Positions 1 through 64,000 of a DNA stretch of 64,000 nt are shown here, in pieces. The notes beneath the pieces are model-generated. The model made no database searches. It saw only the letters and a list, made by a program, of their open reading frames with translations, and had not been told where the DNA came from. The DNA is taken from positions 8,805,484 through 8,869,483 of the forward strand of contig NC_057753.1 of NCBI RefSeq assembly GCF_004010195.1, given 5' to 3'. The stretch comes from Chiloscyllium plagiosum. Lineage: Eukaryota. How positions within the stretch are numbered: the stretch's first letter is position 1; each line of letters opens with the position of its first letter. The position numbers and the translations under genes were made by a program.

Positions 1-1962
1 AAAAGTGGTCATGAGATACCTTTAACAAACAGGGTTAAAGAAAATCCCAAAGCCTTTTGTTCGTAAAAAACGACCAAAAGGGAAACTGGAGAAAGGGTTG
101 ACCCATTCAAGGACAAAGGAGGAAAGCTATGCGTGATGCCAGAAAAAATGGGAGAGATTCTTACTTAGGACCTGGCATTGGTATTCACTGAGGTGAATGA
201 CATGATGGATGTTGAGGTTAGGGATCGATGTGTGATTGCTCCAGGTCAAGTCAGCAGGAGAGAGGAAGTGTTGGATATTGGAAAAGGCATTAAGGTGGAC
301 AAGTCCACAGGTCCGGTCAGGATTTATTCCAAGTTACTGAGTGCAGTGAGAGAGGAAATAGCTGGGGCCTTAACAGATATATTTGCAGCACCCCTGAACA
401 CGGGTGAAGTCCTGTAGGACTGGACAAGTACTAACGTTGCAACCTTGTTCAAGAAGGTTCAGCAGGGATTATCCAGGTAATTTTGGACTGGTGAGCCTGA
501 CGTCAGAAGTAAGGAAACTGCTGCAGAATATACTAAGGTATAGGATCTATTCCTATTTGGAAGAAAGTGAGCTTATCAGTGATAGGCAACGTGGTTTTGT
601 GCAGGGAAGGTCATATCTAACCAGCTTAACACAATTCTGAAAGGAAGTGAGAAAGTTAATTGATGAGGGAAGAGCTATAGATGTCATATACATGGGATCC
701 AATAAGGCATTTGAAAAGGTTCCCCATGGTAGCCTAATGGGGAAGGTGAAGTCGCATGGGTCCATGGTGAACTAGGTAAAAACAATGACTGCAGATGCTG
801 GAAACCAGATTCTGGATTAGCGTGGTGCTTTTCCAGCACCATTCTAATCCAGAATCCCCTCCATAGTGAATTAGTTAAATGGATAAATAACTGGCTGGGC
901 AACAGGAGGCAGAGAGTTGTTGTGAACTAAAGTTTCACAAAGTGGAAACCTGTGAACAGTGGTATTTCACATGCATCAGTACTGGGACCACTGTTTGTGG
1001 TATACATGAATGATCTGGAGGAAGATTTTGGTGGTCTGATGAGCAAGTTTTCAGACGACACGAAGATGGGTAGAGTAGCAGATAGTGAAGGAGACTGTCA
1101 AAGAATTCAACAGAATACAGAAAGACTGGAGAGTTGGACCGAGAAATGGCAGATGGAGTTCAATCTGGGCAAATGCGAATTGATGCAGTTTGGAACAACA
1201 AATTCAAGAGCAAATTAGACAGGAAATGGCAAAGTCCTGGGGAAAATTGATGTCCAGAGTGATCTGGGTTTTCATGTCCATTGTTCTCTGGAGGTGGAAA
1301 CGCAGGTCTATAGAGTAGTCAAGAAGGCATATGGCATGCTTTCCTTCATCAGACAGGGTATTGAGTATAAGATTTGGTAAGTCATGTTACAGTCATGTAG
1401 GATTTTTTTTCGGCAACATTTGGAATCCTGTGGACAGTTCTGGTCGCCACATTATAAAAAAGGATGTGGGTGCTTTGGAGAAGGTGCAAAGGAGGTTCAC
1501 TGGAATGTTGCCTGGTATGGAGGACGCTAGCTGTAGAAAGTATGAATAGGTTACTTTTATTTTCATCAGAAAGACAGAGGTTGAGGGGGACCTGATTGAG
1601 GTCCATGAAACCATGAGAGGTATAGAGAGGGTGGATAGCAAGAAGGCGTTTTCCAAAATTGGGACTGAATTACTAGGTGTCATGACTTCAAGCTGAGAGA
1701 GGAATCTTTTCGGGGAGATACATGTCACAAGTTCATTCGGCAGAGAGTGGTAAGAGCCTCGAATGCATTGCGAGTGGAAGTGGTAGAGGCGGGCATGATA
1801 GCGTCATTTAGGATGTATCTAGACAGATACATGAATAAGCAGGGAACAAAGAGATACAAACCTTTAGAAAATAGGCGATAGATTTAGTTAGAGGATCTGG
1901 ATCAGTGTAGTGTTGGAGGGCTGAAGAGCCCGTTTCTGTGCTGTAATTTTCTTTGTTCTTTG
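1..1962 (+). mobile_element. CR1-clade LINE, degraded ORF2 (RT) and 3' UTR
   Basis: Broken ORFs with CR1 motifs: DKSTGPVRIY (KSPGPD-like), QRGFVQGRSYLTSL, SVLGPL, MSKFSDDTK (FADD), LEKVQRRFT. Short-repeat 3' tail near 1950. Confidence 0.92.
776..859. mobile_element. Short palindromic Penelope-terminus-derived insertion inside the CR1
   Basis: Starts gtaaaaacaatgactgcagatgctggaaaccag, the same terminus as the Penelope at 47545. Hairpin gattctggattag...ctaatccagaatc. Imperfect 15-bp TSD tccatggtgaactag (761-775) / tccatagtgaattag (860-874). Confidence 0.8.
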
Positions 1963-2229
1963 TTCCTGTTCTATATTTGAGCAGCTTACAAGGGCAGTGA
2001 AAGATTACTGTGACTATTAGTTGAAATACAATATCCGCTGCACACAGTGTCAGAATGATGGCAGGACTCTTGATTTTTCAGCGGGACCAAAGGTACAGCT
2101 ACTGTTTCGGAAGTTTGTGGATATTCGATATAGCTTCAACAACTTGTATATTTCTGGACTAAAGTGTGGTTCAGATGGCCAAAATTGTATGTATGTTTCT
2201 GACTGGAGAATAAATTACAAATGAGCAAT

Positions 2230-3540
2230 AATGGTCCACTTTACTAACACCTTCCACCGCGACCTCAAATTTACCTGGACCGTCTCAGACTCCTCCCTCC
2301 CCTTCCTAGACCTTTCCATTTCTATCTTGGGCGACCGACTACATTTACTACAAACTGACCGACTCCCACGGTTACCTAGATTGCACCTCCTTCCACCCTG
2401 CCCCCTGTAAAAATGCCATCCCGTATTCCCAATTCTTTCGCCTCCGCCGCATCTGCTCCCAGGAGGACTAATTTCAATACCGAACAACCCAGATGGCCTC
2501 CTTCTTCAAAGACCGCAATTTCCCCTCAGACGTGGTTTACTATGCTCTCCACCGCATCTCCTCCACTTCCCGCACCTCCGCCCTTGAACCCCGCCCTTCC
2601 AATCGCCACCAGGACAGAACCCCACTGGTCCTCACCTTCCACCCCACCAACCTCTGGATACATCGTATCATTCACTGTCATTTCCGCCACCTCCAAACAG
2701 ACCCACCACCAGGGATATATTTCTCTCCCCACCCCTATCAGCGTTCCGGAAAGACCACTCCCTCCACGACTCCCTCGTCAGATCCACACCCCCCACCAAC
2801 CCCACCTCCACTCCCGGCACCTTTCCCTGCAACCGCAAGAAGTGCAAAATGTGCGCCTCACCTCCCTGCAAGGCCCCAATGGATCCTTCCATATCGGTCG
2901 CAAATTCACCTGCACCTCCACACACATCATTTACTGTATCCGTTGCACCTGATGTGGTCTCCTCTACATTGGGGAGACAGGCCGCCTACTTGCGGAACAT
3001 TTCAGGGAACACCTCTGGGACACCCACACCAACCAACCCAACCGCCCCGTGGCTGAACACTTTAACTCCCCCTCCCACTCCGCCAAGGACATGCAGGTCC
3101 TTGGCCTCCTCCATCGCCAGACCCTTACCACATGACGCCTGGAGGAAGAGCGCCTCACGTTCCGCCTAGGAACCCTCCAACCACATGGGATGAATGTAGA
3201 TTTCTCCAGCTTCCTCATTTCTCATCCCCCACGTTATCTCAGTCCTAACCCTCGGATTCAGCACCGCCTCCTTGACCTACAATCTTCTTCCCGACCTCTC
3301 CGGCATATCACCCTCACCCTCACCTCCTTCTACCTATCGTATTCCTAGCGCCCCTCCCCCAAATTCACTTCCCCCTACCCTTTATCTCAGCCCGCTTCTT
3401 CAGCCTCATTCCTGAAGAAGGGCTTATGCCCGAAACGTCTATTCTCCTGCTTCTCGGATGCTGCCTGGCCTGCTGTGTTTTTCCAACGCCACATTTTTCA
3501 ACTCTGGTCTCCAGCGTCTGCAATCATCACTTTCTCCCAG
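2230..3540 (+). mobile_element. Penelope-like retroelement (RT C-terminus, GIY-YIG endonuclease, pLTR), 5'-truncated and degraded
   Basis: MASFFKDRNFPS...DRTPLVLTFHP; FTCTSTHIIYCIRCT*CGLLYIGETGR (GIY-YIG); C-rich 3' region; terminal repeat with hammerhead core. Confidence 0.92.
3408..3443 (+). ncRNA. Minimal type I hammerhead ribozyme motif in Penelope pLTR
   Basis: CTGAAGA-A-GGGC(TTAT)GCCC-GAAA-C-GTC: conserved core, 4-bp stem II, palindromic ACGT in place of stem III. Stem I pairing is weak. Confidence 0.7.
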
Positions 3541-3861
3541 TGGTTGTAGTAGTTTGCAACATTCTCCAAATAGGAACAAATGCACAATAATAATTGCAAA
3601 TAATCCTTCTGACTAACTCAAACTGTCAATCCCACTTTTGTCATCAACATTCTGGACAAATCCTGACTAAGCAGTGGTAAGACAATTGGAAATCAACTGC
3701 AAACAAATTACCACACGGGCAAATATAGCCTTGCAACATTCCTCGTACATTTCTGAATTTAACACGAAGGCAATGTCTGACAAACCCCTCATGTATAGCT
3801 GCCTGTCAAGAAGAGGATGTGCTACCCTGAAGCATGCAAATGATTTTAGACTATCCCCTTA

Positions 3862-4761
3862 TCAATATTTAAACATTTTAATGAATAGGTTGAAAGGAAA
3901 TTTCCTTAATTCATTTCTAATTCTGCTCTGCGTTACAGCATATATAAATGGGGTGATACAGGAACTCAATAACTGGAGCATATATCCAGTTTGTTTCAAA
4001 TGAAATATGGAATTACGCCAAGTGGATCCTGAGGAATACATAATATTCGCAATTTGAATATAGAGAATACTTATGAAAAATAACAAAAAGAATAGAATGA
4101 AAGTGTCCGAGATTGAAGAGTAAATTAATGGAGTTTCTCCGCTTCTCCATCTCTGGGTCACGCTGAGTCTCTCCATTACTCTGAAGCTGGAGTCTCTTCT
4201 GGGCTCTATTGGCCATGAGAATGCATCTCACAGTCGGTGCATTTAGTAGTACAATTAGACTAATAGGGAGGCATGGATTTAAAACAGAGCAGATCCAGTC
4301 ATATGCAGTCCAAGCAGGTGACGTACAAAATATATCCATTATGCTACACAGCCATGGTGTATTGTTGATTACGTATCTAGGTTCAGATTGAAAATATATG
4401 AAAATGTTTTTCATACTGCACAGAGTAGATACTACTCCTATCATCCTCACTGCCACCTTCTTGGTGCAATATTTTGCTTTCAGGTTCTGACAAGATATTG
4501 CCACAAATCGATCAAAAGTAAAAACGAAAGTTAACCAGGCGGAATTGTCAATAACTTCCAGATTAAATGCAGCATGAAACCTGCACACTGATGTGGTAGA
4601 AAGGAAACTGGATGGGAAATAGCTTCCAGCAATCCGATTTAAAATCACATCTGTGACCATGACCAGGAGATCTGCTGCTGCCATTCCCACTAAGTAGTAC
4701 GTGATGCATCCAGATAAACAACAGGTTCTTCGATACAGGATTGCAATCACTGCTATATTAA
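3862..4761 (-). pseudogene. GPR139/GPR142-like class A GPCR, copy 1, exon 2 (one frameshift near 4113)
   Basis: Acceptor ttcttccag at 4762-4770, then VNIAVIAIL...YYLVGMAAADLLV...FTFDRFVAISC...KYCT...WICSVLNPCLP...DPEMEKRRNSINLLF. Frame then switches to ISDTFILF...MLQLLSSCITPFIYAVTQSRIRNEL (NPxxY-like), TGA at 3862-3864. Confidence 0.88.
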
Positions 4762-6048
4762 CTGGAAGAAAGAAAGAGAGTGAGTTACAAACGGACCATT
4801 TCTCCTTCTGATTACAATAAGGGTTTTTCCCATATTACAGGATTTTTTTGAGACGTTTCAAGATTTTAGAAGGAAATCACAATTTGGCCATCATTCCTTA
4901 TTTTGTAGAATAACTGATTTTTGAATTAAACATTGAAATGTGGAAACCAAATTAATGACTCAACAAGGAATAGTATTTAGACATCTTCGCAGTCAGCAAC
5001 AATCCACCCACCAACAGTTCACCACTTCATTTAGTTGGGACCTATTCCACGGCACGAATACATTTTAAAAATGCAGTTAATATATCTCAAGTATAAAAAA
5101 TACCGAGGTAAAGCAAATCATCTCAACAAAGAGAATATGTTGAAAGAGGTAATCCACAAAGCACAGGCGGTAAGGTGGAAACTGAAAATAACATGAATTT
5201 AGTCTAAATTTATTTCAATAAATTCATGTAATTCTTTTCACTGTTGGAAAAGCAGACATTCATCTTTCGAATATTACATTGGAAATAAACTGAAAACATG
5301 CAACGCTCCAAATTCACAGAGTCCGTGCTGGGGTTGATTCGATGACACGACCTGTTCATGTTAGAATGACCTCTCATTTATGGTGTCATTGGAAAGCATT
5401 GAAACTGACTGGTAATGAGAATGTGTTCAGGGAAAGACATTCCTACAGTGTAGCACTTCATCAGTCATTCATTGCATAGACTGGGTAAATAATGGCGCTT
5501 TTCTGATTTGCATTTTTAAAATTAAACCTTGGCAAATGCAATTCAATAGATGACAATAGGTGTAGAGATTCACTCAGTTTCAGGAGAGCAACAAATCTAG
5601 AAACAGTCTAGGCTATTGTGGAATGTTGGTATCAGATGGAAATTCCACGTCAGCTATCATCACATTAGAACAATCAGAAACAGTTAATGTGGAATGAGCT
5701 TGCAGCTCTGAAAGTGCAAGCGCTAGTGATTGAAAACAAAAACAAATTCGCTCTGTGCATTAGTGGGAAATTCCCATCTTAGTTTAAGATATTGTTATAT
5801 ATCTTTGAACATTTCGACAACTAATTATTCCCCTTCGTTAAAATCAGTCATTAAATGCAGATGGAAATTGCTCAGCAGTTCAAACTACTGAAGCAATAAT
5901 GCATAATGCGCATTTCCCCTTTCCTTCAAAGAAAATTGCACGATCAATCCAGATGTATCACGGGATTATGGTGGAAATAATCTTCGCAAAGAAAGAATAA
6001 AATGTGATGATATTCAGAAAATTGTCTCAATAATGCCACGATGGATCT

Positions 6049-6262
6049 ATTATTTTCTTTTTTTCTTTTTGAATTCCACAGAGATTGGTATCCCATCACC
6101 AAGTTCCCCTTTATTTAAATATGGAGAGTCACTGACACTGGTCCAGCTTCATCAGAGCCAGCTCTCAGAGTGAACAGAACCTCTGATACTCCTTTTTTTA
6201 ATTATATTTTTCCTCAGACTACCGCCTAACTGCGGTAGTGCTTATTTTTCCCTCAGCAACCG
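6049..6262 (-). mobile_element. Composite retroposed insert: LINE-like 3' end with stem-loop and A-tract, then an LTR fragment and a second A-rich tail
   Basis: Direct repeat cgatggatct at 6039-6048 and 6263-6272; T-rich tracts at 6051-6070 and 6193-6211; stem-loop actaccgc/gcggtagt at 6218-6239; LTR-like piece with minus-strand AATAAA at 6071-6192. Confidence 0.6.
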
Positions 6263-6564
6263 CGATGGATCTCCTATTCCAGACTAATAACTGCTGAGTA
6301 ATTGACCAAGTATCATGCTGCCAATACTGCAGCTGAATTGAATTGACGTTGTGACTCATTTCTCTACTAATGCCTTTATCACACTAGAAGTGTACCACGA
6401 TATGTATCCACCTTCACGGAGCACATCACAATGTTGAAGCCAAATGCTCCATCCTATTGAATAGGAGAAACAATATTTATTGCTACTGGGGTTGTGCTAC
6501 TGTAAACCTGGAGAACTGACGCAGTTAAACAGTAACTCTACGTTTTGAACTCTCAACATTTTAC

Positions 6565-6694
6565 CTGGAAGACAAATAGCTGCAAGGAGCGGATAATAAA
6601 TGGCAAAGATCAAACCTCTTGGTATCTCATGCTTTTCTGACAGATGCTCTGAGCACTTTCTATGAATAATGGAAACATGACTACAGTTATACAT
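6565..6694 (-). pseudogene. GPR139-like copy 1, exon 1 (N-terminus/TM1)
   Basis: KHEIPRGLIFAIYYPLLAAICLP followed by phase-1 donor CCAG|GTAA at 6564; joins exon 2 in frame (P-V-N). The expected start codon appears as AAG; an upstream in-frame ATG is at 6694. Confidence 0.8.
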
Positions 6695-7714
6695 GGTTAC
6701 ATATGCATTTCAAACTCCAGGGGGGGTTAGTTAGTTAGATTTGCTTTTTCCATCATGACTTTCATCGCGATAAGCAGATTAGTGCTGTTTCTGATTATTG
6801 CACTTTTAATTGGAATGGATATTCAATTCAGGGGGCCTGAAATTGATCGAAAGTGACATGCACAGCGATCACATGATAATAAAGGTATTATTTCGTCATT
6901 TAAAAAATCATTGCTATATGAATATTGGCTTCAGAACAAAGCAGCAGCTTTCTCTGGAAATTTTAACGAGATAAGTGAATATTTCAACGAAAGTACAGCC
7001 AAGTTCTACCATTATTATATTCTTTCGATCATGATTCAGGTGCAACATGAATCTAGTCAATACCGATGCAGTAAAGTATCAGTCTTTACGGATGCACTTA
7101 CAAATGTTTACGATGTCTCCACCTTGACTGGTTTCGTGGCGTTTTGATGCAATTTCACCGCAATTTAATTTCGTACAGGGAGATTCAGTTTCAATACTGT
7201 GTGTCTTCACCAATGTGTTGACATGTGGTTCATCAAGGTTAAATTCTGAACTGACTGTTCCAGTCCATCAACATGAAAATCCATGTGGATTTTAAGAGAT
7301 CAGCACAGTTATATTTATTTAGGACACTCGATGAGTAAATCTATATTCCGACTTTATATGAACACTTTCTGTTCAACATACTCACGTGAAGTGTGATTTG
7401 CTACAAGTCAGCCATGTTCCATTCAGTTTTAACACATCGATTACAATGTAATTGCATTGGTCAGAGACCGGGTCAGTGTTCCACCGATATTTTACGTTGA
7501 CAAGATTCGAAGCAGCATTTTTGATTTCAGCTTTCTAAGTCCAGCTCAATACGAATGGTATGAAAATGTACAGGTGAACATTTGTGAGGCTTTAAGGTGC
7601 ATCATAACAGATGGATGAGTAGGAAGGAAACAACGGATATGGAAGACATGAAGGCTTAAATTACAACATGAAGGCTGTCTTCCCGTCATCAAGTGACTGT
7701 TAGTTTACATGCAC

Positions 7715-10020
7715 ATTGTATATGACAATTAAACAGCTATTTTAGAGCTAGTTCCTCGATTGAACAGGAGCCCTTCTGCTGCTTATTTGTCAGTTGAGGC
7801 TCTCAGAACGGACCAGTTTAACAGCCCCATTCAGTTAATTCCTATCCTATGTCCTTGCCACCTCGTTCCAATCACTGCATGCATTTCCTCTCGAAATCCT
7901 GAGACGTAGGGCCTTTCTGTGCCCTTGAACCCCTCTTGGTGCATTTTTGCACCAGGTCTGGTTCCTCCGATTCTGCCTCGGATGTTGACAGTGTGAACTA
8001 GACTGTAGCGGGACACTTAAACCCGGAATGACTCTGAACAGAGCCAACTCCTTCAGGCAGTAACGGCGTTGAGTCTGTAACATCTGTGTGTTCATCTCTT
8101 CCTCAGACGTTTCTGCAGTACTGCGCAGAGAAGGAGAACCCATAGATTCTGACAGCCTTGTTGGACTATGTGAAGGATTTCGTATGTTTGGCCCTTTCCC
8201 GATTTAGGAGTTTGCAGTCTGCATGTGATCCATATGCATTTTCAGAACTGTCTCTCCTATCTCTCTTGGGACTGTTTGGTATCAAATGAGGCTGCAGGTT
8301 GTTTCTTTAAGCATCCCTTCAAAGTTGGGACTGCTCTGTCCACCAGACCATTGGACAGTGGATGGCATGGAAATGTCTTTCGAATTCACGAAATACTTGA
8401 ATGCCCTACTGGTAAACGATGGCCAATGGCTGTGACAGTGCTTCTGAGTACTGCAAAAAATTGCTTGCAGATTTTCAAATGTCATCCATGTGTTTGAGGA
8501 CTGAACTCTCCACAATTCTGAACATTTTGAATGGACATCCACAATGACGAAGCACATAGACTTCATGAACAGACCTGCAGAAATGACGTGTACGCGAGTC
8601 CAGGGCTTACTGAAAATTCTCACGCTTGTCTGGGAGGTGCTGTTAGCAAATTTTGTTCTTGTTGACAATTTAGGCACTGCCCCACTAATGTAGATATTTC
8701 TGCATCCAATCCTATCCACCAGACATATCTTCATCCAATATCCTCATTTTAGAAACTCAGTATCTGGTAGTGAATTTTGCTCAAGACAATCACTCTTGTG
8801 GCAGCATCACCAGTGGTTGTGTGCCCGCCAATGTGGCTCAATTCATTTGCATATGCCGGTAGCCTCCTGCATGGTGTTCCAATCTGTGATCCTACCACCG
8901 CAGATTTAGAGCCTACGGCACAATTCGACCTGACACTCTCGGAAACAAGGCCCTGCCCTATCTGGGTACCCTTAGCAGGAGCAGTGTTGCCTTACTATTG
9001 CAAAATCTACATCCATAAAGGTATTTCTGGAACTTTCTCGACACAACGATAACTGGTAAACCTTCTTCCTGGATCTGGGTGTTTTTTTCATTTGGCATAA
9101 ACATATGCAATCGGGCTTTTCTCTTCTCTAGGCCACTAGTGAGCTAACACAACCCTGATACTGTAAGAGGAGACGACGCATGTCAGCACTTCAACTCACT
9201 TGGAATGTACAGTGCCGACGCTAGCTGCTTCTTCACTTCCCTAAACGCTGCGTTCGGGATTTGAAACAATTTCCAAAGCTGATATTTGTCAATCACAACT
9301 GTTAAGTTGTCAGAATAGAGGCCAATTTATACTTTTTTTCTGTAATAATTCACTAATTCAAGGAAAGACCACAACTTCTCGAGACGTGGAAGTCAGGGCA
9401 CAATGATTGCCTTGACTTTATCTTCCACGGTTGTATCCTGTTTCTGATGGTTCTGTAGCCCAAATAAGTCACATGGGTGCATAGAACATTTTTTCCATCG
9501 AAGGCATACACCTTCCTCAGAGAAACGTTTAAACATTTTGTCCAAGTTCTCTAAATGATCATTATTAGTTTTTCCAGATGTTAGCATGTCATCCAGATAA
9601 ATGGCGACCTTGCAAAATGTTCTCCATTGTCCGCTGGAAGGTGACACAGGCTGATGATGTCCAGAAAGGGAGTCTCGGTTAATGGCACAAATCCTCATGT
9701 GTATTAATTTTCGTCTGGGAATCCTTATCTCAGCACAACTGCGGTCTGCATGGCTCATGTCCATCTTCGTGAAGGACTCCCCACCAATACTATTTGATAT
9801 ATTTTCATTGTGCAAAGGATGGGTATTTAACCAACTGCAAAAAATAGTTTACCATTTGTTTGATTTCCCCACAAATGTTAACCGAGCCATGAGACGTGAA
9901 AATTAGTGTAACCAGTGATGTCTATTCTGCAACCTGTAATGGTTTTATGTTTCCTTCACTTTCCAGCCATCTCATGTATGTGTCTCCTTTTGAATTTAAG
10001 GCAAATGACACTGAGTGGGT
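7715..10020 (-). mobile_element. Gypsy/Ty3 LTR retrotransposon remnant (RT, RNase H, integrase, degraded 3' LTR)
   Basis: FCKVAIYLDDMLTSG (YxDD) in the 9393-9815 ORF; integrase KPWTRVHVISAGLF...VIVDVHSK at 8282-8734; LTR-like segment about 7715-7880. Confidence 0.85.
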
Positions 10021-10034
10021 CTGACAAATTTACA

Positions 10035-10932
10035 AAAGAGAACACAGAACAGTAAAACACAGTTTAGACTCTTTAGTCCTCGACGTTGGGCCGACCTTTT
10101 ATCCTACACTAACATCCAATGAACCCTTCATTTTGCTATCATGTATGTGCCGATCTGAGAGCCGTTTAAATGCATTTGACTCAACTATCACTGCTGGCAG
10201 TGCCATCTACGCACCCACTACTCTTTATGCGGAGAACCTATCTCTGACATCTCTCTAATCCTTCCTCTAATCACATTAAAATTATATCCTTTCAAATTAG
10301 CCATTTCTGCTCTGGGGAAAAAAAGCTCCCTTTTAACGCACTCCATTTCTGCCTCTCAGAATACGTACACCTCTCCAAGCCACCTCTCATGCTTTTTCGC
10401 TCTAATGAGAAAAGCCCTAGTTCACTCAACCTTTCATTATAATACATGCTTTCCAGTCCAAGTCGTAATCTGGCGATTTACCTTTGCACACTATGTTAAG
10501 CCTGCACATTCTTCCTATAATGAGGCGACCAGAACAGAACTCAATATTCCAATTGTGATATAACCAGGACTTTATAGAGCTGCAGCATATCCTCACGGCT
10601 TGAAATTCTAACCCCCTGTTAATGAAAGTGAACACACTATATGCCATCTTCGCAACCCTATGAAACTGTGTTTGAGAGATCTATGGATATAGATCCCAAG
10701 ATCCCTCTGTTCCTCCACAGTGCCAAAAATTGTGCCTTTAACTCTGCAATATGCACTCAATTTCGACCTTCTAAAAATAAATCACTCCACACTTTTCCAA
10801 GTTGAACTCCATCTGCCACTTATCAGCCCAACTCTGTATCCTGTCAAAGTCCCGTTGCAACTTACAACAGCCCTCCACACTACCCACAATTCCACCAACT
10901 TTCGTGTCATCAGCAAACTTTCTAAACCCATC
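10035..10932 (-). mobile_element. CR1 LINE 3' portion
   Basis: Minus strand AYSVFTFINRGLEF; CR1 3' UTR and tail near 10040. Confidence 0.85.
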
Positions 10933-11199
10933 AGTATGCTAGGTGGCCTTTTTTCTTTGATAGACCTTTGACCTTTATGAAAAACGTATTTAGTTAGAAC
11001 TTCATGTTCTTTTTCCGAATTGAAAAACGTTGAGGAAATGAAGTTAAGTCTCTCTCATATAATGTTGTCACATCAAGCCTTTTACTGGTGGTAACTGGGT
11101 TGCAGATGTGGTAACTGAACCAACTGCTTCTCATAAGAAACCAGCAGCCAAGTTGCATCCTTAATCTGAAAACTTGCCGGTATAAATCATTGGTCCAGC

Positions 11200-12105
11200 C
11201 AAGATATTCCACAAATGTACGGGTTGGAATCCAAAGCAAATATGGATGTAGATTTGCTCGCTGAGCTGGAAGGTTCGTTTTCAGACGTTTCGTCACCAGA
11301 CTAAGTAACATCTTCAGTGAGCCTCCGAATGAAGCATTGGCGGTGTAGCCCTCTTTCTACTTAAATGTTTTTGAGTTTCTTTGAGTTGGTTATGTCATTT
11401 CCTGTGGTGGCATCATTTCCGATGGCGATGTCATTTTGTATTCTTTTTCTCAGGCGTGGTAAATGGGATCCAAGTCAAAATGTTTGTTGATAGAGTTTGA
11501 GTTGGAATGCCATGCTTCCAGAAATTCTCGTGTATGTTTCTGTTTGGCTTGTCCTAGGATGGATGTGTTGTCCCAGTTGAAGAGTGTCCTTTCTCATCTG
11601 TATGTAAGGATGCTAGTGAGCGTGGGTCATGTCGTTTTGTGGCTAGTTGATGTTCATGTGTCCTGTGGCTAGTCTTCTGCCTGTTTGTCCAATGTAGTGC
11701 TTGTTACCGTCCTTGCAAGGTATTTTGTGGATGCCATTAGTTTTGCTTGTTGTCTGTTTTGGGTCTTTCTAGTTCATTCGCTCCTGTTTTAGTGTGTGTT
11801 TGTGGGTTTGTGGGCTACCATGATGCCAAGGAGTCTGAGTAGTCTGGCAGTCATTTCCGAGATGCTTTGATGTAGGGAAGAGCGTCTCGGGTTTCTAGAA
11901 GTGTTTTGTCTGCTTACTTGAGTTGTTCAGAAATCAGCGGACTGTGTTCATTGGGTACCGGTTCTTTTTTAATACACTGTATACGTGATTTTCCTCTGCT
12001 CTGCGTAACTTCTCTGCGCTTCATTGTGTGATGGCTCGTTGAAATAATTTTCTGATGCAGCTTCATTTGTGGATGCCGGGAATGATTGTTTGTGCAGTTC
12101 ATAAT
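11200..12105 (-). mobile_element. Penelope-like element, second family (GIY-YIG plus pLTR with hammerhead)
   Basis: Minus strand KIPCKDGNKHYIGQTGR...HEHQLATKRHD at about 11630-11730; terminal repeat with hammerhead at 11281-11320. Confidence 0.88.
11281..11320 (-). ncRNA. Minimal hammerhead ribozyme motif
   Basis: Minus strand TCA-CTGAAGA-T-GTTAC(loop)GTGAC-GAAA-C-GTC-TGA: stem I tca/tga, 5-bp stem II, GUC cleavage triplet. Confidence 0.75.
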
Positions 12106-12109
12106 TTGA

Positions 12110-12938
12110 TCCGTATGCTTTGGCATCAGGCATACCTGAAAATGAGGTATCAACCTGGTGAAGCTACCAAACAGGACTACTTGCATGTAAAACGGCATAA
12201 ACCACAAGTGATAGCCAGAGCTAAGCAATCCCATAAACAACCGATCAGGTCTTAGATCTGCATTCCTTTCACATCCATTCGTGAATAGTGGTGGACAATT
12301 AAGTAAGTCATGGAGGAGGAGGAGGCTTCACAAATATCCCCAACCTAAGTCATGCATGAGACCAGCACATCAGTACAAAACATAAGGCTGATGCATTCCC
12401 AACAATCTTCAGTTAGAAGTGCCCAGTGGATGATCCATTGCAGGCTTCAACCAGTGGTCCCAAGCATCACAGGTATCAGTTTCCATCAATTTGATTCACT
12501 CTACGTGATAACAAGAAACGGCTACAGGCACTGGATACTGCAAAGATATTGGGCCCTGATAACATTCTGGCAATATTATTGAAGACATGCTCTCCAAACC
12601 CTGCTGCTTCCCGAGTGAATCTCTTCCAGTACAGTAACAACACTGGCATGTACCCGACAATGTGGAAAATTGCCCAGCTATGTCTTGTCCACGAAAAGCA
12701 GGAGAAATCTGTTCCAGCCAATTACCGCCCAACCAATCAGCCTACTCTCCACCATTCGTAAATTGATGGAAGTGCTCATCAACATTGTTATCAAGCAGTA
12801 CTGCTCAGCAACAACCTGCTCAGTGATGTCCACTTTGGATTTCGCCAGGGTCACTTAGTTCCTGATCTCATTACAGCCTTGCTTCAATCATGACTGAGTA
12901 TCGTATCCAGGAACCCTGACAAAACTGGAATCAATGGG
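12110..12938 (+). mobile_element. Non-LTR retrotransposon RT fragment (CR1/L2-group, distinct family)
   Basis: GPDNILAILLKTC...LFQYSNNTGMYPTMWKIAQLCLVHEKQEKSVPANYRP / PISLLSTIRKLME. Confidence 0.85.
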
Positions 12939-13759
12939 TATCCTAACATAAGCCAACTTATGAAGGGCTCTCTGAAGGGCTCAGAGAAATGCACGATGTG
13001 CATTTAAGAAATGCACGATGTGCCAAATAGTAATCATGCTTGATATCAAAAATGATATCTGCAAACCAGATCATTGAAGGGTAAATAGCATAGCAATAAG
13101 CAAATGGTGAAGAATGAAAAAGTACGTGACAACAGTCTGTCTTGCAAGAAGATGACCTTGCAGTGAGAGCAGACTGTTTTGCAACAACGCATGGAATTGT
13201 TTTTGATTAGCAAGCACGAAGTAATGGCTAGACTTTGATTAGACTTCATCTTCGATTTGGATTTGTGACTGCTGCCATGAGCTGCATCGCCGCCATAATG
13301 GGGCCCCAACTAATGAAGGGACATGAGACTTACTTGTTTGAATATACGTAATATCTTTAAGTGAAGCACTTTGTAAAGATAATGGGTAATGCTGATCAAG
13401 CAATTGAAGTCAGTATATTTGCATAACACCAGACGACACTTGCCTTCTTGTATTCATTTTGATCAAATACTCTTCAATGTCGAACAAATACATTTGGTGC
13501 TGTGGGCAGGGTTGAAGGAAAACCTTCAAGAAAAAGACAAATGTTTGATTTGAGGAAGTATTCCGTATCCCAATATGATTTGGGGATTTTAATGAACTAG
13601 TTGAATGAGGTAGAGCAATGCAATTTTGGGATAAGGATTTGGAGCTTATTCCCAAATAACTATGCGCAGATGTAAATGTCTGTCAGGAGGAAGCGAACGA
13701 AAAGCAGACCAAAAGTGTCGCCCAAATGCCGTGCATTTTGTTGACCAGCGTCTATGGTG

Positions 13760-16700
13760 AGAATCGAACTGAAGTCCCCAGGGTGGTCTACACCTGAACC
13801 AGAGGGGTACCAGTATCCGGGAGGGGTGGAGGACGAATTTGCTAATGCTCTTTAGGAGGGTGTGTAAACTAATTCAGCTAGTTGATGGGAACCTAAATTG
13901 TAGTTCCAGTGTCCAGGAGATTGAGTTTTGAGGTCAGAAATGAGTATTCAAGATCTCAAGAGTTCACCGACAAGGAGGAAGGTGATTTGAAGTATATCTA
14001 CTTCAATTCCAGGAGCATCCGGAATAAGGTGGTTGAGCATGCAGCATGGGTTGATATCTGAGACTTCGATGTTGTAGCTATTTTGGAGACATGGATAGAG
14101 CAAGGGCAGAATTGGTTATTGCAGGTTCTGGAATTTTGATGTTTCAGTATGAACAGAGAAGCTGATAGAAAAGCGGTGAGGTGTGGCATTGTTAGTCAAG
14201 GACAGTATTACGGTAGCAGAAAGGACGTTTTAGGACTTGTCTACTGAGGTAGTACGGCTGAGGTGAGAAACAGGAAAGAAGAGGTAACCGTGTTGGGAGT
14301 TTGCTACAGGCCTCTGAATAGTCCCAGAGATGGAGAAGAAAGTATAGCCAACATGATCCTCGATAGGAGGGCTAGTAACAGGTGGACTTTAACTTTCCAA
14401 ATATTGATTTGAAAAGCTATAGTTCCAATAATTCAATGGGTCAGTTTTTGTCCAATGTGCCTCACAAACCTTATTGAGTTCTTTGAGATGGTGACCAATC
14501 AGGTGGATGAGGGTAAAGCAGTTGATGTAGTGTGTATGGATTTCAGTAAGGCGTTTCCTTGATTGGCTCTAATCTTCCTCTAGTTATTTTTTATTGCTGA
14601 TATTCCTGGAGAAAACATTCAGGTTTTCATTGATCCGATCTGCCAATGACTTTTCGTGTCCTCTCCTGGCTCTTCTTAGCTATCTCTTCAGGTCATTCTT
14701 GGCTAACTTGTAATTCTCAAGCGCCCGAACTGAGCCTTCACTTCTTATCCTAACATAAGCCAACGTCTCCCTCTTGAGAAGAGATTCAACTTATTTTGTA
14801 AACCATGGCTCCCTCTCTCGACCACTTCCTCCCTGCCTGGCAGGTGCATTCTTATCAAGGACACGCAGTATCTGTTCCTTGAATAAGCTCCACATTCAAT
14901 TGTATCCATCCACTGCAGTTTCCTGTCCCATCCTATACATTGTAAATCTTGCCTAATTGCATCATAATTGCCTTTACCCCAGCAATAACTCCTGCCCTGC
15001 GTTATAGACCTTTCCATTTCCATCACGAAAGTAAAAATGACCGAATTGTGATTACTATCAATAAAGTGCTCACCTACCTCCAAAACTAACATCTGGCCAG
15101 GTTCGTTACTCAGTACCAAACCAAATGTGGCCTCGGCTCTTGTTGGCTTGTCTATATCCTGTGTCATGAAATCATTCTGCACACATTGGAAATTTGTGCA
15201 TGCAGTCTGAGGAGTTAGGGGAAACGCTGAATGAATATTCTTCCTCAGTATTCACAGTGGAAAAAGACATTGTGGTCGAGCAGAATATTGAGATATAAGC
15301 TACTAGACGAAGCGGGACTGAGTTTCATAAAGAGGAGGTGTTAGCAATTCTGGAAAGTATGAAAATAGTTAAGTCCCCTGGGTCAGATGGGAGTTATCCT
15401 AAAATTCTCTGAGATGCCAGGAAGGAGATTGCAGAGCATTTGGCTATGATTTTTATGTCGTCATTGCCGACACGAGTAGTGCCAGAAGACTGGAGGATAG
15501 CAAGTGTTGCCCCCTTGTTCAAGAAGGGGGAGTAAAGACAACCCTGGTAATTATAGACAAGTGAGCCTTAATTTGGTTGTGGGTAAAGTGTTGGAAAAGG
15601 TTAGAAGAGATAGGATTTATATTCATCTAGACAGAAGTACGTTATTAAGAATAGCCAGCACGGTTTTGGGAAGTGTAGGCTGTGCCTCACAAACTGTATT
15701 GAGTTCTTTGAGATGGTGACCAAACTGGTGGAAGAGAGTAAAGCCGTTTATGTGGTGTATATGGATTCCAGTAAGGTGTTTGATAATGTTCCCTACAGTA
15801 GGCTTTTGCACAAAATATGGAGGCATGGAATTAAGGGTGATTGAATGGTTTGGATCGGATATTGGCTAGCTGAAAGAAATTGATGGTTCATAGGAAATGT
15901 TCATCGTGCATTTCAGTTTCTAGTGGCATACCGCAAGGGGCTAGATTAGAGTAGCGCTAGAAAAGCCCAGCAGTTCAGGCTGCATCCGAGGATCAGTGAC
16001 ATTGACATTTCGGGCAAAGGCCCTTCATCAGGAATACCGCAAGGACCTATTTTGGGTCAACTGTTGTTTGTCATTTTCATAAATGGCCGTAAATAAGGAT
16101 GTAGAAGGATGCGGTCATAAATTTGTGGATAACACTAAGGTCGGTGGAGTTGTGTATAGCTGAAGAATGTTGCAGGTTGAGAGCGAAATAAATAAGTTGC
16201 AGAGCTGGGCTGAGAAGTGGCAAGTGGAATTTAATGTGGAAAAGTGTGAGGTGATTCACTTTGGAAGGAGCAAAAGAATAAAGACAGTTGGGCTAATGGG
16301 AAGATTCTTGGTTGTGTGGATGAGCAGAGAGATCTTGGTGTCCATGTACATAGATCCCTGAAAGTTGCCACCCAGATTGATAGCATTGTTAGGAAGGTAT
16401 ACAGTGTGTTAGCTTTTATTAGTGGAGAGATTGAGTTTAGGAACCATGAGGTGATGTTGCAGCTGTACAAATCTCTGGTGTGGCCGCACGTGGAGTATTG
16501 CGTCCCGTTCTGGTCAACGCATTATAGGAAGAATGAGGAAGCTTTGGATAGGGTTCAGAGGAGATATACTCAGATGTTTTGCCTGGTATAGAGGGAATGT
16601 CATGTGAGAAAAGGCTGAGCGACTTCCGGCTGTTTTCATTAGAGAGAAGAAGGTTCAGAGGTGACTTAATTGAGGCATATAAGATAATCAGAGGTTAGAT

Positions 16701-17012
16701 TGGGTGGAGAGTGGGAGCCGTTTTCCGAGGATGGTCATGGCTAGTACGAGATATCATAGCTTTAAAATGAGGGCAATAGAGAGAGGACAGAAGTCTGAGA
16801 TAGTTCCTTTATTCAGAGAGTAGTCGAGGAGTGGAACGCATTGGCTGCAACAGTAGTAGAGACGATAATCTTAACGGCATTTAAATAGTCATTGCATAAA
16901 CGTATGGATGAAAAAGGAATAGTGTGCATAGGCTTCGGGTGGTTCCACAGGTCGGCGCAACATCCAGGGCTGAAGATCCCATAATGAGCTGTAATGTTCT
17001 ATGTTACATGTT
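13760..17012 (+). mobile_element. CR1 LINE (ORF1 end, APE endonuclease, RT, 3' tail) with internal inversion at 14557-15192
   Basis: HLNQRG-like ORF1 end; YFNSRSIRNK endonuclease start near 13995; 14557-15192 reads as CR1 ORF2 on the minus strand; RT resumes on plus at 15193; tail near 17000. Confidence 0.88.
15939..16033 (-). mobile_element. Short Penelope pLTR/hammerhead insertion with TSD
   Basis: 11-bp TSD ataccgcaagg (15928-15938 / 16034-16044); minus strand CTGATGA-A-GGGCCTTTGCCC-GAAATGTC. Confidence 0.8.
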
Positions 17013-17129
17013 CTCTTACCTGGGTGTCTGGATTAACAGGTTGTCGCCTCCACTTATGACACTACCTCCCTAAGTTATCAATGTATGAGTATATCATTAT
17101 CTTTGAGGAGCTCTTGAAGTCACTTACGA

Positions 17130-17445
17130 GATGAGGCTGTTACTGGCTTGGCCACCACTTATTGCTCATCCAAAATTTTACAGAAGTCATTGAAGAGCCA
17201 CATGCAGACCAGACCAGTTGAGGAGAGCTGTTTCTTTTTCTGAAGTGAACAAGACAGAGGTTTTCTTTGGACAATCGACAATGGATTCATTGTCGTCAGA
17301 CTCTTAATTCCAAACAAAAAGTTGAATTTAAATTACACATCCTGCCGTAGATTTTGAGCATTATTTCGAACCCAGGTCCCCAGAGCATTACCTGGGTCGC
17401 TGGATTAATATGCTAACGCCATACCATTAGGCAATCGCCTTCCCT
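17130..17445 (-). mobile_element. tRNA-derived SINE
   Basis: Minus-strand head ggcgattgcctaatggta...ctggggacctgggttcgaa (A/B-box-like); partial duplicate of the head at about 17015-17062. Confidence 0.55.
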
Positions 17446-17493
17446 TATGACACTGTGATTCGGAAAATGGAAAATGTAAATGAATGTAAATTA

Positions 17494-17825
17494 AATCCAC
17501 TGTGTTCCACCCCACCCCCCCCCTCCCCCCAGCCCGCATCATCCATAACAATGGCAGGACAATGTGATACAACCTTCTACAAACAGGGAAGCCACGCAGA
17601 GCCTTGTTCTTTCTGACAGTATGCTGTCTCAGAGGACCGTGTGAATGTATTCACATAAATTTCACAAGTGAATGACCACAACTATGTGTGAACGCACAGC
17701 GGGTCACAGATCTTCCTTTTCCTCTTCCCATGTGGAATCCGCTGGGTTCCAACCCCCCCTCCACCCCCCCCACCCCCCACATCATCCATAACAATGGCAG
17801 GACAATGTGATACAACCTTCTACAA
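17494..17825. repeat. About 90-bp direct repeats with C-tract flanking a 155-bp spacer
   Basis: catcatccataacaatggcaggacaatgtgatacaaccttctacaa is identical at 17537-17582 and 17780-17825; each copy is preceded by aatcc.ctg.gttcca and poly-C. Confidence 0.85.
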
Positions 17826-18806
17826 CATAGAAACTATAGCCTTCTTTCACCAGCCGCGTCATTGCTTGGCCCCACAGCCCTGCCACATGCTCCCACTCTG
17901 CAAGACTGCTCAAACGTTGCACAACGTTAGAAGGCGACGATTGTGTCGATAGTGTTGATTATTGACATATTTTACTCGGCTAAACTGATGATTGATTCTG
18001 CAGGATATTGGTTAACTATTTAAGTTAAATCGAAATGCAGGTTCCACTGTATGTGAAATTAAATATAGAAGGTTTAAATATATCACTATGCTATTTAATG
18101 ACCGATTTAAGGAAAATAATAATCATCAAATGTGAAATAGTATTTCAGGACTGCATTTGCGTATGGAATGCTAATTTTCACATCTCTAAACATCGATTTC
18201 ATTTCGATTCAATGACCAAATTGTGACACTGAGAAGCATGGAAGTAGGGTGTAATTACATCGACATCATAATTATCCATTTCTCTTTACCAAGTGTCCGT
18301 GTTGATCAAGTAATATGGTGTATTATTATTCCAAATCAAACATCAATGACCAGTTCCAGTAAAGATTGCCTGACCATAGCGCTTAAATTTGGAACTCACT
18401 ATTGTAGAACGTGGTGAATGAAGAGCTGTTCAGGTGACTGAAAGGTCAGATGGAGGCAGTGGGACTGAGGAAACACCAATGGAGTGAAAGCTGCTGCAGT
18501 GTTACATTTTCAGCCAGTTTAACCTCGAACGCATAAATATTCATGTGCACAGTGAGCGACAGTGACAAATGTGACTTTGCTGAAGGCAACAGAAAGGCTG
18601 CAACTCCCAAATAATTCGAACTTGGTGGCGGTTAGGATTTTATTTTGGCCTTGAAGGTAGCAGAAGTAGAATTTCTAGCCAATTAGATAGCCCTGCAAGG
18701 AGGAAAAAGGCATAGCTGAGCAATCGTTTGGTGTCACCTGCCTGCATATCCGAATGAGGATAAGTAGCTAATGTGTCTGCAGTGGACAGTTCACCATTTT
18801 AAAGTA

Positions 18807-19720
18807 TCAACACTTTAAAAGTTTAAGAAGCAATCTGTGTGGATATTTCAACCCATTTGTTCACTCGTTTCTGAATTTATTCTGGGTCCCCGCATAAATA
18901 AATTAATTTATCCAGGAACCCAAAAACTGAAGCACATACCCGGTTTCCTCCAGGATGAAGGATTAATTGCTATTGTCTGAAACCCAGTAATAAGTAACTT
19001 TTGCAATTCCGACGTAGAGCACTGTTACAAAAAAAATACCGAATAAAGCAGAACAGAACTACCTGAAATGCCAAAGAGTAAGACAATAGATATTTTCATT
19101 TTTCCCCATCTCTGGGTCACTAGGATTGTGTCCATTGCTCAGGGTACGGAGTCTCCTGCGGGCTCGATTGGCCGCTAAAGTATGCCTGACAGTTAGAGCA
19201 TTGAGCAGTAAAATCAGAATGAATGGGAGGCAGGGGACGAGAATGGATCGAATCTAATCGTATGTGGCCCATGCCTGTGTGGTGCTAAATGCCAATTTTG
19301 GAACACAGAACCATGGAACGTCGTTAAATATGTACAATGGTCCAAATGTAAAATACAAAAACGTTTTTTTAAAGCAGCTCAGCGTGCAGACGCCCACTAT
19401 CACCCACTTCGCTGTGACTTTTGTACTGTATTTTAGTTTCAGCCTCTGGCAACAAATGGCCACAAATCGATCAAAGGTGAAAGCAACCGTTAATCAGGCA
19501 GAACAATCTATAACTGAAGAAATAAGGACAATGTGGAGACTGCATATTGGTGTGACGAAGAAGAAGCTGAATGGAAAATAAATGCCAGCAGTCCGGTTTA
19601 TAATCACATTAACTATGATGACCAAGACATCTACTCGCGTCATGGATAGCACGTAGTAAATGATGCATCCAGAGAGACCACATCTTCTTCGCTGTAAAAT
19701 TACGATCACCGCCACATTTG
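18807..19720 (-). pseudogene. GPR139-like GPCR copy 2, exon 2 (multiple stops, frameshift, dead acceptor)
   Basis: NVAVIVILQRRRCGLSGCIIYYVL...DCSA*LTVAFTFDRFVAICCQRLKLKYST...WATYD*IRSILVPCLPFILILLLNALTVRHTLAANRARRRLR...DPEM...ETGYVLQFL...IN*FIYAGTQNKFRNE*. Acceptor reads ttacAA instead of AG at 19721-19722. Confidence 0.88.
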
Positions 19721-21065
19721 TTGTAACAGAGAGAATGAATTTGGACCATTGAGAATTATGCCTGAGAGCGCGAGAGCAATGAAGTCGTTAGTCCATATTC
19801 GATGAAATTACGCTTTCTCCAGAATTGTTTGTGAATTGTTTGTGCATGGTCAGCTTTTCCATTGGGAAGTATGCTTCATACCAAGTTCAAGACTTTTCAT
19901 TAAGCTTGGAGCAATCATCTTAATTGAAACCAAGTTATGCCAGTAACAAAATGATGTTGAAAACCCTTTAAAATGTGCACTGAAAATGATTGGATGATAG
20001 AATGTAAGCATTGAGTGGAGTCTGTCCACAGAATTCATTGCATATTGCTCACTTTAAAAGAAAATGTTCAAAGGTATGAACTTCTGCAAAGCAGTTCTCT
20101 GTTGAAACTACTGCAGATAACATCAACAAAAACATCGAGAGGCATACGGAGTGGGATGAAATTCAGATTTCTTCGGCTTTGCACAGAAAACATTGATTAA
20201 GATGTAACAGTATTTCTCATTTATTTAGTAGGAAATGTCAATGCTAACTCGAACCACTGGCCCTTTGCAGAGTTCTCATTTGGAGACTATCTCCGACAAC
20301 ACTAAAGCCCTCAATGCTGTAGTTTACTGTAAGGAGAAATTAACACTTCTGTGCAGATTCTACCTTTGCGATACTCAGTCACAAGAGTCTTCACAATAGC
20401 ACAATAGGACGGCACTTATATTGAGATGATATTGGTAAAGGTACAAGTTCCATAATTATAGTTATCTGATGAAGATTGATATAAAACAAATGTTGCCACG
20501 TGAGGAACAAGATCCTGTATGTAAATACATTTCACGCAGCTATGGCGAGGAGCTGGAATACATCATTACATGGAGGCAATATTCAAAACCGAATTGAATA
20601 CTGTGCAGTTTACGGGGAGAAGTTGTGAGAACAGCAATAAGCGAATTGTTTATCTGTAGACTGGACAAACACAAGCCTGATCAAATACCCTTCTTCACCA
20701 TTGAGCTATTTCTGAAATCCGTAAAGAGAATGTACAGCACAGTTATTAAGAAAACGTGCAAGTTATTGTGGAAACATATCGTAAAGAAACTCAACGAAGA
20801 AGGAGGATGAATTTTATTTTCAAAAGTGAGAACGTAGACGATCAGCAATGACCAGGTCACCAAGGAAATGAATTATTCCATTAACTCGGAGAATATTCTT
20901 ATGGGCAGATTTTGGAAATGTGACCTACCCATTAAAAGAAAGCAGAGTTCTTTAAATTGGGGATGAAATATCCACAATGTGAAAATGGGCGATTAGTGAT
21001 AAACAAAGAGCTTTGATTCAACAAATCTACGAATCGTGTAATAATAACCGAGTACAAATCTTTAC

Positions 21066-21146
21066 CTGGTGACCCGATAGCTGCAAGCAAATTATAGTAA
21101 ATTGAAAACAAAAGACCTTCTGGTATATGTGCATTTCTAGCAGACA
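21066..21146 (-). pseudogene. GPR139-like copy 2, exon 1
   Basis: MSARNAHIPEGLLFSIYYNLLAAIGSP with donor CCAG|GTAA at 21065; homologous to copy 1 exon 1. Confidence 0.8.
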
Positions 21147-21414
21147 TTTTAAGCACATTCAGCGTTATGCTGTATTTTTCCACATTTATACATGTGTCAG
21201 GCTGAAGGGATTAGATGGTTGAAACTTTTACAGTCATCAGCATAGTTATAAAAAAAGATAAATACAGTTGCAGTTGGGCATGTTTTGATGGATTGGAACT
21301 CGAATTAGAAATGCCCAGGGACTGCAAAACTCTTCAACTGCGTTTCTTTTTCAATATTCATGGCCCGAGTTTTCATCTATTCCATCTATTAAAACCATAT
21401 ACATTTCTTATTGT

Positions 21415-21600
21415 CTCAGAGAGACAGCCAACATCATCAAAGAGCCCTCCCACACCATTTATAATTCTTCCAACCTCTTCCATCAGACAGACGATGCAAA
21501 AGATATCGACATGTTCAAGAAAAGCTTCTTCGCTGCTGTTATTAGATTTCTGAATGGACCTCTCAAATTTGAAATCAAATGTTAATCTTTGATTATCCTT
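21415..21600 (+). mobile_element. Rex1/Babar-like LINE 3' fragment
   Basis: cagccaacatcatcaaag...cttccatcagacag...ttcaagaaaagcttcttc...tctgaatggacc resembles Rex-type 3' ends (recognition only). Confidence 0.5.
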
Positions 21601-21984
21601 GCACCTTCACATTGTCCATGCCATCGTTTCCAGATCATATGGTCCAGCAATCTCTTCTGTTGTGCGTCTTGAAGCATCATTCATCATGATCTTAGTGGAT
21701 GGATGAGTAGGTTCCAAGGATTGGATGGTGGACTCCTACTTCGTTTTGATATTTTCATGTAAATGCTTGTATTAAAGGTATTTACAACTTCACAGGTGCA
21801 AGCACAGCCATGACATACTTTAATGAGTTTTTTGACTAAAGAAGTGTAACTTTGATCTCGGTCTTGCAATGTACCCCAAAATGGGTCTTTGTGAAACAGC
21901 TGCTCAAGTTTAAGAAGCGAATCAGGTTCTAAACAGGGTAAGAGATTGAGCTAAAGTTCGTTAAAGAGGAGCGAAAGAACTATT

Positions 21985-22510
21985 AATTAATTTATTATCA
22001 CATGTATCTTGTTGCAAAATACAGTGAAAAGTATTGAAATGTCGCTACTGTCTGGCGCTAACTCAAAACACTGAAAATGAACCATAACTTCGAATATAAA
22101 GGCAGAACACAGAAGAAATAAAAAAGTGTCCAACTTTATCGTCCTTTTTGTTAAGTGCTCCATCATGTGCAGTCGGCCTGGTAGCGAGACATGTGCTCCC
22201 TTCGTCATACCACTGCTGCTGGAACAAAAATCACTTCTCCATGTGCCGTCTCACCCGCACTGACGTCATCTTGGTTACACACTTGATTGGTTCCGAGAAA
22301 GCAACGGAGAAGCAAAGCAACGTGGAGAATCCAGAAGCAATTCATTTAGTCAGAAAATCATGAATAGAACCCAGCTGGTCCGGCTTTTATAGTTCTAGAG
22401 CTCGTTCCAGTCCGGCCTCCTATGAGACGTTATGTTCTGCCTATGGAGCAAGTCGGATTTGAACTCTGGTCAAAACTGCTTAGCCGTAGAGACACTACCA
22501 TTGCATCACA
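21985..22510 (-). mobile_element. Possible tRNA-headed SINE with Rex-type tail
   Basis: Minus-strand head tgcaatggtagtg...gagttcaaatcc at 22445-22510; tail ttttcactgta...tgtgataataaa at 21985-22035. Continuity between head and tail is not proven. Confidence 0.35.
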
Positions 22511-22779
22511 AACACTTTACTGCATATGAATGACCCTGTGGGTTAATTGAAATGCACATGGAGTAAGTGATTATGACTAATTGAAGTGGGAATCTACTTC
22601 AAGCAGGATATACTATCGTACATTACGCATCATTAATTCATTCAGTGTGTTATTTTACAGAATGAATAAGACAATGTATGAGTCAGTGGGAAGTAATGTA
22701 CGCCATCAACAAAGAAACAAAGAATTTGTTATAAGGCACAATATATATAAAATACACACATACATATTCTTAATGAAGT

Positions 22780-23667
22780 AAATCTTAATGAAGTAATTAA
22801 ACCAAGTAATTATTTTCCCCGCTTTTCAATTAAAAAAAAAATTACTCTGTGCCCATCTGTAAACAGATGAGCTGATGGAATAACTCATTGGTGAAGGCAT
22901 TTTCATGCAAAATAAATAACAAAGTATAGAAATTGGAATCCAAGAAATAAGTAACATTTGCAATTCAGACTTATTTTATTTAAGAAAAAGCGCTGAATGG
23001 AATAGGATGAAGTGTCTGACATGGTAAAGAGTCAAACAATGGAACATCTGCATTTCCAAACCTTTGGATTCCCCTTATGCTGCATTGTTCTGGGCCCAAT
23101 TTCTACTGTGGTCTTTATTGACCCTTAGAAGATGACTGACCATCAGCTTATTGAACAGTCAAATCAAAATAAATAGCAGAGAATGTATTTATGTTATGAG
23201 AATCCAGTTATATACAGCTCAAAGTTGTAACTAATAGCATATTGATTTCCTTTGGTAAAACCAGGGTATAATGTCATTCATAAAGAAGACTTGTCCAAAA
23301 TACTAGTGAACGTTTACAACACAATTCAGTACATAAGCAGTTTGTATTGTCACAGCTATGGTTTTCTTGGTATCATGCTTCGTCTTCATTTTCTGGAAGC
23401 ATATAGCTACTGAGCAGTCAACGATGAAAGCCGCTACTGTCAGAGAGAACAATCTGTAATTACATCTATCAGAACAAAAGCCAAACTAGAAATTGAACGA
23501 AGGGATAGAAAACTGAATGGAAGATAAACACGTAGAATTAATTTTACTATCACAGCTGTGAACGTGCTCACGAGATCTGTCGCCTCCATGGAGACCAAAT
23601 AGATCGCCATACATCTGGAGATGCCTCACATTCCCTGGGCCAGGATCATAAGCACTGCCAAATTAGC
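22780..23667 (-). pseudogene. GPR139-like GPCR copy 3, exon 2 (heavily decayed)
   Basis: ANLAVLMILAQGM*GISRCMAIYLVSMEATDLV..., remnants AFIVDCSVAICFQKMKTK, and TM5-TM6 remnants at 22950-23200; many stops and indels. Confidence 0.75.
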
Positions 23668-23835
23668 CATTTTAAGGTTAGTGAGATTGGCCATGGGAAA
23701 TGCAAGGTCACAGGGACAGTGTATGGAAGGGGGAGGGGGTCAGAGGGTGAGTCTGCGTGGAATGCTCATAAGGTTTGGTGTGGACTGAAGAGGCCTCATG
23801 CCCTGCTTCCATACTGTTGGGAATCTATGCTTCTA
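23668..23835 (+). mobile_element. HE1-type (V-SINE) 3' fragment abutting the copy 3 exon 2 start
   Basis: ggttagtgagattggccatgggaaatgcaagg...ggtgtggact...tgcttccatactgttgggaatctatg, similar to the SINEs at 40645 and 63215. Confidence 0.7.
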
Positions 23836-25458
23836 GACAAATATATGAAGTTGTAAGTGTTTAAGAGCGATTAATGAACAACATGAAAAGCTATGAATCG
23901 TCACATTACTCACTAATCGCGCTCAACCTGTTTTGTTCAATTTATTTTAATTCTGGTACAGAAATATATCTCTGAGAATACAGCAGTATCCGGTACTGTA
24001 AAGAGCTGCCAGGAAATTTCGGGGCTTTTATACAGTTTGGTGACTTAGTTAGAGAACATAAAATTTATAATAGCCATATTCAACATGGAAAAATTAATGG
24101 TCACAAGAACAGCCTGAGAGACTCTCGAATGTAAGAAGCAGAGGTTGAAACAGAGGTAGCAGATGATATTTCACGCAGATCAGACAAAATGCTTCATGTC
24201 TGAGAACAATATAGGAAACGGTCACTTGCATAAATGGAAAGAAATTGGTCTGTATGGAATTCCCGAGAGGCATAACTCCAGCGAATCATTTGATGCTATT
24301 GTAAAGTGGTAATGGCAACGAATGAAACAAATCATCTATGTAGTGTTTCCCTGTTTGAAATGGTGGTTAGTTCTCCCACATCGGAGTGAAAACATTGTCG
24401 TGTCAAGCGCTATTCTAGGACAGGAGTACCATGGAAATGCTTGAGGTGTATCTTTTCAGATAGTTTGCTAAACTGAAGCAAAATTGAAACACAATGCGTG
24501 TATAGAATCTCTACCAATTTAATGGAGAGCTGTTGTTCATATTTCAGCACAATGAACAACATGCACATGGTTCAGAAATTAAGCAATACAACAATTAGCA
24601 CCTTGAGGAAATGGAGATTCATTTGGTATGTGATGGTTTACTCAACAAATAGCATCAATACACAGTACAGCGATGTTCATATCATGACAGGGAATGATAA
24701 TACTCCCATAGTAAGATCACCCATAAAAGCAAGCAACTTAATTTACAGCATGCCACCGCATAGTCAATACCTGTTATTGTGACAACACAAATAATGAACA
24801 AGAAACGTTTATTGTGCCGCAGTGCCGTGTCTCTCACAGTGGCACACTACAAATAACTGTGGCAGTGTCCATAGCTCTGAGCAGGCTGCTTCAGATTCAC
24901 AGTCCTCAATGCTCCAGTCGTTTGTAATCATATCTCTGAACAGATTGAATCGTTAAAAGAACGTGGAACAAAAGTTTCGCATGACTTTGTATGAAAATAT
25001 ATGTGCGCATCAATAACAGTCAGAATTACATTTAAAGTATGAGACGTTAACAAGCCGTGGAAAAATACCAAATGCAGAGAGGACGTCGTTCTAGTGTTTG
25101 CATGTTCGCCTGTCGAAAGGAGAATGATATATATCTTGAATGCTAAGAAACCATTTGTCTTAAGACATTTTAATACCACTATGTGAAACATGAAATAGTA
25201 AAAGGTAATGACGGTTCATTACGTTCGTGAAGAATAACTATGATTAAATTGAGAGTTGAAATGAATAGTTGGTAAAAATGTCGATTTTAGGGGTGAGGGC
25301 ATATCATACGTGCTCATGGTTTTCTTAAAAGTGTTTGACGGAGTAAATAGACAAGTGATCTACTTAAATGCTGAAATGACATCACTACCATGGAGAAGAA
25401 AATGACAAAACGAGAGGTATGCAAATCCTTCCATAACTAGCAACTGTTAGCACAACTA

Positions 25459-25522
25459 ACGGATTGTTGCAAGAACGGGATAATAAATTGCAAGCACTAA
25501 ATCTTCTGGTGATGACTGAAAT
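25459..25522 (-). pseudogene. GPR139-like copy 3, exon 1 remnant
   Basis: QSSPEDLVLAIYYPVLATIR* matches the AIYYPLLAAI motif; no start codon or donor visible. Confidence 0.65.
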
Positions 25523-27400
25523 TTTGGTGAAAGCTCTAAGCATCTCCTTAATCATGTTTATAGATGGTCATATTTCCTCTTCATCTCTTTTTCCATGCGG
25601 AATATTAGTTGGTTTTGCCTGTTAATGACACTAATTCAATGGGAAGAAGTAACACAAATTCATGAAATGATGGCTGGTCTTGCCAATGTGTTTTATGTAA
25701 GGGATATTTCTGCAATTGCATTTTTCCCAATATTGAAACACACAGAGACGATTTAAAAAAAACTAGTCAGCCTCTTCTTTTGTTCACCCAAAACAAAATA
25801 CAATGTTCAATGAAAAAATTGGCGATTTCACATGAAAGTTGTCATTGGCACCAAATAATTATTACTTTTAGTCCTTCATGCTAAATTCAGTGATCATTGC
25901 ACAAGTTACAACTGAGCATGAACATGTTGATTTACATAAATTGATAAATGCCAAATTTAACTGACATTGTATAAGCGCTTTCACAGTTTCCTGTGTTTTC
26001 ATTGTGGAGACGTGCAGTTCAGAAATATTTTAATTAGTCATCAAATGCCATATTCAGCTTAATTTTGGCATCAATTATTGCAGCCCAGATTAATGATATC
26101 CTTTGTGTACGCGTTCTCATGATAGTGGTGACCTTGACAATGGAAATGTTCATTCCAGTATGGTTGCACTCAATTCCATTTCTGCACAGGTAAATTCTGT
26201 GCAGGCAGCTGTAACAACTACTGCAATAGTTAGTGCTGATTAATCCAGGAGAAACATAGTGTGATTTTGTTGAAAGTCTCGTTTAGTATCATTAATTTCA
26301 GCGCAGACGTACCTGCAGCAACATTGTTATAATTAGTATTAACATTTTCAGGTCAGCACATTAACGATTATGGTGAATATAACCAAGGTAGAATATGACC
26401 ACTCCGTTTTACCCGGTGAATTACAGTACATCACACATTTAGTGAAAACATATACAGGTTAAAGGCGCCACATTCAATGTACATAGGCTTAGTACAATGA
26501 ATTATTATTTAGTTTACAAACATCCAGTTTCATGCTCTGAGCTGACAAGATGTTATTCAGGATGATAACTTTCAGTGTGTATAGGTCCACCTCAAACTTT
26601 TACTGTCAGTGTGGGATGCAACACAGCCTAAAGGTCAAGTTCCGTTTTAAATAACAGCAAAATTAACTAGAATTAATGTTCAGGAGCTGCAGCACCTATC
26701 GCCATATACTGTCAGACCTGCTGAACATTTTCACAATTTAATAGTTATTCTTCAATTTAAATGTCTCACACCTTCTGTACTCTGTTTATACTTGTACTGG
26801 AATAGTTCCGAACATGTTAACTCATAATGAACATGGTTAGATCAGGACAACACTTTACAGTTTATACAGATCAAGTTATGCAATGTCAGTTTTGGCATGG
26901 ACTTCACTCTGCTTTGCATGTATTGTGAAAACCTTCAGTTCATTCCCTTCCACTTCAATGCCTGGCTCTCCAGTTTTCCTTTGACAGTTTTGGATGCCTA
27001 ATATCACAGATTCTTTAAATGTCTTCGGTCAAAACTATGCACTTTCAATAAACAAGCAACGCTCCCCAATTAATCTCAACCTATAGTCTTGAATGTAAAT
27101 CAAACACTTTTCATTGCTCAATAATTTCCTCAATTTATGTTTTTAAGCAAACAATGTATGTTTTAATCCACTACATCCTTCATATAAATATATTTCCACA
27201 TGTCACCTCATGTGCCATAGCCATGTCTGCATTTCGTGATATGTGTGCAGTCTGCTTGTTCTAGTTCTAAACGTCCAATTTGCCTGACATCTCTATCAGT
27301 CCACTAACCCCTTCTATATCCCTTTCCTGAGCCTGATGCTCCAATAATCACTGATCTCTGACATTAAAAACTGCTCTTGGTAAGGTTTGATATTAGAACC

Positions 27401-27560
27401 GAGAGTGTGGTGCTGGAAAAGCACAGCAGGCCAGAGAGTATCCACGGAGCAGGAGATTCGACGTTTCACATAAGCCCTTCGTCAGGAATCATGCTGTGCT
27501 TTTCCAGCAGCACACTTTCGACTCTGATCACCAGCATCAGCAGTCCTCACATTCTCCCAG
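27401..27560. mobile_element. Short inverted Penelope pLTR insertion with hammerhead remnant
   Basis: gtgtggtgctggaaaagcacagca ... tgctgtgcttttccagcagcacac inverted repeat; imperfect TSD ttgatattagaacc (27387-27400) / ttgatgtcaggacc (27561-27574). Confidence 0.75.
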
Positions 27561-28114
27561 TTGATGTCAGGACCACAACACTTGCATGGATCAACTGGTT
27601 GGAAGGACCCAGTGATAAGATTAGGGCATTTTGAGAGCGTCCGCTGGCTATTCTGGGGCACAACCTGAGGCAGAGTCCAAGAACAATGTAGAATGAAACA
27701 GCATTTATAGTAAAAGACCAGTTTCTGATCTTGTCGAGTGTTCTGTTCCTGAGAAATGTCTCGGTTATTAACTGAAATCTGCGAATATTCCTCAGGTGAA
27801 TATCCCGCTCTGGATAGAGAAACAGAGGTGTGGTTTTAGCTCACTGACCTTTGTCATATCGCTGACCTAGTACTGGGTTACATTCTGGGAAAAGCTGCTT
27901 AGTTCGTTACACATTTTCTGCAAACTTACTCCGGTCATTAAACCAATTGAAAGGAGCTAGATTCGTCTCATTGGGTAGTTTGAATGTTTTCAGCAAATCT
28001 GATTCTGATATAATAAAGTTTTTTTTAGAAGTCCTGCTGTGAAGAATAGAAGGTTCGAACAGGAGTAAAGATGAGTCTTGTCGCTGCATGTCTTGTGGAG
28101 ATCAGTAAGTGCGA

Positions 28115-29600
28115 TTTTGCAGAAGATTTGTAGCTCAGGTTTTGAATCAGGTTGTAAGTTTGCTCGCTGAGCTGGTATATTTGTTCTCAGATCATGCTAG
28201 GTAACTTTATCAGTGAGCCTCCGATAAGCACTAATGGTCATTCCCACTTGATTTTTGTGTGTCTTGGTCTGTTGTCGTTGGTGATGTCGCTTATGGTTAA
28301 TTTTCCAACGGGTTCGTAAATGGGATTAAAATCGATATGTTTCAGAATGGAGTTCCTGTTTGAATGTCAGACCTCTCGGAATTGCTGCGTGTGTCTTTGT
28401 TTAGGCTGTCCCAGGATTTCCCTCCTTGTCTGTGTGTACGGATGCTAGTGATTGTTGGTCATGTCTTTTGGTGGTTAGTCAGTGCTCATGTATCCTGGTG
28501 ACGAGTTCCTGCCTATCAGTCTAATGTAATATTTGTTGCAATCCTTGCAGAGTATTTTGTATATTAAAATCGTTCTGCTGGTTTTTGGTATGGGTCCTTT
28601 AAATTCATCAAGAGCTGTTTCCGTGTGGTCGTAGGTTTGGAATCACCAATATCAGGACTCTTACACAAGCAGTTATGCCAAGGTTAGAACGAACAGCCCT
28701 TCCCACAATCCAGCCCAAGCTTTGGGTCTGCTATGTGTATGACACCTTGTCTTCATGATTCGTCAATAAATTCAAAGAAACGCATAAACACTATCCTAAC
28801 TGATAATATGTTCACCAAAGAGGAAGAAAACAATAACAACTGCCTCCCCGCCCCCAGATGTCACAGTAGAACGAAAAGCGAATGGAGAGCTGTAGACCAG
28901 CGTTTACAGGAAAGCCACACACACTGAACAGAAACTCAACTACAGAAGGAATCACCCCAACACCCACAAACGGAACCTACATCAAGACATTACTTAAACT
29001 AGCCACAACATACTGCAGCACCCAGGAACTACGGGAAGCCAAGGAAAAAAAGCATCTATGCAACTTATTCACGAACAACGGTGAATCGATAGGCACTGAT
29101 TCCAGCACAACAGACATAACCAGGAAGACACAACACGCCCAGAGATTCTAATCACCCTAGCATTGAAGACATCTCGGAGATGACCACCAGGCCACTCCGG
29201 CCCCAAGGCATCGTTCGCGCCCACAAGCCTACCACCACACTGAAATAAACTCCTGATGCACTTGAAGGACTCGGTACCAACAACTAACAGAATGAATGTC
29301 ATATACAAAATACCCACCAGGATTGCAACGAAAGTTATAGTGGACAGACGGGCAGGAAACTAGCCACTAGCACACATGAGCACCAACTGGCCACCAAAAG
29401 ACATGATCAACAACCATTGACATCCATACACACAGACAAAGAGGGACACCAGTTCGACTGTGACAATAATCCATCCTGGGACTGTCTAAGCAAAGACATG
29501 TACGGGAATTCCGAGAGGTCTGGCATTCAAACCCGAATTCCAATAACAGACATATCGATTTGGACCCCATTTGCTAACCTCTCTGAAAAAGACCCGGAAT
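28115..29600. mobile_element. Penelope-like element (family 2) in inverted arrangement: minus 28115-28645, plus 28650-29600
   Basis: GIY-YIG-region sequence (atatacaaaatac...ggattgcaac...catgagcac...ccaccaaaagacatga) is present on both strands; a third fragment is at 30030-30127 (minus). Confidence 0.8.
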
Positions 29601-30717
29601 ATGTTGTTGCGCAGATGTATCGCCGACGTGCAAATATAAACTCTGTCTAACTTCAACATCCTATTTTTCGAACTATGATATCGATCATAATCACAAAAGT
29701 TCAAAAGTCAAAATGCTCAAACTTTAACACAGTGCCCGAAGAAACAATTAGCTAACAACTGGAAGTAAATGTTTCCAAACTTATCTGGAGAATTTCGGTT
29801 ATGACCGGTCTTGAATTTTAAGTAGAAGGAAGGAAAGTTTGTCTCGAGGCTGTTTAATGTGGAGATGTGTCCCTATGTAAACTGACAGTGATTGGGCATC
29901 CCAATGCTCCCCGATGCAGGGCTGCCCGACCCTCAGGGCGGTTTCTTTCAAAGACTGCCCTCGGAGCTTCCAGCCGCACATCATGACGTACGAAAGGGCG
30001 GAACAGAACTGCGGGAGATGGTTCGATTGTCTCAGTCGAACTGGTGTCCCTCTTTGTCTGTGTGTATGGATGCCAGTGATTGTTGGTCATGTCTTTTGGT
30101 CGCTAGTTGGTGCTCATGAATGCTAGTATGTATGACTCCCTTCAACTGGGACAGTTGGGCTCAGATGTTAACTGCTGCACGGTCGCAGCAAAGAAAGTGA
30201 TGCCCACTTTGCAATAGATGCTGTAAAATTGCTGCGTGAAGACGAATTCTGAACACCAAGCAGACTACACAACAATGTCCTCATATGAATTTTCCTGAGG
30301 GAAGAGTGCTCGGTGTCCATTCCTCTCTGTCCCGCCATCACAGCATCTTTCTATCTCTCCGATAACAGACCTTTGGAACAAATACACAATCGAAGTTGCA
30401 CATTACCCATGCTTAAGTGTATCTGACACCTCCTACCCCAAGTGATTGCGAGAGAGAGAGAGAACAGAAGAGCGAATGGACTCTGTCCTCCCCCAGAACA
30501 GCTTGCAAGCAGAAATAAAATGGTTTAATTGTCCGCCATTGAAGAGAGCCCGGTTTCTGGAGAAGGGACTAACAGCAGCGTCCCGGGAGCAGGGAGTCAG
30601 AGTAGAAGCCAATGTTCTGGAAACTCTTTGCTGCTTGCAATTCTTGGACGATGTGGAATGTATTTCACAGTGAGCAAGTTTCAGCTGCTTCAGGAGGTAG
30701 GCGGAACAACGGCATGG

Positions 30718-30799
30718 CGCTCGTTGGTTTAGGGTACGGTTCCCACTTTGGATCTTGCAGACGTGCGAGAGGTCACAGGCTCGAATCTCGGGTAAGCCC
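30718..30799 (+). tRNA. Degenerate tRNA-Pro(TGG) with 11-nt anticodon-loop insert (probable pseudogene)
   Basis: cgctcgttggtttagggtacggttcccac-TT-TGG-A-[tcttgcagacg]-tgcgagaggtcacaggctcgaatctcgggtaagccc aligns to vertebrate tRNA-Pro (GGCTCGTTGGTCTAGGGG...GCGAGAGGTCCCGGGTTCAAATCCCGGACGAGCCC), with several stem mismatches. Confidence 0.75.
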
Positions 30800-31959
30800 T
30801 CATTTCTTAACTAGCCTTATGCAAAAATGCCCCATCAATTTTCTAAAAAAAAAACACTTCGTTAAAGAGGATCGGACTACCTGGGAGTGCTTATGGTCAG
30901 TAAATCCCTGTCTGACAGTGACAAGGAGTCAGATTCAATGGACACAAATGGGAATTCGGTGACCATGTTCAGAGTAACGATGTGCAGATTTACACGGAGA
31001 AGAAAAGAGAATGATATGAATAGAGGCACTCGTTTACTTACTGTGTAGAACCAGCAGAGCTAAGGTGGGCCGCATGGCCTCTCTCTGCGCTGAGATGCAT
31101 TGTGTGATTCAGAGTGAAATCACAGTTCGACCAACAGCATGTTCATATTAATACAACCTCCTCACGTAGCTCTGCACAGTCGCATGAAGTCCCTCAGCAG
31201 AAATTAAAAATCCTGAGTAAACACCATCTTCAAATAAATGGCCAGGCAATGGCAAACAGGCTGATTGGTGTGGCCATCGTGTATAAGGTCACAGGAGAAG
31301 AGAATGTTGTGAATCCTTCATTCACATTGATTCTCCCCCAGGAGAACTTGCTTGTAACTTTAAATTATGTCCTGTAGTGGTTTTCCAAACAGCTAACGAG
31401 AATAATGTTTCTGATCTGTGTTATCCAAACTATCAAAAGCTTGTACAACTCTCATATTTTGAATGATTGCACACTGTGAGGTTCAGCCTCAGATGATGAT
31501 CAAGAAGAGAGATGAAATCAGTAGCTGGGACTAAATACACTGACTTCAGGCTTTCCAATATTCAGAAGTTAAATGGAGGGAATTTCTGTCCATTCGCAAC
31601 TGAATGTCACACAGGTCAGCATAGTGTGGGACTTGGAGGTGAATTTGATGATAAGGTTATGAACAAATACCCGCTGCCAGGACTCTTAGAGGGGGTTCAG
31701 GATTTTAAATACCTCTTGTTGAACCACGGCAACCCCATTATCTCTCCAATATTTCGGACCAGATTCTCCTGTGGGTCCAAAAGAACTGACATCTTTCCTT
31801 CCCTGGAGGACATTTGTGGAACAGTTAAGACTTACCAATTTACCTCCAGAGACCATAAGATTCATTGAACTCAATTTAAATTTCTGCTTTTGTGGATCCA
31901 TGTCATTCACTTCTTAGATTGTAGTTAAACTCATTCCTGAGTTGGAGGAGTGGGCAGGT

Positions 31960-33850
31960 GAGGGTTAATGCAGGGAAGTGCGAGGTAATACACTTTCATA
32001 ACAAGAATATTCAAAGATGATGTAAAACAGGGGGCACTGTTTTAAAAATGGTGCAGGAGCAGAAGGACTTGGGTGTTTATGTGCATCAACGAAGGTGGCA
32101 GGACATGTGGAGAGTGAAAAGTTCATTAAACATCCAGTACTTTCAGCTTCATTTATGTGGGCAGACGATACAACAGCAGGGAGGTGATGTTGAACTTTAG
32201 ACCTCAGCTGGAGTTCTGTGCAGTTGGGACATTGGATGATTACTTGGACAGAAATGATGTCCAAAGATACGTGGTAAAGGCAAAAGATTACAGTAGAGAT
32301 TAGAAGTCGTGCATGCACGACGGGCTAAATGGCCCCTTTCTGTTCTGAAATGATTCTCTGATTATGTGAAGACTTTTTTGAAGGAGTAACAAAGAGGATT
32401 GATGAGGGCAGAGTTGTAGACGTGATCTATATGGACTTCAGTTGGGCGTTTGACAGGGGTCCCCAAGGGAGACTGGTTAGCAAGGTTAGATCTCATGGAA
32501 TATAGAGACAACTCGCCATTTGGAGACAGAACTGGCTTGAAGGTAGAAGGTGATGGTGGAGAGTTGTTTTTCAGACTGGAGGCCTATGACCAGTGGAGTG
32601 CCACAAGGATCGATGCTGGGTCCACTACTTTCCGTCATTTATAGAAATGATTTGGATGTGAACGTGGGAGGTATAGTTAGTAAGTTTGCAGAAGACACCA
32701 AAATTAGAGGTGCAGTGGACAGCGAAGAAGGTTACCCCCGATTACAATGGGATCTTGATCAGATGGGACAATGGGCTGAGGAGTGGCATATGGAGTTTCG
32801 TTTAGATAAATGCAGTCCTGGATTTTGGGAAAGCAAACCTTAGCAGGACGTATACATTTAATGGCAACGCCCGAGGGTGTGTTGCTGAACAAAGGGACCT
32901 TGGAGTTCAGGTTCATGGCTCCTTGAATGTAGAGTCGCGGATAGATAGGAGAGTGAAGAAGGCTTTTGGTATGCTTTCCTTTATTGGTCAAAGTTTTGAA
33001 CACAGGAGTTAGGAGGCCATGTTACAACTATACAGGGCATTGCTTCGGCCACTTTTGGAATGTTGCATGCAATTCTGGTCTCCTTCCTATCGGAAGGATG
33101 CTGTGAAACTTGCAAGGGTTCAGAACAGATTTACACGGATGCTGCTAGGGGAAAGCTACGGGGATTTGAGATATGGGGAGAGGTTGAATAGGCTAGGGCT
33201 GTATTTTCTGGACCTTCGGAGGCGAATAGGTGACTTTATAGGTTTTTATAAAATCATGAGGGGCGGGATAGGGTAAATAAACAAGGAGTGGGGAATCCAG
33301 AACTAGAGGCTCTATCATTGGGAGCTACACCTTCAGTTGCCTCATCCCCCAGGTCTGGAATTCCTTCTGTCGCTGCGTCTCACTTTTCTCCTTAATGCCT
33401 ACTTCTTTGCGCACGTATTTGGTCATCTACATCGTGACTTGTGACTCCATGGAAGAATGAATTTTACCCCCTTCCTGAGAAGTGCATTGGGATAATGTAT
33501 TATATGAATGGCTGTATGTAGATGGAACTTGTTGCTGACCGCACCCGTGGCCTCCTGTTTTACAGCAACCCATTAGAGTGAGAGGAGTAAGAGATAAAAG
33601 AGACCTAAGGAGCAACTTTTTCCACTGAGGGTGGTATGTGTGTGGAATAGGCTGCCCGAGGAAGTGGTGGAAGCTGGTACAATTGTAACATTTAAAAAGC
33701 ATCTGGTTGGGTATGTGAATCGGAAGGGTGTGGAGGAAAGTGGGCCAGGTGCTGGTAGGTGGGACTTTATTGGGTTGGGATATCTAGTCGGCATGGACGA
33801 GGTGGACCAAAGGGTTTGTTTCCGTGTTATACAGCTCTATGACTCTATGA
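31960..33850 (+). mobile_element. CR1 LINE fragments (old 31960-32365; RT to 3' end 32370-33850, interrupted at about 33310-33575)
   Basis: TSGVPQGSMLGPLL...SKFAEDTK; LQLYRALLRPLLE; WNRLPEEVVEA; ctctatgactctatga tail. Confidence 0.88.
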
Positions 33851-36009
33851 TTCCAAATGAACTTGGAAGTTAGACATTGTACTGTGTTGGAATGGAACTG
33901 ACAGACAGTTTGATGGAGCATCAGGACTGGGAATGTACTGAAACTGGCAGAATAGTGCAATAGAGATTTTGAGTCCTGAAGAGGTTCAGGAACTGTTGAG
34001 TTGGGAACAGTGTGGAATAAGTTACTCTTCTTGCTAAAATTTGTGCGTTTAACAGTGAATAAAGAGAGTTATGGCAGTATGTCAGTTGTAAAAGAGGAGT
34101 TGTGCTCAGGGAGCAAGTACTGTTGTCCTGTGCAGTACATTGTATTACACAAGGAAAAGAATCCTGTCATGAAACTGATCACTGGAAGTGGAAATTAACT
34201 GTGACAGAAAATAGCAAATAAGTGAGCAAATGAAACAGACCATTCTGATTTCAGCTAAACATGGAGCGAGTGTCAGATACAACACCTCATCGAACAGTGA
34301 GCAGCTGTTGCTGCTGTGTCCAAAACCAGGAGAGGTGACCTTGGACTCTGTTGGACTAATGTTCTGTTGTCTCTGCTCTGCCTTCCGTTTGTGAAAAAGG
34401 AGTGTTCACGTGTGCAGCCATAGGAGATAAAACCAGAGGATGGGCATAGTCAGGCATTCAATGGAATGGTGAAGATCTGCCCATAATCAGAGAGGAGCTC
34501 ACAACCTTCCCAGGTCCCTTTTCCCACTGACATTAAAGCTCTGGGCGAAGATAATATTAATGTCAGTTACTGCCTTATGAAAAATCAAAGACCTCCCAAG
34601 AAGAACTCAAGTATGTTCACAAACAGGTTTCAAAGCTGTTTCTGACAGATTTAAGAGGGGAAAGCACGAATGGTACTGATAGACTGCATCTGCAAATATT
34701 ATTAGTTTACTGTTTTACCGACCAGCAACATTCACGATCCTTACCCTGACTGTAAGAAGGAGGCCCATGAAGAATCTGAGAAAATCCCACTCAATTCACT
34801 GTTAAAGCAGGCTACTTTTTGCAAACATCAAAGATTTACAAAAATTGGTTTGAGGGGTAATCTACAAAGTTTGGAAACAATTGACGCCAAGCTGTGTAAC
34901 TGGCTCAAATTCCTTCCAAAGTCTGGGTTCACTGGAACACTCTCACGAGGTGCCTGTGTGTCGGTGCTTTTTCCAGTTAACTGATATTTGAAATCTTTTC
35001 CCACTAACAGTTCAAGGAACACTTTGAAATAACATTCAGGTCCTGATTAATTGAGTGACTCGGATCTTGGTATGATGTATGATTTAAGTTTCCCATCAAT
35101 AAATCCTCTTGTTCCAATGCACTGAAAAGATTACTGATAAATTTCAGCTTTATACCTATACTTACAAAATAGAAATTCTGTCTAAACGAATCCAGTTACT
35201 GTTGAATATTTTTCCTTCCTTCATTCCTCAATATGATAAATCGGAGTCCGAAATTCTGTCTCCTTCCTTCTGCCAAAATTCAAATTAAGCTTTGGATAAT
35301 TCTCTCTGAAACTGTTTTTTTTTATTATGGAATAGAGGCAGCAATACGTTTGATAATTCACTTTAGTCATTTATCATCACAAATCATTTACGTGATCATG
35401 CTTGAGTAATTAGACAAAATAGCAGATACTAGCTTCATGTTCAGAACTGATGTGTGGAGTTTCAAGAAGCAATGTGATTTACAGAATTGTTATGGCAAAG
35501 AAGGAGGCCATGCAACCCAATTTATCAGCACGGTTCTCAGAATAAGCTTCCTGACTTTAATTTCTCTGACTTCTCCCTGTCGGCCTATAAATTGTTTGTA
35601 GTCAAATAATCATCTATTGCCCTTGATTGAACCTGCCGAAACCACAGTTCAGTGCAAACTATTCCAGATCTAATTGCTAACTGTGTGAAATTTCTTTCTG
35701 ACATCACATTTCCTTGTCATGTAGTTTATTTTTGCGCTCTTATTCTCAATGCTTTTGTCAATGGGAAGTTTCTCACTATCTGTTCTGTATAGATAACTCA
35801 TGATTTTGAAAACTCCTTTTAAATTTCCTGTCCGCCTCCTCCAATCTAATTTTAGGCTGAAATTTGTCATGGCTGGAGGTATTCGTGTCAGGATAGTTTC
35901 TTCAATCTTCCCAGTATTCCTTTTGTTCCTTTTCTCCAGCTTAAACTCAACTAAATCTTGAATCAGTCTTGTGGTCCATTCTGTTTTTTAAAATTCTGTT
36001 TATGTTGAT

Positions 36010-36611
36010 TAATTAACTCCAATAAAGATTGGAAAGAATCAAAACACTGTTTCCAGCCCTTGCTCCAATCTTCATTCCTGAGCTACCGTCCCCATCTTTC
36101 TCATTAAGATTCGACCTGGCTGTTCACAATTTGGTGTCACATTTGATTGAGAGGAGCTACTGTTTACATATGGGTGCCATTACTAAGAACGGCTGTATCC
36201 ATCTCTGTCATCTCATTTGATCCTGTCCCTATCCCAGAGTAGCTTCTTCTGCAACTCTCACTCATCCTTTACTTACCGAAACTTCAAATTTGGAGGATGA
36301 CAGAGATAATGAGGGGTGAAGCCATCGGAAAATTTTAAGATAAAGATGAGAATTTAAAATCCAGACCTTGCTTGAATGGAAGTCAGTGCAAGTCAGTGAA
36401 CACAGGAGTGACAGAGGAATGAGACTAGACAACAAAGTTTCGGATGACTTCAAATTTACAGATTCAAGATCATTGAGCATAGCATTGAAATGCCTGAGCT
36501 TGAAGGTAAGTAAAGGATGAGTGAGAGTTGCAGAAGAAGCTACTCTGGGATAGGGACAGGATCAAATGAGATGACAGAGATGGATACAGCCGTTCTTAGT
36601 AATGGCATCCA
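36010..36611. repeat. L2-like remnant rearranged into a fold-back with 103-bp perfect inverted repeats
   Basis: 36175-36277 is the exact reverse complement of 36505-36607. Confidence 0.9.
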
Positions 36612-39600
36612 ATTGCCGCTTAAAGGTCGCCAATGATTCTGACTCTGCCACTCCCACAGGCAGCGCATTCCATGCCCCCACCACTCTCTGGGTAAAGAAC
36701 CTACCCCTGACATCCCCCTATACCTTACACCCTTCCCCTTAAATTTAGTCCCCTTGTAACACTCTGTTGCACCCGGGGAAAAAGTTTCTGACTGTCTACT
36801 CTATCTATTCCTCTGATCATCTTATAAACCTCTATCAAGTCACCCCTCATCCTTCGCCGTTCCAATGAGAAAAGGCCTAGCACTCTCAACCTATCCTCGT
36901 ACGACCTATTCTCCATTCCAGGCAACATCCTGGTAAATCTTCTCTGCACCTTCTCCAAAGCTTCCACATCTTTCCTAAAGTGAGGCGACCAGAACTGTAC
37001 ACAGTAATCCAAATGTGGCCTAACCAAGGTCCTGTACAGCTGCAACATCACTTCACGACTCTTGAATTCAATTCCTCTGCTAATGATCGCTAATACACCA
37101 TAGGCCTTCTTACAAGCTCTATCCACCTGAGTGGCAACTTTCAAAGATCTATGAACATAGACTCCAAGATCCCTCTGCTCCTCCACCTGACTAAGAACCC
37201 TACCGTTAACCCTGTATTCTGCATTCTTATTTGTCCTTCCAAAATGGACAACTTCACACTTGACGGGATTGAACTCCATCTGCCACTCCTCAGCCCAGCT
37301 GTGCATTATATCTAAGTCCTTTTGCAGCCGACAACAGCCGTCCTCGCTATCCACAACTCCACCAATCTTCGTATCATCTGCAAATTTACTGACCCACCCT
37401 TCGACTCCCTCTTCCAAGTTATTAATAAAAATTACAAACTGCAGAGGACTCAGAACTGATCCCTGCGGAACTCCACTTGTAACTGGGCTCCAGGCGGAAT
37501 ATTTACCATCTACCACCACTCTCTGACTTCGACCGGTTATCCAGTTTTCTATCCAATTGGCCAAATTTCCCTCTATCCCATGCCTCCTGACTTTCCGCAT
37601 AAGCCTACCATGGGGAACCTTATCAAATGCTTTACTAAAATCCATATACACTACATCCACTGCTCTACCCCATCCACATGCTTGGTCACGTCCTCAAAGA
37701 ATTCAATAAGACTTGTAAGGCAAGACCTACCCTTCATAAATCCGTGCTGGCTGTCCCTAATCAAGCAGTGTCTTTCCAGATACTCATAAATCCTATCCCT
37801 CAGTACTCTTTCCATTACTTTGCCTACCACTTTGCCTACAAGACTAACTGGCTTGTAATTCCAGGGGTTATCCCTATTCCCTTTTTTGAACAGTGGCACA
37901 ACATTCGCCACTCTCCAGTCCTCTGGTACCACCCCTGTTGACAGTGAAGACGAAAAGATCATTGCCATCGGTTCTGCAATTTCCTCTCTTGCTTCCCACA
38001 TAATCCTAGGATACATCCCGTCAGGCCCAGGGGACTTGTCTATCCTCAAAATGTTCAACACATCTTCCTTCCTAACAAGTATCTCTTCGAGCTTACCAGT
38101 CCGTTTCACACTCTCCTCTTCAACAATACGGTCCCTCTCGTTCGTAAATACTGAAGAAAATTACTCATTCAAGACCACTCCTATCTCTTCCGACTCAATA
38201 CACAGTCTCCCACTACTGTCCTTGATCGGACCTACCCTCGTTCTCGTCATTCTCATGTTTCTCACATACGCATAAAATGCCCTGGGGTTATCCTTGATCC
38301 CATCCGCCAAAGATTTTTCATGCCCTCTCCTAGCTCTCCTAATCCCTTTCTTCAGCTCCCTTCTGTCTATCCTGTATCCCTCCAATGCTCTGTCTGAACC
38401 TTGTTTCCTCAGCCTTATGTAAGCTCCTCTTCCTCTTTACAAGACATTCAACCTCCCTCGTCAACCAAGGTTCCCTCACACGACCATCTCTTTCCTGCCT
38501 GACAGGTACATACATATCAAGGACACGTCGTATCTGTTCCTTGAAAAGGTTCCACATTTCCACGACATCCTTCCCTGACAGCCTCTGCTCCCAACGTATC
38601 CTCCTCAGATCCTGTCTTACAGCATCGTATTTACCCTTCCCCCAATTGTAAAACCTAACCTGTTGCACGCACCTATCTCTCTCCATAACCAAGGTGAAAG
38701 TCACAGAATTGTGGTCACCATCACCAAAATGTTCACCCACTAACAAGCCCATCACTTGTCCCGGTTCGTTACCGAGTACCAAATCCAATATAGCCTCCCC
38801 TCTGGTCGGACAATCTACATACTGTGTTAGAAAAGCTTCCTGGACACACTGCACAAACACCATCCTGTCCAATCTACTTGATCTAAACAGTTTCCAATCA
38901 ATATTTGGGAAGTTGAAATCGCCCATGACTACTACCCTGTGGCTTCTGCACCTTTCCAAAATCTGTTTCCCAATCTGTTTCTCCACATCTCTGCTGCTAT
39001 TGGGGGGCCTATAGTAAACACCCAACAAGGTGACTGCTCCTTTCCTAATTCTGACTTCAGCCCATGCTACCTCTAAAGGCATATCCCCCTCGAACTGCCT
39101 TTCTGCAGCCGTTATACCATTTCTAATTAGCAACGCCACCCCCCCCCCCCCTTCGAACTGCCCTTTCTGCACCGTTATACCATTTCTAATTAGCAACGCC
39201 ACCCCCCCCCCCTCCTTTTCTACCACCCTCCCTAATCTTACTGAAACATCTGTAACCAGGAACCTCCAACAACCATTCCTGTCCCTCTTTTATCCTCGTT
39301 TCCGTGATGGCCACAACATCGTAGTCCCAGGTACCGATCCACGCCTTAAGTTCACCCTCCTTATTTCTGATGCTCCTTGCGTTAAAGTATACACACTCGA
39401 ACCCATCTCTGTGTTCGCAAGTATTCCCTGTCAGTGCTACCTTCTCCACAGCCTCCCTACATTCTTGGACATCCTGACAAACAGCTAACCTACTTGCTGG
39501 ACTACAAGTCCGGATCCCACCCCCTTCCAAATTAGTTTAAATCCCCCCGAAGAGTGCTAGCAAACCTACCTCCCAGGATATTGGTGCCCTTCTGGTTCAG

Positions 39601-40255
39601 GTGCAACCAGTCCTGCTTGTACAGATCCCACCTTCCCCAGAATGCAGTCCAATTATCCAAATACCTGAAGCCCTCCCTCCTACACCATCCTTGCAGCCAC
39701 GTGTTCAACTGCACTCTCTCCCTATTCCTTGCCTCACTGTGACGTGGCACTGGCAACAACCCAGAGATGACGACTCTGTCCGTCCTAGCTTTTAGCTTCC
39801 AGCCTAACTCCCCGAGCTCCTGAATGACCTCCCCACCCCTCTTCCTTCCTATGTCGTTGGTGCCAACGTGCACCACGACTTCTGGCTGCACACCCTCCCC
39901 CTTAAGGATTCTGAAGACACGGTCTGAGACGTCTCGGACCCTGGCACCCAGGAGGCAACAAACCATCCGAGAGTCTCGCCCATGTCCACTGAACCGCCTG
40001 TCCGTCCCTCTAACTATAGAGTCTCCTATAAGTAGCGCTCTCCTCCTCTCCCCTTTCCCTTCTGAGCCGCAGAACCGGACCTCGTGCCAGAGACCCGGTC
40101 ACTGCCTCTTAACCCTTCTCGGCCTTCCCCCCCAACAGTATCCAAAGCAGTATACTTATTGTTGAGGGGAACAACCACAGGGGATCCCTGCACTGCCTGC
40201 TTCCTCCCTTTCCCACCTCTAACTGTTGCCCAGCTACCTCTGTTCTCTGGCTTAC
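36608..40255 (-). mobile_element. Young CR1 LINE: SGNH-esterase ORF1 (5'-truncated) and APE-endonuclease/RT ORF2, a few frameshifts, 3' end missing
   Basis: ORF1 VVVHVGTNDIG...VISGLLP...DWLHLN; ORF2 CVYFNARSIRNK, VAITET, GDFNFP, GDHNSV, KSPGPDG, QHGF, VVYMDFSKAFDKVPH, SGVPQGSVL, KFADDTK. Breaks near 39200, 38360, 38161, 37655 and 36740. Confidence 0.96.
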
Positions 40256-40289
40256 TAATTACCATCCTGATAATCTACGCTTCATCAGG

Positions 40290-40540
40290 GTGTACTGGAA
40301 TGAAGGTATGTCAGAGTAAGGGGAGATGTTCGAGGCAGGGAGCAACACAGCCAAATGTCCCAGAGAGTAAGGGACTGGAGATTACAGTGATCAGAAGGGA
40401 CGAGGCCATGGAGGGACTTGTCAACCTGATGTAGGTTTTAATATTCGTTCTTTGCTTGATTAGGAGAAAATGTGATCAGTCAAGGTGGAGTCGATGTGTG
40501 AATGGGGTGATTAAGCTGCTCGGATTGTCTCAAAGTGAAT
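40290..40540 (-). mobile_element. L2-like LINE fragment
   Basis: ggagattacagtgatcagaagggacgaggccatggagggacttg is similar to the L2 remnant at 36290-36400. Confidence 0.5.
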
Positions 40541-40644
40541 GAGAAAGAACTCCATGAGCTCCTCACAAGATGGAGGAATTAAAAAGGGAAAACACTTCAT
40601 AAACATCCACAACTAAGCTGGAATTTATAAAGATCAAATGAAAA

Positions 40645-40942
40645 TCGATTCCAGCGTCCAGCGACAATCTGTGTGGAATTTTCACATTCTGCCAGTGTCT
40701 GCGTGTATTTCCTCCACGTGCTTTGGTTTTCTCCCACAAATCAAAGATGTGCAGGTTAGCTGAATTCGCCAAGCTAAATTACCCATCATATCCAGGGATG
40801 TGTAAGTCAGGTGCATTAGTCGGCGGAAATGTAAAGGAAGGTGATAGAGGAATGGGTCTAGGTGGGATACAGTGAGGATTGGTGTGGACTTGTTGGGCCT
40901 AATGAGTTGTTTCTACACTGTAGGGATTCCATGATTCTATGA
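40645..40942 (+). mobile_element. HE1-type SINE
   Basis: ctgtgtggaattttcacattctgcc...caaagatgtgcaggttag...ctgtagggattccatgattctatg. Confidence 0.8.
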
Positions 40943-41519
40943 AAAAGGCCACGATTAATTTTATTGTGTGCTGGATGTGATAAACAACAAATCCCAATTC
41001 CTTCAGTCAGAGGGAGCTCACCTCAAAGAGCACTGAGAACATAAGCACTAGGCTCTTCGAGTCTGCTCATTCAATACGATCATGGCTGAACCTTTTGTGG
41101 CCTCAGCTCCACCTACCCGCCCAATCACCATTGCCATTAATTCCGTTATTGTTAAAAACATCTCTTAGCCTTAACAACATTGACTAAAGTAGCGTCAACT
41201 ACTTCACTGGGCAGGGAATTCCATAGATTGACATATTTTAGTGATTACAGATATTAAAACGGCTGGATACAATGCATTTGACACAAAGTGGATTTATTTC
41301 ATTGTTACCCAGAATGGTAATCCCTTTAACTGAGCTGGGACTCATTCACTTCAGTAGAAACAGGCTCCAATGGGCATTATTTGACCATCAATTAAAAATA
41401 ATTAAACCTGTTGACAGCTCCATAGCAGGTGGGACTGGAAACCAGACCTTCTGACGAAAAGGCAGGTTCACTATGAAACATGGAAATGTTCACAGTAAAA
41501 ACCAGTGTCTGTCATTACT

Positions 41520-42809
41520 CATGAACTTGCTGGTCTTTCAGGAGGATGGATTTCTGATTTCCTCCCACACTCATTACTAGTGCGTGGCCTTCCTGCAGTG
41601 TGAGATCGCTGGTGTACAGTGAGTCGGGTGAACCACTTGAACCCAGCCCCATAGTAAGAGCACCTGAACGGTCTGTCTTCAGTGTGAACACGTTGATCTG
41701 TCACCAGATCCGCAGAGATTTTTCAGCACTCCCCACATTCTGCACATTGAAAAGATTTCTCCTCTGTGTGAACCTATTGGTGTTTCAACAGATTGGTTTT
41801 CTGAGCGAATCCCTTCCCACACACTCAGTGCAGGTGTACAGCCTCTCTCCAATGTGAGATCACTGGTGTACAGTGAATTGGGACGACCACTTGAGCCCAA
41901 TTCCATAGTGAGAGCATCTGAATGGTCTCATCAGTGTGAAATGTTGATGGGACATCAATGCCTCAGAACTTTGATAGCGTTTGGCATACTACGGGCATTT
42001 AAAAGGTCTTTCCTCTGCTTGATTTCACTGGTGTTTGAGTGGGGTGGATTTCTGAGCAAATTCCTTCCCCCATTGTGAGCAGGTGAATAGTCTCTTGCCA
42101 GTGTGAGTCCGCTGGTGATTAACTTTGTTACATGACTGCCTGAACCCAGCTTCATAGTGAGAACACATGAAGGGTCTCTCATCGCCATGAACACGCTGAC
42201 GGACAGTGGGCCCCGGAGCTTTTATAGCATTTGGCACAGTCTGGGCATTTATAAGGTCCCTTCTCTGTGTGGACTTACTGGTGAATCAGCAGGATTGATT
42301 TCCGAGTGAATATCTTCCCACATTGTGAGCAGGTGAATGGCCTGTCCCCAGTATGAATGCATTGGTGTTCACAAGGTCAGACGATTGCTTGAACCCAGCC
42401 TTAGTGAGGACACATAAAGGATCTCTCGTCACTGTGATGGGATATCTGCACCCCAGGGCATTTAAAGCACTTCTCTCATCTTGTGCATTTAAAAGATCTG
42501 TCTTCTGTGTGAACTTGGTGTTTCATCAAGGTGGATGATCGAGTGAATGCTTTCCCATACTCAGAACAGCTGAATGGCCTCTCCCCAGTGTGACTATATG
42601 TATGTTCTGACACAGGACAGATGATCTGCTGAAGTCTTATCCACACGTACAACCCGTGTATGGTTTCTTCCTGCTGTGAACGGTGCTCTTTCCTTGCATG
42701 ATCAAGATCAAATGATATTCAGGTTATAGGCAATTGGGCAACTGTATAAGATCCTGATGTGATGTTTGGTTTCACGTCTCCTCACTGCAAACCTTCCTCT
42801 TCTAATGTC
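41520..42809 (-). pseudogene. C2H2 zinc-finger array pseudogene (single large exon)
   Basis: Acceptor tttcacag at 42810-42817; repeated HTGERPF/DERPF-CxxC linkers (HGDERPFMCSHY, HTGKRLFTCSQW, HTEDRPFRCSYY) with lost cysteines, stops and frameshifts. Confidence 0.88.
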
Positions 42810-42874
42810 CTGTGAAATTAGTTGAAAGAAGTAAAACAGAAATAAGTGAGAACCCAGAAAAAGAAAAAGACAAT

Positions 42875-43990
42875 AAGATGTAGAAGTAAGTAATTCACCC
42901 CATTGAGTCTACTCTCACCATTCAATGAGATCAGGGCTGATCTGATAACACAGATTCACTTTCTTGTCTTATCCTCTTGTCCTGATTCCCCTTCCTGATT
43001 AAAATCTGTTTATCTCAGCCTTGGATACCCTGAGAAGCCAGTCTCTGCAGACCTCTGCAGTAAAGAATTTCACAGATTCAGTCCACCTCAACAGAAGGAA
43101 TTCCTCCACATCTGCCTAAAATAGGTGATACCTTACTCTGAGATTATGTCCTCTGGCCGTCGACTCAAACAAGGAGAATAATGCTCCTTGAATCTATCCT
43201 ATCAAGCCCCTCGGAATCTCATGTCTTTCAATAAAGTCTTGTCTCATTCTTCTAAACTCCAATGAGTACAGGCCCAGTCTGCTCAATCTCATCTCCCGAG
43301 AGAATTCTCCCATTTCTATGATCAATCTTGTTAAAATTCTCTGGACTGCCTTTCCTAAAGTAGAGGGACGAAAACTGTTCACGATATTCCAGGTGTGATC
43401 TGACTGGTGTCATGTGTAGTTTTAACAACATACAGGTATCTGCATTCCCTTTAAATAAGGGCCAATAGACCATTTCCCTTCCAGATTACTTGCTAAACCT
43501 TGATGCTAGATTTTCAGCTTTCAAGCACAAGGACCCACAATTCTCTCTGTGCTGCAGCTTTCTGCAGTGGTTTTCCACAGTTAAATAATACTCACTTCTC
43601 CTAGTCTTCCTGTCAAAATGCATAAACCTCAATTTTCCCCCATGATATTCCATCCACTGAGATTCTGTTCATTTGCTTATTATGTTTCTATCATTCTGTA
43701 ATTTCGTTCTGCCATCCTCGCTACTTGCTTCGCCATCTATTTTGTATCATCTCCAAACTTGGCAATGGTACGTTCATTCCACCATCCGGGTGATTAGTAC
43801 ACCCAGATAATAATTTTGGCCGCGGTATTGATGCCTCCGGGACTCCACAAGTTACAATTTGCCATCGTGAAAATGCCCTCTTTATCTCTACTCTCTGCCC
43901 TCATTGCAAAAACCCAATTCTTGATCATTGAGTTTGATTAATACATACCCCCAACAGTGTGGCTTCATGGGTTCTTATCTTATGATGTAG
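42875..43990 (-). mobile_element. CR1 LINE 3' half, degraded
   Basis: RLSRLGLYSLEFRRMRQDFIE; minus-strand RT remnants. Confidence 0.8.
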
Positions 43991-44009
43991 TGACATGTAT
44001 AATACTGTT

Positions 44010-44445
44010 AGCGATTTTTAAGAAGTTTTGAAGCTCAGGTTGATGATAAGTATGTAAGTTAGCTCACTGAGTTGTAAGGTTTGCTTTCAGATGTTTCATC
44101 ACCATGACTAGGTAACATCATCAGTGAGAATCTCCAGTGAAGCCTGGTGGTATGTCCCACCACTCTATTTACAGGTCTTGGTTTCTTGAGATAGATGATG
44201 TCATTTCCGGTTTTATTTTAAGGGAAGGCAGATAGGATCTAAATCGATGTGTTTATTGATGGAGTTCTGGTTAGAATGCCATGCCTCTATGAATTCTCAT
44301 TTGCGTCTCTGTTTTGCCTGTCGTAGGATGTGCGCATTGTTCCAGTCAAATTGGTGCCCTTTTTTGTCTATATGCATGGAAACTAGTGAAAATGGGCCGT
44401 GTCTTTTCGTGGCTAGTTGGCGTTTGTATATCCTTGTGTTGAGCT
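44010..44445 (-). mobile_element. Penelope family 2 3' fragment with hammerhead remnant (44087-44127)
   Basis: Homologous to 11200-11670; minus strand TCA-CTGATGA-TGTTAC...GTGAT-GAAACATC-TGA. Confidence 0.8.
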
Positions 44446-45614
44446 AACTTATAGACATAAAATACCGGACTCAATACTTTTTGGAAATCAGCTGAATTCG
44501 TGGGGTTTAGCACTCAGGAAAGAGGGCTATGAAAGCTCCCCATCGTCATAAAACACAAATGGTTCACAAACATCCTTTAGCGAGGAAACCCTGATCTGGT
44601 TAGAGTAACTCTGGCCTCCATGAGATGGTGGGGATGGGGGTGTCAGGGAGAAGAGAGATGGTAAATGAGAGAAGTTTTATCAACCAACAGGTAAACCATA
44701 ATTGAGCAAAACCTCCCAAACCGGCCACTTCCAACACCATGAAGGACCAGGGGAACAGGCGTATGTGACCATCGCTACCTCGAACTTCCTTCTAAGTCAC
44801 AATGCCCCTGAAATCCGTTGCTGGATGAAGAGCAATTTCCTCTAATTTAGTCTCGAACTTGGGAGCATAGTCTGTGCAGGAGGGATATTATGAATCACTT
44901 CGATACAAAAAGTGTGGTAAATGTTTGCAACAATGTTCCAAAAGTGACAGTTGATTAGTTTTCAGTCTGAGATAGATAAACTAAAGGCATTGAGGGATAT
45001 GGGCCAATGGTAGGTATATGGAGTTAGGCCTTTGTAACCTCGAGAATGAATAACCCTACCACACTCCTGATTCACCTCTAACTTTCAACCTCCCTGTAAT
45101 CTTCAGTCCATCAACTGAGCTGAATAGCTTGCCAGTTGAGAAAAAGCAACATTAAAAAAAATCTTGTGTTTGTTTGAAAATCTCTGTCTGATAGCAATCA
45201 TTCCCATCTCTAATCTCTGCCGGCCACATAATCCCTCAAGATATGCATACCCACCTAAGTCCAATCTCTTCAGTGTGGTCAATTAATCTCCCTATAAACG
45301 GTGGACATTCTTTCGATACAACACGTTTAAAAATTAAATTATTAAATCATTCAAATAGATACACTGGTCCAGGCAATGTGTGTATCTATGGTACGTAGGA
45401 GATGGTGGACCTCATTGTGGCTCATAGTGACCACATTCATAGCAAGTGTTGGTTGCTTGAGGAATTCTGGCTCAGGCTGATGAGCTGGAGTCTGAGCTCT
45501 GAGCACTGTCATACATCATGGATGGGGAAGACTTACCTGGAATCTCCATTTCATGAGGCAGTCAGGTCCCATAGATTAATAACCATAATTCGGTCAGTGG
45601 TCAGTGACAGAAGG

Positions 45615-45797
45615 TTAAAAACAATGACTGCAGATGCTGGAAACCAGATTCTGGATTAGTGGTGCTGAAAGAGCACAGCAGTTCAGGCAGCATCCGAGGA
45701 GTAGTAAAATCGACCTTTCGGGCAAAAGCCCTTCGATTTTACTGCTCCTCGGATGCTGCCTGAACTGCTGTGCTCTTCCAGCACCACTAATCCAAGA
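45615..45797. mobile_element. Palindromic Penelope-terminus mini-element with TSD
   Basis: About 61-bp near-perfect arms at 45652-45713 and 45733-45794 around a hammerhead stem II remnant; TSD acagaagg at 45607-45614 / 45798-45805. Confidence 0.88.
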
Positions 45798-47544
45798 ACA
45801 GAAGGGTGTCACTTTGAGTAAAACCGGTAGATGGAACCAGAACGTAGTGCTGAAGAAGCTTCAGCACTTCAGCTTGTCTAACCGAGTTGAGACTCTTGCT
45901 CCATGCGTGGATGAGAGTGGGGACTGTAGGGAGGATGAGCAAACCGACCACAACACTGTGGGAGAGAGAACCGTTCAGAAGTGGGGGGGGGGGGAGAAAA
46001 GAAAAATGTAGGTGTTATCGAGGTAGTGTAGTCTGGGAAATAAAGACTCCTCCCTGTTGCCAGAACCAAGAGTCACGAAGGCTGTGCTGCTTGTCTGGTG
46101 CCTGACCTCAGGATATTCATCCGGGCTGCAGGGCAACATGGAATGGGAGAGGAATGATCCAGTTGTTGACATAGGTAGAAAGAGGTTCTGCTGAAGAAAT
46201 ATGAGCAGCGCGGGGCTAAATTAGAAAATAGAACAAAATTGGTAATAATGTCTGGATTACTACCTGATCCATAAGGAATTGGTATTGGGTCAGCAAAATT
46301 AACGAGGTAAACGTGTCGCTGAAAGGTTCGTGTGGGAGAATTGGGTCCGATTTCATTGGATATTGACATCAGTACTGGGGAAGGACGGAGATGTTCGGAT
46401 GAGATGGGCTTCATCTGAATGATGCAGGGACCAGTGTCCTGGAGAATCTCATAACTGGGGCCTGTAGGACTTTAAAATTAATCATAGATGTTGGTTTCAA
46501 GTGTACAAAAATTATGGGAAGTCTTAAAGTGGGGGGAGGTCTTAGCACAGGTTAAACTTCCCACAAAAAGTAATAGGCCAGGAAGGTTTGGAAGTTTTGA
46601 AATGGTTCAGAGGAGAATTACTGGGATGTTGCTTGCTATGGAGGGAAGGTCTTATGAGGAAAGGCTGAGGGACTTGAGGCTGTTTTCGTTAGAGAGATGT
46701 TTGAGAAGTGACTTAATTGAGTTAGATAGGTTGTACAGTGAGCCTTTTTCGACGGATGGCGATGGCCAGCACGACGAGAAATAGCTTTAAATTGAGGAGT
46801 GATCGATATAGAACAGATGTCAGAAGTATTTTATTTTACTCAGAGAGTAGTAATGGAGTGGGACGCCCTGCCTGCAACAGTAGTAGACTCGCCAATTTTA
46901 AAGGCATATATATTGTCATTGGATAAGCATATGAATGAAATTTGAATAGTGCAGGTTAGAGATGGGCTTCAGATTGTTTTCACAGGTCAGCAAACATTGA
47001 GGGCTGAAGGGCCTGTACTGTGTTGTAATGTTCTGTGTTCTAAGTATGGAAAGGATCAGAAACTAAACTCAGGCACAGCACATAAAGGGACAACTATGAG
47101 AAGCGGGACAGTCAACACAGGACTGAGGGTGTTGTATCTAAATACACACATTATATGAAACAAGGTAAATGAGTTTGTAGCACCGATTGAAATTGGTGTG
47201 TACATTGTTGGGGGTGTCAGAGAAGTGGCTGTAAGGGCATTAAGGCTGGGAACTAAATATCCAAGAATATATCTCGTTCCAGAAGACAGGCAAATCGGCA
47301 GAGGGGTGGGACTGCCTTGTTAGTAAGAAATAAAATTAAATAGACAGCAAGAAGTGAGATCGAGTCAGAAAGTGTAGAAACCGCGTGGGTAGTGTTAAGG
47401 AAGCACAAAGGAGAAAAGACCCTGATTGTACTTGTGAACAAGCCTCGTATTAGTAGTTAGGATGTGGGGAAGAAAATATAGCAGGGAATCAAAAATGCAG
47501 CACTGTAATAATCAATATGCAGATGCACTGGGAAAATTAGGTAG

Positions 47545-50500
47545 GTAAAAACAATGACTGCAGATGCTAGAAACCAGAGTCTAGATTAGAGTGGTGCTGG
47601 AAAAGCACAGCAGGTCAGGCAGCATCCGAGAAGCAGGAAAATCGACGCTTCGGGCAAAAGCCTTCATCAGGAGTAGAGGCAGGGTGCCTGCTGTGGAGAG
47701 ATAAATGAGAGAGGGGTGAGGGGTGGGGAGAAAGTAGCATAGACTGCAATAGTGAATGGGAGTGGGGATGGAGGTGATAGGTCAGAGAGGAGGGTGGGGG
47801 AAGGCAGCAAAGAGTACAATGGGTGAATGGAGGTGGGGATGAAGGTGATAGGTCAGAGAAGAGGATGGAGTGGATAGGTGGAAAGGAAGATAGGCAGGGA
47901 GGACAGGTCGTGAGGGCGGTGCTGAGCTGGAAGGCTGAAGCTGGGGTGAGGTGGGGGAAGGGTAAATGAGGAAACTGGTGACATCCACATTGATGCCCTG
48001 GGGTTGAAGTGTTCCGAAGGGGAAGATGATGCGTTCTTCCTCCAGGCGTCGGGTGGTGAGGGAGCGGCGGTGGACGAGGCCCAGGACCTGCATGCCCTTG
48101 GCAGAGTGGGAGGGATAGTTGAAATGTTGGGCCACGGGGCGGTGGCGTTGATCAGTGGGGGTGTCCCGAAGATGTTCCCTAAAGCGCTCTGCGAGGAGGC
48201 GTCCAGTCTCCCCAATGTAGACGAGACCGCATCGGGAGCAACGGACACAATAAATGATATTGGTAGATGTGCAGGTGAAACTTTGATGAATGTGGAAGGC
48301 TCCTTTGGGGCCTTTGATGGAGGTGAGGGAGGAGGTGTGGGCGCAGGTTTTGCAATTTCTGCGGTGGCTGTGGAAGGTGCCAGGAAGGGAGGATGGGTTG
48401 TACGGGGGCATGGCCTGACCAGGTAGTTACAGAGGGAACGGTCTTTGTAGAAATGGAAATGGGTGGGGAGGGAAATATATCCCTGGTGGTGGGGTCCATC
48501 TGGAGGTGGCGGAAATGTCATTGGATGATGTGGTTTATGCAAAGGTTGGTAGGGTGGAAGGTGAGCACCAGGGGGATCTGTCCTTGTTACGGTTGAAGGG
48601 GTGGGGTCTGAGGGCGGAGGTGCCAGATGTGGACGAGATCTGTTGGAGGGCATCTTTAACCACGTGGGAAGGGAAATTGCGGTCTCTAAAGAAAGAGGCT
48701 ATCTGGTGTGTTCTGTGGTGGAACTGGTCCTCCTGGGAGCAGATACGGCGAAGGTGGAGGAATTGGGAATACGGGATGGCATTTTTGCAGGAGGTAAGGT
48801 GGGAAGAGTTATAATCCAGGTAGCTGTGGGAGTCGATGGGTTTGTAAAAAGATGTCAGTGGCAAGTCAGTAATTATTAATGGAGATGGAGAGGTGCAGGA
48901 AGGTGAGGGAGGTGTCAGAGATGGTCCAGATAAATTTAAGGTCGGGATGGTATGTGTTGGTGAAGTTGATGAATTGTTTAAACTCCTCGCACAGACCTGG
49001 GCATTTTATAGCCATATCCGGCCATTTGGTCGTTCCTGTCTGGCCCGAATGAGGTCAATCTTAAATTAGAACATAAATGAAAAAGTATTTACGCCATACA
49101 CGCAATACAACTGTGTTGCTTTTGTTTTGTAAAGGATGCTTTTTTTATTTACGTATGGACGCACATTTGCGTGCGTGCGTGAACAGCTAAAAGTGATGCT
49201 TGCTGGCTCGCCCTCAAAATGTCAGCTCACGCCAAGACAGATTACGTGATATCCCACAAAATCGCCAGAAAGACTAAACCGTTTTCTGATAGAGAGTTTA
49301 TTAAGGAGTGCTTGTTGGACTCTGTAGAACTAATATTCCCAGAGAAAAAGGAGGCATTTGAGAACGTGCCCCTCTCTGTACGCACTGTAACGAGAAGGAT
49401 TAGAGACATCGCGAGAAATCTAGAGCTTCCCCTGCAGCACAGAGCGGTCAACTTTGACTTTTTTTCCTTGGCTTTGGATGAGAGCTGCGACATACGTGAC
49501 ACAGCCCAGCTACTCATCTTCGTACGTGGGATAACTATGGATTTTAAAATCACGGAGGAGCTGGCAGCCATGCAGTCAATGAAAGTAATAAAAACTGGTA
49601 ATGATTTGTTCACGGAGGTAAGTTCATGTTTGGACACGGGACTAAAATGGGACAGGTTGGCGGGTGTGATAACGAATGGTTGTACAAATCTAACGTCAGA
49701 AAATGTTGGACTCTTAAAGAGAATGCAGGATATATGTGACAGAAATTGCATTGTATTATACATCAGGAAGTGTTGTGTAAGTCAGTGTTAAAAATTAACC
49801 ATGTGTTTGATGGTGTAACTGAAATAGTTCATCAGGGCAAGAGCTTTGAATCACAAGCAGTTTGTTGCACTTTTGGAGGTAAATGAGACTGAACATCGTG
49901 ACATAGGCTACCACACAGCTGTCAGGTGGCTCAGCCTGGTCAAAATGCTGAAAAGTGTATGGGACCTGAGAGAAGAGGTTCAAAATTTCTGTGTGAAGAA
50001 AGGGAATGGCATTCCACAGCTTTCAAATGCAGACTGGATTGCAGACCTTGGTTTTGCTGTTGATGTGACTGCACTTACGAATGAACTAAATGTGAAACTG
50101 CAATGTAAGGGCCTTTTTGTGCATGAAATGTACAACTTTGTGAAGGCTTTTATGAGAAAGTTGCTGCTTCTCTCAAGCCAAATGGAGACAACATTCTGAC
50201 CCACTTGCGAACATTGTAGGAAGCCGCACCTTCAGCTGATCACCTCCACAGATACTGATCTATGTTAGAAGCACTGCATGGTGAATTCAATTCAAGACTT
50301 TAAAAAGGTTGAGAATGAAATACTCATGATTTTCCCCCCCATTTACGTGCAATGTGGAGAATTCACCTAATGATGTTCAGCTTGAACTCATTGACCTGCA
50401 ATCTGACACACTTCTGGCAGAGTACTTAGGTCAGTCTCACTGCTTGATTTTTACTCTTCCCTCAAAGAGGAGAACTTTCCCCACATGAGGAGGCATGCTC

Positions 50501-51250
50501 AGAAGATTCTAGTCATCTTTGGATCTATCTATATATGCGAACAGGCATTCGCAGTGATGAAGTTCATCAAATCCAAATACAGATCCTTATCACTGATGAT
50601 CACCTCTCAGGTGTCCTTCGCATATCCACCTCAGACATTCAAGCAGATTTCAGTGCACTTGTTCAATCCCAAAACAGACTGGAGTTTTCTCACTAAACAA
50701 GTAAAATGAACTGAAAAATATCAAAAGCACTTATTGCTTTTTGTATAGAGTTGTTTGTTGCTTGTAATACTGAACAATGATGTAACAACTTTTCATTATT
50801 GGTTTGTGAGATTAACACGTTAAAAAATAAAATGAAATACTAAATTATTTAGCTGTTTATTTCTTCTATATTTGAACTACTCCACAATTCCATACCTTTA
50901 TTGTAACAGAATATCCTTATTCTTTTGATTATAAGTTTCAGTGCAAAACGATATAATTTAGTACTTTTTACAATGGGAGAAAATTAATACTGAACAGAAT
51001 TATGTTCAACTCATTGTTGGTTCGGCCCTCCAACAAAACTCAGGTATCTCGCTGTGGCCCCATTGGAGGAATTAATTGCCCACCCCTGTTCTCGCGGGAG
51101 CACGAGGTAGCACTAAGCAATCATCACTGTCGCGGAGGAAGAGGTGGGGAGTGGTGCCTGTGCAACTACGGAAGATGGGCTGTTCTACCTGGCCAACAAA
51201 GAGATAAGCATAGCTGAGCCCATACGGGTGCCCATGGCTACCCCACAGGT
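47545..51250 (-). mobile_element. Penelope-like element (family 1), split by the hAT insertion
   Basis: FTCTSTNIIYCVRCSRCGLVYIGETGRLLAERFREHL; FYKPIDSHSYLDY; hammerhead remnant at 47641-47673; sequence resumes at 51089 with YAYLFVG (RT motif region). Confidence 0.92.
48992..51088 (+). mobile_element. hAT DNA transposon (GTF2IRD2/Charlie-Buster-like transposase), internally deleted and frameshifted
   Basis: KPFSDREFIKECL, FSLALDESCDIRDTAQLLIFVRG (first catalytic D), YHTAVRWLS, FGSIYICEQAF (dimerization domain). Termini cagacctgggca / tgcccacccctg; 8-bp TSD tcctcgca (48984-48991) / ttctcgcg (51089-51096). Confidence 0.93.
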
Positions 51251-53029
51251 TAGCAGCGAATTTAAAGTAAGAAACTGGTGGAATGTCTACGCAATTCTTT
51301 TGTTTGTAACACACTCTGTTAGAGCCCATGAAGGAACTGGCATTCCTGGATTTAGTGATGTGTAATGACGATTGAGAGCACAAGGTGAAGGAACTCCAAG
51401 AAGGCAGTAACCGTACTATAATAGAATTCACCCTACAATATGAGAGGGGGAAGATTGAATCCGATGTAACGGCATTACCATTGTGTAAAGGTAGCAAAGA
51501 CGTGGGCGGAGCTGGCCAGAATTGACTGCAAGGGGAGAGCTTAGCAGGGAAGACAGTGGAGAACCAATAGCAGGCGTTTCTGTGTCAGTTCAGTAGACAC
51601 TGCAGACAGTCATCCTAAGGAAGAAGAAATGTACCAAGGGGAAGATGAGGCAACCATAACTGACAGGGGAAGGCAAGCAGAGCACAAAGTCCAAAAAAAA
51701 AGCAGACAATGTGGTGAAGATAAGTGGAAACTGTAAGATTGGGAAGTCTTTAAAAGCCTGCAGAGGATAACTTCAAAAAATAAACAACAGTTGGAGGGGA
51801 AAAGATGAAATATGAGAGTAAGCTAGCTACTACTATGAAAGAAGACTGAAGATTTCCTTGGATGTCCACAAAATTGCAGAGAGGCAAGAGTGCACATTGG
51901 ACAACTGGAAAACGAGGCTGGAGAAGTAGTAATGGGAAACAAAGTAATGGTGTAGGATCTGAAAATGTATGTTCCATCAGTTTTCACAGTGGAAGACACC
52001 TGTAGCACACCAGCATAGGCAGGGAGGGTCACAGATGACTGCAAAAATGGCTAATGCAACACCCCAGTTTATGAAGGGAAGGAGGGGCAGGAAACTGTAT
52101 GCGGGGTAGCCTGACCTCAGTTGTTGGTCAGGTTTTAGACTCCCTAACTTAAGAATGAGATTGCAGAGTATTTGGATGTGCATGGCAAAACAGGACAGAG
52201 TCAATACGGCTCCGTCAAGGGGACGTCATGCCTGACAAATTTGTTCCATTTGTTGAGGCGGTAATGAACAATTTAGGCTAAGGAGAACCAGTGGACGTGA
52301 TCTATTTGGGTTTCCAGAGGCCTTTGTCAAGGTACTGCATAGCAGGCTGCTAAATAAGATGAGAGCATAGTGTTCGTGCCAAGGCAGAGAATTGGTTGCC
52401 TTGCCGAAGGCAGAGAGTCAGGATGAAGGGATCTTTTACAGAATGGCAGCTGGTGACTCGTGGACTTCTGCAGGGGTCAGTGTTGGGACCAAAACTATTC
52501 ACGTTATGCATTAACGATCCAGACAAAGGAACCGAGGACATTGTTGCCACGTTTGCAGATGACACAAAGGTGGGTGGAGGGACAGGTAGAGTTGAGGAAG
52601 TGGGGAGGGTGCAGAAGGATTTAGACAGGTTGTGAGAGTGGACAATGCAGTGGCGGATGGAATACAATTTGGGAGAAAGAATACAGGCGGAGATCATTTT
52701 CTGAACAGGGAAATGCTTCAGAAACCTGAAGGGCAGAGGGACTTTGGGAGTCTTGTTGAGGAAATCTCTTAAGGTAACATGATCGTTCAGTTGGCAATTC
52801 GGAAGACAAATACCATTTTAACATTGATTTCAAGTGGGCTAGAATACAAGAGCAGAGATATACTGTAGAGACTGTATCACCGCAGGTCAGACTGCATTTG
52901 CAATAGTGTGAGGCGTTGGAGAGAGCTCTGAGTAGGTTTACAAGAATGATCCCAGAATGAAGGGCTTTTCATAAAAATAGCAGTTGATGACTCTAGGTGT
53001 GTATTCGATGGAATTTAGAATGGTGTGGG

Positions 53030-56000
53030 AATATAGGAAGGATAAAAATGAATGCGGAGTAGTTTTTACATTAAGGAAATCATTGCTGCTGCAACTAGAG
53101 GAAATATCTGGGTTGAAATAAGAAAGGAATGATCACCTTGATGGGAATGCACTACAGCCTCCCGCTACCCCCCCCCCCCCCAATAGTCAGCGGGAAACTG
53201 AGGAACAAGTATGTAGAGTGCCTTCAGATGTATGTAAGAACAATTAGGTTGCAATTGTGGGTGGTTTTAATTTTTCAGACATTGACTAGGACAATAATTC
53301 TGTTAAAAGCTTAGATGGAGAAGCATTGTCAAATATGTTCAAGAACATTTCTGAATTAATATGCAAATGTTCCTACTAGAGAAGGAGCAAAACTTCACCT
53401 TCTCTTGGGTAATAAGTCAGGGCGAGTGCGGGAAGTGACAGTAGGGGAATACTTTGGGCCCAGTGATCCTAATTCTATCAGTTTAAAACATTCATGAAAA
53501 AGGATAAGCCTTCCATAAACTTTAAAGTTTTTAATTGGGAGTCAGGCAAATTTTAAGGGTGAGAGACAAGAGCTTCCAAAATCTAACTAGCATAGACTGT
53601 TGACAGGTGAACGGAATCAGATAAGTGAGAATCTTTCGAAAATGTGATAACAAGAAAGCAGAGCTATTGTAACATACTTTGGAGCATTAATTAGGCCATT
53701 CGGCCCATAACGTCTGCTCTGCCATTCAATAATGGCCAACAGGGATATCAACTCCATTCTCCTGTTTGATCTTCTTGACAATCAAGAACTTATCTATTTC
53801 TGTTCTAAATATATTCAATGATCTGGCCTCCACAGCCTTCTGTGGTAATGCACTCCACAGATTCATCACTCTCTGGCGGAAGAAGTTTCCCCGCCTCTCC
53901 GTTCTAAAGGGTCTTCCATTTACTCCAAGGATTTGCCCTTGGGTTCCAGTCTCTCCTGCCAATGAAAACATCTTCCCAACGGCCACTCTGTTCAGTAGTC
54001 TGTAAGTTTTAGTTAGGTTATCCCCCTTATCATTCAAGTATAGTTCCTGAGTTCTCAAATGTTCCTCATATGTTAAGCCTTTCATTCCTGGGATCATTCT
54101 TGTGAACCTCCTCGAGACCTGCTCCAGGGCCAGCACATCCTTCCTGAGGTATGGTGCCTACACCTGCTCACAATATTCTAAATGTGGTCTGACCAGAGCC
54201 TTATCGAGCCTTAGGGGTCCGTCCCTGCTTTTACATTCCAGTCCTCTCAAGATGAATAACAACGCTGTATCTGCCTTCCTAACCACCGAATCAAACTGCA
54301 AGTTTGCTTTGACAGATATATGGACTAGGATTTGCAAGTCCCTTAGCACTTCAGATTTCCAAATGAGGAGAAATTCAGAAAATAACCCATGCCTCTATTA
54401 TTCCTACCCAAGTGCATGACATGTTAGAATGAAAGTTAAGGTTCATATGATTAAAAAAAAAACTATGGATGAATAAGGATATTGAGGTGCTCAAGAAGGA
54501 TGAAAAGGAATCATATATTGGATACAGACAGCTGCGTTCAAATGGGTTTCTTGTAGGGGATTTCTTCAGAGGGAGATTAGGGACACAAACAGGGATTATG
54601 AGATAATCTAATCTGCGAAGGCTAAGGATACGCAAAAGAGATTCTACACATTCAAATAGAGCAACGAGAGAGAGAGTTGGGCACCTTAAAGATTAGGGAC
54701 GTTATCTTTGTGTTGAAACTCATTAGATGGGAGACATATTAAATGTATATTTCACATCAGCTTTTATTGTGGAGAAAGACATGCATGAAGCTGGACAGTT
54801 CCTCTTTGACCAAGTACCAAAGAAGCAAAAATTAGGTGCTGCTTCTGGTGGTTGGATTGACTTTCCACTCTGTGTGGCTTCGTGCTATACTTCGAGACTT
54901 TCTGTTCCCAGGACTGGAGAGTTTGAGTTTTGAGGAGAGACTGGATAGGCTGGGACTTCTTTCACTGGAGCGTGAAAGAGGGGTGAGGGGCGGCTTTATA
55001 CACGCTTATAAAATCATGGGGCATAAAGATAATGAGTAGCAATTGTCCTTTCCCCTGGCTAGGGGAGCCTAAAACCAATGTTTTTTTTTAAGGTGAGCGA
55101 AGGAAGATTTAAAAAGGGAACGAAGGGGCAACCTTTTCACACACCGAGTGATTAATATTTGGAATGAACTGCCAGAGGAAGTGGTAGATGGCTGTACGGT
55201 TAGAAGATTTAAAAGACATTTAGACAGGTACATAAATAGGAAATGTTCAGAAAGATATGGACCAAGCGCAAACAAGATGGACTAGTTCAGTTTGAGAAAC
55301 ATGGTCGGCATTGACAAGTTAGACAGAAGGATGCGACAGAACTCAGGGAAATAGATGTTGTCTTTTTCAAAACAGTTCGCATTGCAGGAGTATAAGTGCT
55401 GGAGTGCTTAGAAAATATAAAAGTTGGATAAATCTCAGGACTCAGACCTAGTGTATCCCAGGTAGACAAGCAGGAGGCTGGAAGAACAAAGCAAACCAGG
55501 CATCATCAGGAGGTGGATAAGTCTTCTGGATGCCGCCGGTTGGCTGTTTCCTTCCAGTCTCCTGCCTGTCTACCTTGGATTCCAGCATCTGCAGTATTTT
55601 ATGTGTCAACCTTGTGTATCCCTGGGCATTGTGGGAAGTTGGTGGAAATTGCGGGACTTCTTGCAGAAATATTTGTGTCATCTATAAATATGAGTGATAT
55701 GCTGAATAACTGGAGAGTGACTGATGTTGTGCCCTTGTTGAAGAAGGGATGTGGGGAGAAGTGTGGGAACTATAGACTCGAGAGTCCGACTTCGAAGGTG
55801 GACATGTTGTTGCATGAGATTCTGAAAGATGGTATTTGGAAAGGCAGGGCATGTATTTGGATCATCAGCATGGGTTTGTGCAAGGCAAATCGTGCCTCGC
55901 AAATTCGATTGTGTTTTTTGAGGAAGTAACCAAGTAGACTGATGTTCCCAGTACAGCAGACATTGTTTACTTGGATTTTAGTAAAGCCTTTGACAATATT

Positions 56001-57400
56001 CTGCATGGTAGACTGATGAGTAAAGTTAGATCACATGGGATTCAGGGTGAGCTTTCCAATTAGGTCCAAAATTCGTTTAACAACACAAGACGGGGTATGG
56101 TGGGAGAGGGTTCTGTTTCATACTGGATGCCTGGGACCAGGGGTGTTCCACAGGGATCGGTGCTGGGTCCAATTTTGAGAGTGAAAAAGGTTATCTTAGA
56201 CTATAAAGTGATACTGATCAATTGGGTCTATGGGCTGAGGAGAGGCAGTTGGAATTTATTTTTTAATTAAATGCAAGGCACTGCATTTTGGAAAACAATC
56301 GACATACGTAGGAATCGTACAAATCAAAGTACACTTTTGGACAGTGTGGTCGAACGGAGACACTGGGGGTTTCAGAGACCCAGTTCGTTGACGTTTGTGC
56401 CATATGTCGACAGGGTGGATAAGAAAGCTTTTAGTATGCTCAGACCAATGTGTTGGAGTTCGGACATTATGATGAGATTGTACAGGACCCTGGTAAGGTC
56501 CCTTCTGGAGTTCTGCGTCCAGTTCTGGTCGTCCTATTATATGAAGGATACTATTATGCTGGAGAGAGTTCAGAAGAAATTTACCAGGATGTTGATAAGA
56601 ATGGATGGATTGAGTTATAAGAATACGCTGGATAGGCTAGGACTTCTTTTACAGGAGCACAGAAGTTGACGTTTGACGTTATAGAGTTTTATAAAATCCT
56701 GAAGGTCAACTGAAAGCGTCCTTTCCTTAGGGTGGAGGATTTCAAGGCGAGGGGAAGTTTTAAGGTGAGAGGAGAAATAATTAAAACATATTTTAAAAAA
56801 GACATGAAGGGCAACATTTTGTAACTCAGAGTGCTTCATGTGTGGAATGGAGTTCCAGAAAAAGTCGTGAATGTGGGTTTAATTACATTTGGAGAAGTGC
56901 ATGAACAGGAAAGGTTTAGAGGGACATGGGCCAAATGCAGGCAGGTGGAACTATTTTCCATTCGGAACATGGGTCGGAATGGACTGTGTGGAGCGAGGAG
57001 TCTATTTCCATGCTGTCTGACTCGATGCCTCTATGTGAGTAAAATTTACAGGATACTGAGAGGTCTGGATAGGTTCAATGTGGACAAGATGTTTCAACGA
57101 TTATGAGATACTAGAACGCGAGGGCACTGCCTTAGAATGAAGGGATGACCCTTTTGAACTGAGGTGAGGAGGAATTTCTTCAGTGGGAGGCTGGTGATTC
57201 TGCGGAACTCATTGCTGGAGGCGGCTGTGGACTCCAAGTCAGTGTGAGTATTTATAACAGAGATAGAGAGATTCTTGATTGGGGAAGGGACTAATGGTAG
57301 AAGGTAGAAGAATGGGGCTGAAAACATGTCACTTACAATCAAATGGAGGAGAATACACGATGGACCAAATAACCTAATCCTGTTTCTATATCTTATGATC
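53030..57400 (+). mobile_element. Mosaic of CR1 fragments, including a minus-strand copy at 53690-54420 and 3' fragments at 54900-55330 and 57040-57400
   Basis: LEQVSRRFTRMIPG (minus); LSFEERLDRLGL; WRVTDVVPLLKKG; LYRTLVRSLLEFCVQFW. Confidence 0.82.
55460..55608. mobile_element. Palindromic Penelope-terminus-like mini-insertion (variant family) with TSD
   Basis: ggtagacaagcaggaggctggaag ... cttccagtctcctgcctgtctacc; ends ccagcatctgcagt; TSD acctagtgtatccc (55446-55459) / accttgtgtatccc (55609-55622). Confidence 0.75.
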
Positions 57401-57569
57401 TTTTGGTTATTATCCGTGACTTCAATCTGCACATAGATTGAGCAAGTCAAATCAATAATAGGAGACATTCTTGGAGTGCAGATGAGATTTGTTTTTTTTT
57501 TGGATGGATACATTAAGGACCCAAATGGAGGACAGGTCATCCTCGACTGTGTACACAGCGACCCCAAGG

Positions 57570-57790
57570 AGTGGGTTAGCTCAGTTCGATGGGCAGGTGG
57601 TTTGTGCAGTAGAATAGCACCAATGGCATATGCTCGATCCCTGTACTGGCTGAGGTCACCATGAAGGGCCCATATTCTTAACCTATCCTGTGGCATGGTG
57701 TCCTGAAGGTTAAAGTGCCATCAGTCAACTCTCTCTCGCTCTCCCCCTCTAGTGAGCGAAAAATTCTGGGGCTGCAGCAACTTTTATTTT
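57570..57790 (+). mobile_element. Probable tRNA-derived SINE
   Basis: ttagctcagtt A-box, gctcgatccc B-box-like motif, CT-rich segment, T-rich end. Confidence 0.45.
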
Positions 57791-57812
57791 AATTGTGTAA
57801 TGAGAAGGAATG

Positions 57813-57910
57813 CGCTGTTGAAGGGCTTATGCCCGAAATTTCAATTATCCTGCTCCGCGGATGCTGCCTGACCTGCTGTGCTTTTCCAGTGCCACACTCT
57901 CGATTTTGAC
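57813..57910 (+). mobile_element. Penelope pLTR/hammerhead fragment
   Basis: ctgttgaagggcttatgcccgaaatttc...ggatgctgcctgacctgctgtgcttttccag, homologous to 3412-3500. Confidence 0.75.
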
Positions 57911-59405
57911 TCTTCCTACCAAAGTGCATGACCTCACATTCCCAACATGAAACTGCATCTGTCAAGTTTTTTTTCCTGCTCACTCAACGGATCTATATCC
58001 GTTTGCAGGTTTCCACGTCCTCATCACAACATGCTCTCCTGCCCATTGTCAGTAAAACTCCTGCTATTTCTTCCTTTACAATGGTGTTTAGTTTTGTTTC
58101 CAAATGATAAGATCAGACATTGGAACAGATGTAAGCTATTTGGCCTAACAGGCCAGCTACACTTTTTAATAAGATCGTGACTGATTTGGTACGTCCTCAA
58201 CTCCACTTTTCTGCCTTATCCACCCGGCCCTTGATTCCCTAAGTGATGGAATATTGTTCTATCTCAGCGTTAAATATCCCCAGCCTTGACAGCCTTCTGT
58301 TATAAAGATTGGCTACCTTCGGAAATAGGGAACATCCTCCTCATCTGTTCCTTAAATGGGCAACACCTTCTTCTGAGATTAGACCCTCTGATCCGACATT
58401 GTCCCGGGTGTATATCAGAGTAGAAGAAACCCCTATAGTTAGGTATTGCTACAGAACAGTGGTAATCCATTTTGCTAGTTAAACCAAGCACCCAGAAAGG
58501 CTCACCTCGCCTTGTAATCTGTTAAAGTATGAGTGACAGAAAAGAAAAAAAAAAACCAATGTATTCTTAAACTCAAAAAGTGAACATTAAACAACATCTA
58601 TTTACAACTCTAAGCCTCCTTTCTCTAAACTGCTTGTTATCTGCCTCCAGATTTACAGCAATATATTGCATCAACTTACTTTCGAAACAAGGCAATGGAT
58701 GCCATTTATGATATCCTACATCTCTCAGCTGAAGATATCCCTGAGTTGTCTTCTAGCTTATAATGCAAAGGTGTTTCATTTGAAAAGGCACCTTTGATCA
58801 ACTGTGTTTTGAATTGAGGAATGTGTCTGGATGGGTTACACTTTGGACGGTGGGTGTGGACTTGTTTGGATGAATGGCGTGTTTCCACATTGTAGGAATT
58901 CTACGTGGCATTCCCCCAACTCCAGAGTCTCAGAACTCTTGGCTTTTCCCATGGATAGTGTGGGGGAGGGAAACAATGTTTTACACGGGAGGAAGGTTTG
59001 GTGAGTGTGAAACTAAAAGTAAACGCAGTGCATTACCTGAGCTGTTTTCCCCGGTATACCAGAGGCTGAGGGGTGATCTTACAGACGTTTAAAGAACCAT
59101 GAGAGGCATGGATAGGGGAAATAGACAAGGTCGTTTCCCTGGGATGGGAGAAGTTCAGAACAGGAGAGTAATATATTTGGGGTGAGGGAGGCAAGTGTAA
59201 GGAATGATCTGCCGGAGGAAGTGGTGGATGCAGGTCCAATTATAACATTTAAAAGGCACCTGGATGGGTATATGAATAGGAAGAGTTCAGAGGGATATGG
59301 GCCAAGTGCTGGTAAGTGAGACGAGATCAGTTTAGGCTATCTGGTCGGCAAGGATGAGTTGGACCGAAGGACCTGTTACTGTGCTGTGTATCTCTATGAC
59401 TCTGT
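57910..59405. mobile_element. Mosaic: CR1 (minus, 57910-58400), LTR-like fragment (about 58405-58830), HE1 tail, CR1 3' end (plus, 59060-59405)
   Basis: CR1 3' UTR motifs and ctctatgactct tail; LTR call by recognition only. Confidence 0.55.
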
Positions 59406-59929
59406 CTTGCCCGTAATGTTTGCCATGCCTGTATGTTCAATTTCTGTCTGGTGTCGGTGCCAATGCCTTGATATCTCATTTTCCCCATCTCCCCACTTCC
59501 ACCACCCCAGATGTTAACCGTTTCGTGTCGGGTGGTTTCTCAAGAAGCTGCATTGAAGGTTCATCCTGAATTGACACTTTTGTTTTTGCTTCCCAAAGTC
59601 AGACTTACTCACTCCAAATTTCGTGAAAGATACTAACTTTCAGGTGGAGGTATCCAAAATTCAGAGATGTCTATCTTGATGTTTTCACTTTTCGGTCTCT
59701 GTAAGATCCTGAATCAGTACCGTCGGGAGAATTAGTTTGAGCGGAGTGAGAATAGAGGGGTGAGAGGGGGTGGGATGGTGCTTTCAATTTTGTGGAAAAA
59801 GAAAAGAATGTTCTGCAGAAAGTAGAATTGCTTGTTTGGAATTTCTAACCTGGACTGACAGTGATGACTTTTGTAATCTCTTTTTACAGATTATTTGAAG
59901 ATCTGAAGACGGAAGTTTCAAAATCAATA

Positions 59930-60045
59930 GCTGAAGGGCTTTGCCTGAAACATTGACTCTGCTGCTCCTCGGATGCTGCCTAACCTGCTGTGCTTTTCCA
60001 GCATTGCACTTTGACTCTGACTCTCCAGCATTTACAGTCCTCGAT
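59930..60045 (+). mobile_element. Penelope pLTR fragment inserted upstream of the zinc-finger ORF
   Basis: ctgaagggctttgcctgaaacattgac...ggatgctgcctaacctgctgtgcttttccagc; degenerate direct repeats tttcaaaatcaat / tttcacgtcaat. Confidence 0.7.
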
Positions 60046-60294
60046 TTCACGTCAATGTCTGGCAGTCACTGAATCCATCGGCACGATAACAATTTTCGAC
60101 TATGATTCTGTGAGAAGGAGCCAAGCTTTTTGGTTCCTGTTTCAGTACGTTTTGAGCATCAGTGAGACTGGAAGAGAGACCCTACTGTTGCAGCGCACTG
60201 CGTGTGGTGCCATAAAAGGTTATACCGACTGGGAAGAGGAATTCACGGCAGAGAGGTGCTGTACACGCGTTTGTGTGCAGCTGAAGCTTCAGTC

Positions 60295-61330
60295 ATGGAG
60301 AAACCCAAGGAATCCCGACCCGTGGAGAAACCGTGGAAGTGTGGCGACTGTGGGAAAAGGCTTCCGTTTCCCATCTGACCTGGAGACTCATGGGCGCAGT
60401 CACACTGGGGAGACACTGTTCTCCTGCTCTGAGTGCGGAAAGGGCTTCAGCAATTCCTCCCGCCTGCTGAGCCATCAGGGTCCACATTAGGGAGCGACCC
60501 TTCAGCTGCCCTGAGAGCGGGAAGACCTTCAGCAATTCCTCTGTACTGCAGAGGTACCAGCGGGTCCACACGGGCGATAGGCCTTTCCCCTGCCCCGAGT
60601 GCGGAAAAGGCTTCAGCAATTCCTCCCGCCTGCTGAGGCACCAGGGGGTCTACACGGAGGAGAGCCCTTCAGATGTCTCAAGTGAGGGAAGACCTTCAGC
60701 AGTTCCTACGTTCTGCAGAGGCACCAGCGGGTCCACACAGGTGAGAGGCCATTTGCCTGCCCCGAATTCGGGAAGGCCTTCAGCTATTCCTCCGTCCCGC
60801 TGACCCACCGCCGGGTCCACATATTGGAGAAGCCCTTCAGCTGCTCCAAGTGCGGAAAGCCCTTCAAAAATACCTCTGCCCTGCTGATACACCAGCGGGT
60901 CTACATAGGGTGAGGCCGTTCTCCTGCCCTGAGTGCAGAAAGGGCTTCAGCAATTCCTCCTGCCTGTTAAGGCAACAGTAGGTCCACACCGGGGAGAGGT
61001 CCTTCAGCTGCGCCAAGTGTGGGAAGGCCTTCAATGATTCCTCCAACCTGCCGATGCACCAGCGGGTCTACCGGTGGGAGAGGCCGTTCTCCTGCCCTGA
61101 GTGCGGAAAGGGCTTCAGGAATTCCTCTCACCTGCTGAGGCACCAGCAGGTCCATACCGGGGAGAGGCCGTTCACCTGCCCCGAGTGCAGGCGGAGGTTC
61201 TCATCATTCTGCACCTTGCAGAAGCACCAGCGGGCACACCAGTGCTCCCAACAATCTGATTCTGCTGGTGAAACTGCTGTGGGTCACTGCCAGGACTGTT
61301 CCCCTGCCCATTCTGACAGTGCTTATAGTG
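60295..61330 (+). pseudogene. C2H2 zinc-finger gene, about 11 fingers, pseudogenized
   Basis: ATG at 60295: [21 protein letters not shown]; repeated [22 protein letters not shown]; frameshifts and stops (TAG at 60488, TGA near 60683 and 60911, TAG near 60979). Upstream acceptor tttttacag at 59881-59889. Confidence 0.9.
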
Positions 61331-61679
61331 GGAGGGTCGTTTTTTTTTGTTTTATGCCCTCGTTCCCCCCTGCCCCACCCCCGCAACTTTGCTTCCAGTG
61401 GGCACTGCTGTTCGTTGAGTCCAGGAGCTGTTCTCTCTTTTTCTCTGTCCAGTTAAAGAATTGTTGGCCCTGTCTGGGAAGGAGCCCCAGTCTGTAAGAA
61501 ATAGCTGAATACTTCAGAGTGTCCTTTGGCATTCAGCAGTGACTTTGCAATTAAATTTACGGTTATGTGCCCTCGTAAATTTGCGGCATTCATAATTGTT
61601 TGTTTTTGTTAAAATTATGATTCTCGTGTGCAAGATCTGTTCATCAAGTCTAGTTAGGAACAGTTGAGAAATTTTGAGG

Positions 61680-62700
61680 GATTGTGGTGAGGGGCTGTAC
61701 ACACGTCTATATAAGGCTGAAGCTTCGGTCATGGAGAAACCCAAGGAATGCTGTCCTGTGGAGAAACCGTGGAAGTGTGGTGAGTGCGGGAAAGGCTTCT
61801 GTTTTCCATCTGACCTGGACTCGGTGAAGTCACACTGGGGAGGGGCTGTTCTCTTGTCCAGAATGTGGGAAGGGCTTCAGCAATTTCTCCCACCTGCAGA
61901 AGCACCAGCGGGGAGAGGCTGTTCTCTTGCCCAGAGTGCAGAAAGGGCTTCAGCAATTCCTCCTGGCTGAGGTAGCAGCGGGTCCACCTGACCCGAGTGC
62001 GAGCGGACGTTCTCATCTTTCTGCAACTTGCGGAAGCATCAGCGGGCGTACCAGTGCTCCCAACAATCTGATTCTCTTGGTTAAACTGCTGTGGGTCTTC
62101 CCAGGACTCAGCCCTGTGTATTCTGACAGTATGTGTGTACAGTGGGAGATTCAGTGGACTTTTTTGTTTTATGCCCTTGGCCCGCCCTGCCCCGCCACCA
62201 ACTTTGCTTCCATTGCTGCTTGTTGAGCCCAGGAGCTGTTCTCTCTAGATTCTACTGTCCAGTTAAAGAATTGTTGGCTCTTTCAGGGAATGAGTCCCAG
62301 CCTGTAAGAAATAGCTGAATACTTTGGGGTGTCTATTCACATTCAGCAGTGACTTTTAAATTAGATTTACAGATTCATGTCTGTGAAAAACTCATAGTCC
62401 AAGGATTGCACAAAGGCTTGGCAATACATTGTTGGAAACTGTTTGTTTGAATTGGTAAGTTTAAAAAAAATTCTTTCTTAATTTGCCGCCTAAGTTTCTG
62501 TCTCTGAATGGTGGGGGACTTGATCAAAGGCTTTAAATCATTGCTATTAATTAGATAATCTTCTTTAACTTTGCCCTAGCAAAGTTGCCATATTAATAAT
62601 TGTTGGTTTTTGTTTAAATTATAATGTTGTTGTGCAAGATCTGTTCTTCATCAAGTCTGGTTAGGAACAGTTGAGAAATTGAGGGACAGTGCATGTTTTA
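61680..62700 (+). pseudogene. Tandem duplicate of the zinc-finger gene with most fingers deleted, plus homologous 3' UTR
   Basis: [23 protein letters not shown] at 61731; the 3' region 62050-62680 parallels 61238-61680 (ccagtgctcccaacaatctgattct, gtaagaaatagctgaatactt, ttaggaacagttgagaaatt). Confidence 0.88.
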
Positions 62701-63214
62701 ATTTCACTGTGTTGTGAATCTGGTGACAGTAACACTCATTTGTATTGGGTTGCTTACACTTAGTTGTAATGTCTTTCACCCCAACTATTCAGTATGGTAC
62801 TGAGTTCCACAGTCTCACCACACTCTGAGGTTTTTCATGAAATCCTTAGTACAGAATTGGAAGGGAAAGTGTTGACGAGGGCAGAATATAGGGTGTTAAC
62901 TGCAAAAAGCCAGGAAGACATTCGACAAAGTAAAACCATGACAATGTAGGGGCAAATACGGAATTTTGACAGCAACGAAGAGGCCACACGTCAGTCATAG
63001 TCATAGTCATAGAAATGTACAGCATGGAAACAGACCCTTCGGTCCAAATGGTCGCTATATAAAGAAAAAGTACTCTGCAGATATTGGGTATTGTCATTAG
63101 GCAAGTTTCGAGATGCTGTAGTTGGTTGAATATCATAAGGTAAGATAGATGAAATAACTAAAACCACTAATGTAATTGGATGTCGGTAACCATAAAGCAA
63201 GTGCATACTGCTGA

Positions 63215-63512
63215 TTGATAGAAGTCATTTGCGTGCATGTCGGCCATTCAACCCATCGAGTCAACATTGACTGACTGTCCCACCCAGACCCAGTTCGTTA
63301 CCCTATCCCTGTAACCCTGCAACTCCCATGGTCAGTCTACCCTCACCTGCACATCTTTTAGACAGTGTGAGGAGGCCAGAAAACCAAAGGAAACCCACGC
63401 AGACACAAGGGGAGAATGTGCAAACTCCACACAGACAGTCGGCCCTAGGGTGGGATCAAACCCAGGTCACTGATGCCGTGAGGCAACAGTGCTAACCACC
63501 GTGCCACCACCA
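63215..63512 (-). mobile_element. Near full-length HE1-type SINE
   Basis: Minus strand ggtggcacggtggttagcactgttgcctcac...gggtttgatccc...ctgtctgtgtggagtttgcacattctcccc (tRNA head plus V-domain). Confidence 0.85.
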
Positions 63513-64000
63513 CATGCTGCTCTCTACAGAAGTGAATTTCAAAGACTCGGGAACACTTGAGAGAAAAACAAAACTCTCCTATCTTAAATGAGAGGCCAGT
63601 CTCTGGCTAGAAATGAGTGGACATTACATTTATATTGTTAAGTTTTCTCCAGATGTCATACAGCTCCATCACACCATCTGTTTCTTCTAAACTCAAACTG
63701 ATACAACCCAGCCTGACATCCCCTTGTCCCTGATTATAAGTTGAGTAAATCAGTGACCCTCGACCTCACTGGCATGACACAGGATGCCCTCAATCCAAGT
63801 TGACCTTCACTCTCTAAACTCTTGACCCCACGCCACCATGTGGTCAGCCACAACTCAGCGCTGAACGAGAGCAGAAGAACTGACCAGACAGCAGGATCGT
63901 GGACATAGCATTCCCAGAGAATATTATTCACGTGAGAATGTTGTTCAGCTCACATTCGGATCATTGCAGCGACTATATCTCCGGTCATTTAAATGTGTTT

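Follow-up and report, generated by a model that had tools for sequence, protein, structure and literature searches.

Three receptor pseudogenes of Chiloscyllium plagiosum and the class A family, amplified in cartilaginous fishes, to which they belong

Three two-exon pseudogenes on the minus strand

The window, which is the whole stretch of 64,000 nucleotides of DNA analysed, contained three class A GPCR copies of two-exon design at 3862-25522, all on the minus strand and surrounded by LINEs, remains of transposons, and C2H2 arrays that are likewise broken. A sequence-only reading of this DNA had proposed three diverged two-exon paralogs on one strand, and this was confirmed; all three are pseudogenes. 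Copies 1 and 2 shared 54% identity in protein and 66% in DNA. The family profile scored 384 bits on the exon-2 piece of copy 1, 340 bits on that of copy 2, and 65 and 61 bits on those of copy 3, and a chance match was dismissed for these pieces because the top scores of the same profile in three shuffled windows were just 3, 9, and 4 bits. No fourth exon 2 was found by the profile within the 64-kb window.

Exon 1 of copy 1 (6565..6634, minus strand) consisted of 23 codons plus one base, covered the short N-terminus and the first half of TM1, and ended at a GT donor. It was followed by a phase-1 intron of 1803 nt (4762..6564, minus strand) with GT..AG intact, and by exon 2 (3862..4761, minus strand), which ran from TM1b to helix 8. 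Exon 2 matched Pfam 7tm_1 with an E value of 4e-14, and the PDB search with this exon as a single sequence returned no match. The single frameshift noticed earlier was found at 4114 in TM6, where copy 1 is 2 bases short compared with the intact whale-shark protein P0001, but the decay had been understated. The start codon is AAG at the place where P0001 has Met (a contig of run X3, with a depth of 2, shows the window letter as well), three codons are missing from helix 8, N7.49 is replaced by Thr, and of 49 columns conserved in the family 6 are altered. An assembly artefact behind this decay was dismissed in view of these six columns, the long branch of copy 1, and partial backing from other runs. 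In run X18 (single-cell RNA, tissue unstated, ~2% of reads sampled, 80% likeness), copy 1 had a depth of 0.2-1.6 at 4389-4630 only, and the same ~2% sample gave zero depth on exon 1 and zero splice joints. These reads were not counted as expression, since most of them have an orientation opposite to that of minus-strand reads with poly(A) tails in other parts of the window.

Exon 1 of copy 2 (21066..21147, minus strand) has an intact donor; its homologous ATG at 21134 is off frame by one base, and the ATG that lies in frame is an upstream one, at 21147. Exon 2 (18807..19720, minus strand) contained five in-frame stops (19496, 19256, 18965, 18905, and 18863) and two frameshifts (~19095 and ~19042), and its acceptor is AA, not AG (19722-19721), in agreement with the many stops and the dead acceptor first described. 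Copy 3 had been called a relic, and this description held. Its exon-1 remnant (25452..25522, minus strand, or ~25512-25462 when delimited more narrowly; tblastn E 5e-4 within the window) has neither start codon nor donor, and its exon-2 relic (22866..23667, minus strand), with ~40% identity to its best relatives, has many stops and frameshifts and no AG acceptor. Origin as retrocopies was dismissed, since introns are present and a ~87%-identical duplicate spans intron and flank too. In all three contig runs the summed contig depth at TM3 was far over that of the intron bins; this is not a copy number but a sign of many related copies, nothing more.

A cartilaginous-fish family separate from GPR139

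In the search for family members, 509 of 581 protein candidates reached E<=0.001. Among the 120 matches listed, all 120 were from elasmobranchs and 64 from the horn shark, and 48 of these 64 name one shared 59.5-Mb contig. Among representatives at 50% identity, 137 scored E<=1e-30. The horn shark has at least 67 family clusters, and the family also has a chimaera member. The family rows shared 29-97% mutual identity. Class A features were found in the family, namely 7tm_1, seven helices, and N1.50/D2.50/DR3.50/P5.50/Y7.53 (the window's own copies being broken); 7tm_1 matched the relatives with E values of 1e-17 to 1e-21, and the AlphaFold model of P0001 had a pLDDT of 77.5. The OR, V1R, V2R, and T2R Pfam models gave no match at E<=0.01 in any of the four members scanned, which matched 7tm_1 only; judged by these models, the family does not belong to the known OR-type Pfam families. 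The 7tm_1 model covers TAARs as well, and aminergic receptors accounted for 0 of the top 25 PDB hits of the family profile.

In the tree, copy 1 clustered with the intact whale-shark P0001 and epaulette P0002 (support 99) and copy 2 with the whale-shark P0068 (support 100). The end branches of copies 1 and 2 measured 0.24-0.25, versus 0.05-0.07 for their counterparts. The evolution is of the birth-and-death kind, since each of the two copies pairs with a separate intact whale-shark gene. Together with the shared contig and the number of horn shark clusters, this pairing bears out the lineage-expanded, clustered, birth-and-death GPCR repertoire suggested by the sequence-only reading.

The sister clade (the P0216 clade, support 99) was an amphibian/sturgeon gene, found once per cluster in 20 amphibian clusters, including Xenopus tropicalis and axolotl, as well as in sturgeon; the 25 hits for this gene included none from amniotes or teleosts. 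It has the ICL3-TM6 motif and the cysteines of the disulfide in common with the shark family, at 21-35% identity, and is likewise labelled "probable GPR139". Monophyly of the cartilaginous-fish group had a support of only 84-86, in trees that were built without canonical GPR139/GPR142. These canonical receptors were returned 0 times by three protein searches, including those with salamander and amphioxus seeds, and none was recognised in the 150 listed representatives.

The RefSeq label on the shark family is "probable GPR139", taken from GPR139. Among solved structures, the family profile matched GPR139 best (E 2e-16), and the TM1 and TM3 motifs are alike. The position of the GPR139 intron is presumably identical to that of the family. 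GPR139 and the family both have two coding exons, as described for GPR139 in PMC7318219. The same source gives 70% conservation of GPR139 between human and zebrafish, whereas the identity between GPR139 and the family in the Foldseek structural alignment was 22%, and human GPR139 scored only 62.8 bits against the family profile, below amphioxus (134.6), one outgroup protein (111.4), and the amphibian sister gene (216.9). In the Foldseek ranking GPR139 was placed at 11 and 14, not set apart from other peptide receptors. The family also differs from GPR139 in having P6.50 in just 18 of 177 rows and in carrying the C3.25-ECL2 cysteine pair, whose cysteine at 3.25 is missing from the aligned GPR139. 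On these comparisons the family is a separate lineage, not GPR139, and the label is misleading.

The Trp/Phe site of GPR139 is formed by F3x33, H5x43, W6x48, R6x51, and N7x38 (PMC5430874). The triad of W6.48, R/K6.51, and N7x38 occurred in none of the 177 family rows but in 22 of 22 amphibian genes, which keep W6.48, P6.50, K6.51, and N7x38. Within the family, a basic residue at 6.51 was present in 9 of 177 rows and N7x38 in 21 of 177; F3x33 was found in 22% (Tyr in 44%) and H5x43 in 30%. The earlier proposal of amino-acid sensors like GPR139/GPR142 was not supported, the family being a separate lineage with an amphibian/sturgeon sister. Aromatic-amino-acid sensing in the GPR139/GPR142 manner could still draw on the top PDB match, the shared two exons, position 3.33 being aromatic in 66% and position 6.48 being Tyr or Trp in 92% of the family, yet the missing triad, the 22% identity, and the cysteine pair make it highly improbable.

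Among other known systems, GPR210A/B are mentioned in passing as non-human clades beside GPR139/142 in coelacanth, gar, and teleosts by Rinne et al. 2019 (PMC6504862), in which sharks and cartilaginous fish have 0 occurrences, and "Orphan 139-like" and "NMOGPR" are likewise listed in a table of PMC5207463. The coelacanth and teleost rows fell outside the shark plus amphibian clade, and P0223, P0235, P0257, and P0255 (coelacanth/teleost/frog, just outside it) are probably these GPR210A/B, "Orphan 139-like", or "NMOGPR" genes, which have few copies and no function given, in contrast to the many copies of the shark family. Lineage-restricted orphan expansions of peptide-type rhodopsin receptors are also represented by nematode srw and flatworm PROF1. 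The shark family and srw may share deep ancestry. Srw/Srx Pfam signals occurred on relatives (Srw for 1 among the 120 matches listed), and the four family members scanned gave no Srw match, so that membership is not supported. PROF1 includes pseudogene-like fragments (PMC3261222); its genes are intronless with no ligand known, unlike the two-exon shark family. Among characterised receptors, the nearest relatives of the shark family recognise peptides or amino acids in brain and gut, as with GPR139, which binds dynorphin (PMC12287315), and this counts against chemosensory use.

No account of this expansion was found in the openly accessible literature, shark genome papers included. The whale-shark supplements held only a GPR142 orthogroup (70 proteins, 35 taxa), and a retina-atlas supplement held no trace of the family.

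Variable pockets around a fixed core

The signalling core was nearly invariant in the 177 family rows, with R3.50 and N5.58 at 100%, D3.49 at 99%, the ECL2 cysteine at 98%, Y7.53 at 97%, and C3.25 at 96%. The pocket behaved differently. In the 67 horn-shark rows the site rate was 1.60 in the pocket versus 0.77 at other helix sites (p 0.0002), and in the 22 amphibian rows it was 0.25 versus 0.66; at the protein level, to which all these rates refer, the pocket thus evolved, relative to the remaining helix sites, ~2x as fast in the shark paralogs and 0.4x as fast in the amphibian gene. The excess was maximal at zero slide of the pocket site set, and within the outer helix halves, TM1 excluded, the rates were 1.68 and 0.94 (p 0.0001). 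Distinct 26-site pockets were counted in 66 of 67 horn-shark rows versus 8 of 22 amphibian rows.

Across species the pockets were kept. At 80-90% background identity, 60% of pocket sites were shared in paralog pairs versus 85% in cross-species sister pairs, and in the latter the identity was 82% for the pocket versus 83% for the rest of the helices. The 19 cross-species pairs were chosen from a tree built with the pocket columns included, and in 5 of them the pocket was >=10 points under background. Fast pocket sites alone are not proof of positive selection. Read from the aligned proteins, the rates together with the fixed signalling core form the pattern that marks a receptor repertoire diversified in its ligands, and they support the repertoire proposed at the outset. 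The family thus has traits of the chemosensory type: clustered paralogs with lineage gain and loss, a pocket variable between paralogs and kept across species, and a fixed core. In ORs, too, pockets vary between paralogs and are kept between species.

A candidate chemosensory repertoire

The account that we favour, with middling confidence, is that the window holds dead members of a shark-amplified, many-ligand, most likely chemosensory family. One class A GPCR gene of the jawed-vertebrate ancestor gave rise to the whole family; it remained single in amphibians and sturgeon, with a frozen pocket, while in cartilaginous fishes repeated local duplication raised it to dozens of copies. Copies were then lost in one lineage or another, and those of the window are the dead part of a tandem cluster. 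Conservation shows that intact members keep the activation and G-protein core, have almost no N-terminus, and possess a transmembrane pocket of their own. From the kept core and individual pockets we infer that the family therefore most likely reads many different ligands. Its most likely use would be chemosensation of outside compounds, either peptides or small molecules, possibly in sparse sensory cells of nose, skin, gill, mouth, or gut, and Gq-type signalling may apply by analogy with GPR139. OR, TAAR, ORA/V1R, V2R, T1R, T2R, FPR, and MRGPR families behave alike in evolution (clusters, birth-and-death) but differ in ancestry, the relatives of the shark family being peptide-type. For the catshark, OR, ORA, and TAAR are given with just 5-8 receptors apiece (PMC6368271), which leaves space for a further family. 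Among the top 50 genes of "brain & olfactory epithelium" in the catshark, PMC11979771 lists no GPCR; this is weak counter-evidence where each gene is active in a small number of cells.

Immune GPCR families show the same genomic pattern. Innate-immune sensors on leukocytes or barrier cells for microbial or damage-derived peptides, similar to FPR/MRGPR, would be expected to show clustering, pseudogenes, and variable pockets equally, and the absence of a MAS1/MRG-type family from cartilaginous fishes, as described in PMC8455134, could leave that role to another family. The near-equal conservation of pockets and other helix parts in sister pairs is less like a per-gene arms race, and we consider this explanation possible but doubtful. 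Receptors for endogenous peptides or hormones, of neuroendocrine or reproductive type, that diversified alongside a shark-specific ligand family would agree with the neighbours in sequence and fold (PrRPR, TRHR, NTSR1, SSTR1), with the FMRFamide-receptor-like clusters among the atlas look-alikes, and with the nearly frozen pocket of the amphibian sister, as for one endogenous ligand. Dozens of distinct pockets in a single genome, together with frequent pseudogenisation, would be atypical for fixed hormone-receptor pairs, and basic 6.51 was rarely retained, making this reading improbable. Mostly functionless copy-number drift, with duplicates decaying in an unstable region rich in repeats and zinc fingers, suits three dead copies out of three in such surroundings, but is very improbable given core residues 96-100% fixed across rows down to 29% identity, a dN/dS of 0.28 even between the two pseudogenes, a rate excess confined to pocket sites, and intact whale shark counterparts of copies 1 and 2.

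The window itself contributes pseudogenes only. The wider finding is a large, pocket-diversified family hidden in cartilaginous-fish annotations under "probable GPR139", and its dozens of shark and ray versions with differing pockets look like an undescribed sensing repertoire. The at least 67 horn shark clusters are on a par with the largest V2R cluster reported for cartilaginous fishes, of 65 genes (bioRxiv 2025.06.08.657570). A practical route to the ancestral ligand is provided by the amphibian sister, a single gene present in both Xenopus tropicalis and axolotl. We tentatively suggest, at somewhat less than even confidence, a cartilaginous-fish chemosensory family of dozens to hundreds of genes, derived from an ancient peptide-type orphan receptor apparently lost in amniotes. 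If true, this would be a further class of vertebrate chemoreceptors beside OR, TAAR, V1R, V2R, T1R, and T2R, rivalling or exceeding the V2Rs in number. Cartilaginous fishes have been portrayed as having few GPCRs and odorant receptors (PMC8455134, PMC6368271), and such a family would help to account for the good chemical senses of sharks despite their small number of known receptor genes.

Origin and identity of the receptor family

A single ancestral receptor with a conserved pocket was amplified in the cartilaginous fishes, and its signalling core was kept while the pockets were reshuffled and genes died frequently. Exon 2 of copy 1, one of three broken receptor genes in the window, matched Pfam 7tm_1, and 509 of the 581 candidates in its protein search had E ≤ 0.001. 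The best 120 of the 509 were all from sharks, skates and rays, and most bore the name "probable G-protein coupled receptor 139"; a whale-shark protein was on top (77%). Among these 120, the horn shark contributed 64, 48 of them on one 59.5-Mb contig, and one 11.7-Mb contig carried 12 of the 15 whale-shark matches, among them the partners of copies 1 and 2. These many paralogs, mostly on single contigs in both sharks, support the lineage-expanded, clustered receptor set proposed by the sequence-only reading. A family profile built from 54 members gave 137 representatives (50% identity) with E ≤ 1e-30; the source look-up of 19 deep-branching ones returned 18 cartilaginous fishes, including one chimaera, and one unnamed source.

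Human GPR139 was the best PDB match of this profile, yet it scored 62.8 bits, less than an unnamed outgroup protein (111.4) and amphioxus (134.6). The AlphaFold model of whale-shark P0001 (pLDDT 77.5) showed an ordinary class A fold, which shared 22% identity with GPR139 and did not match GPR139 in preference to other structures. The name given by RefSeq thus reflects the best match and not orthology.

The closest relative outside sharks was a salamander protein (216.9 bits under the family profile). Seeding a search with it produced 25 matches, of which 20 were single-species amphibian clusters (from frogs, salamanders and a caecilian), four were elasmobranch proteins and one came from a sturgeon; amniotes and teleosts were absent from these matches. 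Trees were computed from 223 of 315 proteins (92 covering fewer than 265 profile positions were excluded), all rows going into FastTree and 50 of them into IQ-TREE under a mixture model; canonical GPR139 and GPR142 were not among the rows. Both trees united the cartilaginous-fish group and the amphibian/sturgeon group at support 99, the former group itself having support of only 86 and 84, and left the coelacanth/teleost/frog genes and the amphioxus genes outside this clade. The amphibian/sturgeon proteins (P0216, P0284-P0303) represent an unnamed GPR139-like gene that frogs, salamanders, a caecilian and sturgeon each keep as a single copy and whose pocket hardly varies. Further GPR139-like lineages, all with Arg at 6.51, were seen in coelacanth, teleosts and a frog (P0223, P0235, P0257, P0255) and in amphioxus (P0252, P0261, P0312); they are probably the GPR210 group. 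GPR210A/B were tentatively named beside GPR139/142 in bony fishes by Rinne et al., with sharks not sampled in the accessible text (PMC6504862).

Fixed core and variable pocket

Position numbers were set from anchor residues and a HMMER alignment to GPR139, and the 177 family rows comprised 124 with a named source and 53 representatives, 34 of these assigned by tree alone. The core was fixed, with R3.50 and N5.58 in 100% of rows, D3.49 in 99%, the ECL2 Cys in 98%, P5.50 and Y7.53 in 97%, and C3.25 and F6.44 in 96%. Asp at 3.37 was seen in 143 of the 177 family rows and was absent from all 30 outside rows. A basic residue at 6.51 was present in all 8 other outgroup rows but in 9 of the 177 family rows. 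A Met immediately before TM1 served as the start in 68 of 177 rows, none of which carried a glycosylation sequon there, which suggests that the ligand would have to contact the helices and loops. The canonical short exon 1 was missing at the start of 109 of 177 family models (P0121-P0270); many of these annotations may have no transcript support, a lack that would be compatible with expression in cells that are seldom sampled.

Pocket sites were taken from a 30-site class A pocket list, set ahead of testing, and from 13 GPR139 contact sites. Site rates, which are protein rates and not dN/dS, were higher in the pocket than at other helix sites in 67 horn-shark rows (1.60 vs 0.77, permutation p 0.0002) and 15 whale-shark rows (1.24 vs 0.80), and lower in 22 amphibian rows (0.25 vs 0.66). 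The contrast held in the outer helix halves with TM1 removed, both in horn shark (1.68 vs 0.94, p 0.0001) and in whale shark (p 0.014), and again ran in the opposite direction in the amphibian rows (0.25 vs 0.57, p 0.007). The contrast fell to 1.04-1.23 once the site set was slid by one to three residues. Of the 67 horn-shark rows, 66 had a 26-site pocket found in no other row, compared with 8 of 22 in amphibians. Among pairs with 80-90% background identity, pocket sharing was 60% in 706 paralog pairs and 85% in 9 cross-species sister pairs, the 19 sister pairs having been chosen by eye from a tree built with the pocket columns included; in 5 of the 19, the pocket was at least 10 points under background.

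Decay of copies 1-3 and surrounding elements

Motif scans, six-frame reading and family-profile scores bore out three same-strand paralogs in graded decay, one gene in three copies transcribed from the minus strand in the order copy 3, copy 2, copy 1. The exon-2 pieces scored 384, 340 and 65+61 bits, three shuffled windows gave no more than 9, and the profile found no further exon 2 in the 64-kb window. Copy 1 consists of two minus-strand exons, exon 1 at 6634-6565 and exon 2 at 4761-3862, separated by a phase-1 GT..AG intron 1803 nt long. The single frameshift claimed for it was found at 4114, within TM6, but the damage goes further: the start codon is AAG, where whale-shark P0001, its closest intact relative, has Met; three helix-8 codons are absent; and 6 of 49 family-conserved columns are altered (0 of 49 in P0001). 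Copy 2 showed the expected stops (five in frame) and dead acceptor (AA), plus two frameshifts and an intact donor, and copy 3 is indeed a relic with about 40% identity to its best relatives. The sole codon estimate, copy 1 vs copy 2, gave dN 0.35 and dS 1.25 (ratio 0.28).

Copy 1 clustered with P0001 and epaulette-shark P0002 (support 99), and the partner of copy 2 was whale-shark P0068 (support 100), so the duplication is older than those species. This pairing, together with branches that exceed those of the partners four- to fivefold in length, implied that the copies died in this lineage. Contigs from other sequencing runs were compared at 80% likeness over 3300-6900. The start-codon letter of the window was carried by one contig of run X3 (depth 2), and ATG by 15 other X3 contigs and all contigs of X5 and of X14, a second species. 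An X5 contig of depth 18.5 matched the window at every listed position in 4059-4114, with no gap there among the gap rows listed, 44 further gap rows lying beyond the listing. These contigs partially support the reality of the breaks; the altered conserved residues and the long branch are independent marks of decay. The locus is real but dead, all three copies being pseudogenes. The contigs also contained an approximately 87%-identical duplicate spanning the intron and 3' flank; the copies thus originate as DNA segments.

Within the copy 1 intron, 6083-6324 (minus) is a high-copy repeat end to which poly(A)-tailed single-cell reads map on one strand; other copies of the repeat are their probable source. 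The receptor cluster adjoins zinc-finger remnants, frameshifted C2H2 arrays lying at 60200-62400 (plus) and 41500-42650 (minus). A fairly complete LINE, presumably of CR1/L2 type, at 36725-40200 (minus) contained a Pfam RVT_1 reverse transcriptase piece and endonuclease-like and ORF1-like frames, with older relatives at about 500-1650, 10350-10950, 14000-16750 and 32400-33200. Broken ORFs at 49183-50709 (plus), two pieces of which had no Pfam match, look like a transposase of the hAT/SPIN type (GTF2IRD2-like). A presumably Penelope-type element containing a GIY-YIG-like frame occurs in two 76%-identical copies (2235-3268, plus; 47915-48969, minus). Decayed frames at 8280-9850 (minus) look like LTR-retrotransposon polymerase and integrase, and 143 bases at 45652-45794 are 89% identical to their own reverse complement.

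Possible function of the family

In odorant receptors the pockets vary among paralogs but are retained across species, and the family resembles them in both respects. Because of this match, and of the few known receptors of sharks (accessible text of PMC6368271), sensing of outside compounds is ranked first, at what we judge to be an even chance. The family would act as a detector array in which every intact paralog recognises a distinct set of ligands. More tentatively, it may be a genuinely new class of chemoreceptors serving the external senses. The main rival, an immune sensor array, appears unlikely, and receptors for endogenous peptides are less probable still. Tryptophan and phenylalanine sensing is very improbable: GPR139 contacts these ligands through F3x33, H5x43, W6x48, R6x51 and N7x38 (accessible text of PMC5430874 and PMC8807744), and the W, R/K, N trio of this site was intact in all 22 amphibian rows but absent as a set from the family (0 of 177 rows), which does not support the earlier suggestion of GPR139/GPR142-type aromatic-amino-acid sensing. 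Drift is equally improbable.

No description of the expansion was found in the open literature, subscription papers aside, including the accessible parts of PMC11979771, PMC8455134, PMC10620051, PMC12208981 and bioRxiv 2025.06.08.657570, and a term search of the available supplements of PMC8455134, PMC11806052 and PMC6504862 gave no account of it. In the parts available, a review table lists "Orphan 139-like" (PMC5207463), and the Squalomix survey of tandem clusters (bioRxiv 2025.06.08.657570) mentions other clusters in its text; its figures or supplements may show the family, as may a catshark expression supplement. The family is a large set of orphan GPCRs in cartilaginous fishes, probably ligand-diversified and apparently undescribed, that carries the wrong label GPR139. 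Xenopus and axolotl would make practical models for the orphan amphibian/sturgeon gene.
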